From Mobula hypostoma (lineage: Eukaryota): 64,000 nucleotides of DNA. Positions 1 through 64,000 of the stretch are shown here, in pieces. Each line of letters opens with the position of its first letter. Position 1 is the first letter of the stretch. Location of the stretch: positions 154,134,001 through 154,198,000 of the forward strand of contig NC_086097.1 in the NCBI RefSeq assembly GCF_963921235.1, read 5' to 3'. The notes beneath the pieces are model-generated. The model was not told the DNA's origin and searched no databases. It worked only from the letters and a program-made list of their open reading frames with translations. The translations under genes were made by a program, and so were the position numbers.

Positions 1-500
1 ACACAAAGTGAAGAAGAGTCACTGAGCACCTTAACTCTGTAGGGCAGTGACAAATGAAACCAAAGTGCAAATAGAGAAGGAGTGTACAACATCCTAAATT
101 AGAACATTGGCCCACTTCATGAATCACCAGCTGCCATCTGCTAACAGTGCATCCAGATCCCATAAAACACTTATCGGTAAAGTTTGATGCACAGAAATAG
201 ATTGGAAGCAAGTCATCCAAGTCCTGGAGAACTGCCCAAGAGTAAGTGACTCCCTGATCATTCACCCTTCCTGCCCAAGAAGGCATTTCACCACTGCTTC
301 ACCAAAAGAACTTACAAAGTAATTCTCAGCGGTATACTTCCATTTACTTATCACTCATCCGTCTAATAACCAATAGCCTGGCCCAAAGAATAGAAACATG
401 CTAGCACAAGTACTTCCTACACAGAAAAAGATGTTAACTGAGAACTTTAATTTGCTTAATAAAAAAGTAGCACCTGATAATAATTAACAAAAATACTCAC

Positions 501-574
501 ATGTGTTCCTGGAATGTAAGTGCCATCTGTTTCTGGTGTTCCATGTAGAAGAAGGCCTCTGAGAATCTTCTTAC
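501..574 (-). CDS. FAM135B: FAM135B-like internal coding exon (74 bp; last exon in window)
   Basis: gcacag|GTAAGAAGA...CACAT|gtgagt; VRRFSEAFFYMEHQKQMALTFQEH, near-identical to recalled FAM135B VRRFSEAFFYMEHQK. Confidence 0.93.
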
Positions 575-3386
575 CTGTGCACAAACAAATAAGAATCTCA
601 GTTCTCTCCCTAATTATATAAACACTTACTTTGTGTCTTTACTGATCTTTCAGTATATTTTAAAACATTGAGTTTCTGACCTATTTGTACTCCTCAAACC
701 AAACCTTAGGGAAGTATTAACTAAAGATATTCCCATGCACAGTTCAATCTTCTGTACAATGAAGTTTTTACCAAAATGACTATGAGATTAAAGAGACTCA
801 CTGGAGTGCAACACTGAGAGTAATTGTATGTATGGGTCAAGTGAAGTTCAAGTTCATCGTCAAGTTTAGACAGATAGATAGACATACTTTATTGATCCCG
901 AGGGAAAATGGGTAAATTGTCATAAAAGTTTAATTGTCATTCAACCATGCATGAATATAACCAGACGAAACAGCATTACTCTGGGGCCAAGGTGCAAAAC
1001 AAAGTGCCAACTGTACTTTACATCACAAGGCAAGTATAGCACAAATAAGACAGGAGTAAAATACAGGCACACAAAGAAGACATAAAATCAAAGTCCCCGA
1101 GTCCATGAATGTTGCAGCAGACTGTAGTTAAACACAACATATCTTGGTTTCTACTGAAAGAACACTGCAGGGCAGCATCAACTCCAGCATTGACACCATG
1201 CCACACTCTCCGGTGGAGGGCACCAACTCTAACACCTCTCTCCTGGGTAGCTGCTAACAAGTGACACCGCCGTTTAAGGCTTCATCTTTGCTATGACCGA
1301 GGCCACATGTTGTCTGCCTCCACCATTCAGCAGTAAAACAGTGAACCAGACTTCAGTATTCCACATTACCAATGTCCAACAGAGTCTTGCCATCGTACAA
1401 AAAGCGTCTAAAGCAATCACTCGCTGTTGGATTGCACACTGCCTTTTCACACCAACTCCTGGCTGACGGAGGTAGCAGTTATTTTGTATAACGATGTTAA
1501 CAATGGAAACACCATCTTGCTGAAATGATATAACGATAACCCATGTTACTACATTTTCAGACAGCTAATTGATGGATCACAGTGAATTCGTGAACGGTTA
1601 GATTAATTTCTGTTCTTGAGAAATTTCTAGGACATCAAACAGGGAGTAAGGAGTAGATCATGGTGGACAAGCCTTCTAAATTTTTTGAAACAATGACTAA
1701 GGCAAGGGAAGAAGCATGCCTGTGGGTGATGTGGATTTTGAAATAGTAAATGATAAATCCCTCAAATGCTAAAGTTAAAGCCCATGGAATTGACTCAGCA
1801 AGAAAGCTGCCTGACCAGGAGATAGAGAGCAGTAACAATGACTCATTCACAAATTGACTGCATGTGATAAGTAGTATTCTGCAAAGATTTGTATTGGGAT
1901 TATACTACTCAATTTAATTGTAAATGACTCAAATGAAGGGTTAGTAAATGCATACCCAAGTTTACTATTATCAAACCACAAACAATATGCATGGAGGCAG
2001 AAAATTTCAGAGGCACTAACAAATAAACAAAACTGTGACAATGCCTTTCAATGTCGATTATGGCATGAAGTTATTCACATTAGACCAATAATAGCTCCTA
2101 AAGCAATTTAGGGATTTCAATCCTTGGACCTTTAAAATGCATGGTGAGATTTGGAAAGTAATCAAACAGGCTCATTTCCCTACCAATAGTGCTAAATATG
2201 AGGAGAACCTGCACAAATTGGGCATTAATTCCTGGAATTTAGAAGGTTATTGACTGATATTTTTGAAGTGTTCATGATATTAAAGAAAATTGATATGTAG
2301 ATTAGAGAAAGCAATTATTCTTGTTTCGAAAGTCAATAGTTAGAGTCTGAAAATGCTGGAAAGCAGGCCTAATTAACAGTCTTCCAAATAATGCAACTTA
2401 TCCTCAGAACTAATTATATGGATCAACTCCACTCGGTCTACAAACGTGATTCCACATTGTCTGTTGCTTTAATTTCTTGTCTCTCATCTACTCTTGACCT
2501 GAATGTCCTCACCCTTCAATATCATAATCATTGAAACCACACAGGATTAAAGAATAGCAACACAGCATTTAGGTCAATAGATTATACATTTCAATACCAG
2601 GGTTAACAATTTGCTCAGTGATTTTTTTTGCCAATTATATCTACCTCAAATTTAGCTCATATTTCTTCATTTGTTCCAGTACAATTATTTTAGCCTTGAA
2701 CCATTATTCCTTTTGCTATTTAATCACCCTTGACTCCTACAATTATTACCTTACACTTTATTCTTTCCTATATCACACTGTTCTCAACATCCCAAAACCT
2801 GTTTAATTTCCCATTTACATCTACTAGGTACCTCTAATTTCTCTTCCAAATTCAAAACAAATCCCATGTGCAACTTGTATAATTTCAGTCAACCATAGTT
2901 GACTTCTTACCAGTTAAAGATTTGACTTACTTAATATCCAGATCAATAGATTTGTTGCAAGAAAAATGTAGTTTCTAATCTACTAAGAATTCTGCCTCAC
3001 AACTAAGTCTCACTCTCAAGTATTGGTAGAAACCAGCCAGATTGATGAAAGCAGATGCATGCAGAATGGTCTGGTAAACCCTACAACAGTAAGTATGATC
3101 ACAAACAAGAATATCAGCAGGTGCTGGAAATCTAAGCAAAAAACAAAAGGCTGGAGGAACTCAGCAGGCCAGGTAGCATCTATAGAAAAAAGTACAGTCG
3201 ATGTTTTGGCAGTAAATATTTTGGCTGCTTCTTCATAATCCTACAAGTTGGAAGGAATAAATATCCAGAAGCAAAGTAATCATACATGGAAGGCAGAGGA
3301 AATCATTGGGAATCTTTGTGGCCTAACTGGAGTTTCGTGAATGATGAATCCTAAATAGTTACGAAAACAAACTGTGGCACCACTAC

Positions 3387-3542
3387 CCTCAGACTGTGAT
3401 GGTCCTGGCGTAAGAAAGCTGTCACATCTTCCTGAAGAGTCGTGCTGACCCGGAACTGGTTCCACAGAGCAACAAGGCAGGAACAGAGCTGCTGCAGATC
3501 CTTGCTGATCTGTTCTGCCACTTTATCTGGACTGCTAAACAT
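3387..3542 (-). CDS. FAM135B: FAM135B-like internal coding exon (156 bp)
   Basis: tttgcag|ATGTTT...CTGAGG|gtagtg; MFSSPDKVAEQISKDLQQLCSCLVALWNQFRVSTTLQEDVTAFLRQDHHSLR; the AEQISKDL motif is FAM135B-type. Confidence 0.92.
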
Positions 3543-3884
3543 CTGCAAAAAGTCAAATAAAATCATTACATCAAGATGACTTAAACTTCAGAACTGGAAA
3601 CATTAAGCTTATTGCATTATTTTACTCTCTCTGAGGGATAAGCAGGTACTTAAAAAGGAGCAGAAAGAATTATAGCAGGAAGGTGGGGACGCCTGCCGAA
3701 ACCAGGGCAGAAGTGGGAAGAAAAACACTATCTCTTGTAGGCATTCTTCTCACTCAACACAGAAACACTTCTATTTTTTGAGATGCATGTAACTAAAGCA
3801 ATTGCCTCTTTCTAACGTCTTTATACCATCCTATGCTTCATCTTAAGAAGCATAGAAACATACAGTAAGCTAACAGGCCACTTA

Positions 3885-4650
3885 TAAGAACATAAGAACA
3901 TATGAAATAGGAGCAGGAGTAGGCCATCCAGCCCATCGAGCCTGCCCCGCCATTAAATAAGATCATGGCTAATCTGTCCATAAACTCAGCTCCATCTGCC
4001 TCTCTTTTCCCCATAACCCTTAATTCCCCTACTATGTAAAAATCTATCTAACTGTATCTTAAAATATATTTAGTGAAGAAGCCTCAACTGCTTCCCTGAG
4101 CAGAGAATTACACAGATTCACCACTCTCTGGGAAAATCAGTTTCTCCTCAGCTCCGTCCTAAATCTTCTCCTCTGAATCTTGAGGCAATGTTCCCCAGTT
4201 CTAGTCTCACCTACCAATGGAAACAACTTTCCTATTTCTATCTTATCTATCCCTTCCAAAATTTTTTTATGTTTCTATAAGATCCCCTCTCACTCTTCTG
4301 AATTCCAGAGAGTATAGTTCCAAGTGACTCAATCTCTCCTCATAGGTTAACCCCTTCATCCCTAGAATCAACCTGGTGAACCTCCTCTGCACTGCCTCCA
4401 AAGCCAGTATATCCTTCCTCAAGTATGGAGACCAGAACTGCACACAGTACTCCAGGTGCGGCCTCACCAGTACCCTGTATAGTTGCAGCATGACCTCCCT
4501 GCTCTTGAATTCAATCCCTCTAGCAATGAAGGCCAACATTCCATTTGCCTTCTTAATAACCTGTTGGACCTGCAAGCCAACTTTTTGCAATTCATGCACA
4601 AGCACTCCCAAGTCCCTCTGCACAACAGCATACTGCAATCTTTCACCATC
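3885..4650 (-). mobile_element. CR1 LINE, 5'-truncated 3' end
   Basis: ORF 4267-4638 carries CR1 RT C-terminal motifs (LVRPHLEYCVQFWSPY, LEAVQRRFTRLI, RGDLIET); octamer-repeat tail (ataagaac)n at ~3885-3905 on plus. Confidence 0.9.
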
Positions 4651-5404
4651 TGCTCTTCTATTTAACCCATCAGCTCCATGATGAATATCAAGGACCCATT
4701 TACATCAATCCTAATTTTTATTACTCCCATATTTCCAGGTTCTAGTACTAGAGGCAATTAACCTATCAACCCACATCACTACAATGTTAATTTACTGATT
4801 TAACTTAACCTCTTTTTTTTAAAAAAACAACCAAGCAGTACAATCTGGCCAGACAGCAGAGATGTCATAAGAAGATAAAGATGATCACTTGGGTTACACA
4901 TGGAACTACCATCGCAGATGCGGATTCTCACATTAATTTAAGAGGATAAAGTGGAGTCTACATCTCGAAGGAGTGGCCCAGTGGGAAGAGGAAACAATAT
5001 TCAAGGTTAAGGGAATGTTGTGCATGGTAACACCACAGACAGGACATCCTGAGGCCTCAGATGGAGACAAAAGCCCAACATAACTATTAGAAGGAAGGGA
5101 TTGTCTCATATACCACCCGCCTATGGGACTCATCAGCCACCTCTTCTCCCATCTGTGGAATATTCTTTCACAGTAATCTCACATTCTGCAGATGTTGAGA
5201 ATCTTGAGCAACACCCGCAAAATGCAGGGAAGCTCAGCGGGCTGCAGCTATGGAGGGAATAAACAGACAATATTTTGGGCAAAGACCTGAAGATTAAAGG
5301 TTAGCTTTGTTTGTCATGGGTACATGAAAACATTGAAACATAGTGAATTGCATCATTTGCATCAAATCATATCAGCGGGGACTGTGCTAGGCAACCTGCA
5401 ACTA

Positions 5405-5745
5405 TCATAAAGTCATAGAACACTACAGCACACAAACAGGCCATATGGCCCATCTGCTCCATGCTAAACTATTATTCTGCCTGGTCCCATTGACTCACAG
5501 CTGGACCAATGCCCTCCATACCCCCTCCCATCCATGTACTTTTCCAAATTTATCTTAAATGTTGAAATCAAAACTGTAGCCATTACTTTCGCTGGCAGTT
5601 CATTGCTTACTCTCACCATCCTCTCAGTGAAGTAGTTCTCCCCCAGCATCAAGTTCCTCATAAGTTTCACTCTTAAACTATGATCTCTAGTTCTGGTGAC
5701 ACCTAACCTCAGTGGAAGAAAGCTTGCTTGCATTTATCCTATGTT
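5405..5745 (-). mobile_element. CR1 LINE 3' fragment
   Basis: TRTRDHSLRV...FTERMVRVSNELP motif in ORF 5464-5733 plus a CR1-type 3' UTR. Confidence 0.7.
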
Positions 5746-5769
5746 AACAGTGGGAAATCAGAGATTGGG

Positions 5770-8530
5770 AGCAACAGAAAGAGTGACTCACTCAGATCGG
5801 CAAGGGTCCATTAAAGAGCAATGCTTCGCAGGAGTTTCTGCGTTGGCACAGAGGACGTTCAGAGATGGGGAGCGAGAAAAGGAGTGACTCACTCACGTCA
5901 GCGAGTATATGTTAAAAAACAGTGCTTCATGGGAGTTTTAGCATTTGAACAGCAGTCACTCAGATTTCAGGATTCATTAGCAAGTGCAAATTAAAATAAG
6001 GCAGGGGTAAGTGGAACGGCCTTTGTTAGAGTAGAGAGTTTTAAAGTGGGGACTTTGAGGATTGAATACATCGAGGCTTCAGCAAGGAAAGACTTGAGTG
6101 AGAGAATGTGAAAAGTTGCAGGTATATTTTTTTCCAGTTTGTTTATCGTTTCCTTCTTTATACTTGTGCAGTGAGAACAGTAGGGATGCCAAGCACAATA
6201 GTTGAATGCTTATCTTGCATAATGTCATAATGGAAAAAGGAGGGGATGAGAAGATGGCGGCGCAACGCAGCGCATGCAGCCGCTCCGAAATGGTATCTTA
6301 TTTGTTAAGTAGGTACCATGCACAATCCTGATTTGATGGAGGCAGACGTGAGAAGCATGGAGGAACACCTGGAGAAACTTTTGAAATGCCTGCTTTGCTG
6401 CCACTGCTACTGTGCGATCGAGAATCTCCAGAGGGGAAGACCCCAAATCCTCGGCTTTCCCTATTGCCTGTTGCCGGGGCCGGGGTCGAAGCACTCGGCA
6501 GAGATGGCGCTCGACGCTGGAGGGCTGGTCGGAGGCTCGAAGCTTTCGGACGGACTCGGAGTCGGACTGTGGTCGGGTGCTTCCAGGATGCTGCATCGGC
6601 AAGTTTGCGGCGCTGGAAGCTCATGGTAGGGAGAGTTTCTCCCTTCAACCATCTGCATGAGACGATGGGACTTTCGAGAGACTTTGAGACTTTTTTTTAC
6701 CATGCCTATGGTCTGTTCTTCATCAAATTACGGTATTACTTTGCACTGTTGTAACTATATGTTATAATTATGTGGTTTTTGTCAGTTTTTTTTAGTCTTA
6801 GTTTGACTTGGGTTTCTGTGATATCATTCTGGAGGAACAAATTGTATCATTTCTTAATGCATGCATTACTAAATGACAATAAAAGAGGACTGTGTGTCCT
6901 CATAATCTAATCTAATGTGGAATGCAGGGAGACTTCCAATGTCCCTGATGATTTCACCTGCAAGAGGTGCATCCAGCTGCAGCTTCTAACACTCCACATT
7001 AAGGAGTTGGACATGGAATTGGATTAACTCTGGATCATTTGGGAGGCTGAGGCGGTGACAGACAGGACACTTAGAGAGGTAGTTCGACGCAAGGTGTAAG
7101 ACACAGGAAACTAGGTGACAGTCTGGAGGGTGAAAGGAGTTAAACAGCCAGTGCAGAATAACCCTGTGGTCGTCCCCCTCAACACTCTGGATACTGTTAT
7201 GGGTTTATGACCTAGCAGAGGAAAGTCTCAGCAGTCAGGTGTCTGGCACACAATATAGCTCTGAGGCTCAGAAACGGGGTGGGAGAAGAAGTAAGCTGTG
7301 GTGATAAGGGATTCCTTTGTGAGGGGAACAGAAAGAAAGTTCTGTGGACAAGAACAAGATTCCCAGACAGTATGTTACCTCCCAGGAGCCAGGGTCTAGG
7401 AAATCTTGGATTGAGTGCTCAGGTTTCTTAAATGAGAGGCTGAGCAGCCAGAGGTCACGTTCCTTGTAGGTACCAATGACAAAGGTAGGAAGAGGAATGA
7501 GGTTCTGTAAAGTGAGTTAAGGGATTTAGGTGCTCCAGGACCTCCAGGGTTGTGATTTCAGGATTGCTACCCTTTCCATGTGCTAGTGAGGCCAGAAATA
7601 GGAAGATATTTAACACGTGGTTTAGGAATTGGGGCAGGAGGGAAGGCTTCAGATTTTTAGATCACAATGAAGGTGGGACCTGTTCAGAAGAGACGATTCT
7701 CACTTAAACTGCAGAGGGGCTAATATCCTAGTGGGAAGGTCTGCTGGTGCTGCATGGGGTTGTGAGGGAGAGTGGCAGGGGGATCCATACTTGTGAAATT
7801 AATTCAGTTAAGTTTCCTTAATCAGTACATAGAAGTCTGAATGAGCAAGTGTGCAATATCTGATCTCCTATTAGGGAATGAGACAGGGCAGGTGACAGAA
7901 GTTTATGTAGGGGAACTTTTTGAATCTAGTTCATAATGTCATTAGTTTCAAGATAATTATGAAAAAGGATAAGTCTGGTTCTTGGGTTGAGATTCAAAAT
8001 TGGAGAAAGGCCAAATTTGACGGTATCAGAAAGAATCTGACAAGTGTGGATTGAGACTGGCTGTTTTCTGGCAAAGGTGTACTTGGTGAGTGGGAGGCCT
8101 TCAAAAATTAAATTTTTGGAGTACAAAGCTTACAAAACTTTATTCCCAATAGCATAGAACATTGAGGGGAGATTTGACAGAGGTATACACAATTATGAGG
8201 GGTATATATGGGATAAATGCCAGCAAGCTTTTTCCACTGAGGTTGGGTGAGACTACAACTAGAAGTCATGGGTTAAGGGTGAAAGGAGGACATAAAAGGA
8301 AAACTTCTTCACTCAGAGGATGGTGAGATTGTGGAATGAGCTGTCAGTGCAAGGGGCGGATGTGATTTCAATTTCAATGTTTAAGCAAAGTTTAGATAGG
8401 TACAAGGATGAGAGGGGTATGGAGGGCTATTGTCCTGGTGCAGGTCGAAGAGACTAGGGAGGTTAAACGGTTCGGTATGGACTAGATGGGCCAAAGGACC
8501 TGTTTCTGTGCTGTTTTATCTATGACTCTA
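5770..8530 (+). mobile_element. Degraded, internally deleted CR1 LINE (5' UTR repeats, ORF1 esterase remnant, ORF2 fragments, 3' tail), interrupted by an insertion at 6239-6916
   Basis: Duplicated gagtgactcactca units at ~5780 and ~5882; ORF1 VVIRDSFVRGT...CYLPGARV SGNH-esterase-like remnant at 7298-7400; RGDLTEVY and WNEL remnants at 8160-8345; tail ctatgactcta at 8520. Confidence 0.7.
6239..6916 (+). mobile_element. ~680 bp non-autonomous retroposon, copy A
   Basis: One of five homologous copies in the window; head GAGAAGATGGCGGCG; tail AATAAA + GAGGAC-n5-GTCCTC + (ATCTA)n. Confidence 0.85.
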
Positions 8531-8563
8531 TAACTGTATTTATACCCCTCATAATTTTGTATA

Positions 8564-10059
8564 CAGGTGTCCCCCGCTTTTCGAACGTTCGCTTTACGAA
8601 ACCTCACTGTTAAGAAAGACATACATTAGTACCCTATTTTTGCTTTCAGCAGGTGTTTTCACTGTTACGAAAAAAAATTCAGCGCGCAATAAAAAATCCG
8701 TGCGCGAGAAAATCAGCACGCGATAAAAGACAGCCACTCTCCCCGGGATTCGGAACTGCTTTGCCTGTGAGCAGTCGTTTGCAAGATGAGTTCTATGGTA
8801 TCCAAAAAGCCTGAAAGAGCTCATAAGGGTGTTACACTTACAGTAAAACTAGACATAATTAAGCGTTTCGATCGTGGTGAACGAAGTAAGGACAAAGTGA
8901 GTTTGGCTTTTGGAAGTTGACGAAGATTATGTTGAAGAGGTTTTGGCATCCCATCACCAAGAACTGACAGATTAAGAGTTGATGCAATTGGAAGAAAAAA
9001 GGATAACAATCGAAACCGAATGTGTAATGATAAAGTACGACTTTAATTTTGAAAGGGTACGTCGGTTTAGGAGATATTTGCAGGATGGTTTGAGTTCTTA
9101 TTAAAGAACTGTGTGATAGAAAAATGTGCGAGGCTTAGCAGTCAAGCAAGCCTTCTACATCAGCCACAGCAGACGATGAACCTCAACCTTCGACATCGAG
9201 GCGGGCAGAGATAGGAGGAGATGAGCTTCCTGCTCTAATGGAAACAGACGATGAGATGACACCCCAGTGTCCCACCACCCCAACCCCCAGGCCACGGACA
9301 GATACTGTACCGATTCACGGAGAATGCAGCAGTAGCCAGGAGGCACACAGCACATCTTTAAGAAAAAAGCCAAAATAAACATGCTACTTAATTAGGTGTC
9401 GCCAACACGTAATTGTCGGCCCAGATCAGAGATGATGCAATCGGAAATCGGCACTGATCTGGGCCGACAATTACATGTCGGGCAGCATCTAATTAATTAG
9501 CTTGTTTATTTCGGTTTGGCGGCCTGGAGGGTGGGGGCCACTGCACCACCCAACCTGCGACGACTCAGTCTAACACACCATCATCTGTGTGCTCGGCGCT
9601 GTCCCGATTCCGGTAAGTGATACTACACTGTACATACATTATTTCTACTTTATATAGGCTGTGTATTTTTACGTGTTATTTGGTATGATTTGGCAGCTTC
9701 ATAGCTTAAAGGTTACTGGAGAGAGTGTTCTTGCCAACAGCGCTTGCGTGAGATTTTCTGTCGACGGCACTTGCGTGAGATTTTCACTACGGAGAACGGT
9801 TCAGTAATGATTGTGGAAAAGTATTTCTACTTTATATAGGCTGTGTATTTATCATATCATTCCTGCTTTTCCTATATGTTACTGTTAGTTTAGGTTTTAT
9901 GTGTTATTTGACATGATTTGGTAGGTTATTTTTGGGTCTGCGAACGCTCACAAAATTTTCCCATATAAATAAATGGTAATTGCTTCTTCGCTTTACGACA
10001 TTTCGGCTTACGAACCGTTTCATAGGAACGCTCTACCTTCAGATGGCGGGGGAAACCTG
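8564..10059 (+). mobile_element. Tigger/pogo (Tc1-mariner) internally deleted DNA transposon
   Basis: TA TSD (8562-63, 10060-61); imperfect TIRs caggtgtcccccgc / gcgggggaaacctg; N-terminal HTH remnant MVSKKPERAHKGVTLTVKLDIIKRFDRGERSKD (~8795-8893) fused to a C-terminal EVDEDYVEEVLASHHQELT remnant. Confidence 0.88.
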
Positions 10060-10129
10060 TACCTCAATCTCCTATGATACAAGGAGTAACATCGCCACAC
10101 TTCTGACACCCACAACCCACTAGCTCTAA

Positions 10130-10235
10130 TGGTACATCTTTGGATTGTAGCAGAAATCCTGAGCACTCAGAGGAAACCCATGCAGTGATCAGGAAAACCT
10201 ATAAACTCCTTAGAGGCAGCGGTGGGAATTAACCG
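10130..10235 (-). mobile_element. V-SINE (HE1-like) fragment
   Basis: gagcactcagaggaaacccatgcagtg...aaactcctta resembles the reverse complement of the V-SINE central domain; degraded. Confidence 0.5.
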
Positions 10236-10378
10236 CCAATCGATAATTGCTGACCAAGCCGTGATGAAATCTCTAGGCCCAAAACTTTGACTGTTCATTT
10301 CCCTTCATCATCTGCTTAATTCCTCCTGCAATTTGTTTGTGTTCCATACCGATTCAAATGCCAACCTCAGAACACATA

Positions 10379-11003
10379 CCAGGGGTGATTGATAAGTTTG
10401 TGGCCTATGGTAGAAGGAGTCATTTTTTAGAAAACCTGGCACATTTATTTTTCAACATACTCCCCTCCTACATGTGCACACTTAGTCCAGCGGTCGTGTA
10501 ACATATGGATCCCTTCTTTGTAGAAGTGGTCCACAGCAGGGGTGATTGATAAGTTTGTGGCCTAAGGTAGAAGGAGATGAATTATTAACTTCAAACTTTC
10601 TGCATAATCACTCAAAGAGTTGAACTGCATGTGCATGTAAAAACAGCATCTTGGACCTCCAGGTGGTCCACAGCAGGGATGATTGATAAGTTTGTGGCCT
10701 AAGGTAGAAGGAGATGAGTTATACAGCTCCCGTTACATACACGTGCAGTTCAACTCTTTGAGTGAAAATGCAGAAAGTTTGAAGTTAATAATTGACTTCT
10801 TTCTACCTTAGGCCACAAATTTATAAATCACCCCTGCCGTAGACCACTTTTTGGAGGTCCAAGACGCTGACTTCTACAAAGAAGGAATCCGTATGCTTCA
10901 CGACTGCTGGACTAAGTGCATAAATGTAGAAAAAATAAATGTGCTAGATTTTCTAAAATAGACTCCTTCTACCTTAGGCCACGAACTTATCAATCACCCC
11001 TCA
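10379..11003. mobile_element. Mariner-derived MITE, quasi-palindromic
   Basis: TA TSD (10377-78, 11004-05); TIR aggggtgattgataagtt.gtggccta..gtagaaggagtc at both ends; mariner C-terminal remnant FYKEGIRML.D.WTKC in inverted orientation next to each end. Confidence 0.85.
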
Positions 11004-11576
11004 TAAAACCGGCGTGGAAACAAGTCAACCATAATGACAGAAAAAAGCCAAAGACGGCACTATAGAGCATAAGATAACCAGTATTTGTTGTTGGACTACA
11101 ATAAGAGATTATTCTATCTCTACATTTAAATCAATGTTACTTATGATGATGTATATCATTCATTGTGATCTATTGCCGCAGAAAGCCAAGACGGGAGTTC
11201 ATTTACAATTTTACTGACTTGTCAATTAACAATTGTTTTAATTTATTAATAATTGCTAAGTTATGTCTTTTTGCATTACAATTAAACATTTTCCAGAAAT
11301 ATCACTCTTTTGTAGCTCCTGTATTGCTTCTTCAGATGCAACTAACCCTTCTCCTTGATATAGAACAGGCTGGTTTGTATTGTGCTTCTAAATTCCTGAG
11401 AACTTTCATTGGCACTAGTCCCTGAGGTAGCCACTTACTCTGGCTGTCTCCCACTTCTCTTGCAATTAGAGTATCTTCCCTTGCTCTATCGGTAACTGCT
11501 CCTCAAACTAAAAATGGCACACTGTGGATTTGGGCGGATTCACTTAATCCATAATGACCATAAATTATACTAAACA

Positions 11577-11785
11577 ACAGGAATTCTGCAGATGCTGGAA
11601 ATTCAAGCAACATACATCAAAGTTGCTGGTGAACGCAGCAGGCCAAGCAGCATCTATAGGAAGAGGCGCAGTCGACGTTTCAGGCCGAGACCCTTCGTCA
11701 GGACGAAGGGTCTCGGCCTGAAACGTCGACTGCGCCTCTTCCTATAGATGCTGCTTGGCCTGCTGCGTTCACCAGCAACTTTGAT
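11577..11785 (-). mobile_element. Penelope-like terminal repeat inserted as a fold-back hairpin
   Basis: Perfect 84-bp inverted repeat 11616-11699 / 11702-11785; flanking direct repeat ataaattatactaaaca (11560-76, 11784-800); near-identical to the terminus of the PLE at 19088. Confidence 0.92.
11669..11705 (-). ncRNA. Minimal type I hammerhead ribozyme motif
   Basis: Minus strand gtc-CTGACGA-agg gtctcgg cct-GAAAC-GTC-gac: core boxes intact, stem I only 3 bp because of the inversion junction. Confidence 0.6.
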
Positions 11786-12223
11786 AAATTATACTAAACA
11801 GCTTTAAAGTTTTTATCCTGAGTGACATTTCTGTAACAATATTTTAAACTCAAATGGAATAAACAAGGCACCAATTATTTTACTCCCTCACAATACATTT
11901 ATATTTCCCATTCTTCCCAATTAGTGGGAAGTTTAACTTGTGCAGAAATTAATTATTTGGTGATACCTCTAAACATATCGCCAAGTAAATGCTCCTTGTT
12001 TTCTGTTCATGGATTTTTATTCTATTAGTTTCCTTTGCCTTCACGTTGTGCTTCTGAGAAGGAATACATATCTAGTCATAAAAGGTAGAAGTAGAGGTCA
12101 ATGGAAAGGAAAAACAGACACTGAGAGGTTGATCTGGTACAGACTGTACCACTCTGCTGCCAGGCTTCAGTTTTGCATTCCAATATCCAACAGCTGTTGT
12201 GAAATAACAATAGAATTTCTCAC

Positions 12224-12273
12224 CTGTAGGTTAACACAAAGCTGTGACAGTGTCTCATCTATAAGACAGTCCT
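12224..12273 (-). CDS. FAM135B: FAM135B-like internal coding exon (50 bp)
   Basis: ttttccag|AGGACTG...CTACAG|gtgaga; (E)DCLIDETLSQLCVNLQ, compare recalled FAM135B EETLSQLCSELQ. Confidence 0.9.
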
Positions 12274-12879
12274 CTGGAAAAGACAAAAAATACAGATTTT
12301 GAGAAATCAATCCCATTGGAGTAAACTAACTGAACTACAGCATTCAACAATACATAAACAGGAAAAGCTGGAATAAGACTCATAAACAGGCTAGAACATG
12401 ATCTATTGCATTTGTGGCCTCTTTCACCCCAGCGTGGCCTATAACCTTAAATACTAATCCCATCAGCCTTTGACAGAAAATGCATTTGCTTGGATTTGTA
12501 GTGTAGTTTTTGTTAAGAGTGGTCATTTTTTTTTCATCTAATTTATTAACTTAACATACTTGCCGATCTTATTTCCCTGCCTTTTCCTATGAAGTTGACA
12601 ATGGAGAATCAATATTGCAGATACATGTAACAAGAACTTCAGATGTCTAACACTGTTACTTTAACTACTCTGTGTCCTCTTTTGGAGCAAAATATAACAA
12701 TGAATATAATTGGATGGATTCAGATTAGTCCAGAAATGTGCAACCTTTCCTTCTCAGACACTCATTATAAGGTCAGTGGAAGAAAGTTTAAGGGAAATGT
12801 CAGAGTAGGTTTTCAACGTATGTGTCTTAAACACATTGTCGGGACGGTTGGAGGAACCTATTATAACAGGGATATTTCA

Positions 12880-14030
12880 AAGTTCAAACTTCAAAGATTA
12901 CTTATTAACTAAGTACATATATGTCACCATATATAGCCCTGAGATTCATTATCTTGCAGGTATATTCAATAAATACATAGAATAACAACCATAACAGAAT
13001 TGATGAATGACCACAACAACGGGCATTCAAGCAGAGTGGAACACAGGATGAAGAATCCTTGAAAGTGAGTCCATAGGTTGTGGGAACATTTTAATGATGG
13101 AGCAAGTATAGTTGACTGAAGTTTCAAAGTTTCAAAGCATATTTATTATCAATAATGAATAAATTATACAGCTTTAAATTTGGCAGCCAGAAAGCAAAAA
13201 ACCCGAATAACCCAATTTAAAAAAAGACCCAATTAAAGAAAGAGAGAGAAAAAACAAACACACGTCATACAAACAATAAAAGCTAACAGCATCCTGAACC
13301 TGACTGGGTCCCGGATCCACTCCTGGAGTAGGCCCAAACCAAGATTCCTTTGGTTCAAGAGCCTGAAGGGTGAGGGGTAATAACTTTTCCTGAACCTGGT
13401 GGTATGTGTCCCTGATGATGGATGCTGCTTTCCAGCGACAGAGTTGCTCAGTGGTGGAGAGGGCTTTATCTGTGATGTACTGAGCCATATCCACTACATT
13501 TTTGTCAGATTTTCCATTCAAGGGCATTGGTACTTCCATACCAGGCTGTGATGCAGCCAGTAAATACCCTCTCCAATATACATCTATAGAAGTTTGTCAA
13601 AGTTTTAGATGTCACACCGATTTTTCGCAAACTCTTAAGGAATTAGAGACACTTTCTTGAATTTAAAATTGCTAACCCTCTCTGCCTCTGTTCCTCCAAT
13701 GAGGACTGGTTCATGAACCTCCAGTTTCCTCCTCCCAAAGTCAATACCCAGCTCCTTGGTCTTACTGACATTGAGTAAGAGGTTGTTGTTATGGCACCAC
13801 TCAGACAGGTTTTCAATCTCCCTCCTATATGCTGATTCATCACTATCTTCGATTCAGTCTCCGACAGTGGTGTCATCAGTAAATCTGAATATAGCATTGA
13901 GGAGTTGTGCTTAGCCACACAGTCTTTAAGTGTAAAGCGAGTAGAGCAGGGGGCTAAGCACACAGCCTTGTGGTGCACCTGTGCTGATGGAGATTGTGGA
14001 GGTGATGTTACCAAGCTGAACTGACTGTGG
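12880..14030 (-). mobile_element. Rex1/Babar-like LINE 3' part
   Basis: GAPQG/DCVAKH/KAASIIRD remnants in ORFs 13643-14014 and 13174-13539; tail tt(tgaact) type. Confidence 0.75.
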
Positions 14031-14854
14031 TTAACACATCTCTCAATGGCACCAATCTATTGCCCCTAAACTTCCAAACCTTCCACCTATTGGCCCTGCC
14101 CAGATTTTCAAGGCAGCGCTCATCGAGAGCATTTTCAGGCTTCACAGAAGCAACACGCCTCCTTTGTTTCCCACACAATGAATGGGTTCTGAAACTCCCT
14201 TTTTAATGCCCCGATGCACTTCCCCTAACCCACCCCCAAAACTAACCCGGAGTCTATACAGTGGTCTGCCCACTGGACTTCTCTCCCCACATCCTCCTAG
14301 ACCAAGATGCTCTACCTTCCTTCACATGCATCAGCCTTGGTCTCAGGTATTGTTGAGCCATGGTTGTAATGCATTTAAAGCATGCAACATGACCTTAAGA
14401 CATGCCTTTTATAGGTTACCGTTCTAAAAATAAAGTTCCAAGTTATTCCACTCCATAAATATCATATTAAAATTAACATAACTCTACTCTGAATTTATCC
14501 TATCCGAGTCACAAAGTCTGCTGTAGGAACAGATGTCACCATAAGCTAAAGGATATAATTTATGGCAAGTTTAAACTGTAATCAAATTACAATTGTTTCA
14601 CTTGCAAGATATTATGTTAGCGAATTCCTTGAATAAAAATTATACCCCACAGCTCTTTGTCATAGAGATCTGAAAAAAATAATACAATCATTATGGTACT
14701 TTATAACAAAAATATTTAACAACAGTTCAATTAGAACATAGCTTACACAACCTTTGAAAACAATGACATCCACAGTACTCGATAAAATTTTCGCTGGTGC
14801 CAGTTCTCAGAGCTGAATACAAGTTGGCTGATCGCTCCCAGAATTAGCTCAGGC

Positions 14855-15725
14855 AATAAGACCATAAGTCATTGGAGCAGAATTAGGCCATTTGGCCCAT
14901 CGAGTCTGCTCCACCATTCAATCATGGCTGATCCTTTTTTCTCCTCCTCAACCCCATTCCCCAGTCTTCTTCACGTAACCTTTGATGCTGTGTCCAATCA
15001 AGAACCCATCAAGCTCTGCATTAAATACACCCAACTACCTGGCTTCCGCAGCTGCCTATGGTAACAAATTCCACAAATTCACCACCCTCTGGCTGAAGAA
15101 AATTTTCTATGTCTCTGTTTTAAATGGATTCCCCTCTATCCTGAGCGTGTGCCCTCTTGTCCTAGACTCCCCTACCACAGGAAACATCCTTTCCACATCT
15201 ATTCTGTCTAGACCTTTCAACATTTGAAAGGTTTCAATGAGATCCCCTCCCATCCTTCTGAATTCCTGCGAGTACAGACCCACAGCAATCAAACGTTCCT
15301 TGTATGATAACCCTTTTATTTCTGGAATCATCCTTGTGAACCGCCTTTGTTCCCACTTCATTGCCAGCACATCTTTTCTTAGATGACAAGCCCTAAACTG
15401 TTCACAATACGCAAGGTGATGCCTCACCAGTGCCTTATAAACCCTCAGAATCACATCCCTGCTCTTGTATTCTAGACTCCTTGAAATGAATGCTAACATT
15501 GCATTTGCCTTCCTCAACACTGACTCAACCTGCCAGTTAACTTTCAGGGTATTCTGCACAAGAACTCCCAAGTCCCTTGGCATCTCAGAATGTCGGATTT
15601 TCTCCCTGTTTAGAAAATAGTTTGTACATTCATTTATTTCTACTATCAAAATGCATGACCATGCATTTTCTAACATTGTATTTAATTTGCCACTTTCCTG
15701 CCCATTCTCCTAATCTGTCTAAATC
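14855..15725 (-). mobile_element. CR1 LINE 3' part
   Basis: ORF 15107-15676: RDLGVLV, KANAMLAFISR, QRRFTRMIP, GDLIETFQMLKG, TRGHTLRI; tail (ataagacc). Confidence 0.88.
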
Positions 15726-16497
15726 CTAATCTAAGGCAAATGATCCTAATCCTAATCTCTAAAACAGGGTCTTAACTAATTGTTACATTTTGTTAAAAAT
15801 GTACTCTTACTCGTGGGCAGTTGGAAATAAAGACATTGCGTTTCATTAAATTTTAAAAAATAGAAGTGTTGGGAGAGTTCATTGCGTTATAATGTTAATG
15901 CATTTCAATGAAGTGAAATACTGGGCTAACTGTCCATTTTCCGAATGTGAATCAAGGAAACAGAGCATTTGCAAAAGTATAAAGGCATTAGGAATAACCT
16001 TACAGAGAACTAGGAACTTTATGAAATGATACCACATTATTACACATTCTCAAAATGTGATACTGGCAAGCACCATGTTTATCTACCAAATTCAGTTGAT
16101 CTGAGAAGTCAGTGTGATATTGCCAGCTTGCAACAGAGGGCAGTAGAGAGTTAATCAAGAGTAGCATCACATATAGATTTTTTTCATCATCCTTAGTTCA
16201 TTGGTAAATCAGTCTTTCTTATAACAATTTGATAGTTTTGCCATCACTTTTACAGGTGTGTTTTTATAATTTTCAGGATTAAAGGCTTAATTCAAATTTC
16301 CAAACCACTGTGATGTAAACTGAATGCAGTCTTTTGCTCTCTGAGTTAGTTATCCATCACGTTACCCAATTCACAGAGACCACTTGGCACCAATTTATAT
16401 TGTACAGTAACACAGCCACTGCCTTCTGAAAAATTAAGTGGTTGCCACCTCTCCAGTCACATGGGAATGTATAGTTTAACACAATTAACTTTCTTAC

Positions 16498-16651
16498 CCA
16501 GCTGAATCTGATGCACTTCTGGGACCTGTTTCATTATTGTACTGAAATAACAGAGGAGACCTTTGTATGCAGAGAGTAGGATTCGGCACAGGTTTTTGTG
16601 CCACTGGTATGCTTGCTGTAGGCAACTCTCAGAGGTGACAGTATTGTTCCC
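16498..16651 (-). CDS. FAM135B: FAM135B-like internal coding exon (154 bp)
   Basis: tttgctag|GGGAAC...CAGCTGG|gtaaga; GNNTVTSESCLQQAYQWHKNLCRILLSAYKGLLCYFSTIMKQVPEVHQIQL(E); absent from the ORF track in this frame but in phase with neighbours. Confidence 0.9.
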
Positions 16652-17264
16652 CTAGCAAAAAGAGTAGAGAGATCAATATAGGAACAATGTGTTTCACAAT
16701 GCAACAGATACTGCAAATTCATTGTTATATTCAAAACTAATGTAACTAGATCAGTTTTCTACTTCCCTACTCATTGACCAAGTTCAGGCTATCTACCCCA
16801 ATTATTTCTGATTTGATAAAGCATCTTTGAAATTATTTGAGAGCTACATAAATACAAGGTGCCATTTTTCATGATTCAAACAGCATCATTTGCAGAAACA
16901 ACTAAGCAATCTTGTAGATTTCTCCATGTATCCCCATTGCTTTGAATTTAAAATGAAATTGCTGTCAGTCATTTAAGTCACTCTTAATCATGACTCAAAA
17001 ATGTGTTGGGTGCCATGCATTCCAATTTCTGTGAAAAACAGCAGTCGAATAATAAATGTGAATTCATTGTGGATTGCAAACTCTGCAATATCCTTTCAAG
17101 GTTCCACTAAGTGGAAGTGCACAATCTGACCATTATTTCAGGGATTTTACATTCCTCGTTGACCTATTTCATATTTCCTTACGATGTACGAAGAAGCTGT
17201 TCATTCCATCAAGAGCACCTTGTTTCACAAAGTAATCACATTAGCACTGTTCTTCCATTATAGA

Positions 17265-18630
17265 ACTCACTCTGCAGTTTGAGAGGGAGAAGCCAAGGTC
17301 AGATGTATCAGTATTACAGTGGAGTAAATGGAATTACAGAGAAATGAGGGAAGGGCTGTCCAAATTTGATTGGAAAGGGACAATAGCAGGGATGACAGCA
17401 GAGCAGCGCTGGCTGGCGTTCCTGAGGGCAATTGAGAAGGCGCAGGATAGTTATATCCCAAAGATGAAGAATTATACTAAAGGGAGGATGAAGCAACCAT
17501 TTAGGACAAAGAGATGACAGGAACACTTAATAAGTATTTTGCGTCAGTCTTCACTGTGGAAGAAGATTCTAGCAGTATACCAGAAATTTGAGAGTGTCGG
17601 GAGCAGGAGGGAGTATTGTCACTGTTACTAAGAAGGAGGTGCTTGGGAAGCAGAAAGGTCTGAAGGTGGATAAGTCACCTGGACCAGATTTCTGAAAGAG
17701 GAAGCTGAAGAGATCGTAAAGGCATCAGTTATGATCTTTCAAGAGTTACTAGATTCTGGAATGGTTCCGGAGGCTGGAAAATTGCAAATGTTACTCCACT
17801 CTTTAAAAGGAAGGGAGGTAGAAGGAATTAAATTATAGGCCTTTAGTGGTTGGAAAGATATTGGAGTCCATTTTTAAAGATGAGTTTTCAGGGTACTTAG
17901 AGGCACATGATAAATAGGGCAAAGTCAGCATGGTTTCCTTTAGGGAAGTCTTGCCTGACAGAAGTACTTGGGAGTCCTTGTGCAGGATTCCCTAAAGATT
18001 AACGTGCAGGTTGAGTTGGCCGTAAGGAATGCAAATTCAACGTTAGCATTAATTTCTAGAGGACTAGAATATAAAAGCAAGGATGTTATGCTGCATCTAT
18101 AAGGCATTGGTCAGACCACATTTGGAGTACTGTGAGCAGTTTTGGGCCCACTATCTAAGAGAAGGAATGCTGGCATTGCAGAAGGTCCAGGAATGAAAGG
18201 GTTACCTATGAGAAGCATTTGATTTCTCTGGCCCTGTACTCACTGGAGATTATAAGTATGGTGGGGGGGGGGGGGAATCTCATTGAAAACTATCAAATTT
18301 TGAAAGCCCTAGATACAGTGGATATGGGGAGGCTGTCTCCTATAATGAGTGAGTCTAGGACCAAAGGGTATAACCTTAGAACAGAGGTTATCCATTTAGA
18401 ACAGGGATGAAGAGGGTCGTGAATCTGTGGAATTCATTGCCACAGACGGCTGTGGAGGCAAACTAATTGAGTATATTTAAAGGAGAGGTTGATTGGTCAG
18501 AGTGCCAAAGGTTATGAAAAGGCGGCAGGAAAATGGGGTTGAGAGGAATTAAATTAGCCATGATGGAATGGTGAGGCAGACTCCATGCGCTGAATGGCCT
18601 AATTCTGCTCCTATGTCTCCTGGTCTTAAT
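17265..18630 (+). mobile_element. Degraded CR1 LINE ORF2 with internal deletions
   Basis: KSPGPD, ANVTPLFK, QHGF, LVRPHLEYC and NLWNSLP remnants; CR1-type 3' UTR ending ctcctatgtct. Confidence 0.8.
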
Positions 18631-19087
18631 TATTTCCTTGCAATCTATTCTCTCTCACATGACCACCAACATCGCAGTGATTTTCCTGGCAACTACGTAT
18701 AATTAGGATAATATATAATAACAAATTAACCTACCAATTAGCATGAGAGGAAACCACAGCATTCAGGGAAGCATCATGTTAATGCTAGGTTGTATTTTAC
18801 TAGTTTTGAAGTCAAGACTTAACTTCTGATGAGAGACTGGAATTCTACAGCAAACTGTATGTATATATGCCATATGCTTAAAACGTATCACTTTTACAAA
18901 TCTGATGGGAAAAGTTTCAGTTTTTTGGAAAATAAAGCTAGGTCAATAAAAACACAATGCTGTAATCTGCAGACCATTGATCTTAAAATCTCTGCTTGCT
19001 AATGCTAACCATCACAGAGCAACAACTCTAATTACAGCTCAACCTGTTATCAACTTCTATCAGTTCAAACAGGGAGGCATCAAATGC

Positions 19088-20910
19088 AAACAACAGGAAT
19101 TCTGCAGATACTGGAAATTCAAGCAACACACATAAAAGTTGCTAGTGAACGCAGCAGGCCAGGCAGCATCTCTAGGAAGAGGTGCAGTCGACGTTTCAGG
19201 CCGAGACCCTTCGTCAGGACTAACTGAAGGAAGAGTGAGTAAGGGATTTGAAAGTTGGAGGGGGAGGGGGAGATCCAAAATGATAGGAGAAGACAGGAGG
19301 GGGAGGGATGGAGCCAAGAGCTGGACAGGTGATAGGCAAAAGGGATACGAGAGGATCATGGGACAGGAGGTCCGGGAAGAAAGACAAGGGGGGGGGGAAC
19401 CCAGAGGATGGGCAAGGGGTATATTCAGAGGGACAGAGGGAGAAAAAGGAGAGTGAGAGAAAGAATGTGTGTATAAAAATAAGTAACAGATGGGGTACGA
19501 GGGGGAGGTGGGGCATCAGCAGAAGTTAGAGAAGTCAATGTTCATGCCATCAGGTTGGAGGCTACCCAGACGGAATATAAGGTGTTGTTCCTCCAACCTG
19601 AGTGTGGTTTCATCTTTACAGTAGAGGAGGCCGTGGATAGACATGTCAGAATGGGAATGGGATGTGGAATTAAAATGTGTGGCCACTGGGAGATCCTGCT
19701 TTCTCTGGCGGACAGAGCGTAGATGTTCAGCAAAGCGGTCTCCCAGTCTGCGTCGGGTCTCGCTCATATATAAAAGGCCACATCGGGAGCACCGGACACA
19801 GTATATCACCCCAGTCGACTCACAGGTGAAGTGTTGCCTCACCTGGAAGGACTGTTTGGGGCCCTGAATGGTGGTAAGGGAGGAAGTGTAAGGGCATGTG
19901 TAGCACTTGTTCCGCTTACACGGCTAAGTGCCAGGAGGGAGCTCAGTGGGGAGGGATGGGGGGGACGAATGGACAAGGGAGTTGTGTAGGGAGCGATCCC
20001 TGCGGAATGCAGAGAGAGAGGGGGAGGGAAAGATGTGCTTAGTGGTGGGATCCCGTTGGAGGTGGCGGAAGTTACGGAGAATAATATGTTGGACGCGGAG
20101 GCTGGTGGGGTGGTAGGTGAGGACCAGGGGAACCCTATTCCTAGTGGGGTGGCGGGAGGATGGAGTGAGAGCAGATGTACGTGAAATGGGGGAGATGCAT
20201 TTAAGAGCAGAGTTGATAGTGGAGGAAGGGAAGCCCCTTTCTTTAAAAAAGGAAGACATCTCCCTCGTCCTAGAATGAAAAGCCTCATCCTGAGAGCAGA
20301 TGCAGCGGAGACGGAGGAATTGCGAGAAGGGGATGGCGTTTTTTGCAAGAGACAGGGTGAGAAGAGGAATAGTCCAGATAGCTGTGAGAGTCAGTAGGCT
20401 TATAGTAGACATTAGTGGATAAGCTGTCTCCAGAGACAGAGATAGAAAGATCTAGAAAGGGGAGGGAGGTGTCGGAAATGGACCAGGTAAACTTGAGGGC
20501 AGGGTGAAAGTTGGAGGCAAAGTTATTAAAGTCAACGAGTTCTGCATGCGTACAGGAAGCAGTGCCAATGCAGTCGTTGATGTAGCGAAGGAAAAGTGGG
20601 GGACAGATACCAGAATAGGCACGGAACATAGATTGTTCCACAAAGCCAACAAAAATGCGGGCATAGCTAGGACCCATATGGGTGCCCATAGCTACACCTT
20701 TAGTTTGAAGGAAGTGGGAGGAGCCAAAGAAGAAATTATTAAGAGTAAGGACTAATTCCGCTAGACGGAGCAGAGTGGTGGTAGAGGGGAACTGATTAGG
20801 TCTGGAATCCAAAAAGCGTAGAGCTTTGAGACCTTCCTGATGGGGGATGGAAGTATATAGGGACTGGACATCCACGGTGAAAATAAAGCGGTGGGGGCCA
20901 GGGAACTTAA
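19088..20910 (-). mobile_element. Penelope-like retroelement (Neptune type), 5'-truncated; RT + Cys linker + GIY-YIG endonuclease + 3' terminal repeat
   Basis: ORF pieces 20285-20875 (MDVQSLYTSIP, KGVAMGT.MGPSYA, FLRYINDC, LPFLDL, YYKPTD), 19924-20412 (IPFSQFLRLR.ICS) and 19516-19842 (VIYCVRCSRCGLLY..ET, RFAEH, VATHFN); few frameshifts. Confidence 0.93.
19185..19222 (-). ncRNA. Minimal type I hammerhead ribozyme in the PLE 3' terminal repeat
   Basis: tagtc-CTGACGA-agg gtctcgg cct-GAAAC-GTC-gactg: stem I tagtc/gactg, stem II agg/cct, palindromic ACGT in place of stem III. Confidence 0.75.
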
Positions 20911-21049
20911 TTGCTGCTTCCTCAGTTTCTACTAATTTTATTTACAGTCTCCTCCGAGAAAATAGACAAGTTCAGATGGAATTAGTTCTGTTATTAGTGT
21001 TCTTTTTTTGAATCACTGCTTAGGTTTACAGTTCGCGGATAATAGGATT

Positions 21050-22480
21050 GGTAAATTGGCGAATTGGTTTATTATTGTCACATCAACCAAGATACACTGA
21101 AAAATTTATCTTGCATTCTGTTGATACAGAGCAATTTATTACAACAGTGCATTGAGATAGTACAAGCTAAAACAATGCAGCGCAAAATAAAATTTTACAG
21201 TCACAGGGAAAGTGCAGCTAGACCGAGGTCAACAGTCCATTTTATCACACTAGGGAACCATTCAAAAGTCTTAAAACAGCCGGATAGAAGCTCTCCTTGA
21301 GCCCAGTGGTACATGCTTTCAGATCTTTTCATCTTTTCATCTTTCTATGATGTGCCCATGTCCACAGCTTTCTACAGTTCCTTGCAGTCACGGGCTGAGG
21401 AGTTACCATACCAAGTCATGATGCACCTGAATGGGATGTTTTCAATAAGCATTGATAAGTGTTGGTGAAGGTCGATGGGGACATGCCAAGTTTCTTTAGC
21501 CTCCTGAGGAAGAAGAGATACTGGTGAACTTTCTTGGTCATGACGCCTACATAGTTGGAGTAGGGCAATTTATTGACAACGTTCACTCCTTTGAACTTGA
21601 AGCTTCCAACCCTCTTGACTTCAGCACCGTTGACGTAAATGAGAACACATGCATTGCACACCTCCCCCCCCCCTTCCCCATCTTCCTGAAGACATTAACA
21701 AGCTCTTGTGTTCTGCTGGTAATAAGCAAAAGGGTGTTGTCACTGATATAATGTCGTGGGCTCTTTATCTCCTTCCTGCACTCTGACTTAACAACATATA
21801 GCCCACTATGGTTGTGTCACCTACAAACCTGGAGATAGAGTTAGAGCAGTCTCTGGCCACATAGTTTTGAGTGTACAGGGAGTAGATTAGGGGGCTGAGA
21901 AAGCACCAGAATTGAGGATAATTCTGGCAGGGGTGATGCTGCCATTCCTTACAGATTGCAATCTGTTGGTGGGGAAGTCAAGGATCCAGTTGCAGAGGGA
22001 TATATTGAGTCCCAGGTCTGGGTGTTTTGAGATGAGTTTGCTTAGAATTATAGTATTCAAGGCTATTGTTCATTGATCACAGCACCGCCTAACTTAGGAG
22101 TCCTAATCCTCCTGAGATGAGTGCCAGGCAGATGGTGTCCGTCGTATACTTGTTTCAATAGTAGGTGAACTGCAGTGGGTCTAAGTTGTTTGGGAGGTTG
22201 GAGTTGATGCATACCATGATCAGCCTCTTGAACCTCTTCATGATGGTAGAGATCAGAGCCATTGGGCAGCAGACACTAAGGAAACTTACATTGTTTTTCT
22301 TAGGTACCAGGATAATAGTGGTCTTCTTAAAGGTTGGATCTTAGACTGAAGCAGGGAGGGGTTAAAAATATCTGCAAATAAACCCAGCAACTGATTTGCA
22401 CAGGATCTAAGGACATGGCCAGTGATACTATCTAAGCCAGTTGCTTCTGTCAGTTCGCTCTCCAAAAGACTGACCTTATG
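21050..22480 (-). mobile_element. Rex1/Babar-like LINE, degraded
   Basis: ORF 21416-21661: NGAEVKRV.SFKF.GV, KK.HQ.L.FLRRLKKLGMSP. Confidence 0.75.
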
Positions 22481-22819
22481 TACTCAAACAGTCTCTGCTG
22501 AAGATGCGAAGCACTAGCACATTATCACATTGATGTTCATACTATGATCACCTCTGTAGAAGAGCAAACAAATACTGATTAAGTGACTTTCTGATGAACC
22601 TGTTTTGCTTTGTTAGTGCGGATGACCCTGGATTTCTGGTTGTACTCTGTCCCACTCATATTTTGATCTGCCTGTGGCTCTTGTACTGTTGTAACAAAAG
22701 CCAACACAAGCTGGTGTAAGGATGTTGATCTGAAAAGTGAAATCTGTTAACTTGTAGCTCTCTCTATGGAAGCTTGCTGGCCTACTGATCATTTCCAGGA
22801 TCTCCTGATTTAATTTTAT

Positions 22820-23048
22820 ATAGAGATGGAGAGAGAGGGTGACAGAGACAGAGATGGAGAGAGAGAGTGACAAAAACAGAGATGGAGAGAGAGAGTGACA
22901 GAGACAGATGGGGAGTGACAGAGATGGAGAGACAGACAGAGATAGACACAGATAGAGAGAGAAAGAGAGAGAGGTAGAGTGTTAGCATTAGAGAGAGTGA
23001 TAGAGTGATGGAGAGATAGACATAGAGAGATAGTCAGATAGATAGACA
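22820..23048. repeat. GA/GACA-rich low-complexity tandem repeat
   Basis: Repeated gagatggagagagagagtgaca-like units; source of the Ser/Leu-rich spurious ORFs. Confidence 0.9.
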
Positions 23049-23049
23049 G

Positions 23050-23681
23050 CCAGAGAATTCCAGTTAATTGGACCATCAGTTACTCAGGGCAGCCAGTTGC
23101 ATGTGCTTATGTTCAAAATGCAGTGATTTTTGTCCTTAGTGTGAAGGATTGTTGGCAAGAAACAAGCAATAAGACAATTCGGAACTGATTTGCTCACGGT
23201 GGTTTCAATTATTCGGACTTGGAGATGCCAAAATGGCTGGGAGTGTAACTGAAATAATTTCGCTACTTCAAAAAGTCAGGAATTGTGACTACATCAACAA
23301 TCATCTTCAATTTTACAACGACAAAGAAGATTTGGAGAATGCAACTGCCTAAAACATTGAATGAAGGCAACCCAATATCTGCACTAAGTGTTCTGTCCTG
23401 ATTTTGTTCATTTACAGCCATTTAAGAACATGGCAAATGAATACCCCCATCAATAACTATTAGGAAATAATACAGTTTTATAGTACTGTAGAAATATTAG
23501 TAGTATTCTAATTAGTTCTGTAGTTTATTTAAATACATACATTTCTACTCAGTTAAACAGTTGCTGGTCTTTTTTTTTCCTTTTACCTACTTCCATGAAA
23601 CTTTGTCTAATTGGGGCAGCTGCTTAATTGGGCCAAACTGTAATGGTTCTGATGTGTCCCCATTAAAACAGAATCCACCAT
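23050..23681. mobile_element. Old Tigger-like non-autonomous DNA transposon
   Basis: Degenerate inverted termini attccagttaattggac.. / gtccccattaaaacagaat; subterminal aattggggcagc repeats. Confidence 0.45.
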
Positions 23682-24660
23682 ATTAATAAATCTGCTGACT
23701 AGAATGTAACTGTACATAATCAATACTGAATATGAAATGATTAAATGTTACAAGAAGACAGACTGGATGATATCCATTCCCTAAATAGCTGGTAAAAGTA
23801 TGACAAGCCTGTCCAAAGACAGAATTCTTTCAGAATAATTTAATGACAGTGTGTTTATACCCCAACTGCAATCATACAATTAATAAACTAGTTTTTATAT
23901 CCCTTGGAAACCATGGATACCTTTGAATCATCCTGTGCAATTAGAAGCTCACTTCCCAAATTCCGTTTCTGATCTTGTTTATGCACAACTTGTTACCTGT
24001 TGTCATAGCCTCAGTATTAACGGAAGTCTTTTCAAATCAATGATGACTTGCCAAGACGTAGATGATGGCAATTGTTTGAAGCATCAAGACAGGATGACTA
24101 GCTGGATAAGCGGTGCCACAATGACAACCTCTATCTCAATGCCAGTAAGACCAAGGAACTGATCATTGGCTTCAGGAGGAGGAAATGAGATGTCCATGAG
24201 CCAGTCCTCATTAGGCGATCAGAGGTTATTTATGGCTCATTCCATTGGATGGATGATCAGCTGGAGGAGGAGGAGGCCATGCAAACTGATTGAAGACAAA
24301 TGCCACTAACCTATTCACAGCAGGTTGTGCACTGGCAGCTGTAACAGCATCTGCTTTCTAACGTACCCGTTATCTTCTACTGCACAAGTGGGTAAGTATT
24401 ACTGCCAAAAGGTTTGCTTGACTATGTCTTTCTTGGCAGCATAATAATTTCCAGTGCTTGCTACTTTTAGTGACCTATTGTAGAGTTATAGAGAGTCATA
24501 GAATTACACAGCATGGAGAAAGGCCTTTCAGCCTTTTTGATCCATGCTGACCAAGATTCCCATTTAAGCTAGGCCCTTTTGCCAATATTTGGCATATACC
24601 CCTCAAAACTTTCCCTGTCTGTGTACCTATCCAATCACTTTTTAAATGTTATTGTACCTG

Positions 24661-25030
24661 GTTGCCAGGATGGAGACACCAAAGGAAGTGTAAGGGTCTC
24701 CCCTCTGCTCGCCTGTAGGTCACCCTTGGGCAAGGTGACGCACTGCTTCGCCCCCCGATCAGGGTCACATGAAGCAGGGGAGCAGGTGGTGGATGGTCAG
24801 ATGAGCAGCTGGTGCATATCACCAGTCCTGGTAATGTGACCACTGGTCCAGGAAGGCAATCTCAGAAGAGTATCGATAATGGCTGAGGGACACCTGTCTT
24901 GTACAGACACTGCCCAAAAGAAGGCAATGGCAAACTACTTCTGTAGAAAAATTTGCCAAGAGCAGTCATGGTCATGGAAAGACCACGATCACCTACCATT
25001 ATATGACACGGCACATAACGAATGAATGAA
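24661..25030 (+). mobile_element. SINE-like element with RTE-type 3' end, inserted in a CR1 3' fragment (~24485-25180, minus)
   Basis: 8-bp TSD tgtacctg (24653-60, 25031-38); tail (gaat)n; ggcaaac.acttct...ttgccaaga motif like RTE/BovB-derived tails; second copy at ~41030-41480. Confidence 0.7.
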
Positions 25031-25611
25031 TGTACCTGCCTCAACCACTTCCTCTAGCAGCTCACTCCAAGTAATGTCCATTAAATCTCTCCCTTTTGAT
25101 TCTCTAAACCTGGGAAAAGACTGTGTGCATCACCTCTATTTATGCCCCTCATCATTTTAAACACCACAATAATATCATTACTCATTCTCCTACACCCCAA
25201 TAAAAACAGCTCAACCTTTCTCGATATACAGGTAATTTCCAGCAACAATCTCATTAACTATTTTGGATAGTTCTACATTATTTCAGACATCTTCTCATTT
25301 TGTGAAAGGATCTGTCCTGGAGGACAAAAAGAAAGGAATTAATGAATGGGACAAAGGAGTGAGTGGATGTGTGGAGATGCATTATGCGGAGGCAGAGAGT
25401 GAGAAGGAAGAAGTGAACAGAATGAAGAGGTCTGAATGTCAGTGCATGGGGTAGAAACTGAGGTAGAACGCACAAGAGAATGTGGTGATTCTCTGCAGGC
25501 TATAGAATGAGAAGGGAGTGATACAAGTTCCAGAAAAATGCTAATATCTTTCAAACAGAATCAAGTTCTTGATATTTCTGGGAGAGGGATGACAGGAATA
25601 TTACCATGTAC

Positions 25612-26435
25612 TGTGACGAAAAACCAAGTTATCAGAAGATTGATGCTGATGGGAGAGGTAAGGGAGACAAATGGAGAAACGTTCAAAATGTAAATGAGAG
25701 GAGAGAGATAATGAAAAGAGACACAATTCAGAGTATTGACAAACCAGTTGCTTTGAACCTGAACTGTTTGAAGTTTGATGGACAGACCGATACCACAGCA
25801 GGGGGATAAAAAGAACAGGTTCAGAAGGCATGACACACACCACGAGATCACGAGATAACGAGATCCTGGAAGAGCGGTGTGCCCCCACAAGTTGGTGAGA
25901 GTTGGAGGTCTGGTTTGTGGGAACCGACTATAGACGCACAGGGTGAAAAGGGTACAATCGGTGGGAACCTGGTGTGTGTGTCCATCCTTGCCTGGGTGCC
26001 AGGTTGACCGCAGAAGAACGGTCGTATCCAGAACGGAGGGGTCACAGTCGGTGACCACAGAAGAGATAAAAGGGTCCGCCCAAAACCACCTGTGAACATC
26101 AAAGGTCTGCTGAATCAAATTTGCATTCTCTCTCTCTCTCCCTCCAACGGCACAACAGCGATTACTGAGAACTATACTAAGCTGAACTGAACTCTGCGTC
26201 ACTTGAGACTGATCATTTTACCACTAGACTGCGATAGAGCTTGGTTGATTCCTATTACCCTAGTTCTGTGTACATGTGTGTTTTATCATTGCTAACCTGT
26301 TGCATTTATATCCGTACGATTAGAGTACTGTGTTACTTATTTCTTTAATAAAACTTTATTAGCTTCCAGTAATCCAGACTCCAACTAGTGGTCCATTTCT
26401 GCGGGTTTGGCAACCCAGTTACGCGGTACGTAACA
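25612..26435 (+). mobile_element. Solo LTR (824 bp, Gypsy-like)
   Basis: TG...CA termini (tgtgacg / cgtaaca short inverted ends), 4-bp TSD gtac (25608-11, 26436-39), AATAAA at ~26347. Confidence 0.85.
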
Positions 26436-26448
26436 GTACTGTCAGAAT

Positions 26449-27074
26449 TTAGATTATTAGATTATGATGACATGCAGTCCTCTTTTATTGTCACTTAGTA
26501 ATGCATGCATTAAGAAGTGATACAATATTCCTCCAGTGTGATATCACAGAAACACAGGACAGACCAAGACTGAAAAACTAACAAAACCACATAATTATAA
26601 CATATAGTTGCAACAGTGCAACAATACCATAACTTGATGAAGAACAGGCCATGGCACAGTAAAAAAGATCAAAGTCTCTCGAAAGTCCCACATCTCACGC
26701 AGACGGGAGAAGGAAGAAAACTCTCCCTGCCATGCCCAACTACAGTCCGACTCTGAGTCGCCCGAAAACTTCAAGCTCTGTTCAGCCCTCTGACACCGAG
26801 TACCGAGCACCATCTCTGCCAAACACTTCGACCTCAGCCTCGGTCGCCAGCAGCAGGCAAAGCCAGGGATTTTGGGGCCTTCCCTTCGGAGATTCTCGAT
26901 CACACAGTAGCAGCGGCAGCGAACCGGGCATTTCAGAAATTTCTCCAGATGTTCCTCTGCTTCTCACATCTGTCTCCATCAAATCAGAATTGTGCACGGT
27001 GTCCTACTTACAGATACAATATCATTTCACCGGAGAGCTGCACGCGCCGCATCGTGCTGCCATCTTCTCCTCCC
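26449..27074 (-). mobile_element. ~630 bp non-autonomous retroposon, copy B (short variant)
   Basis: Homologous to copies A, C, D and E; closest to copy E. Confidence 0.85.
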
Positions 27075-28627
27075 GCCTTATGGTGAGAGAGGAGCTGCAG
27101 TTGCTCTTGCTGATCTGGAGTAAACTTTGAGCTGCTTCCCATGTTGCCTCTTGGGGAAATGTTCTCAAGCAGCCTCTGACAAGCAACCAAACAAGGAGGA
27201 GTTGATAAACCTGGGGTGGAAGGAAATTTTTCCATTTCATAGAGACATAGAGCACTACTGCATAGAAACTGGCCCTTTCGCCCACCTAGTTCATGCCAAA
27301 CTATTATTTTGCCTGCTCCCATTGACTCGCACCTGGACCACAGCCCTCCATATCCGTCCCAACTATGTACTTATTCAAACTTCTTAAATTAAATTGAACC
27401 CTTATCCATCATTTCTGCTGGAAGCTCTGCTATGGCTGCCTCAGCCTTTGGCACGTGTTTTAGCCTCAAGATTTTAAAAAAATTCTTAAAATTGTGCACA
27501 AGTTACCTTTAATTTATGTTTTCTTGGGAGTGCAACTCATATGATGCTATGTGGCTACAAGTAAGATTTTCACTGCACCTCTGCATAAGTGTTCTCGTGC
27601 ATATGTCAATAAACAACTTTTGACTTTGACTTTAACATTGATATTGCCAGCTGCTAAACACATCCCTAGACTGGTTCACCTCTATTCTTATCCCCTCAAT
27701 GGATTTGTCCATTGATATTATGCTCCGTTCCCTTCCTAACCATTCGCCACAAGACCAGTTATTTGAGTACATTCCCATGAAAGCGTCATACCCAGGACAA
27801 TCAAGACATGTACACTTCAGGTCTTGGAATGTATCCCCCGAGGACAGAACCACTTCAGTGCTGAAGTAGTTCAATCACTCCAGGAAGCACATCCCCAGCA
27901 TTTCAATTCTTCACACGTACAGACTTTGATGTCACACTTCAAATATAGAAGCAAAAAGTGGAAGAAAGGTAAATATTTCCTGCTGATCTGCAGCTGGCAA
28001 TTTACTGGAGCTGTCAGTAAGCAAGCTCTCTTTGTTGGAACCACTGAATTATGGTTCCAGGCCAGCACGAAGTACATCTCCACTATAGAAGCAACATGGT
28101 ACATAACAAATTACATTTAAAAGCCATTGTGCTATAACACAGATTTTTTTTTGTGAAAATAGACATGGTTTTAATATCGTAATACCAGAGCACAGTGGAA
28201 CACTGAAATGCTAGAACTAACCAGTCAGATTACTGCAGTGTTTTTGCACAAGATTTAACTGTACAATAATGGGTAGGATTTTGCAGAATAGTAATGATGA
28301 AACTGTCCAGACATTACTGTTATTAATTCTCTACCTCTCTGCAAAATAAACACTCTTCTCTTGCTAAATTACAAATAAACTCCTGAGAATGCCTGTTGTA
28401 TCACCTGTACTGTAACATCTTTGAATTGTCATGCATTGTTGCAACAGTCATAAGTAAATTAGCAAAGATGTGTAATTTACAATTACTGCTTTGAAAATCT
28501 CATTCACCTAGAAAAGTTTTATTTGTATAGATTAAAATTTCATCAGAAATATTTAAATAAAATACTAAATTATATTTAAAAGATTTTGTTTAAAGAATCC
28601 ATTTATGATATTTTACATTATATCTTA

Positions 28628-29249
28628 TGAAGGGTTCTCAGTAATATTAACTATAATATTAACTGTTAAGGCTAACAAAATGGCTTCTCTGTAGTGTTAT
28701 ATGAAGTGGCTTCTCTGTAATGTTAACTGATGAGGTAATGTTTCTCTGTAGCTATGATGTTAGGGTTAAAGTTACAGATAACAGGGAACTAACCAATGAT
28801 GACCTGTTCTGCTATCTTGTATAGTGGGAACTGAGAGAGGGAGTTTGCGGTCTTTTCCGCAAGGCAAGCGAAGAGAAAGGGAGAGTGCAGGAGCGGCTGG
28901 CAGTTCCCAGACGGTGGATACCGGAATTCGATGGTTCGGATGCTGTCGGAGGTTCGGAGGTCAATTGTGGATTGATCGGGAAGGCATGAGCTCCAACGAA
29001 TTATATTTTGTGCACAAGACTGATAAACCTACTGAGTGACACCTTTGTGTTATTTGTTTCTACTAACCACACTACCTAAAAGTTATAAATTGTAATCATT
29101 TAATTGTACATTGTGTACTCTCTGATATTTTACATTGTGGGTTTGTACCGGGGTGCATTACACAGCATCTACGCAAACGTAGACACAGTTTGGCGGGCAG
29201 ACGACAACTTTGCCTAGACGAACGGGAGTTGATAGAGCTGAGTGTTACA
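28628..29249 (+). mobile_element. Solo LTR (622 bp)
   Basis: TG...CA termini, 4-bp TSD ctta (28624-27, 29250-53), three internal ttctctgta repeats near the 5' end; orientation inferred. Confidence 0.7.
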
Positions 29250-30186
29250 CTTACTATTAAGAGAATATTCCATTGTATTTACGCTTTTAAGAATATCCAA
29301 AATGCAAGCTGCAAATTGCTCAACTGTTTGCCCACTTAGCATGTGGGCTTATCACTGTTAAAACAAAGAACATAAAGGAGTATAGCACAGCAAAAGGCAT
29401 TTTGGCCCTTGATGCCTGTGAGAACAATGATGCCAATCCAAACTAATCCATCTACCTGTACAAGCTCTTTTCCCTCCATTCTCTGCCTGTTCAGGTGCCT
29501 GTGTAAATAGCTCTTAAATGTTACTATCATATCTGCTTCACCCACTTCCCCATGTACCTACTGTTCCTCCCCTGTAAATCTCCTTTAGGTTTGTCGTTGA
29601 GCACCGAAGGTCCATGCCAATTCAAATTTGCTGATTTTAAATTGATTGTCAATTTATGCCACCAGCTCCAGAGTACTTCATGAAGAAGCATGAAGAATTG
29701 TAAATGAAGGGTTAATCATGATCAGAGTATTTCACTGCTTTTACACTTTAGTTGCTTAAAGTTTAGCTAAATCAAAGACAAGGTATCAGCATTCTTTAAT
29801 TACTGACAACCGAGAACTTCAAGCTAAATCTTTTCAAATTGAATTATATTTTAATTAAAGGCAATCTTTTTAATAAAAAAATACAACAGGAAACTTAACT
29901 CTATATGTTACACCCTAGAAGCTGCATGCGATCTGGATCTACTAGTGGTACTCTGGAGGGTTGTAACGCAGAGTTAGAATACAGTAGGGCATGAGGAACA
30001 GCCCAATGAAGTTAGTCCCACAGGTGGGGTCACAGAGTAATGGTAGAGCAGGAAATGAAGAATAACCAATTAGAAAATGAAAAGGAAGTCAATCTAGAGC
30101 ATATATTGACTTGCTAATGCACTGGGAAAGAATGTAAGACTGCACTGCACCTAGGGTGTATTAATACCTCAGAATAAGATAGTGTT

Positions 30187-30546
30187 TCAATATTTTCATT
30201 TAATGTAATATATACCCTTCTTGTTTTTAATGGAGGTCGGGATTGAGGACGTGATTTTAAGTTTTTTAACTCTGGTTTCAAGTTAGCCCATTGCTTTGCT
30301 TTGCTTTTAGTTCGTTGCACGGTGGGTTTTTTTTGGGGTTTTTTTTTTTCCTTTCTCTATTGATATATATATAAAAATTAGTATACTATTATGTTACCTT
30401 GGTACGTTATGTTTAAATTACATTGTTTGTAGTATTTTTTTGTATTAATATCTTCTGTAATTTTATTATATTCTAATAGTGTATTAGTGCCTATATGGCT
30501 TACCTTTTTGTATACTTATTCAATAAAAAGATTTAAAAAGAAAGAA
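30187..30546 (+). mobile_element. 5'-truncated poly(A)-type retroposon (L1-like 3' end)
   Basis: Perfect 16-bp TSD agaataagatagtgtt (30171-86, 30547-62); T-rich body, AATAAA, then A-rich tail. Confidence 0.78.
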
Positions 30547-31019
30547 AGAATAAGATAGTGTTGCTAACATGGAGATGTAGTTGAAAGATGAACAGGACCA
30601 GGATCTTAGCATTCCAGGGTATAGAGAACTTTAAGGCATGAATAGTGATAAACTTTAAAAAATAAGAAGACAGAATCTAAGAGCTGATTACTACAGGAAT
30701 GAACAAGGATATAGCAGATGGTTCTTCAAATGCATGGGTAGAGCTTAGAAGCAAAATGGGAAAGACTACCGGGAGTCTCCTACAGTTTTCCTAACAGCAA
30801 ATATAAGCAAATCATGAAGAATTGTAAAAGAAGGGTTAATCATGATCAGGAATTCCAATTTCCTCTATTAAATGCGAATACCTTAGGATGTGGCAGTTCC
30901 TGATGAGGTGTATAAAATTATGAGGGTCATAGATAGGATTGCTTGTAAGAGTTATTTCTCCTGAGCAGAGATGTTCAAAACCAAAGGGCATAAGATTAAG
31001 AGAGGAGGTAGGAGATTTG

Positions 31020-31152
31020 AGTCCTGGTGAAGGGTTATGGCCTGAAACATCGACTGTTTACCCTTTTCCACTGATGCTGCCTGGCCTGCTGAGTTCCTCC
31101 TGCATTTTGTGTGTATTGCTTTAACTTACAGCATCTGCAGATTTTCGCTTGT
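31020..31152 (+). mobile_element. Penelope-like terminal repeat fragment with degenerate hammerhead
   Basis: gtcCTGGTGAagggttatggcctGAAACATCgact...cagcatctgcaga. Confidence 0.7.
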
Positions 31153-31200
31153 TGAAGTAGGGGAATTAATGGGGATTGGAAAACTTTATTTCACCGAATG

Positions 31201-31881
31201 ATTAGGTTATGAGAACACTCAGTACTCTTTTATTGTCATTTAGAAACGCATACATGCATTAAGAAATGATACAATGTTTCTCCACAGTGATGTCACAGAA
31301 AACAGGACAAACCAAAGACTAACACTGACAGAACCACATAATTATAACATATAGTCACAACAGCGCAAAGCAATACCATAATTTGATCATTTGGGCACGG
31401 TAAAAATAAAGCCTCATCTTCCCCGAGCTAATCGTCTCCCGAGTCCCCGATAGCAGGCGGCAAAAGGGAGAAACTCCCTGCCATAAACCTCCAGGCACCG
31501 TCAACTTGCCGATGCCTTGGAAGCAGCCGACCACAGCCGACACTGAGTCTGTCCATCCGAAAACTTCGAGCCTCCGACCAGCCCCTCTGATACAGCCTTC
31601 TGAACGCCATCCTCTGCCGAGTGCCTTCGACCTCGCCCCGGCTGCCGAAACACACAAAGCCGAGGATTTGGGGCCTTCTGCTCCGGAGATTCCGGTTACC
31701 ACACAGTAGCAGCAGCAGCGAAGCAAGCATTTCAGAAGTTTCTCCAGATGTTCCTCCGTACTCTCACATCCGTCTCCATCAAATCAGAATTGTGCACAGT
31801 CCCCTACTTGACAGATTACAGATATCATTCACCGGAGAGGCCGCGCGCTCTTCCGTTGCACCGCCATCTTCTCCTCCCTCC
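31201..31881 (-). mobile_element. ~680 bp non-autonomous retroposon, copy C (divergent subfamily)
   Basis: Homologous to the other four copies; 7-bp direct repeat aatgatt (31197-203, 31882-88). Confidence 0.85.
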
Positions 31882-34800
31882 AATGATTGACATCAAGAAT
31901 ACAGTCCTTCAGTTGACTGTCGTGCAGATACTCTCATAACATTTAACGAGTATTTAGACGAGTGCTTGAGATACTGTGACATAGAAGGTTATTGGCTGAG
32001 TATTGGACATAGGATTAGCATTGATAGGTATTCCAAGTTCAGTACAGATAAGATTGGCCAAAAGGCCTGGTCCGTGCAACTTAAATCTATAGATGTACCA
32101 CAATTGCTTGCGATCTGTGTCAGCTTAATTGACCAAAACAAGTTACAATTAATATATCATGCTTCAAGTGGATAGAACCCTTAAATTACATGACAAAAGC
32201 CATTTATTAGGATATTAACAGGAAATGGGTACTTTTGGTTTGAATTAAATAAAGGTTGTATTCTAAAACGACTTTACAACAAAGTGATACATCTGCTGCT
32301 GTTATAGGAAGTATTCATGTAGATTTGATGATACAATTTAATCCTTTAAATGAATAAACCATCGCTAACGATTCTCACTATTATGTGTTGTGTCTTAGAA
32401 CATTAGCTAAATCTCCCTTTTACATGTTTCCTATGATTACTCATTCAGGAAATACCATAATTGATGACCAAATTTTACAAAGTGGCAACCTTTTCTTCAG
32501 TGGGTCAGCTTCAAAGCACTTGCTTCTCTGTTCCGCTCAATAGCATCACAAAGCCACTTAGGCTGCTACAAAGTGAAATTTGTGAACCACAATGAAGAAA
32601 ATCAGACAATTTTGAAACAAGGATTTTGTCATTGTACTTGGACAGTTGTTTTTAAATTTTGCCTTTTCTCTCAGAATTCTGCTCAGCCTTTCTTGACAAT
32701 TCAGACATATGTTTTATCCACTGCCTCCCTTTATTTACCCTTTGATTATCCATGCATTTTTCATCCCAAAAAGAGGGGAGAAAGGTATAGATTTTCTTCT
32801 TTTGCAAGTCGTTCAACTGGTCTTGTACATGGAGCATGTAATAAGGAATCACGCAAGGAAGGATCAAATTTGCTTAAGCTTTAATTTGGGTTTAGTCCCT
32901 CCATTTAAAAAAAAACTGCACCTAAACAGACACATATGTATGTATACTATTCAATAAAAGATTTCCAAATAGTGGTCTTGCGTGAAGATCTTCTCCAATT
33001 TCCAAAACTACCCTATTTCTATCTGAAGTCTGGAAGTGACTTGAGGACTCATTTGCAAGTGCAATTTCAGCGGACTGATCTTGCAGCCAAGAATTGCATG
33101 TTTGAACTCATTGCCATGAGCCACCTATAAGGCTGAGCTGAGCCTATAATAGAGGGAAAATAATGCTCTATCTGTTCTGCTTAGCAGTGAATGAGAAACA
33201 GCCACATGTCCAACATATCAAGGATAGGTGGATAGTACATGACTCCAAAGTCTAGGGATCAAGAAAACTGGAGTTGTCAAACAAAAGAAAAATAATTGTT
33301 TCTCATGCTTCCAGTTGTATAGTACCTACCTTTTTAATGACAGGTACAAATGTTCTTAGATGAATTGTCTAATGCTGTTTCTTTATACACCAGAGTTCAA
33401 TTAACTTAGGTTTAAAAGTGCCAATATCCTTTAGCCAAATCCTGCAAACTGTAAATTTAGATTTTCAACCTTTGAACTTGGAGGGAAAGTCTTTCTTTTG
33501 ACTTCATCAATCAATTCTAAGCCCCTGGATTTAAAGATATGTGCAGGTGATTATACACCATGAAAATCACGAAGAACAGCAATGCGGTTCTTTCAATGAG
33601 CAAAGCCTCCAGGTTTGGAAGTAATTTTTGATGATTTCACTCTGGGGTGCATGCAGCTGCTGAAAAAGCAAGTCCATCTTATTAACCAGGGATCAAACAG
33701 GACTCCTGGGGGGAGCAGAATCCAATTATCAAACCTCACTGCAGGCAAACAATGTTACAAATGACATAGGATGATATGGCTTATGCTAGGAAGAACATAA
33801 AAGCAGTTTCAGACATCGTCTGAAATACAGTTGCAAGCAAAGAAAATAATATTTCTCCGCAACTCATACCAGGGAAGGCCAAACTGCATATTTTGATAGT
33901 GTAAAGTTAGAACTCCTAAATTGGTTATTTTTAAATCTGTAAATAGTTTTCAAATTATGTATATTCGGCATTAGGTTATGAATGCTTTAGCTGCAGGAGC
34001 AGACTTGTAGGTGATTTGAAGTAGCAGAACCAAGGCAACAGACACCAGGCTTGAGAGCCAGGAACAAGCCAAGGTTTGACCAATTTAAGTGCTAGGCAAA
34101 ATCAGAATGGTTGGATATGGGCCGAATAGCAGTGGCAGGTCCCGGGTCCAAGACCATATAGAAGCAGCAGGCCTTGGGTCCAAGAGCAAGATAGGACCTG
34201 CTGTTTGATCGATTTAAGTGCTGGGCCAGATTGAAAACATCTTGATGTTGAGGTCAGAGGCAAGGGACGGGCCAGTGATTAGCTTGCTGTTCCATGAGGT
34301 TTACTCAAATCTGCACTGAGCTGATGTTGTGGCCTGCAACTAACCAGCTCCTTGATCAGCTATGACTGGCTTCATAGCTGTGAACTCACTTTCGTGAACT
34401 TCAGCTCTGAATGTTATTTGCTTACTTTTATTGTTTGTATGATTTGTTGTTTTTTTTCTGTACATTGGGTGGTTAGTGGCCTTTTTTTAAAAATAGGTTC
34501 TATTGGGTTTCTTTATTTTGTGGCTTCCCTTAAGGAGATGAATCTCAAGGATGAATATATCCTGCATACTTTGATAATAAATGTACTTTGAACTTTGAAA
34601 TCTCTACCTGGAAGCTTAGATTCCTTCTGTGAATAAAGAATTACCCCACGTGCATGCTCTTGCATTTAGTGTGAATGATTTTTGCAAACTATTTATTTTT
34701 TTGCTTATACCTTAAATTCTTTTTATCATTTACCACTGTCTGCATTTTCCTGGCTCACAGCAAAAGGTCGTTGAATCTGCTGTACCCTGCTCATATCAAC

Positions 34801-35189
34801 TGGCCAAAAATTGCTCCAAGAATCTAACTGGAGGGATTGAAACACACACCACTGGAAAGTTGGGCAGGGATTTGGAAAATAACACACTTCTGATAACACT
34901 GAGTGAAATTGGTAGATCTGTCAGAAATTTGCAATGACAGATGCTTCTAAAGTGGTTCTTTTTAAGAGAATTGTGGTGACAGTAGATTTGATATGGGGAG
35001 GAAAGTATCCGATGGAAAGAAACCATTAATAGTAATTAATGTGGGCCATGAAAATGGAAATGGGTGATCCACAGTGGGGGTGGAGGACAGAATGTGCTGA
35101 AATCAGATCTTGTGGACAAGGAGTGCAGAAAGAATGCATGAGGAAGGACTGAAGAAAAACTAAAAGTTTCATGGGTAAAAAGGTTGATT

Positions 35190-35650
35190 CCAGAGATGTG
35201 GGGGTTAGACTATGAGGAGAAATTGAGTCACCTGGGATTGTACTCACTGGAATTCAGGAAGAATGAGAGGAGATCTTATAGAAACATATAAAATTATGAA
35301 AGGGATAGATAAGATAGAGGCAGGAAAGTTGCTTCTACTGATAAGTGAGACCAGAACTAGGGGATATAGCCTCAAGATTTGGGGGAGTAGATCTAGGACA
35401 GAGATGCTTTTCCCAGAGAGTGGTGAATCTGTGGAATTCTCTGCCCAATGAAGCAGTGGAGGCTACCTCTGTAAATATATTTAAGACAAGAGTGGATAGA
35501 TTTTTGCATAGTTGGGGAATTAAGGGTTATGTGGAAAACGCAGGTAGGTGGTGTTGAGTCCATGGCCAAATCAGCCATGATCTTACTGAATGGCGAAGGA
35601 GGCTCGACAGGCCAGATGTCTTACTCCTGCTCCTATTTCTTATGTTCTAA
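35190..35650 (+). mobile_element. CR1 LINE 3' end
   Basis: RGDLIETYKIMKG.D and FSQRVVNLWNSLP motifs; tail ttcttatgttct. Confidence 0.88.
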
Positions 35651-37231
35651 AAATATACTGACATGTTTATTCCACTGTTCTTTTATATCCTGGTTAATAA
35701 TCAGCACCACCAGAAGCCCTCCAGTTGGCCATTCACCTTGATCGTGTTTGTGGATCATGTTCCACTCAGCACCTGAGGGTTACTTTTTATAAACCACTTG
35801 ATGCACATTTGAGAAAAGGGTTAAGATACTCCTTTTTTAATATCAGAACTTTTTGAATAGAGATGGTATGATTATTCCGATGTAACCAATGCTCCCAGGT
35901 TTGATTGCTCCAAACAAATGACAAGCATAAGATTGAAAAGTTTTGTAAAACATCAGTTAACAGATTGGCAGAGGATAAATGTGTTTACTTACAGGAAGTA
36001 AAGGCTTCTGCGTGGTTTTCAAACAAAAGAATTTAAGGCGTTATGACAACTGTTGATTCGGCTGTTCACAAGTTTGGCTCAACACAGACACAATTATCAT
36101 TACAGCAAATGTGTTCAAGAGGATGAGACTCACTGCTTTAATCATTTGGAAAGAAAGGCTATTTTAGAATATTTTTGCACTTCAATCCTCCATTTCATGC
36201 ACTAATTTTAAAGGTAACTATATGATACAAGAGGTTGAGCTGCACATTCGGTATTGCAACCAAAGCACTGATCAGGCAACCAATACAATTTCTATATCTG
36301 CTCTTTAGTGAAGTTAGGTGTGATGCCCGGAAGGACAAGGCAAGTTGAAAAGGAACCAGGTAAAGTAACTGAACCTAGAGATCAAGATGGCTGGTGAAAT
36401 CAGGAGATCAGTAAGGACAGAGGAAACTTGGTGACCAGGAGGGCTGGGGGAACCTAGGAGATCATCAGGACCTACTGTAGGGTGGTAGTAGAGCAGGAGT
36501 ATTGGGTAAGGCTACAGGCACCAGGTTTGAGAGAGGTGCAGAGATCAGGAGGGCTTGGAAGGGAGAAGATATTGAAAATTGAGAAGGCTGAAAGGATGGA
36601 AGTTGGGAAAACAACAGTCATTAGATATTGAAAGAGTGTGCAAGGAGAACAATCAGCCTTTGCTCCTCTACCAGCTCCATGCAAAAGCAACTTAGGTCAT
36701 GTCACTTAAACACCTTCACACCTCCCTCCCCCCAATAGCCGTACAAATTAATGCCAATGCTTTGATTGAGTCTACCTCCAATATTATAGATGCTTCCTGA
36801 TCCACCATCTATCATTCACTGCCTTTATTTCTGTATTGCCAGTACCCAGTCGAAAAATGGAAAGTTCTGCATCTATCTTGGTGACAAGATCTTCAAACAG
36901 AAACACTCAACAGCTGCCTGCCACTGGAAACAGTGCTCAATGCAATTCTCAGGCAGCATATTTCAAACTTACAAAAAAATCTACTTCCCTTTTCTTCCTG
37001 GTCAGAAAATAACTTCATATTTCCCCTTCTTAAGGCACCTTTCGGCCAGTTATTTAACATCCTTTTTTGTCACTCACTTGACTGATCCAAATCTTTTGCA
37101 GCCCACTTGAAAAGCTGTTCTTAGCTAACTTGATGCTGAAAAGACTCATAAAATTATACACAAGTCCAACAGAGCACTCTGAATTCCTGGAAGATATTAT
37201 TTGGAAAGTAATAGATTTTAGACTCTCTTAC

Positions 37232-37358
37232 CTCAACTGTAAGCTGCTTGTAATAGCTGGGTCCAAGCACCAGGTTTTCAAGAGTTAGATTTGATATATC
37301 TGGTTCTGTCTCCTGACCACCTTTACTAAGCCATGAGCCTTTACCTAGGCGAGGGAAA
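37232..37358 (-). CDS. FAM135B: FAM135B-like internal coding exon (127 bp)
   Basis: tctttag|TTTCCCT...GTTGAG|gtaaga; (S)FPRLGKGSWLSKGGQETEPDISNLTLENLVLGPSYYKQLTVE; the GSWLxKGG motif fits FAM135B better than FAM135A. Confidence 0.92.
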
Positions 37359-37992
37359 CTAAAGAAATATTTAAAAAAAAGTCTCAATAACAATGAAGTA
37401 GTAATATAGACCATCCCATTCTTGGGCAATGCTGAACAGTGGAGGAGATGACATTTTATGGTACTTCAATGAGGGTTTTAAGGGCTGGAAATAGTCTTTT
37501 CTTCCTTAGTTTCTTCCCGTCTCACTTCATATATTGCTTAAAACTGAAGCTCTTTTTAAACCAGGTAGACGATTGGTAAACCTTCAGTTTGAGTTTGGAC
37601 ATCAGCAGCAGTTTATTGGGAAGAAAGGTGTGTGAATTAGCATGTCGGCTCATATTAAACTTCATTTGTGTCTTAAAAAAGTACTTTATGGACCTTTACC
37701 CAACAGCTGAATGTTTCTCATGACCTTTCCCAATAATTTCTTCCAAATTTATCACAAGGCAGAGCTAAGCTGAAGTTGATAGCAACGAAGTTGAAACACC
37801 TACATAAGTATTACACCTCCATCTCATATTTAGGTGAATTAAGCATCTCATGATCAAAATATAGGTCAGTATGAATTTATTTTCAGCCACTCCTCAGCAT
37901 ATCAATGTATTGAAGAACTTTTCAGAGCAGAAGTATCTAAAAGGATGTGATTTTGGAGTGGATCACTGCAGCATCAGGTGGCCTTAGAATTA

Positions 37993-38325
<333 letters not shown>

Positions 38326-38631
38326 TTATTTGGAAAATCTCTCAACTTCTGTATTCACTCCAAATGCCCTATTTAATCAATAAATAAGTCAATTATCTAA
38401 ACCATTCAGTCATAAATTTCTAGGTATTAGTAGAGTGAACGAAGGGAATCATGATTACAAAGAACAAAACAATTCAGAATTTGTTTGACTGTGTTTCAGG
38501 ATCCACTGAGCTTACATTTATCTAACTCTTTGCTTGGCACAGAGCCAGAAGCAAGCTGCCCTCTAGTTCAAAGCAACATTCACAACATGCCAGAGGAACT
38601 CAGCAGGTCAGGCAGCATCCGTGGAAAAGAT

Positions 38632-38669
38632 CGGTCGACGTTTCGGGTCGGAACCCTTCGTCAGGACTG
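38632..38669 (-). ncRNA. Minimal hammerhead ribozyme motif
   Basis: cagtc-CTGACGA-a-ggg ttccga ccc-GAAAC-GTC-gaccg. Confidence 0.65.
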
Positions 38670-39007
38670 TAGAGGGAAGGGGTAGAGGCCCTATAAAGAA
38701 GGTGGGGGGAGGGCGGGAAGGAGAAGGCTGGTAGGTTCCAGGTGAAAAACCAGTAAGGGGAAAGATAAAGGGGTGGGGGATGGGAAGCAGGGAGGTGGTA
38801 GGCAGGAAAGGTGTCGGTTCCGCCTCCTTCTACTACCCATTGTGTTTTCCCCTATTCCTTCTTCACCTTTCCTGCCTATCACCTCCCTGCTTCCCCTCTC
38901 CCACCCCTTTATCTTTCCCCTTACTGGTTTTTCACCTGGAACCTACCAGCCTTCTCCTTCCCACCCTCCCCCCACCTTCTTTATAGGGCCTCTGCCTCTT
39001 CCCTCTA

Positions 39008-39045
39008 CAGTCCTGACGAAGGGTTCCCGCCCGAAACGTCGACCG
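39008..39045 (+). ncRNA. Minimal hammerhead ribozyme motif
   Basis: cagtc-CTGACGA-a-ggg ttcccg ccc-GAAAC-GTC-gaccg. Confidence 0.65.
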
Positions 39046-41029
39046 ATCATTTCCACGGATGCTGCCCGACCTGCTGAGTTCCTCCAGTGTGTTGTGAGTG
39101 TTGCTTTGACCCCAGCATCTGCAGATTATTTTGTGCTTGCCGTCTAGTTCATACACTTCTCTGTTTTAGAATTTGCTTTTCTACATGCACACTTCAAATG
39201 TTTCAGACCAGATATTGCTGAAAAAGCAGAATGGCCTTAGCACTTGGAGTGAATCTTGGGGAGCTCCACCTCAGAGCAATCTTGAAAGTCCATAGGAAGA
39301 AGGCAAGATAAACCAAAAGATCTTTGGTTATGTCATAGATTTGGATTTATTGCCAGCCATGCTTCAGGCCTTACTTTTTCAGGGTCAAAATACTGTTCTG
39401 AGTACCATACCACAGAAAAAAACCTTGGTTACCATCTGACTGCTGTACTGAGGGTGTGCTCACTTGGATATGATGCAAGTCCTGTCTGCCCTCTGAGATG
39501 AATGCAAAAGATTCATGGAAAACATCAAGGGTAAAAGTTGTTCCTTCCAATGCTCTAATCAATGTTTAGCCCTCAATCAACAACATTTAAGACAACTTAT
39601 TTAGTCATTTCCTACATTATAACAATGTCAGATGTATTTCATTAAATGTTATTAACTGTGATGAAAAGAGGTGGCAAAATGTGTTCTATAAATCCAAGTC
39701 TTTTCTTTCTGTTTGAAACCCTTGGGTTACAATGAAGGGTTGAGGGTGTGGAATTATATAGAGAAGCAAATGCACTAGGTTGATTTAAAGTTGGAGTTAA
39801 CATGATGAATCTTCACTACTTTGCGAATGCTGGTGCAATTCTTTGCTTTGATACTGTTATCACAGTTCAGTTGAGATAACATCCAAAAGGTGAACATTGT
39901 CAAATTGCAAACACCTCAGCTTAGCCTCTCTCTCACCCTTGAGGAAGAAAGCACAGAAACTGTGTCAGCTTCATAGAAATGCAATACAGAGTGAAAGCTT
40001 TACGTCCTGCAACCTTTATAATTCCCTTTAATGAAATAATGCCTGTGTTGTCAGAACAGTAACTCTCAGTTACACCTGGTAAAGCATTCAGGCTCAACAT
40101 TCTGCCAATCTAATATTGCTATCATAGTGACTAAAAAAATCGGGATGGAACTGCAATGGGCTCCTTGTAAAATCAGTGTTCTGTATGTAAAATAAAAGAT
40201 ATTTTACATATGGTTGTGACATCTAATGATAAACCAGTCACAATGCATACTCAACTCCAGTTACACTGACAAGATTTCTAATGTGAAAATGCTGCACCCA
40301 GTGAATTTGATTCACTTCAATGTCAATCATGTGCTGTAACAGGGGACATTTGGTGACAATCAATCACAGTCATAACTGCTCAGTGGAACTTATGAGCCAA
40401 TCTAAATACAATTTATTACTATTTTGAAAGTGTGGGTGTGTGTGGGGGGGTATCTGTGCCAATGATCTATTTATCATCACACATTTCAGAAGCTCGTTTG
40501 TGATGCCGGGAGGAAATCTCATCTCTGGCTGTGTGGCGAACTTCCTGCGCTGTGGTCTGGAACTTTGCCCGCAGCGCCTCTCAAGTAGCATTGAGGTTTG
40601 TGCGTTCATGAAATGTATAAACTCTTAAATGCCACATTATGGTTTTTCCCCTTTTTATAACTAAATTTAAAAAATGTGAATCAATGCAGAAGTTAATCCT
40701 TTATGAACCTACTAAACTAGTGCCAACCACATAGTGACCTTAGAACAGTACAGCACTGAAACAGGCCCTTAAGCCCATAATGTCTGTGCCAAGCATGATG
40801 CTGAATTAAACTAACTCTCCTCTGCCTGCATATGGTCCATATGACCCTTCTGAATTATCATCAACTTGATGGCATATTTACACGACTTTGAAAAAGAATA
40901 TTGTGCAATTGAAAACGTCTTTAAAAAAATTCTAGAACTTCTAGCATCGGCCAGCAAGTTTGGCCCCTATTTTCCACTAGGAATTTGATCTGCCCAAATA
41001 TGTTTTTTGGGTGATAAGAGATATGTCTT

Positions 41030-41480
41030 TACCAAAGGAGGTGTAGGACACTCCTTCTCTCTGCTAGCCTGCAGGTCACCATTGGGCAAGCTGTAGCACA
41101 ATGGTGACCCCCAACGAGGGTCACATGAAGCCTTGGGAGCTGTGGTGGATGGTTATATGAGCAGCTGGTACATATTGCAAGTCCTGGTCATGTGACTGGT
41201 GATGCCAGGCAGATAATCTCTGGAGAGTATTGATAATGGTTGGAGTCACCCAGTCTTGCAATGACACTGCCCAGAAGAAGGCAATAGCAAACCACTTCTG
41301 CAGCAAAATTTGCCAAGAACAATCATGTCATGGAGGGGAGGATACTGTAGGTGATGGCATTGTGAAGTGGGGTGGCTTTTCTCCATGGTCAACGATCCGT
41401 TGTTACTTTTCAGATTAAGGACAGCTGGAAGACCATGATTGCCCACGTCATATAACATGACACATAATGAAGATGATAAT
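41030..41480 (+). mobile_element. SINE-like element with RTE-type 3' end, second copy
   Basis: Colinear with 24661-25030; ends cacataatgaagatgat. Confidence 0.65.
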
Positions 41481-41660
41481 GTGCATTTTTTAGAATATAA
41501 CTCCATCAAAAGATGCCAGTGATAGTGCAGTGTTCAACATGCAGCTGCAGAAACCACACCCACATGAGAAAACCATGGTTTTTATTAGATCAGAGACGAC
41601 CCAGCTTTTACCAACCATCGCTTCTGCAAACTGGGCAAATTTCAAACAATATTTCTCTGT

Positions 41661-41868
41661 AATACACAGAAAATGCTGGAGGAACTCAGCAGGTCAGGCA
41701 GCATCTATGGAAAACAGTAAACAGTCGATGTTTCAGGCCAAGACCCTTCACTGGGTCAACATCACCTGTTCACTGTTTCCCATAGATGCATTCTGGCCCG
41801 CTGCATTCTTCCAGCATTTTGTGTGTATTATTTTGATTTCTAGCATCTGCAGATTTTCTCTTGTTTTT
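41661..41868 (+). mobile_element. Penelope-like terminal repeat fold-back hairpin (older)
   Basis: Inverted arms aatacaca.aaaatgctgga.. / ..tccagcattttgtgtgtatt; 13-bp TSD aatatttctctgt (41648-60, 41869-81). Confidence 0.85.
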
Positions 41869-42679
41869 AATATTTCTCTGTGCTCACTGAGATCTGTACT
41901 TTTCTGCTACCATCAAAGATGTCTGTATTGCTTTAATCAAGATCATAGTTACTTCCACCTTCCAAGCCTCAGGATGATTCCAAACTGCTGCTGCTGATTC
42001 CTAACACATCTCACTGATTGCTGTTCACTAGTGAAGCGGGGAGATCACCTAAACACCATTCACAAGGACAGGAAAATTCACTGATTTCTCCTTCTGCCCA
42101 CAGAAGGCAGAGTAGGCACAGGCATTTGTCCTTAATGCAAGCTTCCCTAAAGTACCAGTGTTCATAAGCAACACTCAAAATCTATAACTACTTTCAGGAA
42201 TCTACTGCAAGGAATAAAATGACCAACTCAGTATCTCCAACGTTTTTCTGTTTTACAAGGATCAACTTTATATGCCATATCATTTATATGCATTAGGAAT
42301 TTGCTGTAGTGTGTTGGTCAGGATACTGTATATGGGACCTGACTGCAGCTTTGAAGGACCCTCATAGTACTTTGTACATACATGCCACTGTACCAGCCTG
42401 CCTGGGTCCTTCTGACCACCAGCTCCCACCAACACCCTCCCCCCGGAAGCACTTCCTAGCACTGTCTGATAATTATAGCTTTTGTTCTTTCAGGAACATT
42501 ACTGTAGTACTCTCCAGTTGCTACAAATGTGCCCAGTCCCTTTAAGGTGAAACTGCCAATGTCACAGCTGCCAGGCTAGGAGCAGGGAGCTGCTAGATCG
42601 GACAATAAGTAACAATTAACTCACGCAGAAACGACAATGATGCAAGAACGTTGTTCTTAAAAACTTAGAACTGAGGACT

Positions 42680-44630
42680 AAAATTTCCATGAACCAGTTC
42701 TCCGAGGATCAGAGGTGAGAAGGTCAGAAACTTTAAATTCCTCACGGTTAATACTTTGGAGGATCTGTCCTGGGCCCAGCACGCAAGTGCAATTACAAAG
42801 AAAGCACAGTAACACCTCTACTTCCTTAGGAGTTGGCTAAGATTCAGCATGACATCTAAAACTTCAACAAACGTCTATAGATGTGCAGTGGAAAGTATAT
42901 TGATTGGCTGCATGACAGCCCAGTATAAAAACAACAACGCCCTTGAACGGAAGATCCAACAAAAAGTAGTGGATATGGCCCAGTTCATTAGTGGTAAAGC
43001 CCTACCTACCATTGAGCACATCTACACAAAACGTTGTCACAGTAAACAGCATCCATCATCAGGGACCCCCACCACACAGATCATGCTCCCTTCTTGCTGC
43101 TGCCATCAGGAAGGTGGTACAGGAGCGTCAGTACTCACACCACCAGGTTCAAGAATAGTTATTACCCCTCAACCATCAGGCTCTTGAACCAAAGGGGATA
43201 ACTTCACTCTACTTCATTTCATCATTGAAATGTTCCCACAACCTAAGGATAACGAGAATGAGGAATGGTGGGGGGGGGCATTACCGATAGTTTGAGAGGT
43301 GTAGGGGCAAGTGTAGCACATGTTCCACTTGCAAGGATAAGTACCAGGTAGAGACTTGAGGGGGGGGTGGGGGCGGAGGATGAATGGACAGGGGGATCTC
43401 ATAGGGAGCGATCACAGCAGAAAGCATAGAACTGGGGGGAAGGAAAGATGTGCTTGGTGTTGGGATTCCGCCAGAGATGGCGGAAGTTAAGAAGAATCGT
43501 GTGCTGGGATGTGGAGGCTGATGGGGTGGTAGGTGAGGGCAAGAGAAACCCTATCTCTGGTGGGGTTGCGGGAGGAGGGGGTGAGAGCAGACATGCACAA
43601 AATGGAAGAGATGCAGTTGAGGGCAGCATTGATGGTGGAGGAATGGAAGCCCTTTCTTTGAAGGGGGAAGACACCTCATTAGTTCTGGAATGAAGCCTCA
43701 TCCTGAGAGTGGGTACAGCGGAGATGGAGGAACTGAGAGAAGGGGATGGCATTTTTGCAAGTGACAGGGTGGGAAGAGGTATAATCCAGGTAGCTGTGAG
43801 AGTCAGTGGATAAGCTGTTTCCAGAGATGGAGACAGAGAGATAAGAAAGAAAAGAGAGGTGTTGTAATTGGTCAGGTAAATTTGAGGGCGGGGTGGAAGT
43901 TGGAGGCAAAGTTAACGAAGTCAACGAGCTCTGCATGGGTGCAGGATGCAGCACCAATGCAGTCGTCAATGAAGCGTAGCAAAAGTTTGGGGAGTGATAC
44001 CAGTGTAAGATTGAAACACAGACTATTCCATGTAGCTGACAAAAATGCTGGCATAGCTTGGACCCATGTGAGCACCCATGGCTACACCCTTCTTTTGAAG
44101 GAAGTGGGAGGAGCTGAAGAAGAAATTATTGAGAGTGAGGACCAGTTCCACCAGACAGAGGAGAGTGGTAATAGAGGGGAACTGGTTGGGTCCGGTGTCC
44201 AGAAAGAAACGGAAGACATCAAAAGCTCTTCTGGTGGGGCATGGAGGTGTATAGGGACTGGACATCCATAGTGAAAATAAGATAATCAGAACCAGGGAAC
44301 TTGGATTAATTGAAAAGATCAAAAGCATGTGAAGTGTCACAGATGTAGGTAGGAAGGCCTTAAAAAATATCACTTTTAAGGACTCTTTATCTCATGTTCT
44401 CCATAGTTATTGCTTTTTTATTAGTATTATTTTTTTTTCTTTTTGTAATTACACAGTTTGTTCCTTTTGCACACTGGTTGAATGTCCAAATTAGTGCAGA
44501 CTTTCATTGATTCTATTATGCTGATTACTCTATTATGGATTTATTGTGTATGCCTGCAAGAAAATGAATCTCAGGGTTATATCTGGTGACATATATGTAC
44601 TTTGATAAGACATTTACTTTGAACTTACTT
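42680..44630 (+). mobile_element. Rex1/Babar-like LINE 3' part, split by a PLE insertion at ~43250-44365
   Basis: ORF 42849-43187 YRCAVESILIGC.TA; the 3' UTR resumes at tcacttttaaggactc and ends tactttgataa..tttgaactt. Confidence 0.75.
43250..44365 (-). mobile_element. Degraded Neptune-type Penelope-like element (RT and Cys linker; endonuclease deleted)
   Basis: GVAMGAHMGPSYA, LRFIDDCIG, IPFSQFL and PGTYPCK..MCYTCPYT motifs in fragmented ORFs. Confidence 0.88.
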
Positions 44631-45096
44631 TGTATAAAAAATGCAAAAATCTTTTCATTTTCACTAAGGTATAGCAAAGCAAGTTCTATATCTGTCTTTC
44701 TGAAACAAATACTTTCTGCTGATGGCAGAATGCATCTTCAAAATGCATTCAATCTTTATATCATCCTAAGGGAGATCTGCAGTACCGTCACTTTTCTGAA
44801 GTTCAATGAAAAAAAAAGACTGGAAAGCAGAGTTTAATTTTATAGACTAAATTACTAAGTAATGGATTCTGCCTTTGGGTTGCTGAACAGCAATGAGATC
44901 CCCTGTAAATGTCACCTTGGTAAGCAATTCTGCACCATTATTCTCAAGCTGTTCAAGCGGTCAACAAAGTGAATCGTCTTTCTTTGCAGTGCGGTGGCGG
45001 ATCCTCAACTTTTTATAATTTATATGATGGCAACAAAACAGCACTGAAGTTATGATAGCTAAAGCTGTTGATGACATAAAGATAGGTAGGAAAGTA

Positions 45097-45309
45097 CAAC
45101 GTACACATGGCAAATTCTGCAGGTGCTGGAGATACAAATTCAACATACACAAAATGCTGGAGGAACTCAGGTCAGACAGCATCGATAGAAATGAATAAAC
45201 AGTCGACGTTTTGGCCTAAAAAAGGATCTCCACCCGAAACATCGACTGTTTATTCATTTCCATCGATGCTGCCTGCCCTGAGTACCTCCAGTATTTTGTG
45301 TGTGTTGTT
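45097..45309 (-). mobile_element. Penelope-like terminal repeat fold-back hairpin inserted in a CR1 RT relic
   Basis: 14-bp TSD taggtaggaaagta (45083-96, 45310-23); inverted arms caaca.acacaaaat.ctggagg / cctccag.attttgtgtgtgttg. Confidence 0.85.
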
Positions 45310-45439
45310 TAGGTAGGAAAGTAAGTTGTGAAGAGGACATAAACAGTCTAGAAAGGGATATGGATAGCATAAGTCAGTGGTTAAAGTTCTGGCCAGCGTA
45401 GTATAATGTTGGAAAATGTGAAACTCCAACTTGACAGGT

Positions 45440-45624
45440 TGTTCTTGTTCCTCTCTGAGCCTTGTGGTGCATCAGGTAGGTAACCTTGCCTTTTCTTCAG
45501 CATTTGTCTGTTTCTTATGAGGCCGAGATGCTAGCTCGGCACTCAAGCCAGTTGCCAGATTGATTCAAACCCAGGACCATTCACCTCAAAGACCAGTGCA
45601 GATGCCACTACACCACCAGCTGGC
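45440..45624 (-). mobile_element. Short tRNA-derived SINE
   Basis: Minus-strand head gccagctggTGGTGTAGTGG (A box)...GGTTTGAATC (B box-like); flanking direct repeat ttgacaggt (45431-39, 45629-37). Confidence 0.65.
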
Positions 45625-45754
45625 AATTTTGACAGGTAAATTAACAAAAAAAGTTTCTAAATGATGAGAGATTGCACAGCACCAAAATGCAAAGGAATAT
45701 GTACATTCTGGTATCTGATTTGCAATAAAACTAGTTTGCCAATCTGGAAAGTAA

Positions 45755-46536
45755 CACTGGATAACAAAAATTTTGCTTCATGAATACTTTTGGGTGTGTC
45801 ATGGATTTTGGGTTGCTGATCATGAAAATCACCATGAAATTTTCCTATCACACACCATTTTTTTGAAATCTCCTGTATTTGATATTTTAGTTCATAATTC
45901 AAGTCAGAATAACTGATGCTAAGATTAAGAAAGGCAGTTTAGGTGGTCTTAAAAAATCACCAATGACGGGTAATTTGGAGAACTTCTAGTGGGTCCGGAG
46001 AAAATTGCACAGAAGGCATTCAAAGATGCTGTTGAAAATTTTTTTGCAACTATAGAGTACCAAGCTATGTGTAACTAACAACACATCCTTCAAGCATCCT
46101 TTAAAACCATGAAGTGCAACACGTCACTACAGATTAATTCTCTGCATTCCCATCTAGACTGCTTCCCTGCAAGTCTTCGCACTGTCAGTGATGAGCATGG
46201 TGAAAGGTTTCACCAGGACGCTGCAGTCATGGAGAAATGATATCAGGGCATCTGGAATCCATTAATGCTGCCTGGTTATTGTTGGACACTTAAGTCAGAA
46301 GCCTCAGACACTGAGTACAAATGAAAATCATCAACAGAACCTTTTTTAGCTTAGTTGAACTATTCTAAAGCATCAGCACCATTATGCAATTAAAAGTATT
46401 ATATTTAATAGAAGTCAATTTCTTGTTTCCTTATATTCCCACATGATATGCGATTTGTGTTCAGCTTCAAATGTTCCACCACAAACAAAAACAGAATCTG
46501 AGGTACAATACTTTCAAAAAAATTTGTTGTCCAGTG
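45755..46536 (+). mobile_element. Chapaev3-like (CMC superfamily) internally deleted DNA transposon
   Basis: TIRs cactggataacaaa.attt / aaatttgttgtccagtg; 3-bp TSD taa (45752-54, 46537-39); transposase remnant SLHSHLDCFPASL.TVSDEHGERFHQD...YCWTL at ~46120-46295. Confidence 0.75.
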
Positions 46537-47119
46537 TAATTAGAAAAGTTAACAGAATGTTATTTCATATAGCTGGGGGAAATGAACACAGAAGTAGGAA
46601 GGTTATGCATTGATAACATCATATATGAAGTGTTGTGAAGAGCATTGCTTTTATATTTTCGGAATGATGTTAATGTGTTGAAGCAGTTTAGGGAACATTA
46701 ACCACACTAATAGGTGCATTGTTTAATGAGGAATGATTAGATATGCTAGACTTTAATCAACTGGAACTTTAAGAAGTATGAGGTTAATTGATAGAAACAT
46801 AATATCCTGAGATGGCCCAGTGAATGAGAAATTTTATTGTAGAAGAACCCAGCAGCCATTGTTTAAAATGACGGCCAACCATCTCTCTATATGCTTGCAA
46901 CTTTTCCTTAATGTGTCTTCCCTGACATGAATACTACTCCTCAAACGGCCACCCACAATGTTTGCATCTCGTGTATGGTCAACTGTCTGCAGGAGTGCCT
47001 TCTGTAATTTTCATTCATTTAAAAGTGGTTCATGTTGTGAGCTACTATTGCATAAGCAGCCATTCAAAGCACTTGTAAGCAACAAAACAATTCTTTTTCA
47101 TGCAAGTCTAGTAATTGAG

Positions 47120-50100
47120 ACTTTAAGACAATAAGACAAAGGAGCAGAATTAGCTCACTTGGCCTATCAAATCTGCTCCACCATTCCATCATGGCTGATT
47201 TATTAAGCCACTGAATCCCATTCTCCTGCCTTTTCTCCATAACCTTTGACACCCTGATTAATCAAGTAGTCATTAACCCCTGCCTTAAATATATCCAGTG
47301 ACTTGGCCTGCATAACTGTCGGTGCCAATAAATTCCACAGATTCACCATCCTCCGGCTAAAGAAACTTTTCTTCATCTCTGTTCTAAGTAAACACCCCTC
47401 AATTCTGAGACTGAGCCATCTGGTCCTAGACTCTCCCATTATATAAAAAAAATCCCTCTCCACATCCATTTTATCTAGGCCTTTCAATATTCAATAGGTT
47501 GTAATGAGATCCCCTCGCATTCTTTTAAACTCAAGCCCAGAGACAACAAATGCTAACCCTTTCATTCCTGGGATCACTCTCATGAATCTCCTCTGACCAG
47601 TCCCCAAAGCCAGCACATCTTTTCTCAGATAAGGGCCTCAGCACTATACCCTTGTTTTTGTATTCTAGTTCTCTCAAAATGAATGCTAACATCGCATTTG
47701 CCTTCCTTACCATCGACTGAACTCCCAAGTTTCTCTACACCTGATTTTTCCCCCCATTTAGAAAACAGTTTATGCCTTTATTCCTTGTGTCAAAGTTCAT
47801 GATCATGCACTTCCCTATATTACGTTCCATCTGCCGTTGCTTTGCCCATTCTCCCAAATTGGCAGCCTGCTTCCTCAATACTACCTGCCTTTCCACTTAC
47901 CTTCGTATCTTCCGCAAACTTGGCCACAAAGCCATCAATTGACAAACACGTGAAAAGAAGCAGTCCCGACACTAATCCCTTTGCAATACCACTAGTCACA
48001 GGCAGTCAGCCTGAAAAAGCACCCTTTATTCCCACACTTTGCCTCCTGCCAGTCAGCCAATCCTCTATCCATGTCAGTATCTTTACTGCAATGCCATGGG
48101 CTCTTATCTTGTCAAGCAGCCTTAGGAGTGGCACCTAGTCAAAAGCCTTCTGAAAATCCAAATCAAAAACATCCACTAACTCTATCCTGCCTGTAATTTC
48201 CTCAAAGGATTCCAACAAGTTTGTCAGTCAAGAATTCTCCCTTAGAAAACCATGCTGACTTTAGCTCATTTTATCATGTGCCTCCAAGTACCTCGAAACT
48301 TTATGCTTAATAATACACTCCAACCACTTTTCAACCTGAAGTCAGGCTAACTAGCTTATAATTTCCTTTCCTCTGCCTCTCTCCCTTCTTGGATAATGGA
48401 GTGACATTTGCAATTTTCCAGTTCTCCGGATCCATTCAAGAATCTAGTGATTCTTGAAAGATCATTATTAATGTCTCCACAATCTCTTCAGCTACCTCTT
48501 TCAGAAGCCTGGAAGTCCATCTGGTCCAGGTGAATTAGTTACAGTCATGCTTTTCAGCTTCCTAATCACCTTCTCCTTACTAATAGCAATGACAGTTGTG
48601 TCAACACTATGCCTCTCTCATAGTTCAGGTTTTCTGCTAGTGTCTTCCACAGTGAAGATTGATGCAAAATACTATTAAGTTTCAACGTCATTTCTTTGTT
48701 CCCATTATTACCTCTCCAGCATCATTTTGAGCAGTCTGATATCTACTCTTGTCTCTCATTTACTCTTTATATATCTGAAAACCCCTTTTTGTATCCTCTT
48801 TTAAATTATTGGTTAGTTTACCTTCCTTCATATTTAATCCTTTCTCTCTTCATGGCTTTTTTAGTTGTCTTCTCTTGGTTTTTAATAGTTTTCCCAATCC
48901 TCTACCTTCCCACTAATTTTTACTTTACTATATGCCCTCATTTTTGCTTTTATGCTTTAACTTTCCTCGTCAGCCACGGTTGCTTCATCTTGCCTTTAGG
49001 ATACTTCTTTAGGATGAATCTATCCTGTGCCTTCCGAATTGCTCCCAGGAACTCCAGCCATTGTTGTTTTGCCATCATCCCTGCTAGTGTCCCCTTCCAA
49101 TCAATTTTGGCCAACTCCTCTGTAATTTCTCCACTGTAATACTGATCCATCCAATTTTAGCTTCTCCTTCTCAACTGCAGGGTGAATTCTATCATATTAT
49201 GATCATTACCTCCAAAGGGTTCCTTTACCTTAAGCTTCAGAATCAAATCAGAGTCATTATATAACATCCAATCCAGATTTGCCATTCCTCTAGTGGGCTC
49301 AACCATAAACTGCTCTAAAAAGCCATCTTGTATGCAATTTAGAAATTCCCTTTCTTATGATTCAGCACTAACAGGATTTTTCCAGTCTTCCTGCATATTG
49401 AAATACCCAATGATTATCACAACAATGCTCTTTTTACATGCCTTTTCTGTCTTCAGTTATAATTATAGCTGCCATCCTGGCTACTGTTCAGAGGCCTGTA
49501 TACAACTTCCATCAGGGTCATTTTACCCTTACAGTTTCTAAACTCTACAAGGATCCTAAACCTTCGGATCCTATGTCAACCCTAAGGATTTGATTTCATT
49601 TTTTTACTAATAGAGCCACCTCACTCTTTCCGCCCACCTGCGTGTCGTTTCGATACAATGTGTATCCTTGGATGTTAAGCTCCCAACTATGATCTTCCTT
49701 CAGCAATGAATCAGTGATGCCCACAACATTGTACCTGCCAATCTTTAACTGCGCTACAAGACCATCTACCTTATTCCATATACTGTGTGAATTCAAGTAG
49801 ACCAACTTCAGTCCTGTATTCATCAGCCTTTGTGATTCTGGCCCCCTGCTACACTTTAACTCATCCCACGGACTGCAATTTTGCCCTAACATCTGCCTGT
49901 CCTTCCTCACAGTCTGACTACACATTGCGTCTACTTGAATACATGATCAGCTTTATGACTCCAGTTCACATTCCTCTACCAAATTAGTTTAAACACCCCC
50001 CCACCGCCTCCAAACAGCTCGAGAATACATGTAGGATATTTGTCCCCAGCAGGTTCAAGTGTAACCCATCTCTTTTATACAGGTCATACCTTCCCTGGAA

Positions 50101-50900
50101 GAGATCTCAATGATTCAGAAATCTGAAACTCTGACCCCTGCACCAATTCTTCAGCCATGCATTCATTTGCCAAATCATCCTATTCTTACCTTCACTGGCA
50201 CGTGGCACAGTTAGAAAACCAGAGATTACCATCCTGGAGGTCCTGCTTCTTAGCTTTCTGACTAACTCCTTACACTTTCTCTTCAAAACCTTTTCCCTTT
50301 TCCTACCTATGTCATTTGTGCCAATATGCACCAAGACGTCAGGCTGCTCACCCTCCGCCTTTAGAATGCCGCCGACCTGATCTGAGATGGCCCTGACACT
50401 TGCACTTGGGAAGCAACATAACATCCGGGCATCCCTATCATGTCCAGATTATCTCTTGTCTACTCCTCTATCTATAGAATCCCCTATCATAAATGCAGTC
50501 CTCTTCTTCCCAAATCCACCCCCCCCCCACCCCTTTGAGCCACAGAGCCAGACTCAGTGCCAGAGACTTGATCACTGCGGCTTCTCCCTGGTAGGTCATC
50601 CACTTCAACAGTTTCCAAAGCGGTAATCTTATCATTGAGGGCAATGGCCAAAGGGGTACTCTGCACTAGCTGCCTACACCCTTTCCCTCTCCCTCCCCTG
50701 ACAGTTACTCAGGGACTGACCTCCTGCAATTTAGGGCTGACTATCTCCCGGTAGCTCCTATCTATTATCTCCTCATACCCCCATATGAGCCAAGGGTTGC
50801 CAAGTTGCAGCTCCAGTTTCTTATCATGGTCTCTAAGGAGCTGTAACTTGATTCACGTGTAGTTAACAGGGAGACCGGAGATCTCCCAAATCTCACACAA
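47120..50900 (-). mobile_element. Near full-span but degraded CR1 LINE (ORF1 esterase, endonuclease, RT, 3' UTR)
   Basis: ORF 50107-50424 CCFPSA.V..QPDVLVHIGTNDIG (SGNH esterase); 49596-49925 YLN..SI.NK.D.L...VGIT..L (APE endonuclease); RT and 3' motifs at 47203-48300. Confidence 0.88.
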
Positions 50901-51959
50901 TAACATACTACTGCCTCCGGATCCATTCTCAGTGCACTAGCTACGTGGGTAAGAACAGGGGGAAAAAAAACTTATGAGAACCTTTCTTTCTTACTTAGAA
51001 CCTCTGCTTCTGCTTGCCCAAGCCTGTTCTCGTCTAAGCCTGCTGAGTCAAAGCTGGCCCACTCTAACACTGGCTCATTTACACAATGGCCACTCCAGCA
51101 ATGACAACTTCGCTTACACTTCCTTTTGTTTTATTGACCTTGTGCAGATTTCAGCCTGATGAAAGAAAGCTGAAATCTCTCAAGCTCTTTTTAAACTTGG
51201 GGCTGCATCACCAATGAACAACCTCTTGTGCTGATTTCAGTCCATAGATTGTGTCCATTTAGATGTCTACCTAATAGGTTAAACATTATTGTATTCTAAC
51301 TCAGCTGTGCAGCTGTCTGATGTGGGTACTTGTTGTTTATTAAATGCTTGTGCAAAGGTCAATATAAAGACAGTCTTAGCTTAGTTGATTAATAACAGGT
51401 CATATACTTTAGCTATTGTTATCTGAGCTTAGGCAGCAGTGGGGACCTACAAATAACTAAAGTGATAGATGAGGAATTAAAAACCTAACTAGGATTTTTG
51501 CAGTAACACGCTGTTCACTCTCCCTGGCTGGATATGCTCAAGTATATTATCTGTAAGTAAGTGTGGGAATGAAAAGGAATCAGTCCACAGATCAAGCTGA
51601 GGGTGTATTGAGCTTCTGTCATGACTTTTGCTCTATGCTTGAAAGATATGGACAGTATACAGCTGATATTCCAGACAGCTCAACCACTTCCATGTGACCT
51701 GTCTGCATACAGCACATCAACTTAGGAGGCAAGACAAGATTTCAGGAACACAGATTCTATGCCAGACAAACCCTTCCCCCCCGCCCCCGCCAGCATTGCT
51801 AGAAGACCAGGTGGGCAGGATGTGTCAGGAGATTGTCTGAAAGAACGCTAAAGCAGGAATTCCATGGAGAACTGATCATGTGATGGATTCATAGATTATT
51901 GTAGAACCTCCTTGAGGGACGTTAACGTTGACACATACCCTGAGTCACCTTGACACAGT

Positions 51960-53375
51960 GGTGTCAAGAAAACAACATTTCCCTCAATGTTGCAAAAACA
52001 AAATAGCTGGTTGTGGACTACGGGAGGAATAGAGACAGGTTAACCCCTATTGACATCAATGGATCTGGGCTTGAGAGGGTGAACATCTTTCAGTTCCTCG
52101 GCATACACATCACTGAGGATCTCACATGATCTATACATACTGGCTGTGTGGTGAAAAAAGCACAACAGTGCCTCTTTCACCTCAGACGATTGAAGAAGTT
52201 TGGTATGGGCCCCCAAATACTAAGAACTTTCTATAGGGGCACAATTGAGATTATCCTGATTGACTGCATCACTGCCTGGTATGGGAACTGTACTTCTCTC
52301 AATCGCAGGGCTCAGCAGTGTGGTGTAGACAGCCCAGCATATCTGTAGATGTGAACTTACCGCATCTACATTTACAAAGACAGGAGTGTAGAAAGGACAT
52401 TTACAAAGATAGGTGTGTAAAAGGGCCTGAAGGATCATTGGGGACCTGAGCCACCCCAACCACAAACTGTTCCAGTTGCTACCAGGAGGGGAGGAGAAGA
52501 TGGCGGCGCGACGCAGCACGCGCGGCCACTCCAAAATGATATATTTGTGGGTAGGTACCGTGCAGAATCCTGATTTAATGGAGACAGATGTGAGAAGCAC
52601 GGAGGAACATCTGGAGAAACTTCTGAAATGCCCGTTTCGTTGCCGCTGCTACTGCGCGATCGAGAATCTCCGGAGGGGAAGGCCCCAAATCCTCGGCTTT
52701 GCCTATTGCCTGTTGCCAGGGCCGGGGTCGAAGTGCTCGGCAGAGATGCTGCTCGGTGCCGAGGGCTGGTCGGAGGCTCGAAGTTTTCGGACGGACTCAA
52801 GAGTCGGCTGTGGTCGGGTGCTTCCAGGGTGCTGCATCAGCAAGTTTGTGGCACTGGAAGCTCATGGCAGGGAGAGTTTTTTTTTCTTCTACTATCTGCG
52901 TGAGATGATAGGACTTTCGAGAGACTTTGAGACCTTTTTTTTTACCGTGCCCATGGTCTGCTCTTTATCAAATTACGGTATTGCCTTGCACTGCTGTAAC
53001 TATATGTTATAATTATGTGGTTTTTGTCAGTTTTTCAGTCTTGGTCTGCCTTGTGTTTCTATGATATCACACTGGAGGAACATTGTATCATTTCTTAATG
53101 CATGCATCACTAAATGACAATAAGAGTGGACTGCGTGTCCTCATAATTTTAAAAAAACAGTACCGCAGCATAAAAACCAGGACCAACAGGCTCTGGGACA
53201 GCTTCTTCCACGAGGCATTCAGACTGATTAATTCACGCTGATACAATTGTATTTCTATGTTATATTGACTGTCCTGTTTTACATACTATTTATTACAAAT
53301 TACTATAAATTGCAAATTGCACATTTAGACTGAGATGTAGAGATTTTTACTCCTCATGTGGTGTAAGTAATAATT
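51960..53375 (+). mobile_element. Rex1/Babar-like LINE 3' part, split by retroposon copy D
   Basis: ORF 52148-52348 KKAQQCLFHLRRLKKFGM..FYRGTIE..CITAWYG; sequence resumes after 53150 with YRSIKTRTNRL.DSFF. Confidence 0.82.
52485..53147 (+). mobile_element. ~660 bp non-autonomous retroposon, copy D
   Basis: Homologous to the other copies; closest to copy A. Confidence 0.85.
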
Positions 53376-53689
53376 AGCTTTCGATTGTCCTGATAGGTAT
53401 GGCTGCTTTGAAAGCTGTGCTTGCTTATATGAGGAAGGCAGAGTGGAGAAAGCATAGAGGAAAAAAGGAAAAGAGGATCATGGAAACCAAAAGCCAGTGT
53501 TGCTACAGCATCCCTATTCCTCTGTCACCTGTGTGAGAGGAGCCCAGTCTGGTCTAACCATCTCTACATACATTGCAACTCTATTGATTAGATGTCATGG
53601 TTTTCACAAGATCAAATGACAAACAAAACAAGGGACTAGTTTCAGATTGTTGTGCAAATCTCTTTATTAGGTTCTGGATTCTTCTCCTT

Positions 53690-53825
53690 TCTTTCCTGAA
53701 GGATCTTGGCCTAAACGTCGACTGTTTATTCATTTCCATAGATACTGCCTGACCCGCTGAATTCCTCCAGCATTTTGTGTGTGTTCCTTTGGATCTCCAG
53801 CATCTGCAGAATCTCTTGTGTTTTG
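53690..53825 (+). mobile_element. Penelope-like terminal repeat fragment
   Basis: cctgaagg.tcttggcctaaacgtcgactg...cagcatctgcagaatctcttgtgt; hammerhead core disrupted. Confidence 0.7.
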
Positions 53826-54964
53826 TTCAATATAAGCTGAGTCAAATATGGTTAGATTCTGTAGTAGGAGAGTTAATTGGATAGAGTGGCTAAAGCATTT
53901 CAGGATGTATATTGTATGCATTTCTCTGACATTAAACTTGACTTTTGAACCTTTGAAACTTAAATACGTGAAGACGAGGACAGGCACACTCCACAACCTG
54001 ATAGCATTAGATGCATCAATTTCAGGCATATATTGGCTATTTGTTTCATTATTTTTATGCCCAGTTTTGCAATGCTACATATGATCAGCCATGATCATAC
54101 TGAATGGCGGTGTAGGCTCGAAGGGCCGAATGGCCTACTCCTGCACCTATTTTCTATGTTTCTATTTAAAAACGCAAATCAAAATGAGGACATAATAAAA
54201 ACTTTCAAATATCAAGATACGTGAGATTTGTACCAGAAGGTTGAAATTAAATATTTGAAATTGGGAGTATCCAGATAACAATGGAAAGTTCACACACAGA
54301 ATTCTTGAGCCTTCTACAGTGTATTCATTTATTTTGATATAATATTTCTTCTTTATTGCATCTAACAGCCCGGTTTTGAGAAATGATCAAACAGATATTT
54401 TTTGACAACTGGCTTGAATTGCCATAAATTGATTCGGCTGTGAAACCATACAGCAAGATTGTTTAATAGGTATTTCAGAACATGTGCTCATGTGATTAGT
54501 GACACAGTCTTCAGAGAGCAAGGTTGCTTTATTTTCTACACAATTAGACATGACAAACTTGAGATGGCTATGCAGTAATACCTCAAAATATACACTGCAG
54601 CTCTCAATAATAAAACTTCATTATAGTAAAGTCAGTCCTGTGTTCCCCTTTATTTTGTTGTCAATTGTTCTGCAATTCTTCTTCAACAAATAATTTTGTG
54701 CTGCTACACAATTATCTCCAAAAGAAAATTTTTCATAACTAAGTTATTTTTCCCCAGGAAAGCATCACCTTATTGCATGAGAAATATTATTGTATTCTTT
54801 ATGAAAAATACCACTGTATATTTATGGCTAAACACCCTATTCAATAAATTTGGTAAAACTGTACAGCATAGGAACAGGCCCATTGGCCCACAATGCCAGT
54901 GCTGACCAAGGTGCCAAGTTAAACCAAACCTATCCAACTACACATTATGTATATCTCTTTGTTC

Positions 54965-55205
54965 CTCTCTTACCACCATTCAGGGCCCCAAACAGTCCTT
55001 CCAGGTGAGGCAACTCCTCACTTGTGAGTCTGTTGGGGTCATCCATTGCATCCGGTGCTCCCGGTGCGGCCTCCTCTACATCAGTGAAACCCGACACAGA
55101 TTGGGGGTCCGCTTCGTCGAGCACTTCTGCTCCGTCCGCCACAACAAACAGGATCTCCCGGTAGCCACCCACTTCAACTCTGCTTCCCATTCCCATTCGG
55201 ATATT
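54965..55205 (+). mobile_element. Penelope-like GIY-YIG endonuclease fragment
   Basis: VIHCIRCSRCGLLYISETR.RLG.RF.EH...LPVATHFNS; paralogous to 19516-19842. Confidence 0.85.
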
Positions 55206-55826
55206 TATACTATTTTATATGTTTTGCTGTATTGCTGCTGCAAAATAATAAATTCCACAACATACGTCAATGATAATAATCCTGATTCTAATTCTAATTC
55301 TGAGACTAGAAGATAAGATTTAGGGGAGTTGCAGTGGGGGAAGAATTTTAAGGGTGCCAGGAAGAAAACTGGCAGGGAGTTTGGAAGTGAATGCTTAGAA
55401 ATCGGAGAAGTACTGTAAATAGATGCAGCAAACTGATGATGAACGTTAAGAATATCCGAGCTGGGGAGGGAGTTGGAGTTGAAGTTAGGAATGGACTGAA
55501 GCAGCATAAGGACATTGTCAAGGAGAAACTGTGATGGTTTATTGGGGGTGTGAGCATCAATAAAAATGTATCTGATCTAAGCAAAATCAAAGCCTGAGGA
55601 TCCAACAGAAGCCAAGGTAAGGACTTGTTTTTAATGCTCCTTAAACTTCTGATTATGACCTGGTCTGAAGCTTAATCATGTTGTTCACAAACCTAGCAAG
55701 AACAGAAGGAAATTATTGATTCTGAACTCTTGGTAACGCTGTTCTAGACCAACAGAGACCCACAAAGTGTAGTTAGCCGATTTAGCATCAAAAATTCTTC
55801 TGAGGAGTATGAAATATATTACTTAC

Positions 55827-55897
55827 TGCTGTTCAGAGTCTGTGAAATGTAGATCGAGCTTCAGCTGGAAGTCCACTTCATTCAATGCCTCTTCCAC
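55827..55897 (-). CDS. FAM135B: FAM135B-like internal coding exon (71 bp; first exon in window)
   Basis: ctttgcag|GTGGAAGAG...GAACAGCA|gtaagt; translates [23 protein letters not shown](Q), matching the FAM135B sequence I recall ([23 protein letters not shown]). Confidence 0.93.
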
Positions 55898-57029
55898 CTG
55901 CAAAGCAAGTGAAATAAGTAAACAAAGATGGTATCCTCAGTATATGAATTGTGAAAAAACATCTTAAGAATGTTCTCAAATTTATTTTGTAAAAATATAA
56001 ATTCTTACTAACTGATGGAAATGTCTAACTCATGACTGCTTTGGATAGGGATGAAGATTCTCAGAAGGCACTGAAAACCTCATTCTTGGGAGTGGAAACC
56101 TGGCAAATCCCATGGAAAGAGCAAGTCATCTCCTACATTACCCATGCACCCACTCCTAAGGCAATAGTTGCAGATTTCACAATGGCCTTATCTGCAAACT
56201 TAGGACCAAAATCCTTAACCATGAGGAACTGCCTTGCCTTGCCTTCAAACAAAGAGAATTGTTTGAAAGCAAGACAAAAAACTATCACTGCTAAGTGTGT
56301 CATTACTAAAGGAAAGTCAGGGCAAACGAGAGTGGTTCTGCACTGGAAGATTTTCTGTTAAAAATAACTGAGCATTATTTCTCTAAAGAATAGTAAATTA
56401 GCATATTCTCCAACCTAATTAACCTCTTTCCTCATGACACCAGGAGCCTGAAAAAAAGAACAGATGTGAAAATGGTCAGCCTGAATTATGCAGTAATTGT
56501 TAGATACAAGGTTGGTGAGCATTATGGCAATGGTGTGCTAGAAGGTTTCAGTTCATGTCAACCACGATGTGTTTAAATATGGATTTCAATAGATTTATTA
56601 TGATTAACCTTAGAAGTTAGGATAAATGCATACGATCGCTTTTATCTGTGCATTTAATCACAGAAGATTTTTTAATATGTGAAAAACTGTACTACAGCAG
56701 AATTCAGAATGTGAGACAATGAACTTGCCAACGTTAGACAGAAATGATATACTGATTTTTCTCTGTTTCTTTAAAAAATTAAGATAATCACAGTCTATTG
56801 AATACAATTAAGGTTTTTTTTTACCTATTAAAAGCGTCCTCTGAAATGTTAACTGTTTCTCTTTCTACAAATGCTGCCTGACCTGCTGAATGTTCTCAGC
56901 ATTTTCAGTTTTAACTCCAAATTTACAATAATTATTTTAATTTACTCATTGTATTTCAAAGGTTTTATGAGTTTAAAGAAACAACACATTTGAAAGGATT
57001 GTCATCAACAAGTGCGAACCAGTTGGAAA

Positions 57030-58455
57030 GAGACAGATAAAAATCAGAATTAAATTTATTATCTCCGGCATATAGCGTGAAATTTGTTGTCTTTGCAGCA
57101 GTAGTACAATGAAAAACATAATAGAAAAAGTGTGAAGGTTAAATTGAATAAGTAGTGAGGTGTTGTGCATTGGTTCAGCGTCCGATCAGAAATCAGATGC
57201 CAGAGGGGAAGAAGCTGTTCCTGAATTGTTGAGTGTGTGTCTTCAGGCTTGTGTATTTCCTTCCTGATGGCATCAATGAGAACAAGCCATGACCTGAGTG
57301 ATGGGGGATCTTAACAATGGATCCTGCCTTTCTGAGGCATTGCTCCTTTAAGATGTCCTGGATAACTACAGAGGCTAGTGCTCATGATGGAGCTTACTTT
57401 GATCCTGCGTAGAGGTCACCCCTTACCAGGAAGTGAGGCAGCCAGCTAGAATGCTCACAATGGTACATCTGCAGTAATTAATGAGCGTCTTTGCTGATGT
57501 ACCAAATCTCCTCAAACTCCTAATGAAACATAGCTGCTGTCGTGCCTTCTGTGTAGCTGCACTGACTTGTTGGGTCCAGGATAGATCCTCAGAGATATTG
57601 ACCCTCAGGAATTTGAAACTGTTCACTCTTTCCACTTCTGATCCCTCTATGATGACTAGTGTGTGTTCCCTTGTCTTATCCTTTCTTAAGTCCACAATCA
57701 GTTCTTTGGTCTTACTGACATTTAGCGGAAAGATGTTGCTGCAACACCACTCAACTAGCTGATATATCTCGATCCTGTTCGGCCTCTTGTCATCTGAAAT
57801 TCTGCCAATAATAGTGATTCCATCAGCAAATTTATAGATGGCATTTGAGCCACACAATCATGGGTATAGAAGGAGTAGAGCAGTGGGCTAAGTATATATC
57901 CCTGAGGTGCACGAATGTTGATTGTCAGCAAGGTGGAGATATTACTTCCAATCCACACAGACTGTGGTCTTCTGGTTAGGAAGTCAAAAATCCAGTTGTA
58001 GAGGGGGGTAGAGGGTCTCAGATTCTACAGCTTTTTGATCAGAAACATAGGAATAATTGTGTTAAACACTGAGCTATAGTCAATAAATAGCATCTTGAAA
58101 AAGATATTTCTATTGTCCAAGTGATCCAAGGCTGCGTGAAGAGCCAATAAGATCGCAGTCATTCTGGATCTATTGTGGCAATAAGCAACTTGCAATGGAA
58201 TCAAATCTTTGCTGAGATAGGAGTCAATTCTAGCCATGATCAACCCTTGAAGTCATTGAGGCAGCTCACCCTGCTCTTCTTGGGCACTGGCATAATTGTT
58301 CCCCTTTTGAAGCAGGTGGGACCTTTCGACTGTTGCAATGAGAAACTGAAAATGTCTTTAAACAACCCCACCAGCTGGTTGGCATAGGTTTTCAGAGCCC
58401 TACCAGGTACTCCATCAGGGCCTGTCACTCAGCAAGAGTTCGCCCTCTTGAAAGA
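57030..58455 (-). mobile_element. Rex1/Babar-like LINE RT region and 3' end
   Basis: GPDGVPGRALK, PVPKK, MLFIDYSS.FNTI, APQG.ILSPLLYS.YTHDC, KFAD, KARQQL.F.R.LRRFG. Confidence 0.88.
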
Positions 58456-58961
58456 CCAATCCCAAGTTCTAGTGGCTTGTAACTTCAAAATTCAACATTC
58501 CCTTCAAAATTCAGTTGCAGATACAATGAGATCTCTATCACCAAGACTATAATTATCAGAGTTTTCACATATTTGAACCTACTGTGAGATCTTAACACCA
58601 CATATTATTTATTTTATCATTTGTGGGAAGTGAGTTCAGAATTAGAGAAACCCTCATTTGCTATTATGCAGGGCGAAAAAATTAGTAGATATGCGAATTG
58701 GCTATAATCTGATACAAACAAAACTTTGTTTCTTTGTTAAATTCATAGTAGAATGCAACTCTACACAAAAGAGAAAATTTAACATCTATAATAAGTTCTC
58801 CTTATATTATTTTAAGCAAAATCTCTAAGTTCTAATGGGCCCCAATAATCCATTTGATGTCAGTGCAGGTGCTGATACTGGGACCTGCAGGAAGAAGGAG
58901 TTAGAACCAAACATGTCCAGTGAGCGAATAAATTTCTGGATATCAATCCAAAATCCAAAAA

Positions 58962-59585
58962 GGGAGGAGAAGATGGCAGCGCGATGCAGTGCGCGCGGCT
59001 CTCCGGTGAAATGATATCGTATCTGTTAAATAGGGGCCGTGGACAATTCTGATTTGATGAAGACAGACGTGAGAAGCAGAGGAACATCTGGAGAAATTCT
59101 GAAATGCCTGGTTTCGCTGCCGTTGTTACTGTGCGATCGAGAATCTCTGGAGGGAAGGCCCCAAAATCCCCGGCTTTGCCTGCTGCTAGCGACCGAGGCT
59201 GAGGTAGAAGCATTCAGTTAGAGATGGTGCTCAGTACTCAGTGTCGGAGGGCTGACCAGAGCTCAAAGTTTTCGGACGACTCAGAGTCGGACTGTGGTCG
59301 GGCATGGCAGGGAGAGTTTTCTTCCTTCTCCCGTCTACGTGAGATGTGGGACTTTCGAGAGACTTTGAACTTTTTACCGTGCTCATGGCCTGTTCTTCAT
59401 CAAGTTATGGTATTGTTGCACTGTTGTAGCTATATGTTACAATTATGTAGTTTTGTTAGTTTTTCAGTCTTGGTCTGTCCTGTATTTCTGTGATATCACC
59501 CCGGAGGAATATTGTATCATTCCTTAATGCATGCATTTCTAAATGACAGTAAAAGAGGACTGTGTGTTCTCATAATCCAATCTAA
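58962..59585 (+). mobile_element. ~620 bp non-autonomous retroposon, copy E (short variant)
   Basis: Homologous to the other copies; shares an internal deletion with copy B. Confidence 0.85.
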
Positions 59586-60180
59586 AATTCAGAATGGATT
59601 CTTCCATCTCTACTTGCCAAGATTGGAACAGTAACTATAAAGATTGATTTGAAGCTAATAATTTACTAGAATTCCACAAGCTTGGCTGACTTTCTGTACT
59701 ATGCATCACATCATTATCCCCTATCAAGTGTCACAGTCTCTTCGATTCATGGGTGCAGAATCTATCTCTGAAACTCGTCTGATAATGTTACCCATTATAA
59801 AGCACAGTTTGGTAAAACACAACTAGTTTGTGATTCACTGCTTTTTCTCCAAATTCTTTCAGTAATTCTTTAGAAAGAACATTAGTATCTCCATTTTATT
59901 CATTCCCATTAATTTTAAAACACTTAAATTGATTTTCTTTTCTTTTTTTAACAAGAGCAGATTAATCTTTGTGGGTCTCATCAATCAGCAGTCAAAACTA
60001 TTTAAAATGCTTTTCTTTTCATTGCATTTATGAGGCAATATTGCTTACTTCCTTTACTGGCTCTTCTAATAAGCTTTTGATATATTATTCCACTTACAAA
60101 ATTTGAAGGAGTTCAATCATATACCCATTGAAGGCTTTATTTCTCCATTTACCCTTCTTTTCTCCACATGCAACTTTAAA

Positions 60181-60350
60181 ACAAAGTCAAGCACTCCTAA
60201 TCTCTATCTTTAGTGGGGCATTTCTCCCTTCTGAAAGGGAGTGAATAATTTGCACTGTGAAAGCTACAAAGTCAAGCACTCCTAATCTCTATCTTTAGTG
60301 GGGCATTTCTATCCACTGAAAGGGAGTGAATAATTTGCTCTGTGAAAGCT
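60181..60350. repeat. Tandem duplication of an 85-bp unit
   Basis: 60181-60265 and 60266-60350 are directly repeated with a few substitutions. Confidence 0.92.
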
Positions 60351-61329
60351 ACTGTATTAATGCAGATAATATTTACTCTGTTCATGGTATTGAGGTACCT
60401 GAAACTTAATAAATATCATGATGTAGAGGATAAATAAAAGGGGCACATTCAATACTTGAGGGACTATATCTTTCACTACTAACAGGAACACTTCCTGTTG
60501 ATAGAACAGTCCAAAAGACAAACTCTTTTAATTGTGGCAATGCTAATTAATATGCAGACAATTATAGCACATGTATTGATAGACAACAATAAAAAGAAAC
60601 AGATAATCTCAGAGCTGGAGTAAGTGTTGTCAGAAACAATCGCCCATGAAATATAATCCCAAAAAATCTAATTTGTGAAGAGCATTGTACTAGAAGAGAA
60701 TTGATTCAATTCCATCAATGCAAATTAATTATATAAAGCATTTATGTCAAAAATATTACAGAGAATTATTTTTAAAGCGTCCAGACTGTTATGTACCTTT
60801 GTAGTGTGTTTGCATTTAACCTCAGCTTTGTCACCACTGTAAATATCAGAATTAATTATTTCATTACAAGCAGACAGTCAATTATTATTTTTAAAAGACA
60901 GATATATTAACAATCAGTTGAACATAACCAACTTACTTGGAGGATAAGCAAATACTAATAGAAGAAACAAAGCTATTAAAGAGAATGGGAATAAAAGCAA
61001 CAAAACATAGGCAAGACTAGTTGCCTTATTATTCCCAGTGTTTTCATACATGTCATAAAAAGCTGACATGAGCCTGTACAATGATAATCACGACCTCAGT
61101 ACGGCAATATGATGACCACTTTGCACTACAATGGATTTTGCTTCTTTGTTCTAATTGTGGTCTTTCTTGTATAGTTTTGCATCATTTATCTTTAAAATAT
61201 GTTTTTTTTTGGTGAATATGTGTATCTGATGCTATGCCTGTGATGCTGCTGCAAATGGATTTCTCAATGCATCTGTGCAGGCATGGTGCTTAGTAAATTT
61301 ATAGCCACCTGCACCAAGGTTCAGGTAAA

Positions 61330-61970
61330 ATCATTGTATTGCTTACCATCCATACAGATCATTTCATTACAACAGTGTACTGAGATAGTACAGTGGAAAC
61401 AGAAGGAATGCAGAATAACGTGTTACAGTACAGAGAAAATGGAGAGCAGGTAGACAATAAGATGCAAAGTATAACAGAGAAGATTATAGGATCAAGAGTC
61501 CATCTTATCATACCAGGGAACCATTCATTAGTCTTATAACAGTGGGATAGAATCTGTCCTTAAGCTTATTGGTACAAGCTTTCAGACTGACAGGCCTCCT
61601 GCCTGTTCAAAAGGTAAAGAATAGAGAATGTCCTTACGGATGGAGTCTTTGATTATGCTGGCTGCTTTCTGTGACGGTGAAATGTGTAGACAGAGTCCAA
61701 AGCTGGTCTGTTCCTCTGATGTACAGAACTGTGACCACAACTCTCTGCACTTTCCTGTGGTCTCAGTCGGAACAGGTGCCATACCAAATTGGGATGCATC
61801 CGATAGGATGATTTCTTTAGTGCCTCGATAAAATTGGTGAGGGTCAAAGGAGACATATCAAATTTATTTCCAAATTCCTCTCAACCCCAGAACTGTTGGT
61901 GTTCATAGAAGTATGTACACCACCCCTCTTTCTGAAGTCAATGTCATGATCTTTTGCTGACATTGATAAA
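61330..61970 (-). mobile_element. Rex1/Babar-like LINE 3' fragment
   Basis: MSPLTLTNF and KAASIIKD remnants; 3' UTR similar to 21050-21330. Confidence 0.65.
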
Positions 61971-64000
61971 AAGAATGAAATAAATTCAATTCGAACTTCT
62001 ACATGCACTTACTTGTTCTGACCAGTTGCCTATTCAGTATCTTTCACTCTTGGGGACTACTGTACCACTTATTCCTGGCTTCACTGTCCAACTTTTCAAT
62101 AGGACAGTTTCTTCTCTTGTTTCCACTCCAGAGAGCCACTTTCTATCTTGTATTAATTGATCATCTCAGTCTATATCCATCCACAGAAGAATATTTACAA
62201 TTTAAGGCAATTATTTAAAATGATTTTTTTGTTAATCAACCTTCTCAGATATGCTTGTGCTTCAAGAGGACAACAGTTCTGCATGCATGGAAATTGTAAT
62301 GCTTGCCTCTCACTATTCGCTCAATTAACGCAAGTTATTCATGAAATCCTTTGGTCAGGTAGCTGGCAGAAATGCTTGACGAAGCAGACTGTGTAAGAGC
62401 CCAGTTCTAGCAGCAGCAAAATGAATTATTTTTTTAAAAAAGAATTTTGAACAGTTTGCAAAGGAAAAATAAAATCATAGTAAGATAATGGATAATAGTT
62501 ACAATGGCAATATTACATTTGTCAGATTACATCTATCAGGATGCATGATCACATTCACTGCTTTCTGTGTACTGAATCAATGACCACCAACTGGAACTGG
62601 AGATGCAGCTCAATAACCTACAGCTCATATGGAAACTGAGGAGGTGACTCATTGGGCTGGTTGGCCAAATTTTGCTCCTATGTTTTATGGTCTACTCACA
62701 ATTGAGAATATGAGGAAAAACTAATTTTATTAACATGTAACAACTTGTTTTATTAGTTCCTCTGGGTCAACTATCTTTCATCCAAAAACAAATCACACAT
62801 GGGTAGGAATATAATCACATCGTTTTAATCCTTGCCGAAAAGACAAATAGCCACTATTCCATCACCCAACCAAAAACTTTAATGACCTGTGAACATTAAA
62901 CAAGGTTAGAATTTGAGTCATAATGACCAATTTGATTCTCAATGAAGCCTGCCATTGGAGATATATCTAGAGAGATTCCATGCTGCTACAAATACATCCT
63001 GTTGGTGCCATTTTCCTGTACTTGCCTGGCAAGAAGCATGGACTCTATTTGCAATGACCTGAATTTTTTTATGCTTAGGTTACCAAACTGAGACGTGCTA
63101 TTGCTTGAATGTACTGAAAGCTGGCAGGCCACAAACTGGGTAAAGGAAGGTGTGGTAGCAAGGGAGTATGGTTTCACTTTGGAGAAAAAAAAGGAATTAC
63201 AATAAAATTTATCCAGCTCCTTAACTTCAGTACTCACCTAAAAATTCAAAGTTATGACAAATGAGGATTCAAGCAAAATCATCCCTCTGGTTTAAAGAGA
63301 ACGGAAGAAAAATGGTACAAAGAAATGGCTCTTCCTAAAATAATCTAGCTGCATGTAAATGGACTTGATTTATTTATAAAGCACAAGTTGCAAGATGAAT
63401 AAAGGCAGCCAAAGGCAATGCAGGAACTAAGTGCTGACATTTTTCAGCTCCAAAAAGCAATATATTGCTTGTATAACCTTCCTATGAGGCAGTGCCTCCC
63501 ACTACTGCTAAAATATGGTGAATAATGGCAAATACTAATTGCCTGTGTTCACAGAAGTAATATTGCATCATACCTTATAAACTGAACTTGCTGCCAAAAC
63601 TATGTCATTCTTCATTTGAAAACATATTACTGCAACAAAAAGTGAACTAATTAGTCAGTGAGATTCACTGCAATAACAACAAAATATCAGCTTAATTGCT
63701 ATTTTCTATATACCAAATACAGCAAAGGCCATGAGCGCTGGATATCCAATTAGAGAAAATCAAAATCTACATAAAGCAAGGACTGACAGTGAAATTTCTA
63801 CTTTGTCCTGTCACCATTCATCAATTTGATGTCCCTCAGTAATCTGGCAGGCATTCGATGAATGGTTAATCTATGATTGTAACTTGCCAAGCCTTAAGAA
63901 CAGAAAATAAAGTTGCCACGTTGATCAACTTACTGTCTGAGTGTTCTACCTTCTAATATACTTGCAATCGCACATATTTGTTCTGCAGTTCCAATTTGGA

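Follow-up and report, generated by a model that had tools for sequence, protein, structure and literature searches.

A non-coding retroposon family of the devil ray Mobula hypostoma whose two ends appear to resemble, at the level of short motifs, those of one group of fish LINEs

What are the five related elements of 620–680 nt that lie in a 64-kb window (the whole stretch of DNA analysed) of the Mobula hypostoma genome, and whose machinery copied them? The earlier note described a retroposon that depends on a LINE, has a YY1-type head not derived from tRNA and encodes no protein, and this description has held up: the copies show neither a small-RNA head nor Pfam coding. Because both ends resemble the ends of one fish LINE group, the family is likely a cut-down LINE passenger. 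We propose, with a probability of roughly 0.6, that it is a high-copy non-coding retroposon with ends like those of a single fish LINE group, likely Rex1/Babar, and that it probably arose as a bipartite derivative, by internal deletion or rebuilding, which such a LINE copies in trans.

Copies, head and coding content

BLAST within the window confirmed five colinear copies (A–E, Table 1), with E < 1e-80 for every pair, at the places already described, and found no sixth copy or fragment of the family. Two boundaries moved: the start of B, formerly 27074, is at 27077, and empty-site joints put the end of D at about 53154. BLAST identity is 87% for A/D, 90% for B/E and 72–77% for the remaining pairs; C is the most divergent copy (73.5–77.9% over ungapped columns), and 45 alignment columns are missing from B and E. 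The alignment thus bears out the three variants proposed before (A/D long, B/E without about 45 bp, C divergent). Every copy was rightly called full length, since the head is present in all five and the 5′ starts lie within 4 nt of each other; AAGATGG is preceded by 12 nt in A and D, 11 in B and C, and 8 in E. The lack of 5′ truncation is therefore real. However, three of the truncated LINE copies in the window are about 0.9–1.4 kb long and exceed the whole element, so the lack is less striking than had been claimed, and the full-length state is largely what a short element would lead one to expect.

Table 1. Positions of the family and of associated features in the window
Feature	Position	Strand	Remark
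Element F	928..1520	-	Separate single-copy short element, layout as in the family; weak scores
Parts of element F	1518; 1397; 939	-	AAGATGG head; relic of LINE ORF N-terminal motif; family-type tail
Copy A	6239..6916	+	Long variant, full length, without target duplication
Head of A	6239..6290	+	Same in all copies: G-rich leader, YY1-type motif, LINE-like blocks
YY1-type motif AAGATGGCGGC in head of A	at 6251	+	YY1 label from the excerpt of PMC5381506
Blocks similar to ACGCAGCG and CTCTCC(A/G)G at the 5′ ends of fish Rex-type LINEs	within 6239..6290	+	3′ of YY1-type motif
TAG, putative splice acceptor	6310..6312 in A	+	For Mobula models that take other copies as exons
Variable block	6578..6621 in A	+	In A, C and D; missing from B and E (alignment)
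Tail stem-loop 1 of A	6841..6883	+	TCATTT/AAATGA; ends in TGACAATAAA
Tail hairpin 2 of A	6885..6901	+	GAGGAC-n5-GTCCTC; family-specific
Terminal repeat (AATCT)n of A	6902..6916	+	
Copy B	26449..27077	-	Short variant; stem 1 with two-sided change U-A to C-G
Target duplication of C, 3′ copy	31197..31203	-	7 bp, AATCATT
Copy C	31204..31881	-	Divergent variant
Target duplication of C, 5′ copy	31882..31888	-	7 bp
Host LINE fragment upstream of D	51950..52484	+	RT + PF09004 type; resumes at 53155
Copy D	52485..53154	+	Long variant, nested in Rex-type LINE fragment
Coding end of host LINE, resumed 3′ of D	53155..53235	+	
Copy E	58962..59585	+	Short variant; 5′ start 3–4 nt shorter than in other copies

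Which polymerase transcribes the family? Across the window there is no Rfam match at gathering score and no tRNA, and three Rfam matches at E ≤ 5 over copies D and E are at chance level. As had been stated, Pol III boxes are missing: all five heads are without an A box or a strict B box. Homology of the head to tRNA, 5S or 7SL RNA, named beforehand as a refuting result, was looked for in the copies and not found. Each copy contains four or five internal runs of T4 or longer, which argues against Pol III. Judged from its motifs, the YY1-type head is likely a Pol II promoter from which the retroposon would be transcribed.

The earlier statement that no RT or transposase is encoded also stands, as no Pfam family was found in any of the seven frames over the copies scanned. 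Neither an RT nor any other intact ORF is present in the family (the best E against 120 LINE proteins is 0.10), and reading frames are not kept between copies. In D, a frame that stays open from the ATG of the head was considered as a gene and rejected: it has no autonomous-element match, and the same frame closes after 13–26 codons in the other four copies (A, B, C and E).

The family could alternatively be something other than a LINE-dependent Pol II element, namely a solo LTR, a non-autonomous DNA transposon or a Pol III SINE whose head went unrecognised. AATAAA near the 3′ end and mostly full-length copies are indeed features of solo LTRs. However, the copies have no TG..CA ends and no uniform 4–6-bp duplication, none of the three tested (A, D and E) has terminal direct or inverted repeats, and they do not stand as paired LTRs around a coding region, an arrangement also named in advance as refuting. 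The simple-repeat tail and the nesting of D alone in a LINE likewise oppose such readings, as the Rfam and tRNA results and the internal T4+ runs oppose a Pol III SINE. We regard these readings as largely refuted and very improbable.

The tail and the likeness of both ends to fish LINEs

Just upstream of the GAGGAC/GTCCTC hairpin lies a longer stem-loop (stem-loop 1), overlooked in the earlier note. It is likely the RT recognition signal, in a form common to the 3′ ends of Rex-type LINEs. The GAGGAC-n5-GTCCTC hairpin had been ascribed to all copies; in A and E it is fully paired, whereas B, C and D each show a single mismatch. Similarly, (TCTAA)n had been given as the end of every copy, but D has no repeat and C a single unit. 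Across the family, the loose-end consensus opens with CTAATCTAAT. Covariation in the tail structure of the five copies does not exceed shuffles (113/500), and fold z-scores of the tails range from −0.5 to −1.9. An AATAAA signal is also present near the 3′ end of the family.

Do these ends resemble those of LINEs? The comparison set comprised 80 fish LINE loci of a single sampled type, RT+PF09004, among which L002/L005 and L003/L004 are not independent. Single-ORF LINEs with APE, RT and PF09004 we take to be Rex1/Babar; no paper linking PF09004-type LINEs to that name was found in the literature searched. The tail motif TGACAATAAA occurs in 15 of 47 LINE 3′ UTRs, with no occurrence in 90,061 coding nt or 29,036 minus-strand nt; hairpin 2 was not seen 3′ of it among the LINE tails listed. 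The LINE stem TC(G/A)TTG..CAATGA (12 loci) corresponds to TCATTT..AAATGA in four of the five copies, with pairing kept, and (AATCT)n stands at the 3′ end of L001 and L002. Likewise, the ATGGCGGC head occurs at 7 of 16 LINE 5′ ends, taken as [A/T]TGGCGGC between −330 and −30 relative to the ORF motif, where 0.03 would be expected. Over the 36 nt after the head motif, 22 of 60 copy-by-head comparisons, with L011, L005 and L007 the best, exceed shuffles that do not keep CpG richness (p < 0.05).

Head and tail motifs are found together in 4 of 19 near-full-length LINE loci, one of which ends in (AATCT)n. Since they co-occur on single fish LINEs, both ends appear to point to one LINE group and not to an L1 head with an L2/CR1 tail. 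The join first proposed, in which an L1-type head meets an L2/CR1 tail, is thus not supported in that form, the CR1-type tails listed from the window being different from the family tail. The comparison of the YY1 head with L1 survives in part: the leader is indeed similar to the start of mammalian L1, but the head motif is also present on fish RT+PF09004 LINEs.

On sequence comparison, the likeness to fish LINE ends is one of motifs only. The family has no alignment-level match to the 80 loci (best blastn E 0.041), and profile HMMs of LINE heads and tails score 3–6 bits on the copies against 6.5 and 11.9 bits for the best shuffles; their matches fall on the copies and are singly not significant. 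None of the seven Rex-type LINE fragments in the window carries the family tail. These fragments stand apart from the both-ends loci in an RT tree (83 rows, 6 omitted for short coverage, midpoint root), a hint only, given low support. Among the loose ends listed, no junction to a long partner was found.

Could a LINE from a different clade, such as RTEX, have supplied both ends, the Rex1/Babar likeness being due to shared ancestry or to convergence of short signals? The sampling of one LINE type, the shortness of the motifs (8–10 nt) and the failure to find the partner among the window fragments and listed loose ends speak for this reading. Against it, the sampled RT+PF09004 type combines all of these features (head, tail motif, stem and repeat unit), and in element F this kind of tail is linked, weakly, to the N-terminal ORF motif of RT+PF09004 LINEs, its ORF relic lying at the expected distance from the head (weak scores). 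We consider an origin from another clade improbable.

Another possibility is a chimera, in which a Rex1/Babar-type tail was joined to a head captured from an L1/Tx1 5′ end, or from a host promoter or first exon with a YY1 site over the start codon. The G-rich leader is like that of mammalian L1 and unlike fish LINE heads, and it fits the pattern G2-6(A/C)G2AGNCAAGATGGCGGA given for the mammalian L1 start in the excerpt of PMC5381506. Compared over the first 20 nt with that excerpt, the two share a G-rich leader followed by the YY1 motif AAGATGGC at the extreme 5′ end, whereas the ray family lacks the NC of the L1 consensus. No ORF relic follows the head, no relic or protein match was found in the body, and no homologue was detected for the middle ~450 nt. 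However, the head motif is also found at the 5′ end of tail-bearing LINEs, the likeness continues over the next 36 nt, weak searches (longer proteins, E ≤ 1) matched the head frames to no host protein, and the family has neither a poly(A) tail as in L1 nor duplications of regular length. A chimera is rather unlikely in our judgement.

Proposed mechanism and related systems

How would a derivative of a Rex1/Babar-type LINE be copied? We propose that RNA polymerase II would start about 11–12 nt upstream of the internal YY1-type site, so that each copy would keep its own promoter. The endonuclease/RT of the partner LINE would bind stem-loop 1 and prime on the (AATCT)n tail, and the family RNA, at 620–680 nt, would usually be copied through to its 5′ end. 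In the autonomous LINEs, the ATG within the head motif starts the single ORF.

The bipartite design of non-autonomous LINEs is already known. Kojima (2018, PMC5786205), in the sections drawn on here, describes the ORF-less Bov-A, RIME, NARTc and RTE-N families, with RTE, Ingi, Vingi and R2 as the only sources. With these the ray family shares the absence of a small-RNA head and of an ORF, LINE-like ends, presumed Pol II transcription and mobilisation in trans. In contrast, its ends point to RT+PF09004 (likely Rex1/Babar) LINEs, and it adds a body of ~450 nt and a second tail hairpin. In Rex1/Babar LINEs, according to the excerpt of PMC6274825, an oligonucleotide repeat stands after a conserved 3′ UTR. 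The loci fetched have in common with the family the tail stem, TGACAATAAA, the repeat unit and the ATGGCGGC head; the family, however, has neither endonuclease nor RT, is mostly full length, and carries a G-rich leader and hairpin 2.

Two tRNA-headed SINEs in the excerpt of PMC3747384 offer further comparisons. SINE2-5_NV of the sea anemone, paired with Rex1-24_NV, is likewise short and non-autonomous with a Rex1-type partner, whereas the ray family has no tRNA head. The V-SINE HE1, paired with the CR1 element HER1 in sharks and rays, shares the host group, the short length and the dependence on a LINE, but is CR1-tailed; as the family's 3′ end is unlike the local CR1-type tails, a CR1 (HER1)-dependent SINE was rejected.

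No report of a bipartite passenger of Rex1/Babar-type LINEs was found in the literature searched. We tentatively suggest, at somewhat less than even odds, that Rex1/Babar is a fifth LINE clade to have spawned bipartite Pol II-driven passengers, the devil-ray family being one at very high copy number. Each copy would keep a YY1 initiator, which in the parent LINE would overlap the ORF start codon (convergent with the mammalian L1 start), and a splice acceptor and polyadenylation signal would have been seeded into host genes. Why few LINE clades yield such passengers is posed as open in the excerpt of PMC5786205, with sampling bias or transcription needs as candidate reasons. If a Rex1/Babar-type LINE has yielded one that carries so compact a YY1-type head, this would speak for a short, self-contained 5′ initiator as the enabling feature, and the 50-nt head is a small, testable promoter.

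Insertion sites, abundance and gene models

Target sites of the family are variable: some insertions left a duplication of 7 bp, some left none, and some removed a few bases. The duplication is significant in one of five copies: at C it is 7 bp, a length reached by 0.33% of 3000 random flanks. Copy D has no duplication, and its empty-site joints indicate that ~6 target bases are missing. An L1-dependent element was rejected, as the tail is (AATCT)n and not poly(A) and a significant duplication is confined to that one copy.

The family occupies at least hundreds of insertion sites, with differing 3′ flanks on at least 358 and at least 289 contigs in two sequencing runs, rows of small share being left out. 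Contigs reach about the same depth near +110 to +165 as near the tail; as this depth is not a copy number, we draw from it neither copy number nor truncation rate. The tail pattern was absent from the viral and metagenome contigs scanned.

Finally, the family is also found inside, and contaminates, gene models of Mobula (devil and manta rays). A common start in 9 of 12 proteins suggests that the TAG is likely the splice acceptor that these models use. Of the matching proteins, 10 were looked up, and RefSeq lists every one of them as an "uncharacterized" model; 2 of the 12 protein matches contain a recognisable host domain.

Structure and class of the five copies

What kind of element do the five copies represent? 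As the earlier note claimed, all five (A to E, table below) are present and colinear in the window, with BLAST identities of 87% for A/D, 90% for B/E and 72–77% for the remaining pairs (every E < 1e-80); BLAST over the whole window found no other copy, and the five-copy observation is real. The proposed grouping into variants also holds: A and D are long, 45 alignment columns are missing from B and E, and C is the outlier. The copies lie where they had been placed, with the exception that B starts at 27077 rather than 27074 and D ends near 53154. The 5' starts are 12, 11, 11, 12 and 8 nt above AAGATGG in A to E, respectively. The hairpin and terminal repeat described for every copy survive in part, since the GAGGAC-n5-GTCCTC hairpin is completely paired in two of five copies and D lacks the repeat.

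The family's description as non-tRNA agrees with the absence of Rfam matches in the window at gathering score, of more than three matches, all chance-level, at E<=5 over D and E, and of any tRNA by ARAGORN. As had been stated, no head contains an A box within one mismatch or a strict B box (5/5); B shows a single loose B-like match, at +150, and runs of four or more T number 4–5 per copy. Likewise, seven frames over the copies hold no Pfam family, in line with the reported lack of RT and transposase coding, and terminal repeats, whether direct or inverted, are absent from the three copies checked for them.

Family copies and other features of the window
Feature	Position	Strand	Remarks
Copy A	6239-6916	+	
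Copy B	26449-27077	-	
Copy C	31204-31881	-	
Copy D	52485-53154	+	
Copy E	58962-59585	+	
Element F	~928-1520	-	AAGATGG 579 nt above a tail of the family's type
RT family fragment	19516-20941		presumably Penelope-like; weak RVT_1 match at 20285-20941
RT family fragment	43296-44280		presumably Penelope-like
RT family fragment	54906-55316		presumably Penelope-like
40-60-nt unit	10380-11001		three direct repeats and one inverted, 95-97% identity
85-nt tandem duplication	60181-60352		two copies, 94% matches

End motifs and the likely partner LINE

Seven window fragments (our own grouping) belong to a LINE type in which PF09004 follows the RT and which we provisionally take to be Rex1/Babar. They agree with a published Rex1/Babar description: endonuclease often lost, 3' UTR conserved, oligonucleotide tail (PMC6274825). 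A neighbouring LINE fragment has its best hit in a sawfish.

For comparison we took 80 metagenome loci of this type, the best among 146. In the 47 that reach the ORF end with at least 200 nt behind, TGACAATAAA occurs in 15 3' UTRs, versus none in 90,061 coding nt or 29,036 minus-strand nt. It closes a TC(G/A)TTG..CAATGA stem in 12 loci; four of five copies carry TCATTT..AAATGA or TCACTT..AAGTGA (stem-loop 1) in the same place, the letters differing and the pairing kept. Two loci, L001 and L002, have (AATCT)n as their terminal repeat. The L2/CR1-type tail of the earlier note is not supported: five CR1-type 3' ends from the window do not resemble the tail of the family.

At the other end, 7 of the 16 loci with at least 150 nt upstream carry [A/T]TGGCGGC at 30–330 nt 5' of the ORF motif (0.03 expected), and 3/22 have the stricter AAGATGGC. 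The 36 nt after the copies' head motif exceed shuffles in 22/60 comparisons (p<0.05, own count), which are mutually non-independent and use shuffles that ignore CpG. Both ends occur together on 4 of 19 near-full-length loci (L002, L007, L008, L029). We propose, with a probability of about 0.6, that the family is a non-coding bipartite derivative, both ends resembling one LINE group, likely Rex1/Babar.

Several results weigh against this link. Alignment-level homology to the LINE loci was not found (best blastn E 0.041), protein-level comparison reaches only E 0.10 and 0.028, and profiles of the LINE ends give the copies 3–6 bits, less than the best shuffled sequences reach. The tails of the window's own RT + PF09004 fragments differ from the family's, and an RT tree sets these fragments, weakly supported, apart from the both-ends loci. 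The single two-sided pair change among the five copies, in B, is matched by 113/500 shuffles; the tails fold with z-scores of −0.5 to −1.9. No remnant of the LINEs' N-terminal motif and no host protein match came from the copies' body, and among the loose ends listed at internal positions every one corresponds to variant B, C or E. The head may possibly have been captured rather than LINE-derived, because its G-rich leader resembles the mammalian L1 start given in PMC5381506 and is unlike fish LINE heads. To that extent the L1-like head of the earlier note stands, but the head motif is also found on the fish LINEs.

In four loci (L002:108-, L007:646-, L008:2237-, L003:140-) an ATG within the YY1-type head starts a single ORF of 963–994 codons, opening with a hydrophobic, signal-peptide-like stretch, and the 5' UTR is almost nil. 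The head-ATG frame of A, B, C and E stops after 13–26 codons.

Insertion, mechanism and precedent

The copies are dispersed, alike in structure, free of Pol III and coding features, and irregular in their target sites, and they share end motifs with the LINE loci. A 7-bp target duplication flanks C, a length equalled by 0.33% of 3000 random flanks; the 4-bp duplications of B and E are non-significant (reached in 10% and 13%), and A and D have none. D lies within a LINE fragment, and a few target bases were likely lost when it inserted, because contigs of that LINE's other copies join 52484 to 53155 (9 and 15 contigs, two runs) with ~6 other letters between. Directly 5' of E, AATCCAA repeats (58944-58961) resemble E's own tail unit, and C's duplication starts with AATC; tail-to-target annealing is possible.

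Pol II would initiate just above the internal YY1-type site, and a Rex1/Babar-type protein would recognise stem-loop 1 and prime on the terminal repeat; the RNA, being short, would be copied completely to its end. Three truncated LINE copies in the window measure ~0.9–1.4 kb, protein-based detection favouring long ones.

Bipartite ORF-less LINE derivatives are established and very likely Pol II-transcribed, so our family is a variant of a known design; the available text lists RTE, Ingi, Vingi and R2 as their sources and no others (Kojima 2018, PMC5786205), whereas here the source is likely Rex1/Babar. In the parts available, further cases are RTE only (PMC7245038), Dfam groups such elements by the LINE depended on (PMC7805219), one table pairs a tRNA SINE with a Rex1 element (PMC3747384), and Rex goes unmentioned in PMC5499810. 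The literature searched, seen partly in excerpt, describes no non-autonomous Rex1/Babar derivative; the family may already be catalogued, because Repbase, Dfam and subscription journals lay outside the search.

Abundance, gene models and element F

The window or part of it is contained in 20 of 24 listed sequencing runs, eight with half or more of its words. Family sites number at least hundreds, because 358 and 289 contigs (two runs) exit the element at 3' loose ends into differing flanks, whose consensus starts CTAATCTAAT; five copies per 64 kb suggest far more. Variants in one run show excess C>T and G>A (83/137 places), which fits CpG decay of methylated copies. In run X5 a contig joint (52490 with 52973) returns from the tail region to the head, which hints that a copy elsewhere is tandem or duplicated in part.

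The frame opening at D's head ATG has 12 matches at E<=0.001 among 1.84 billion proteins, and all ten looked up come from RefSeq gene models of Mobula birostris or M. hypostoma; the host is likely a ray. Nine of the 12 enter the element at one common point (6310-6312 and 52552-52554, +), likely a splice acceptor in these predicted models. Two predicted models (among P0121-P0130) carry host domains, LHFPL-like in P0123 and Ig V-set in P0127.

Finally, element F, single-copy in the window, fits an internal deletion of the RT + PF09004 LINE type in the M. hypostoma genome. Its tail matches D's in 34/49 columns. At 118 nt downstream of its ATG, where the LINEs have their N-terminal motif, F encodes YDGKTLLDIG, a putative relic of that motif; of 36 frames this one scores highest, though with no more than 4.3 bits. 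Another LINE-type tail (875-893) directly follows F.
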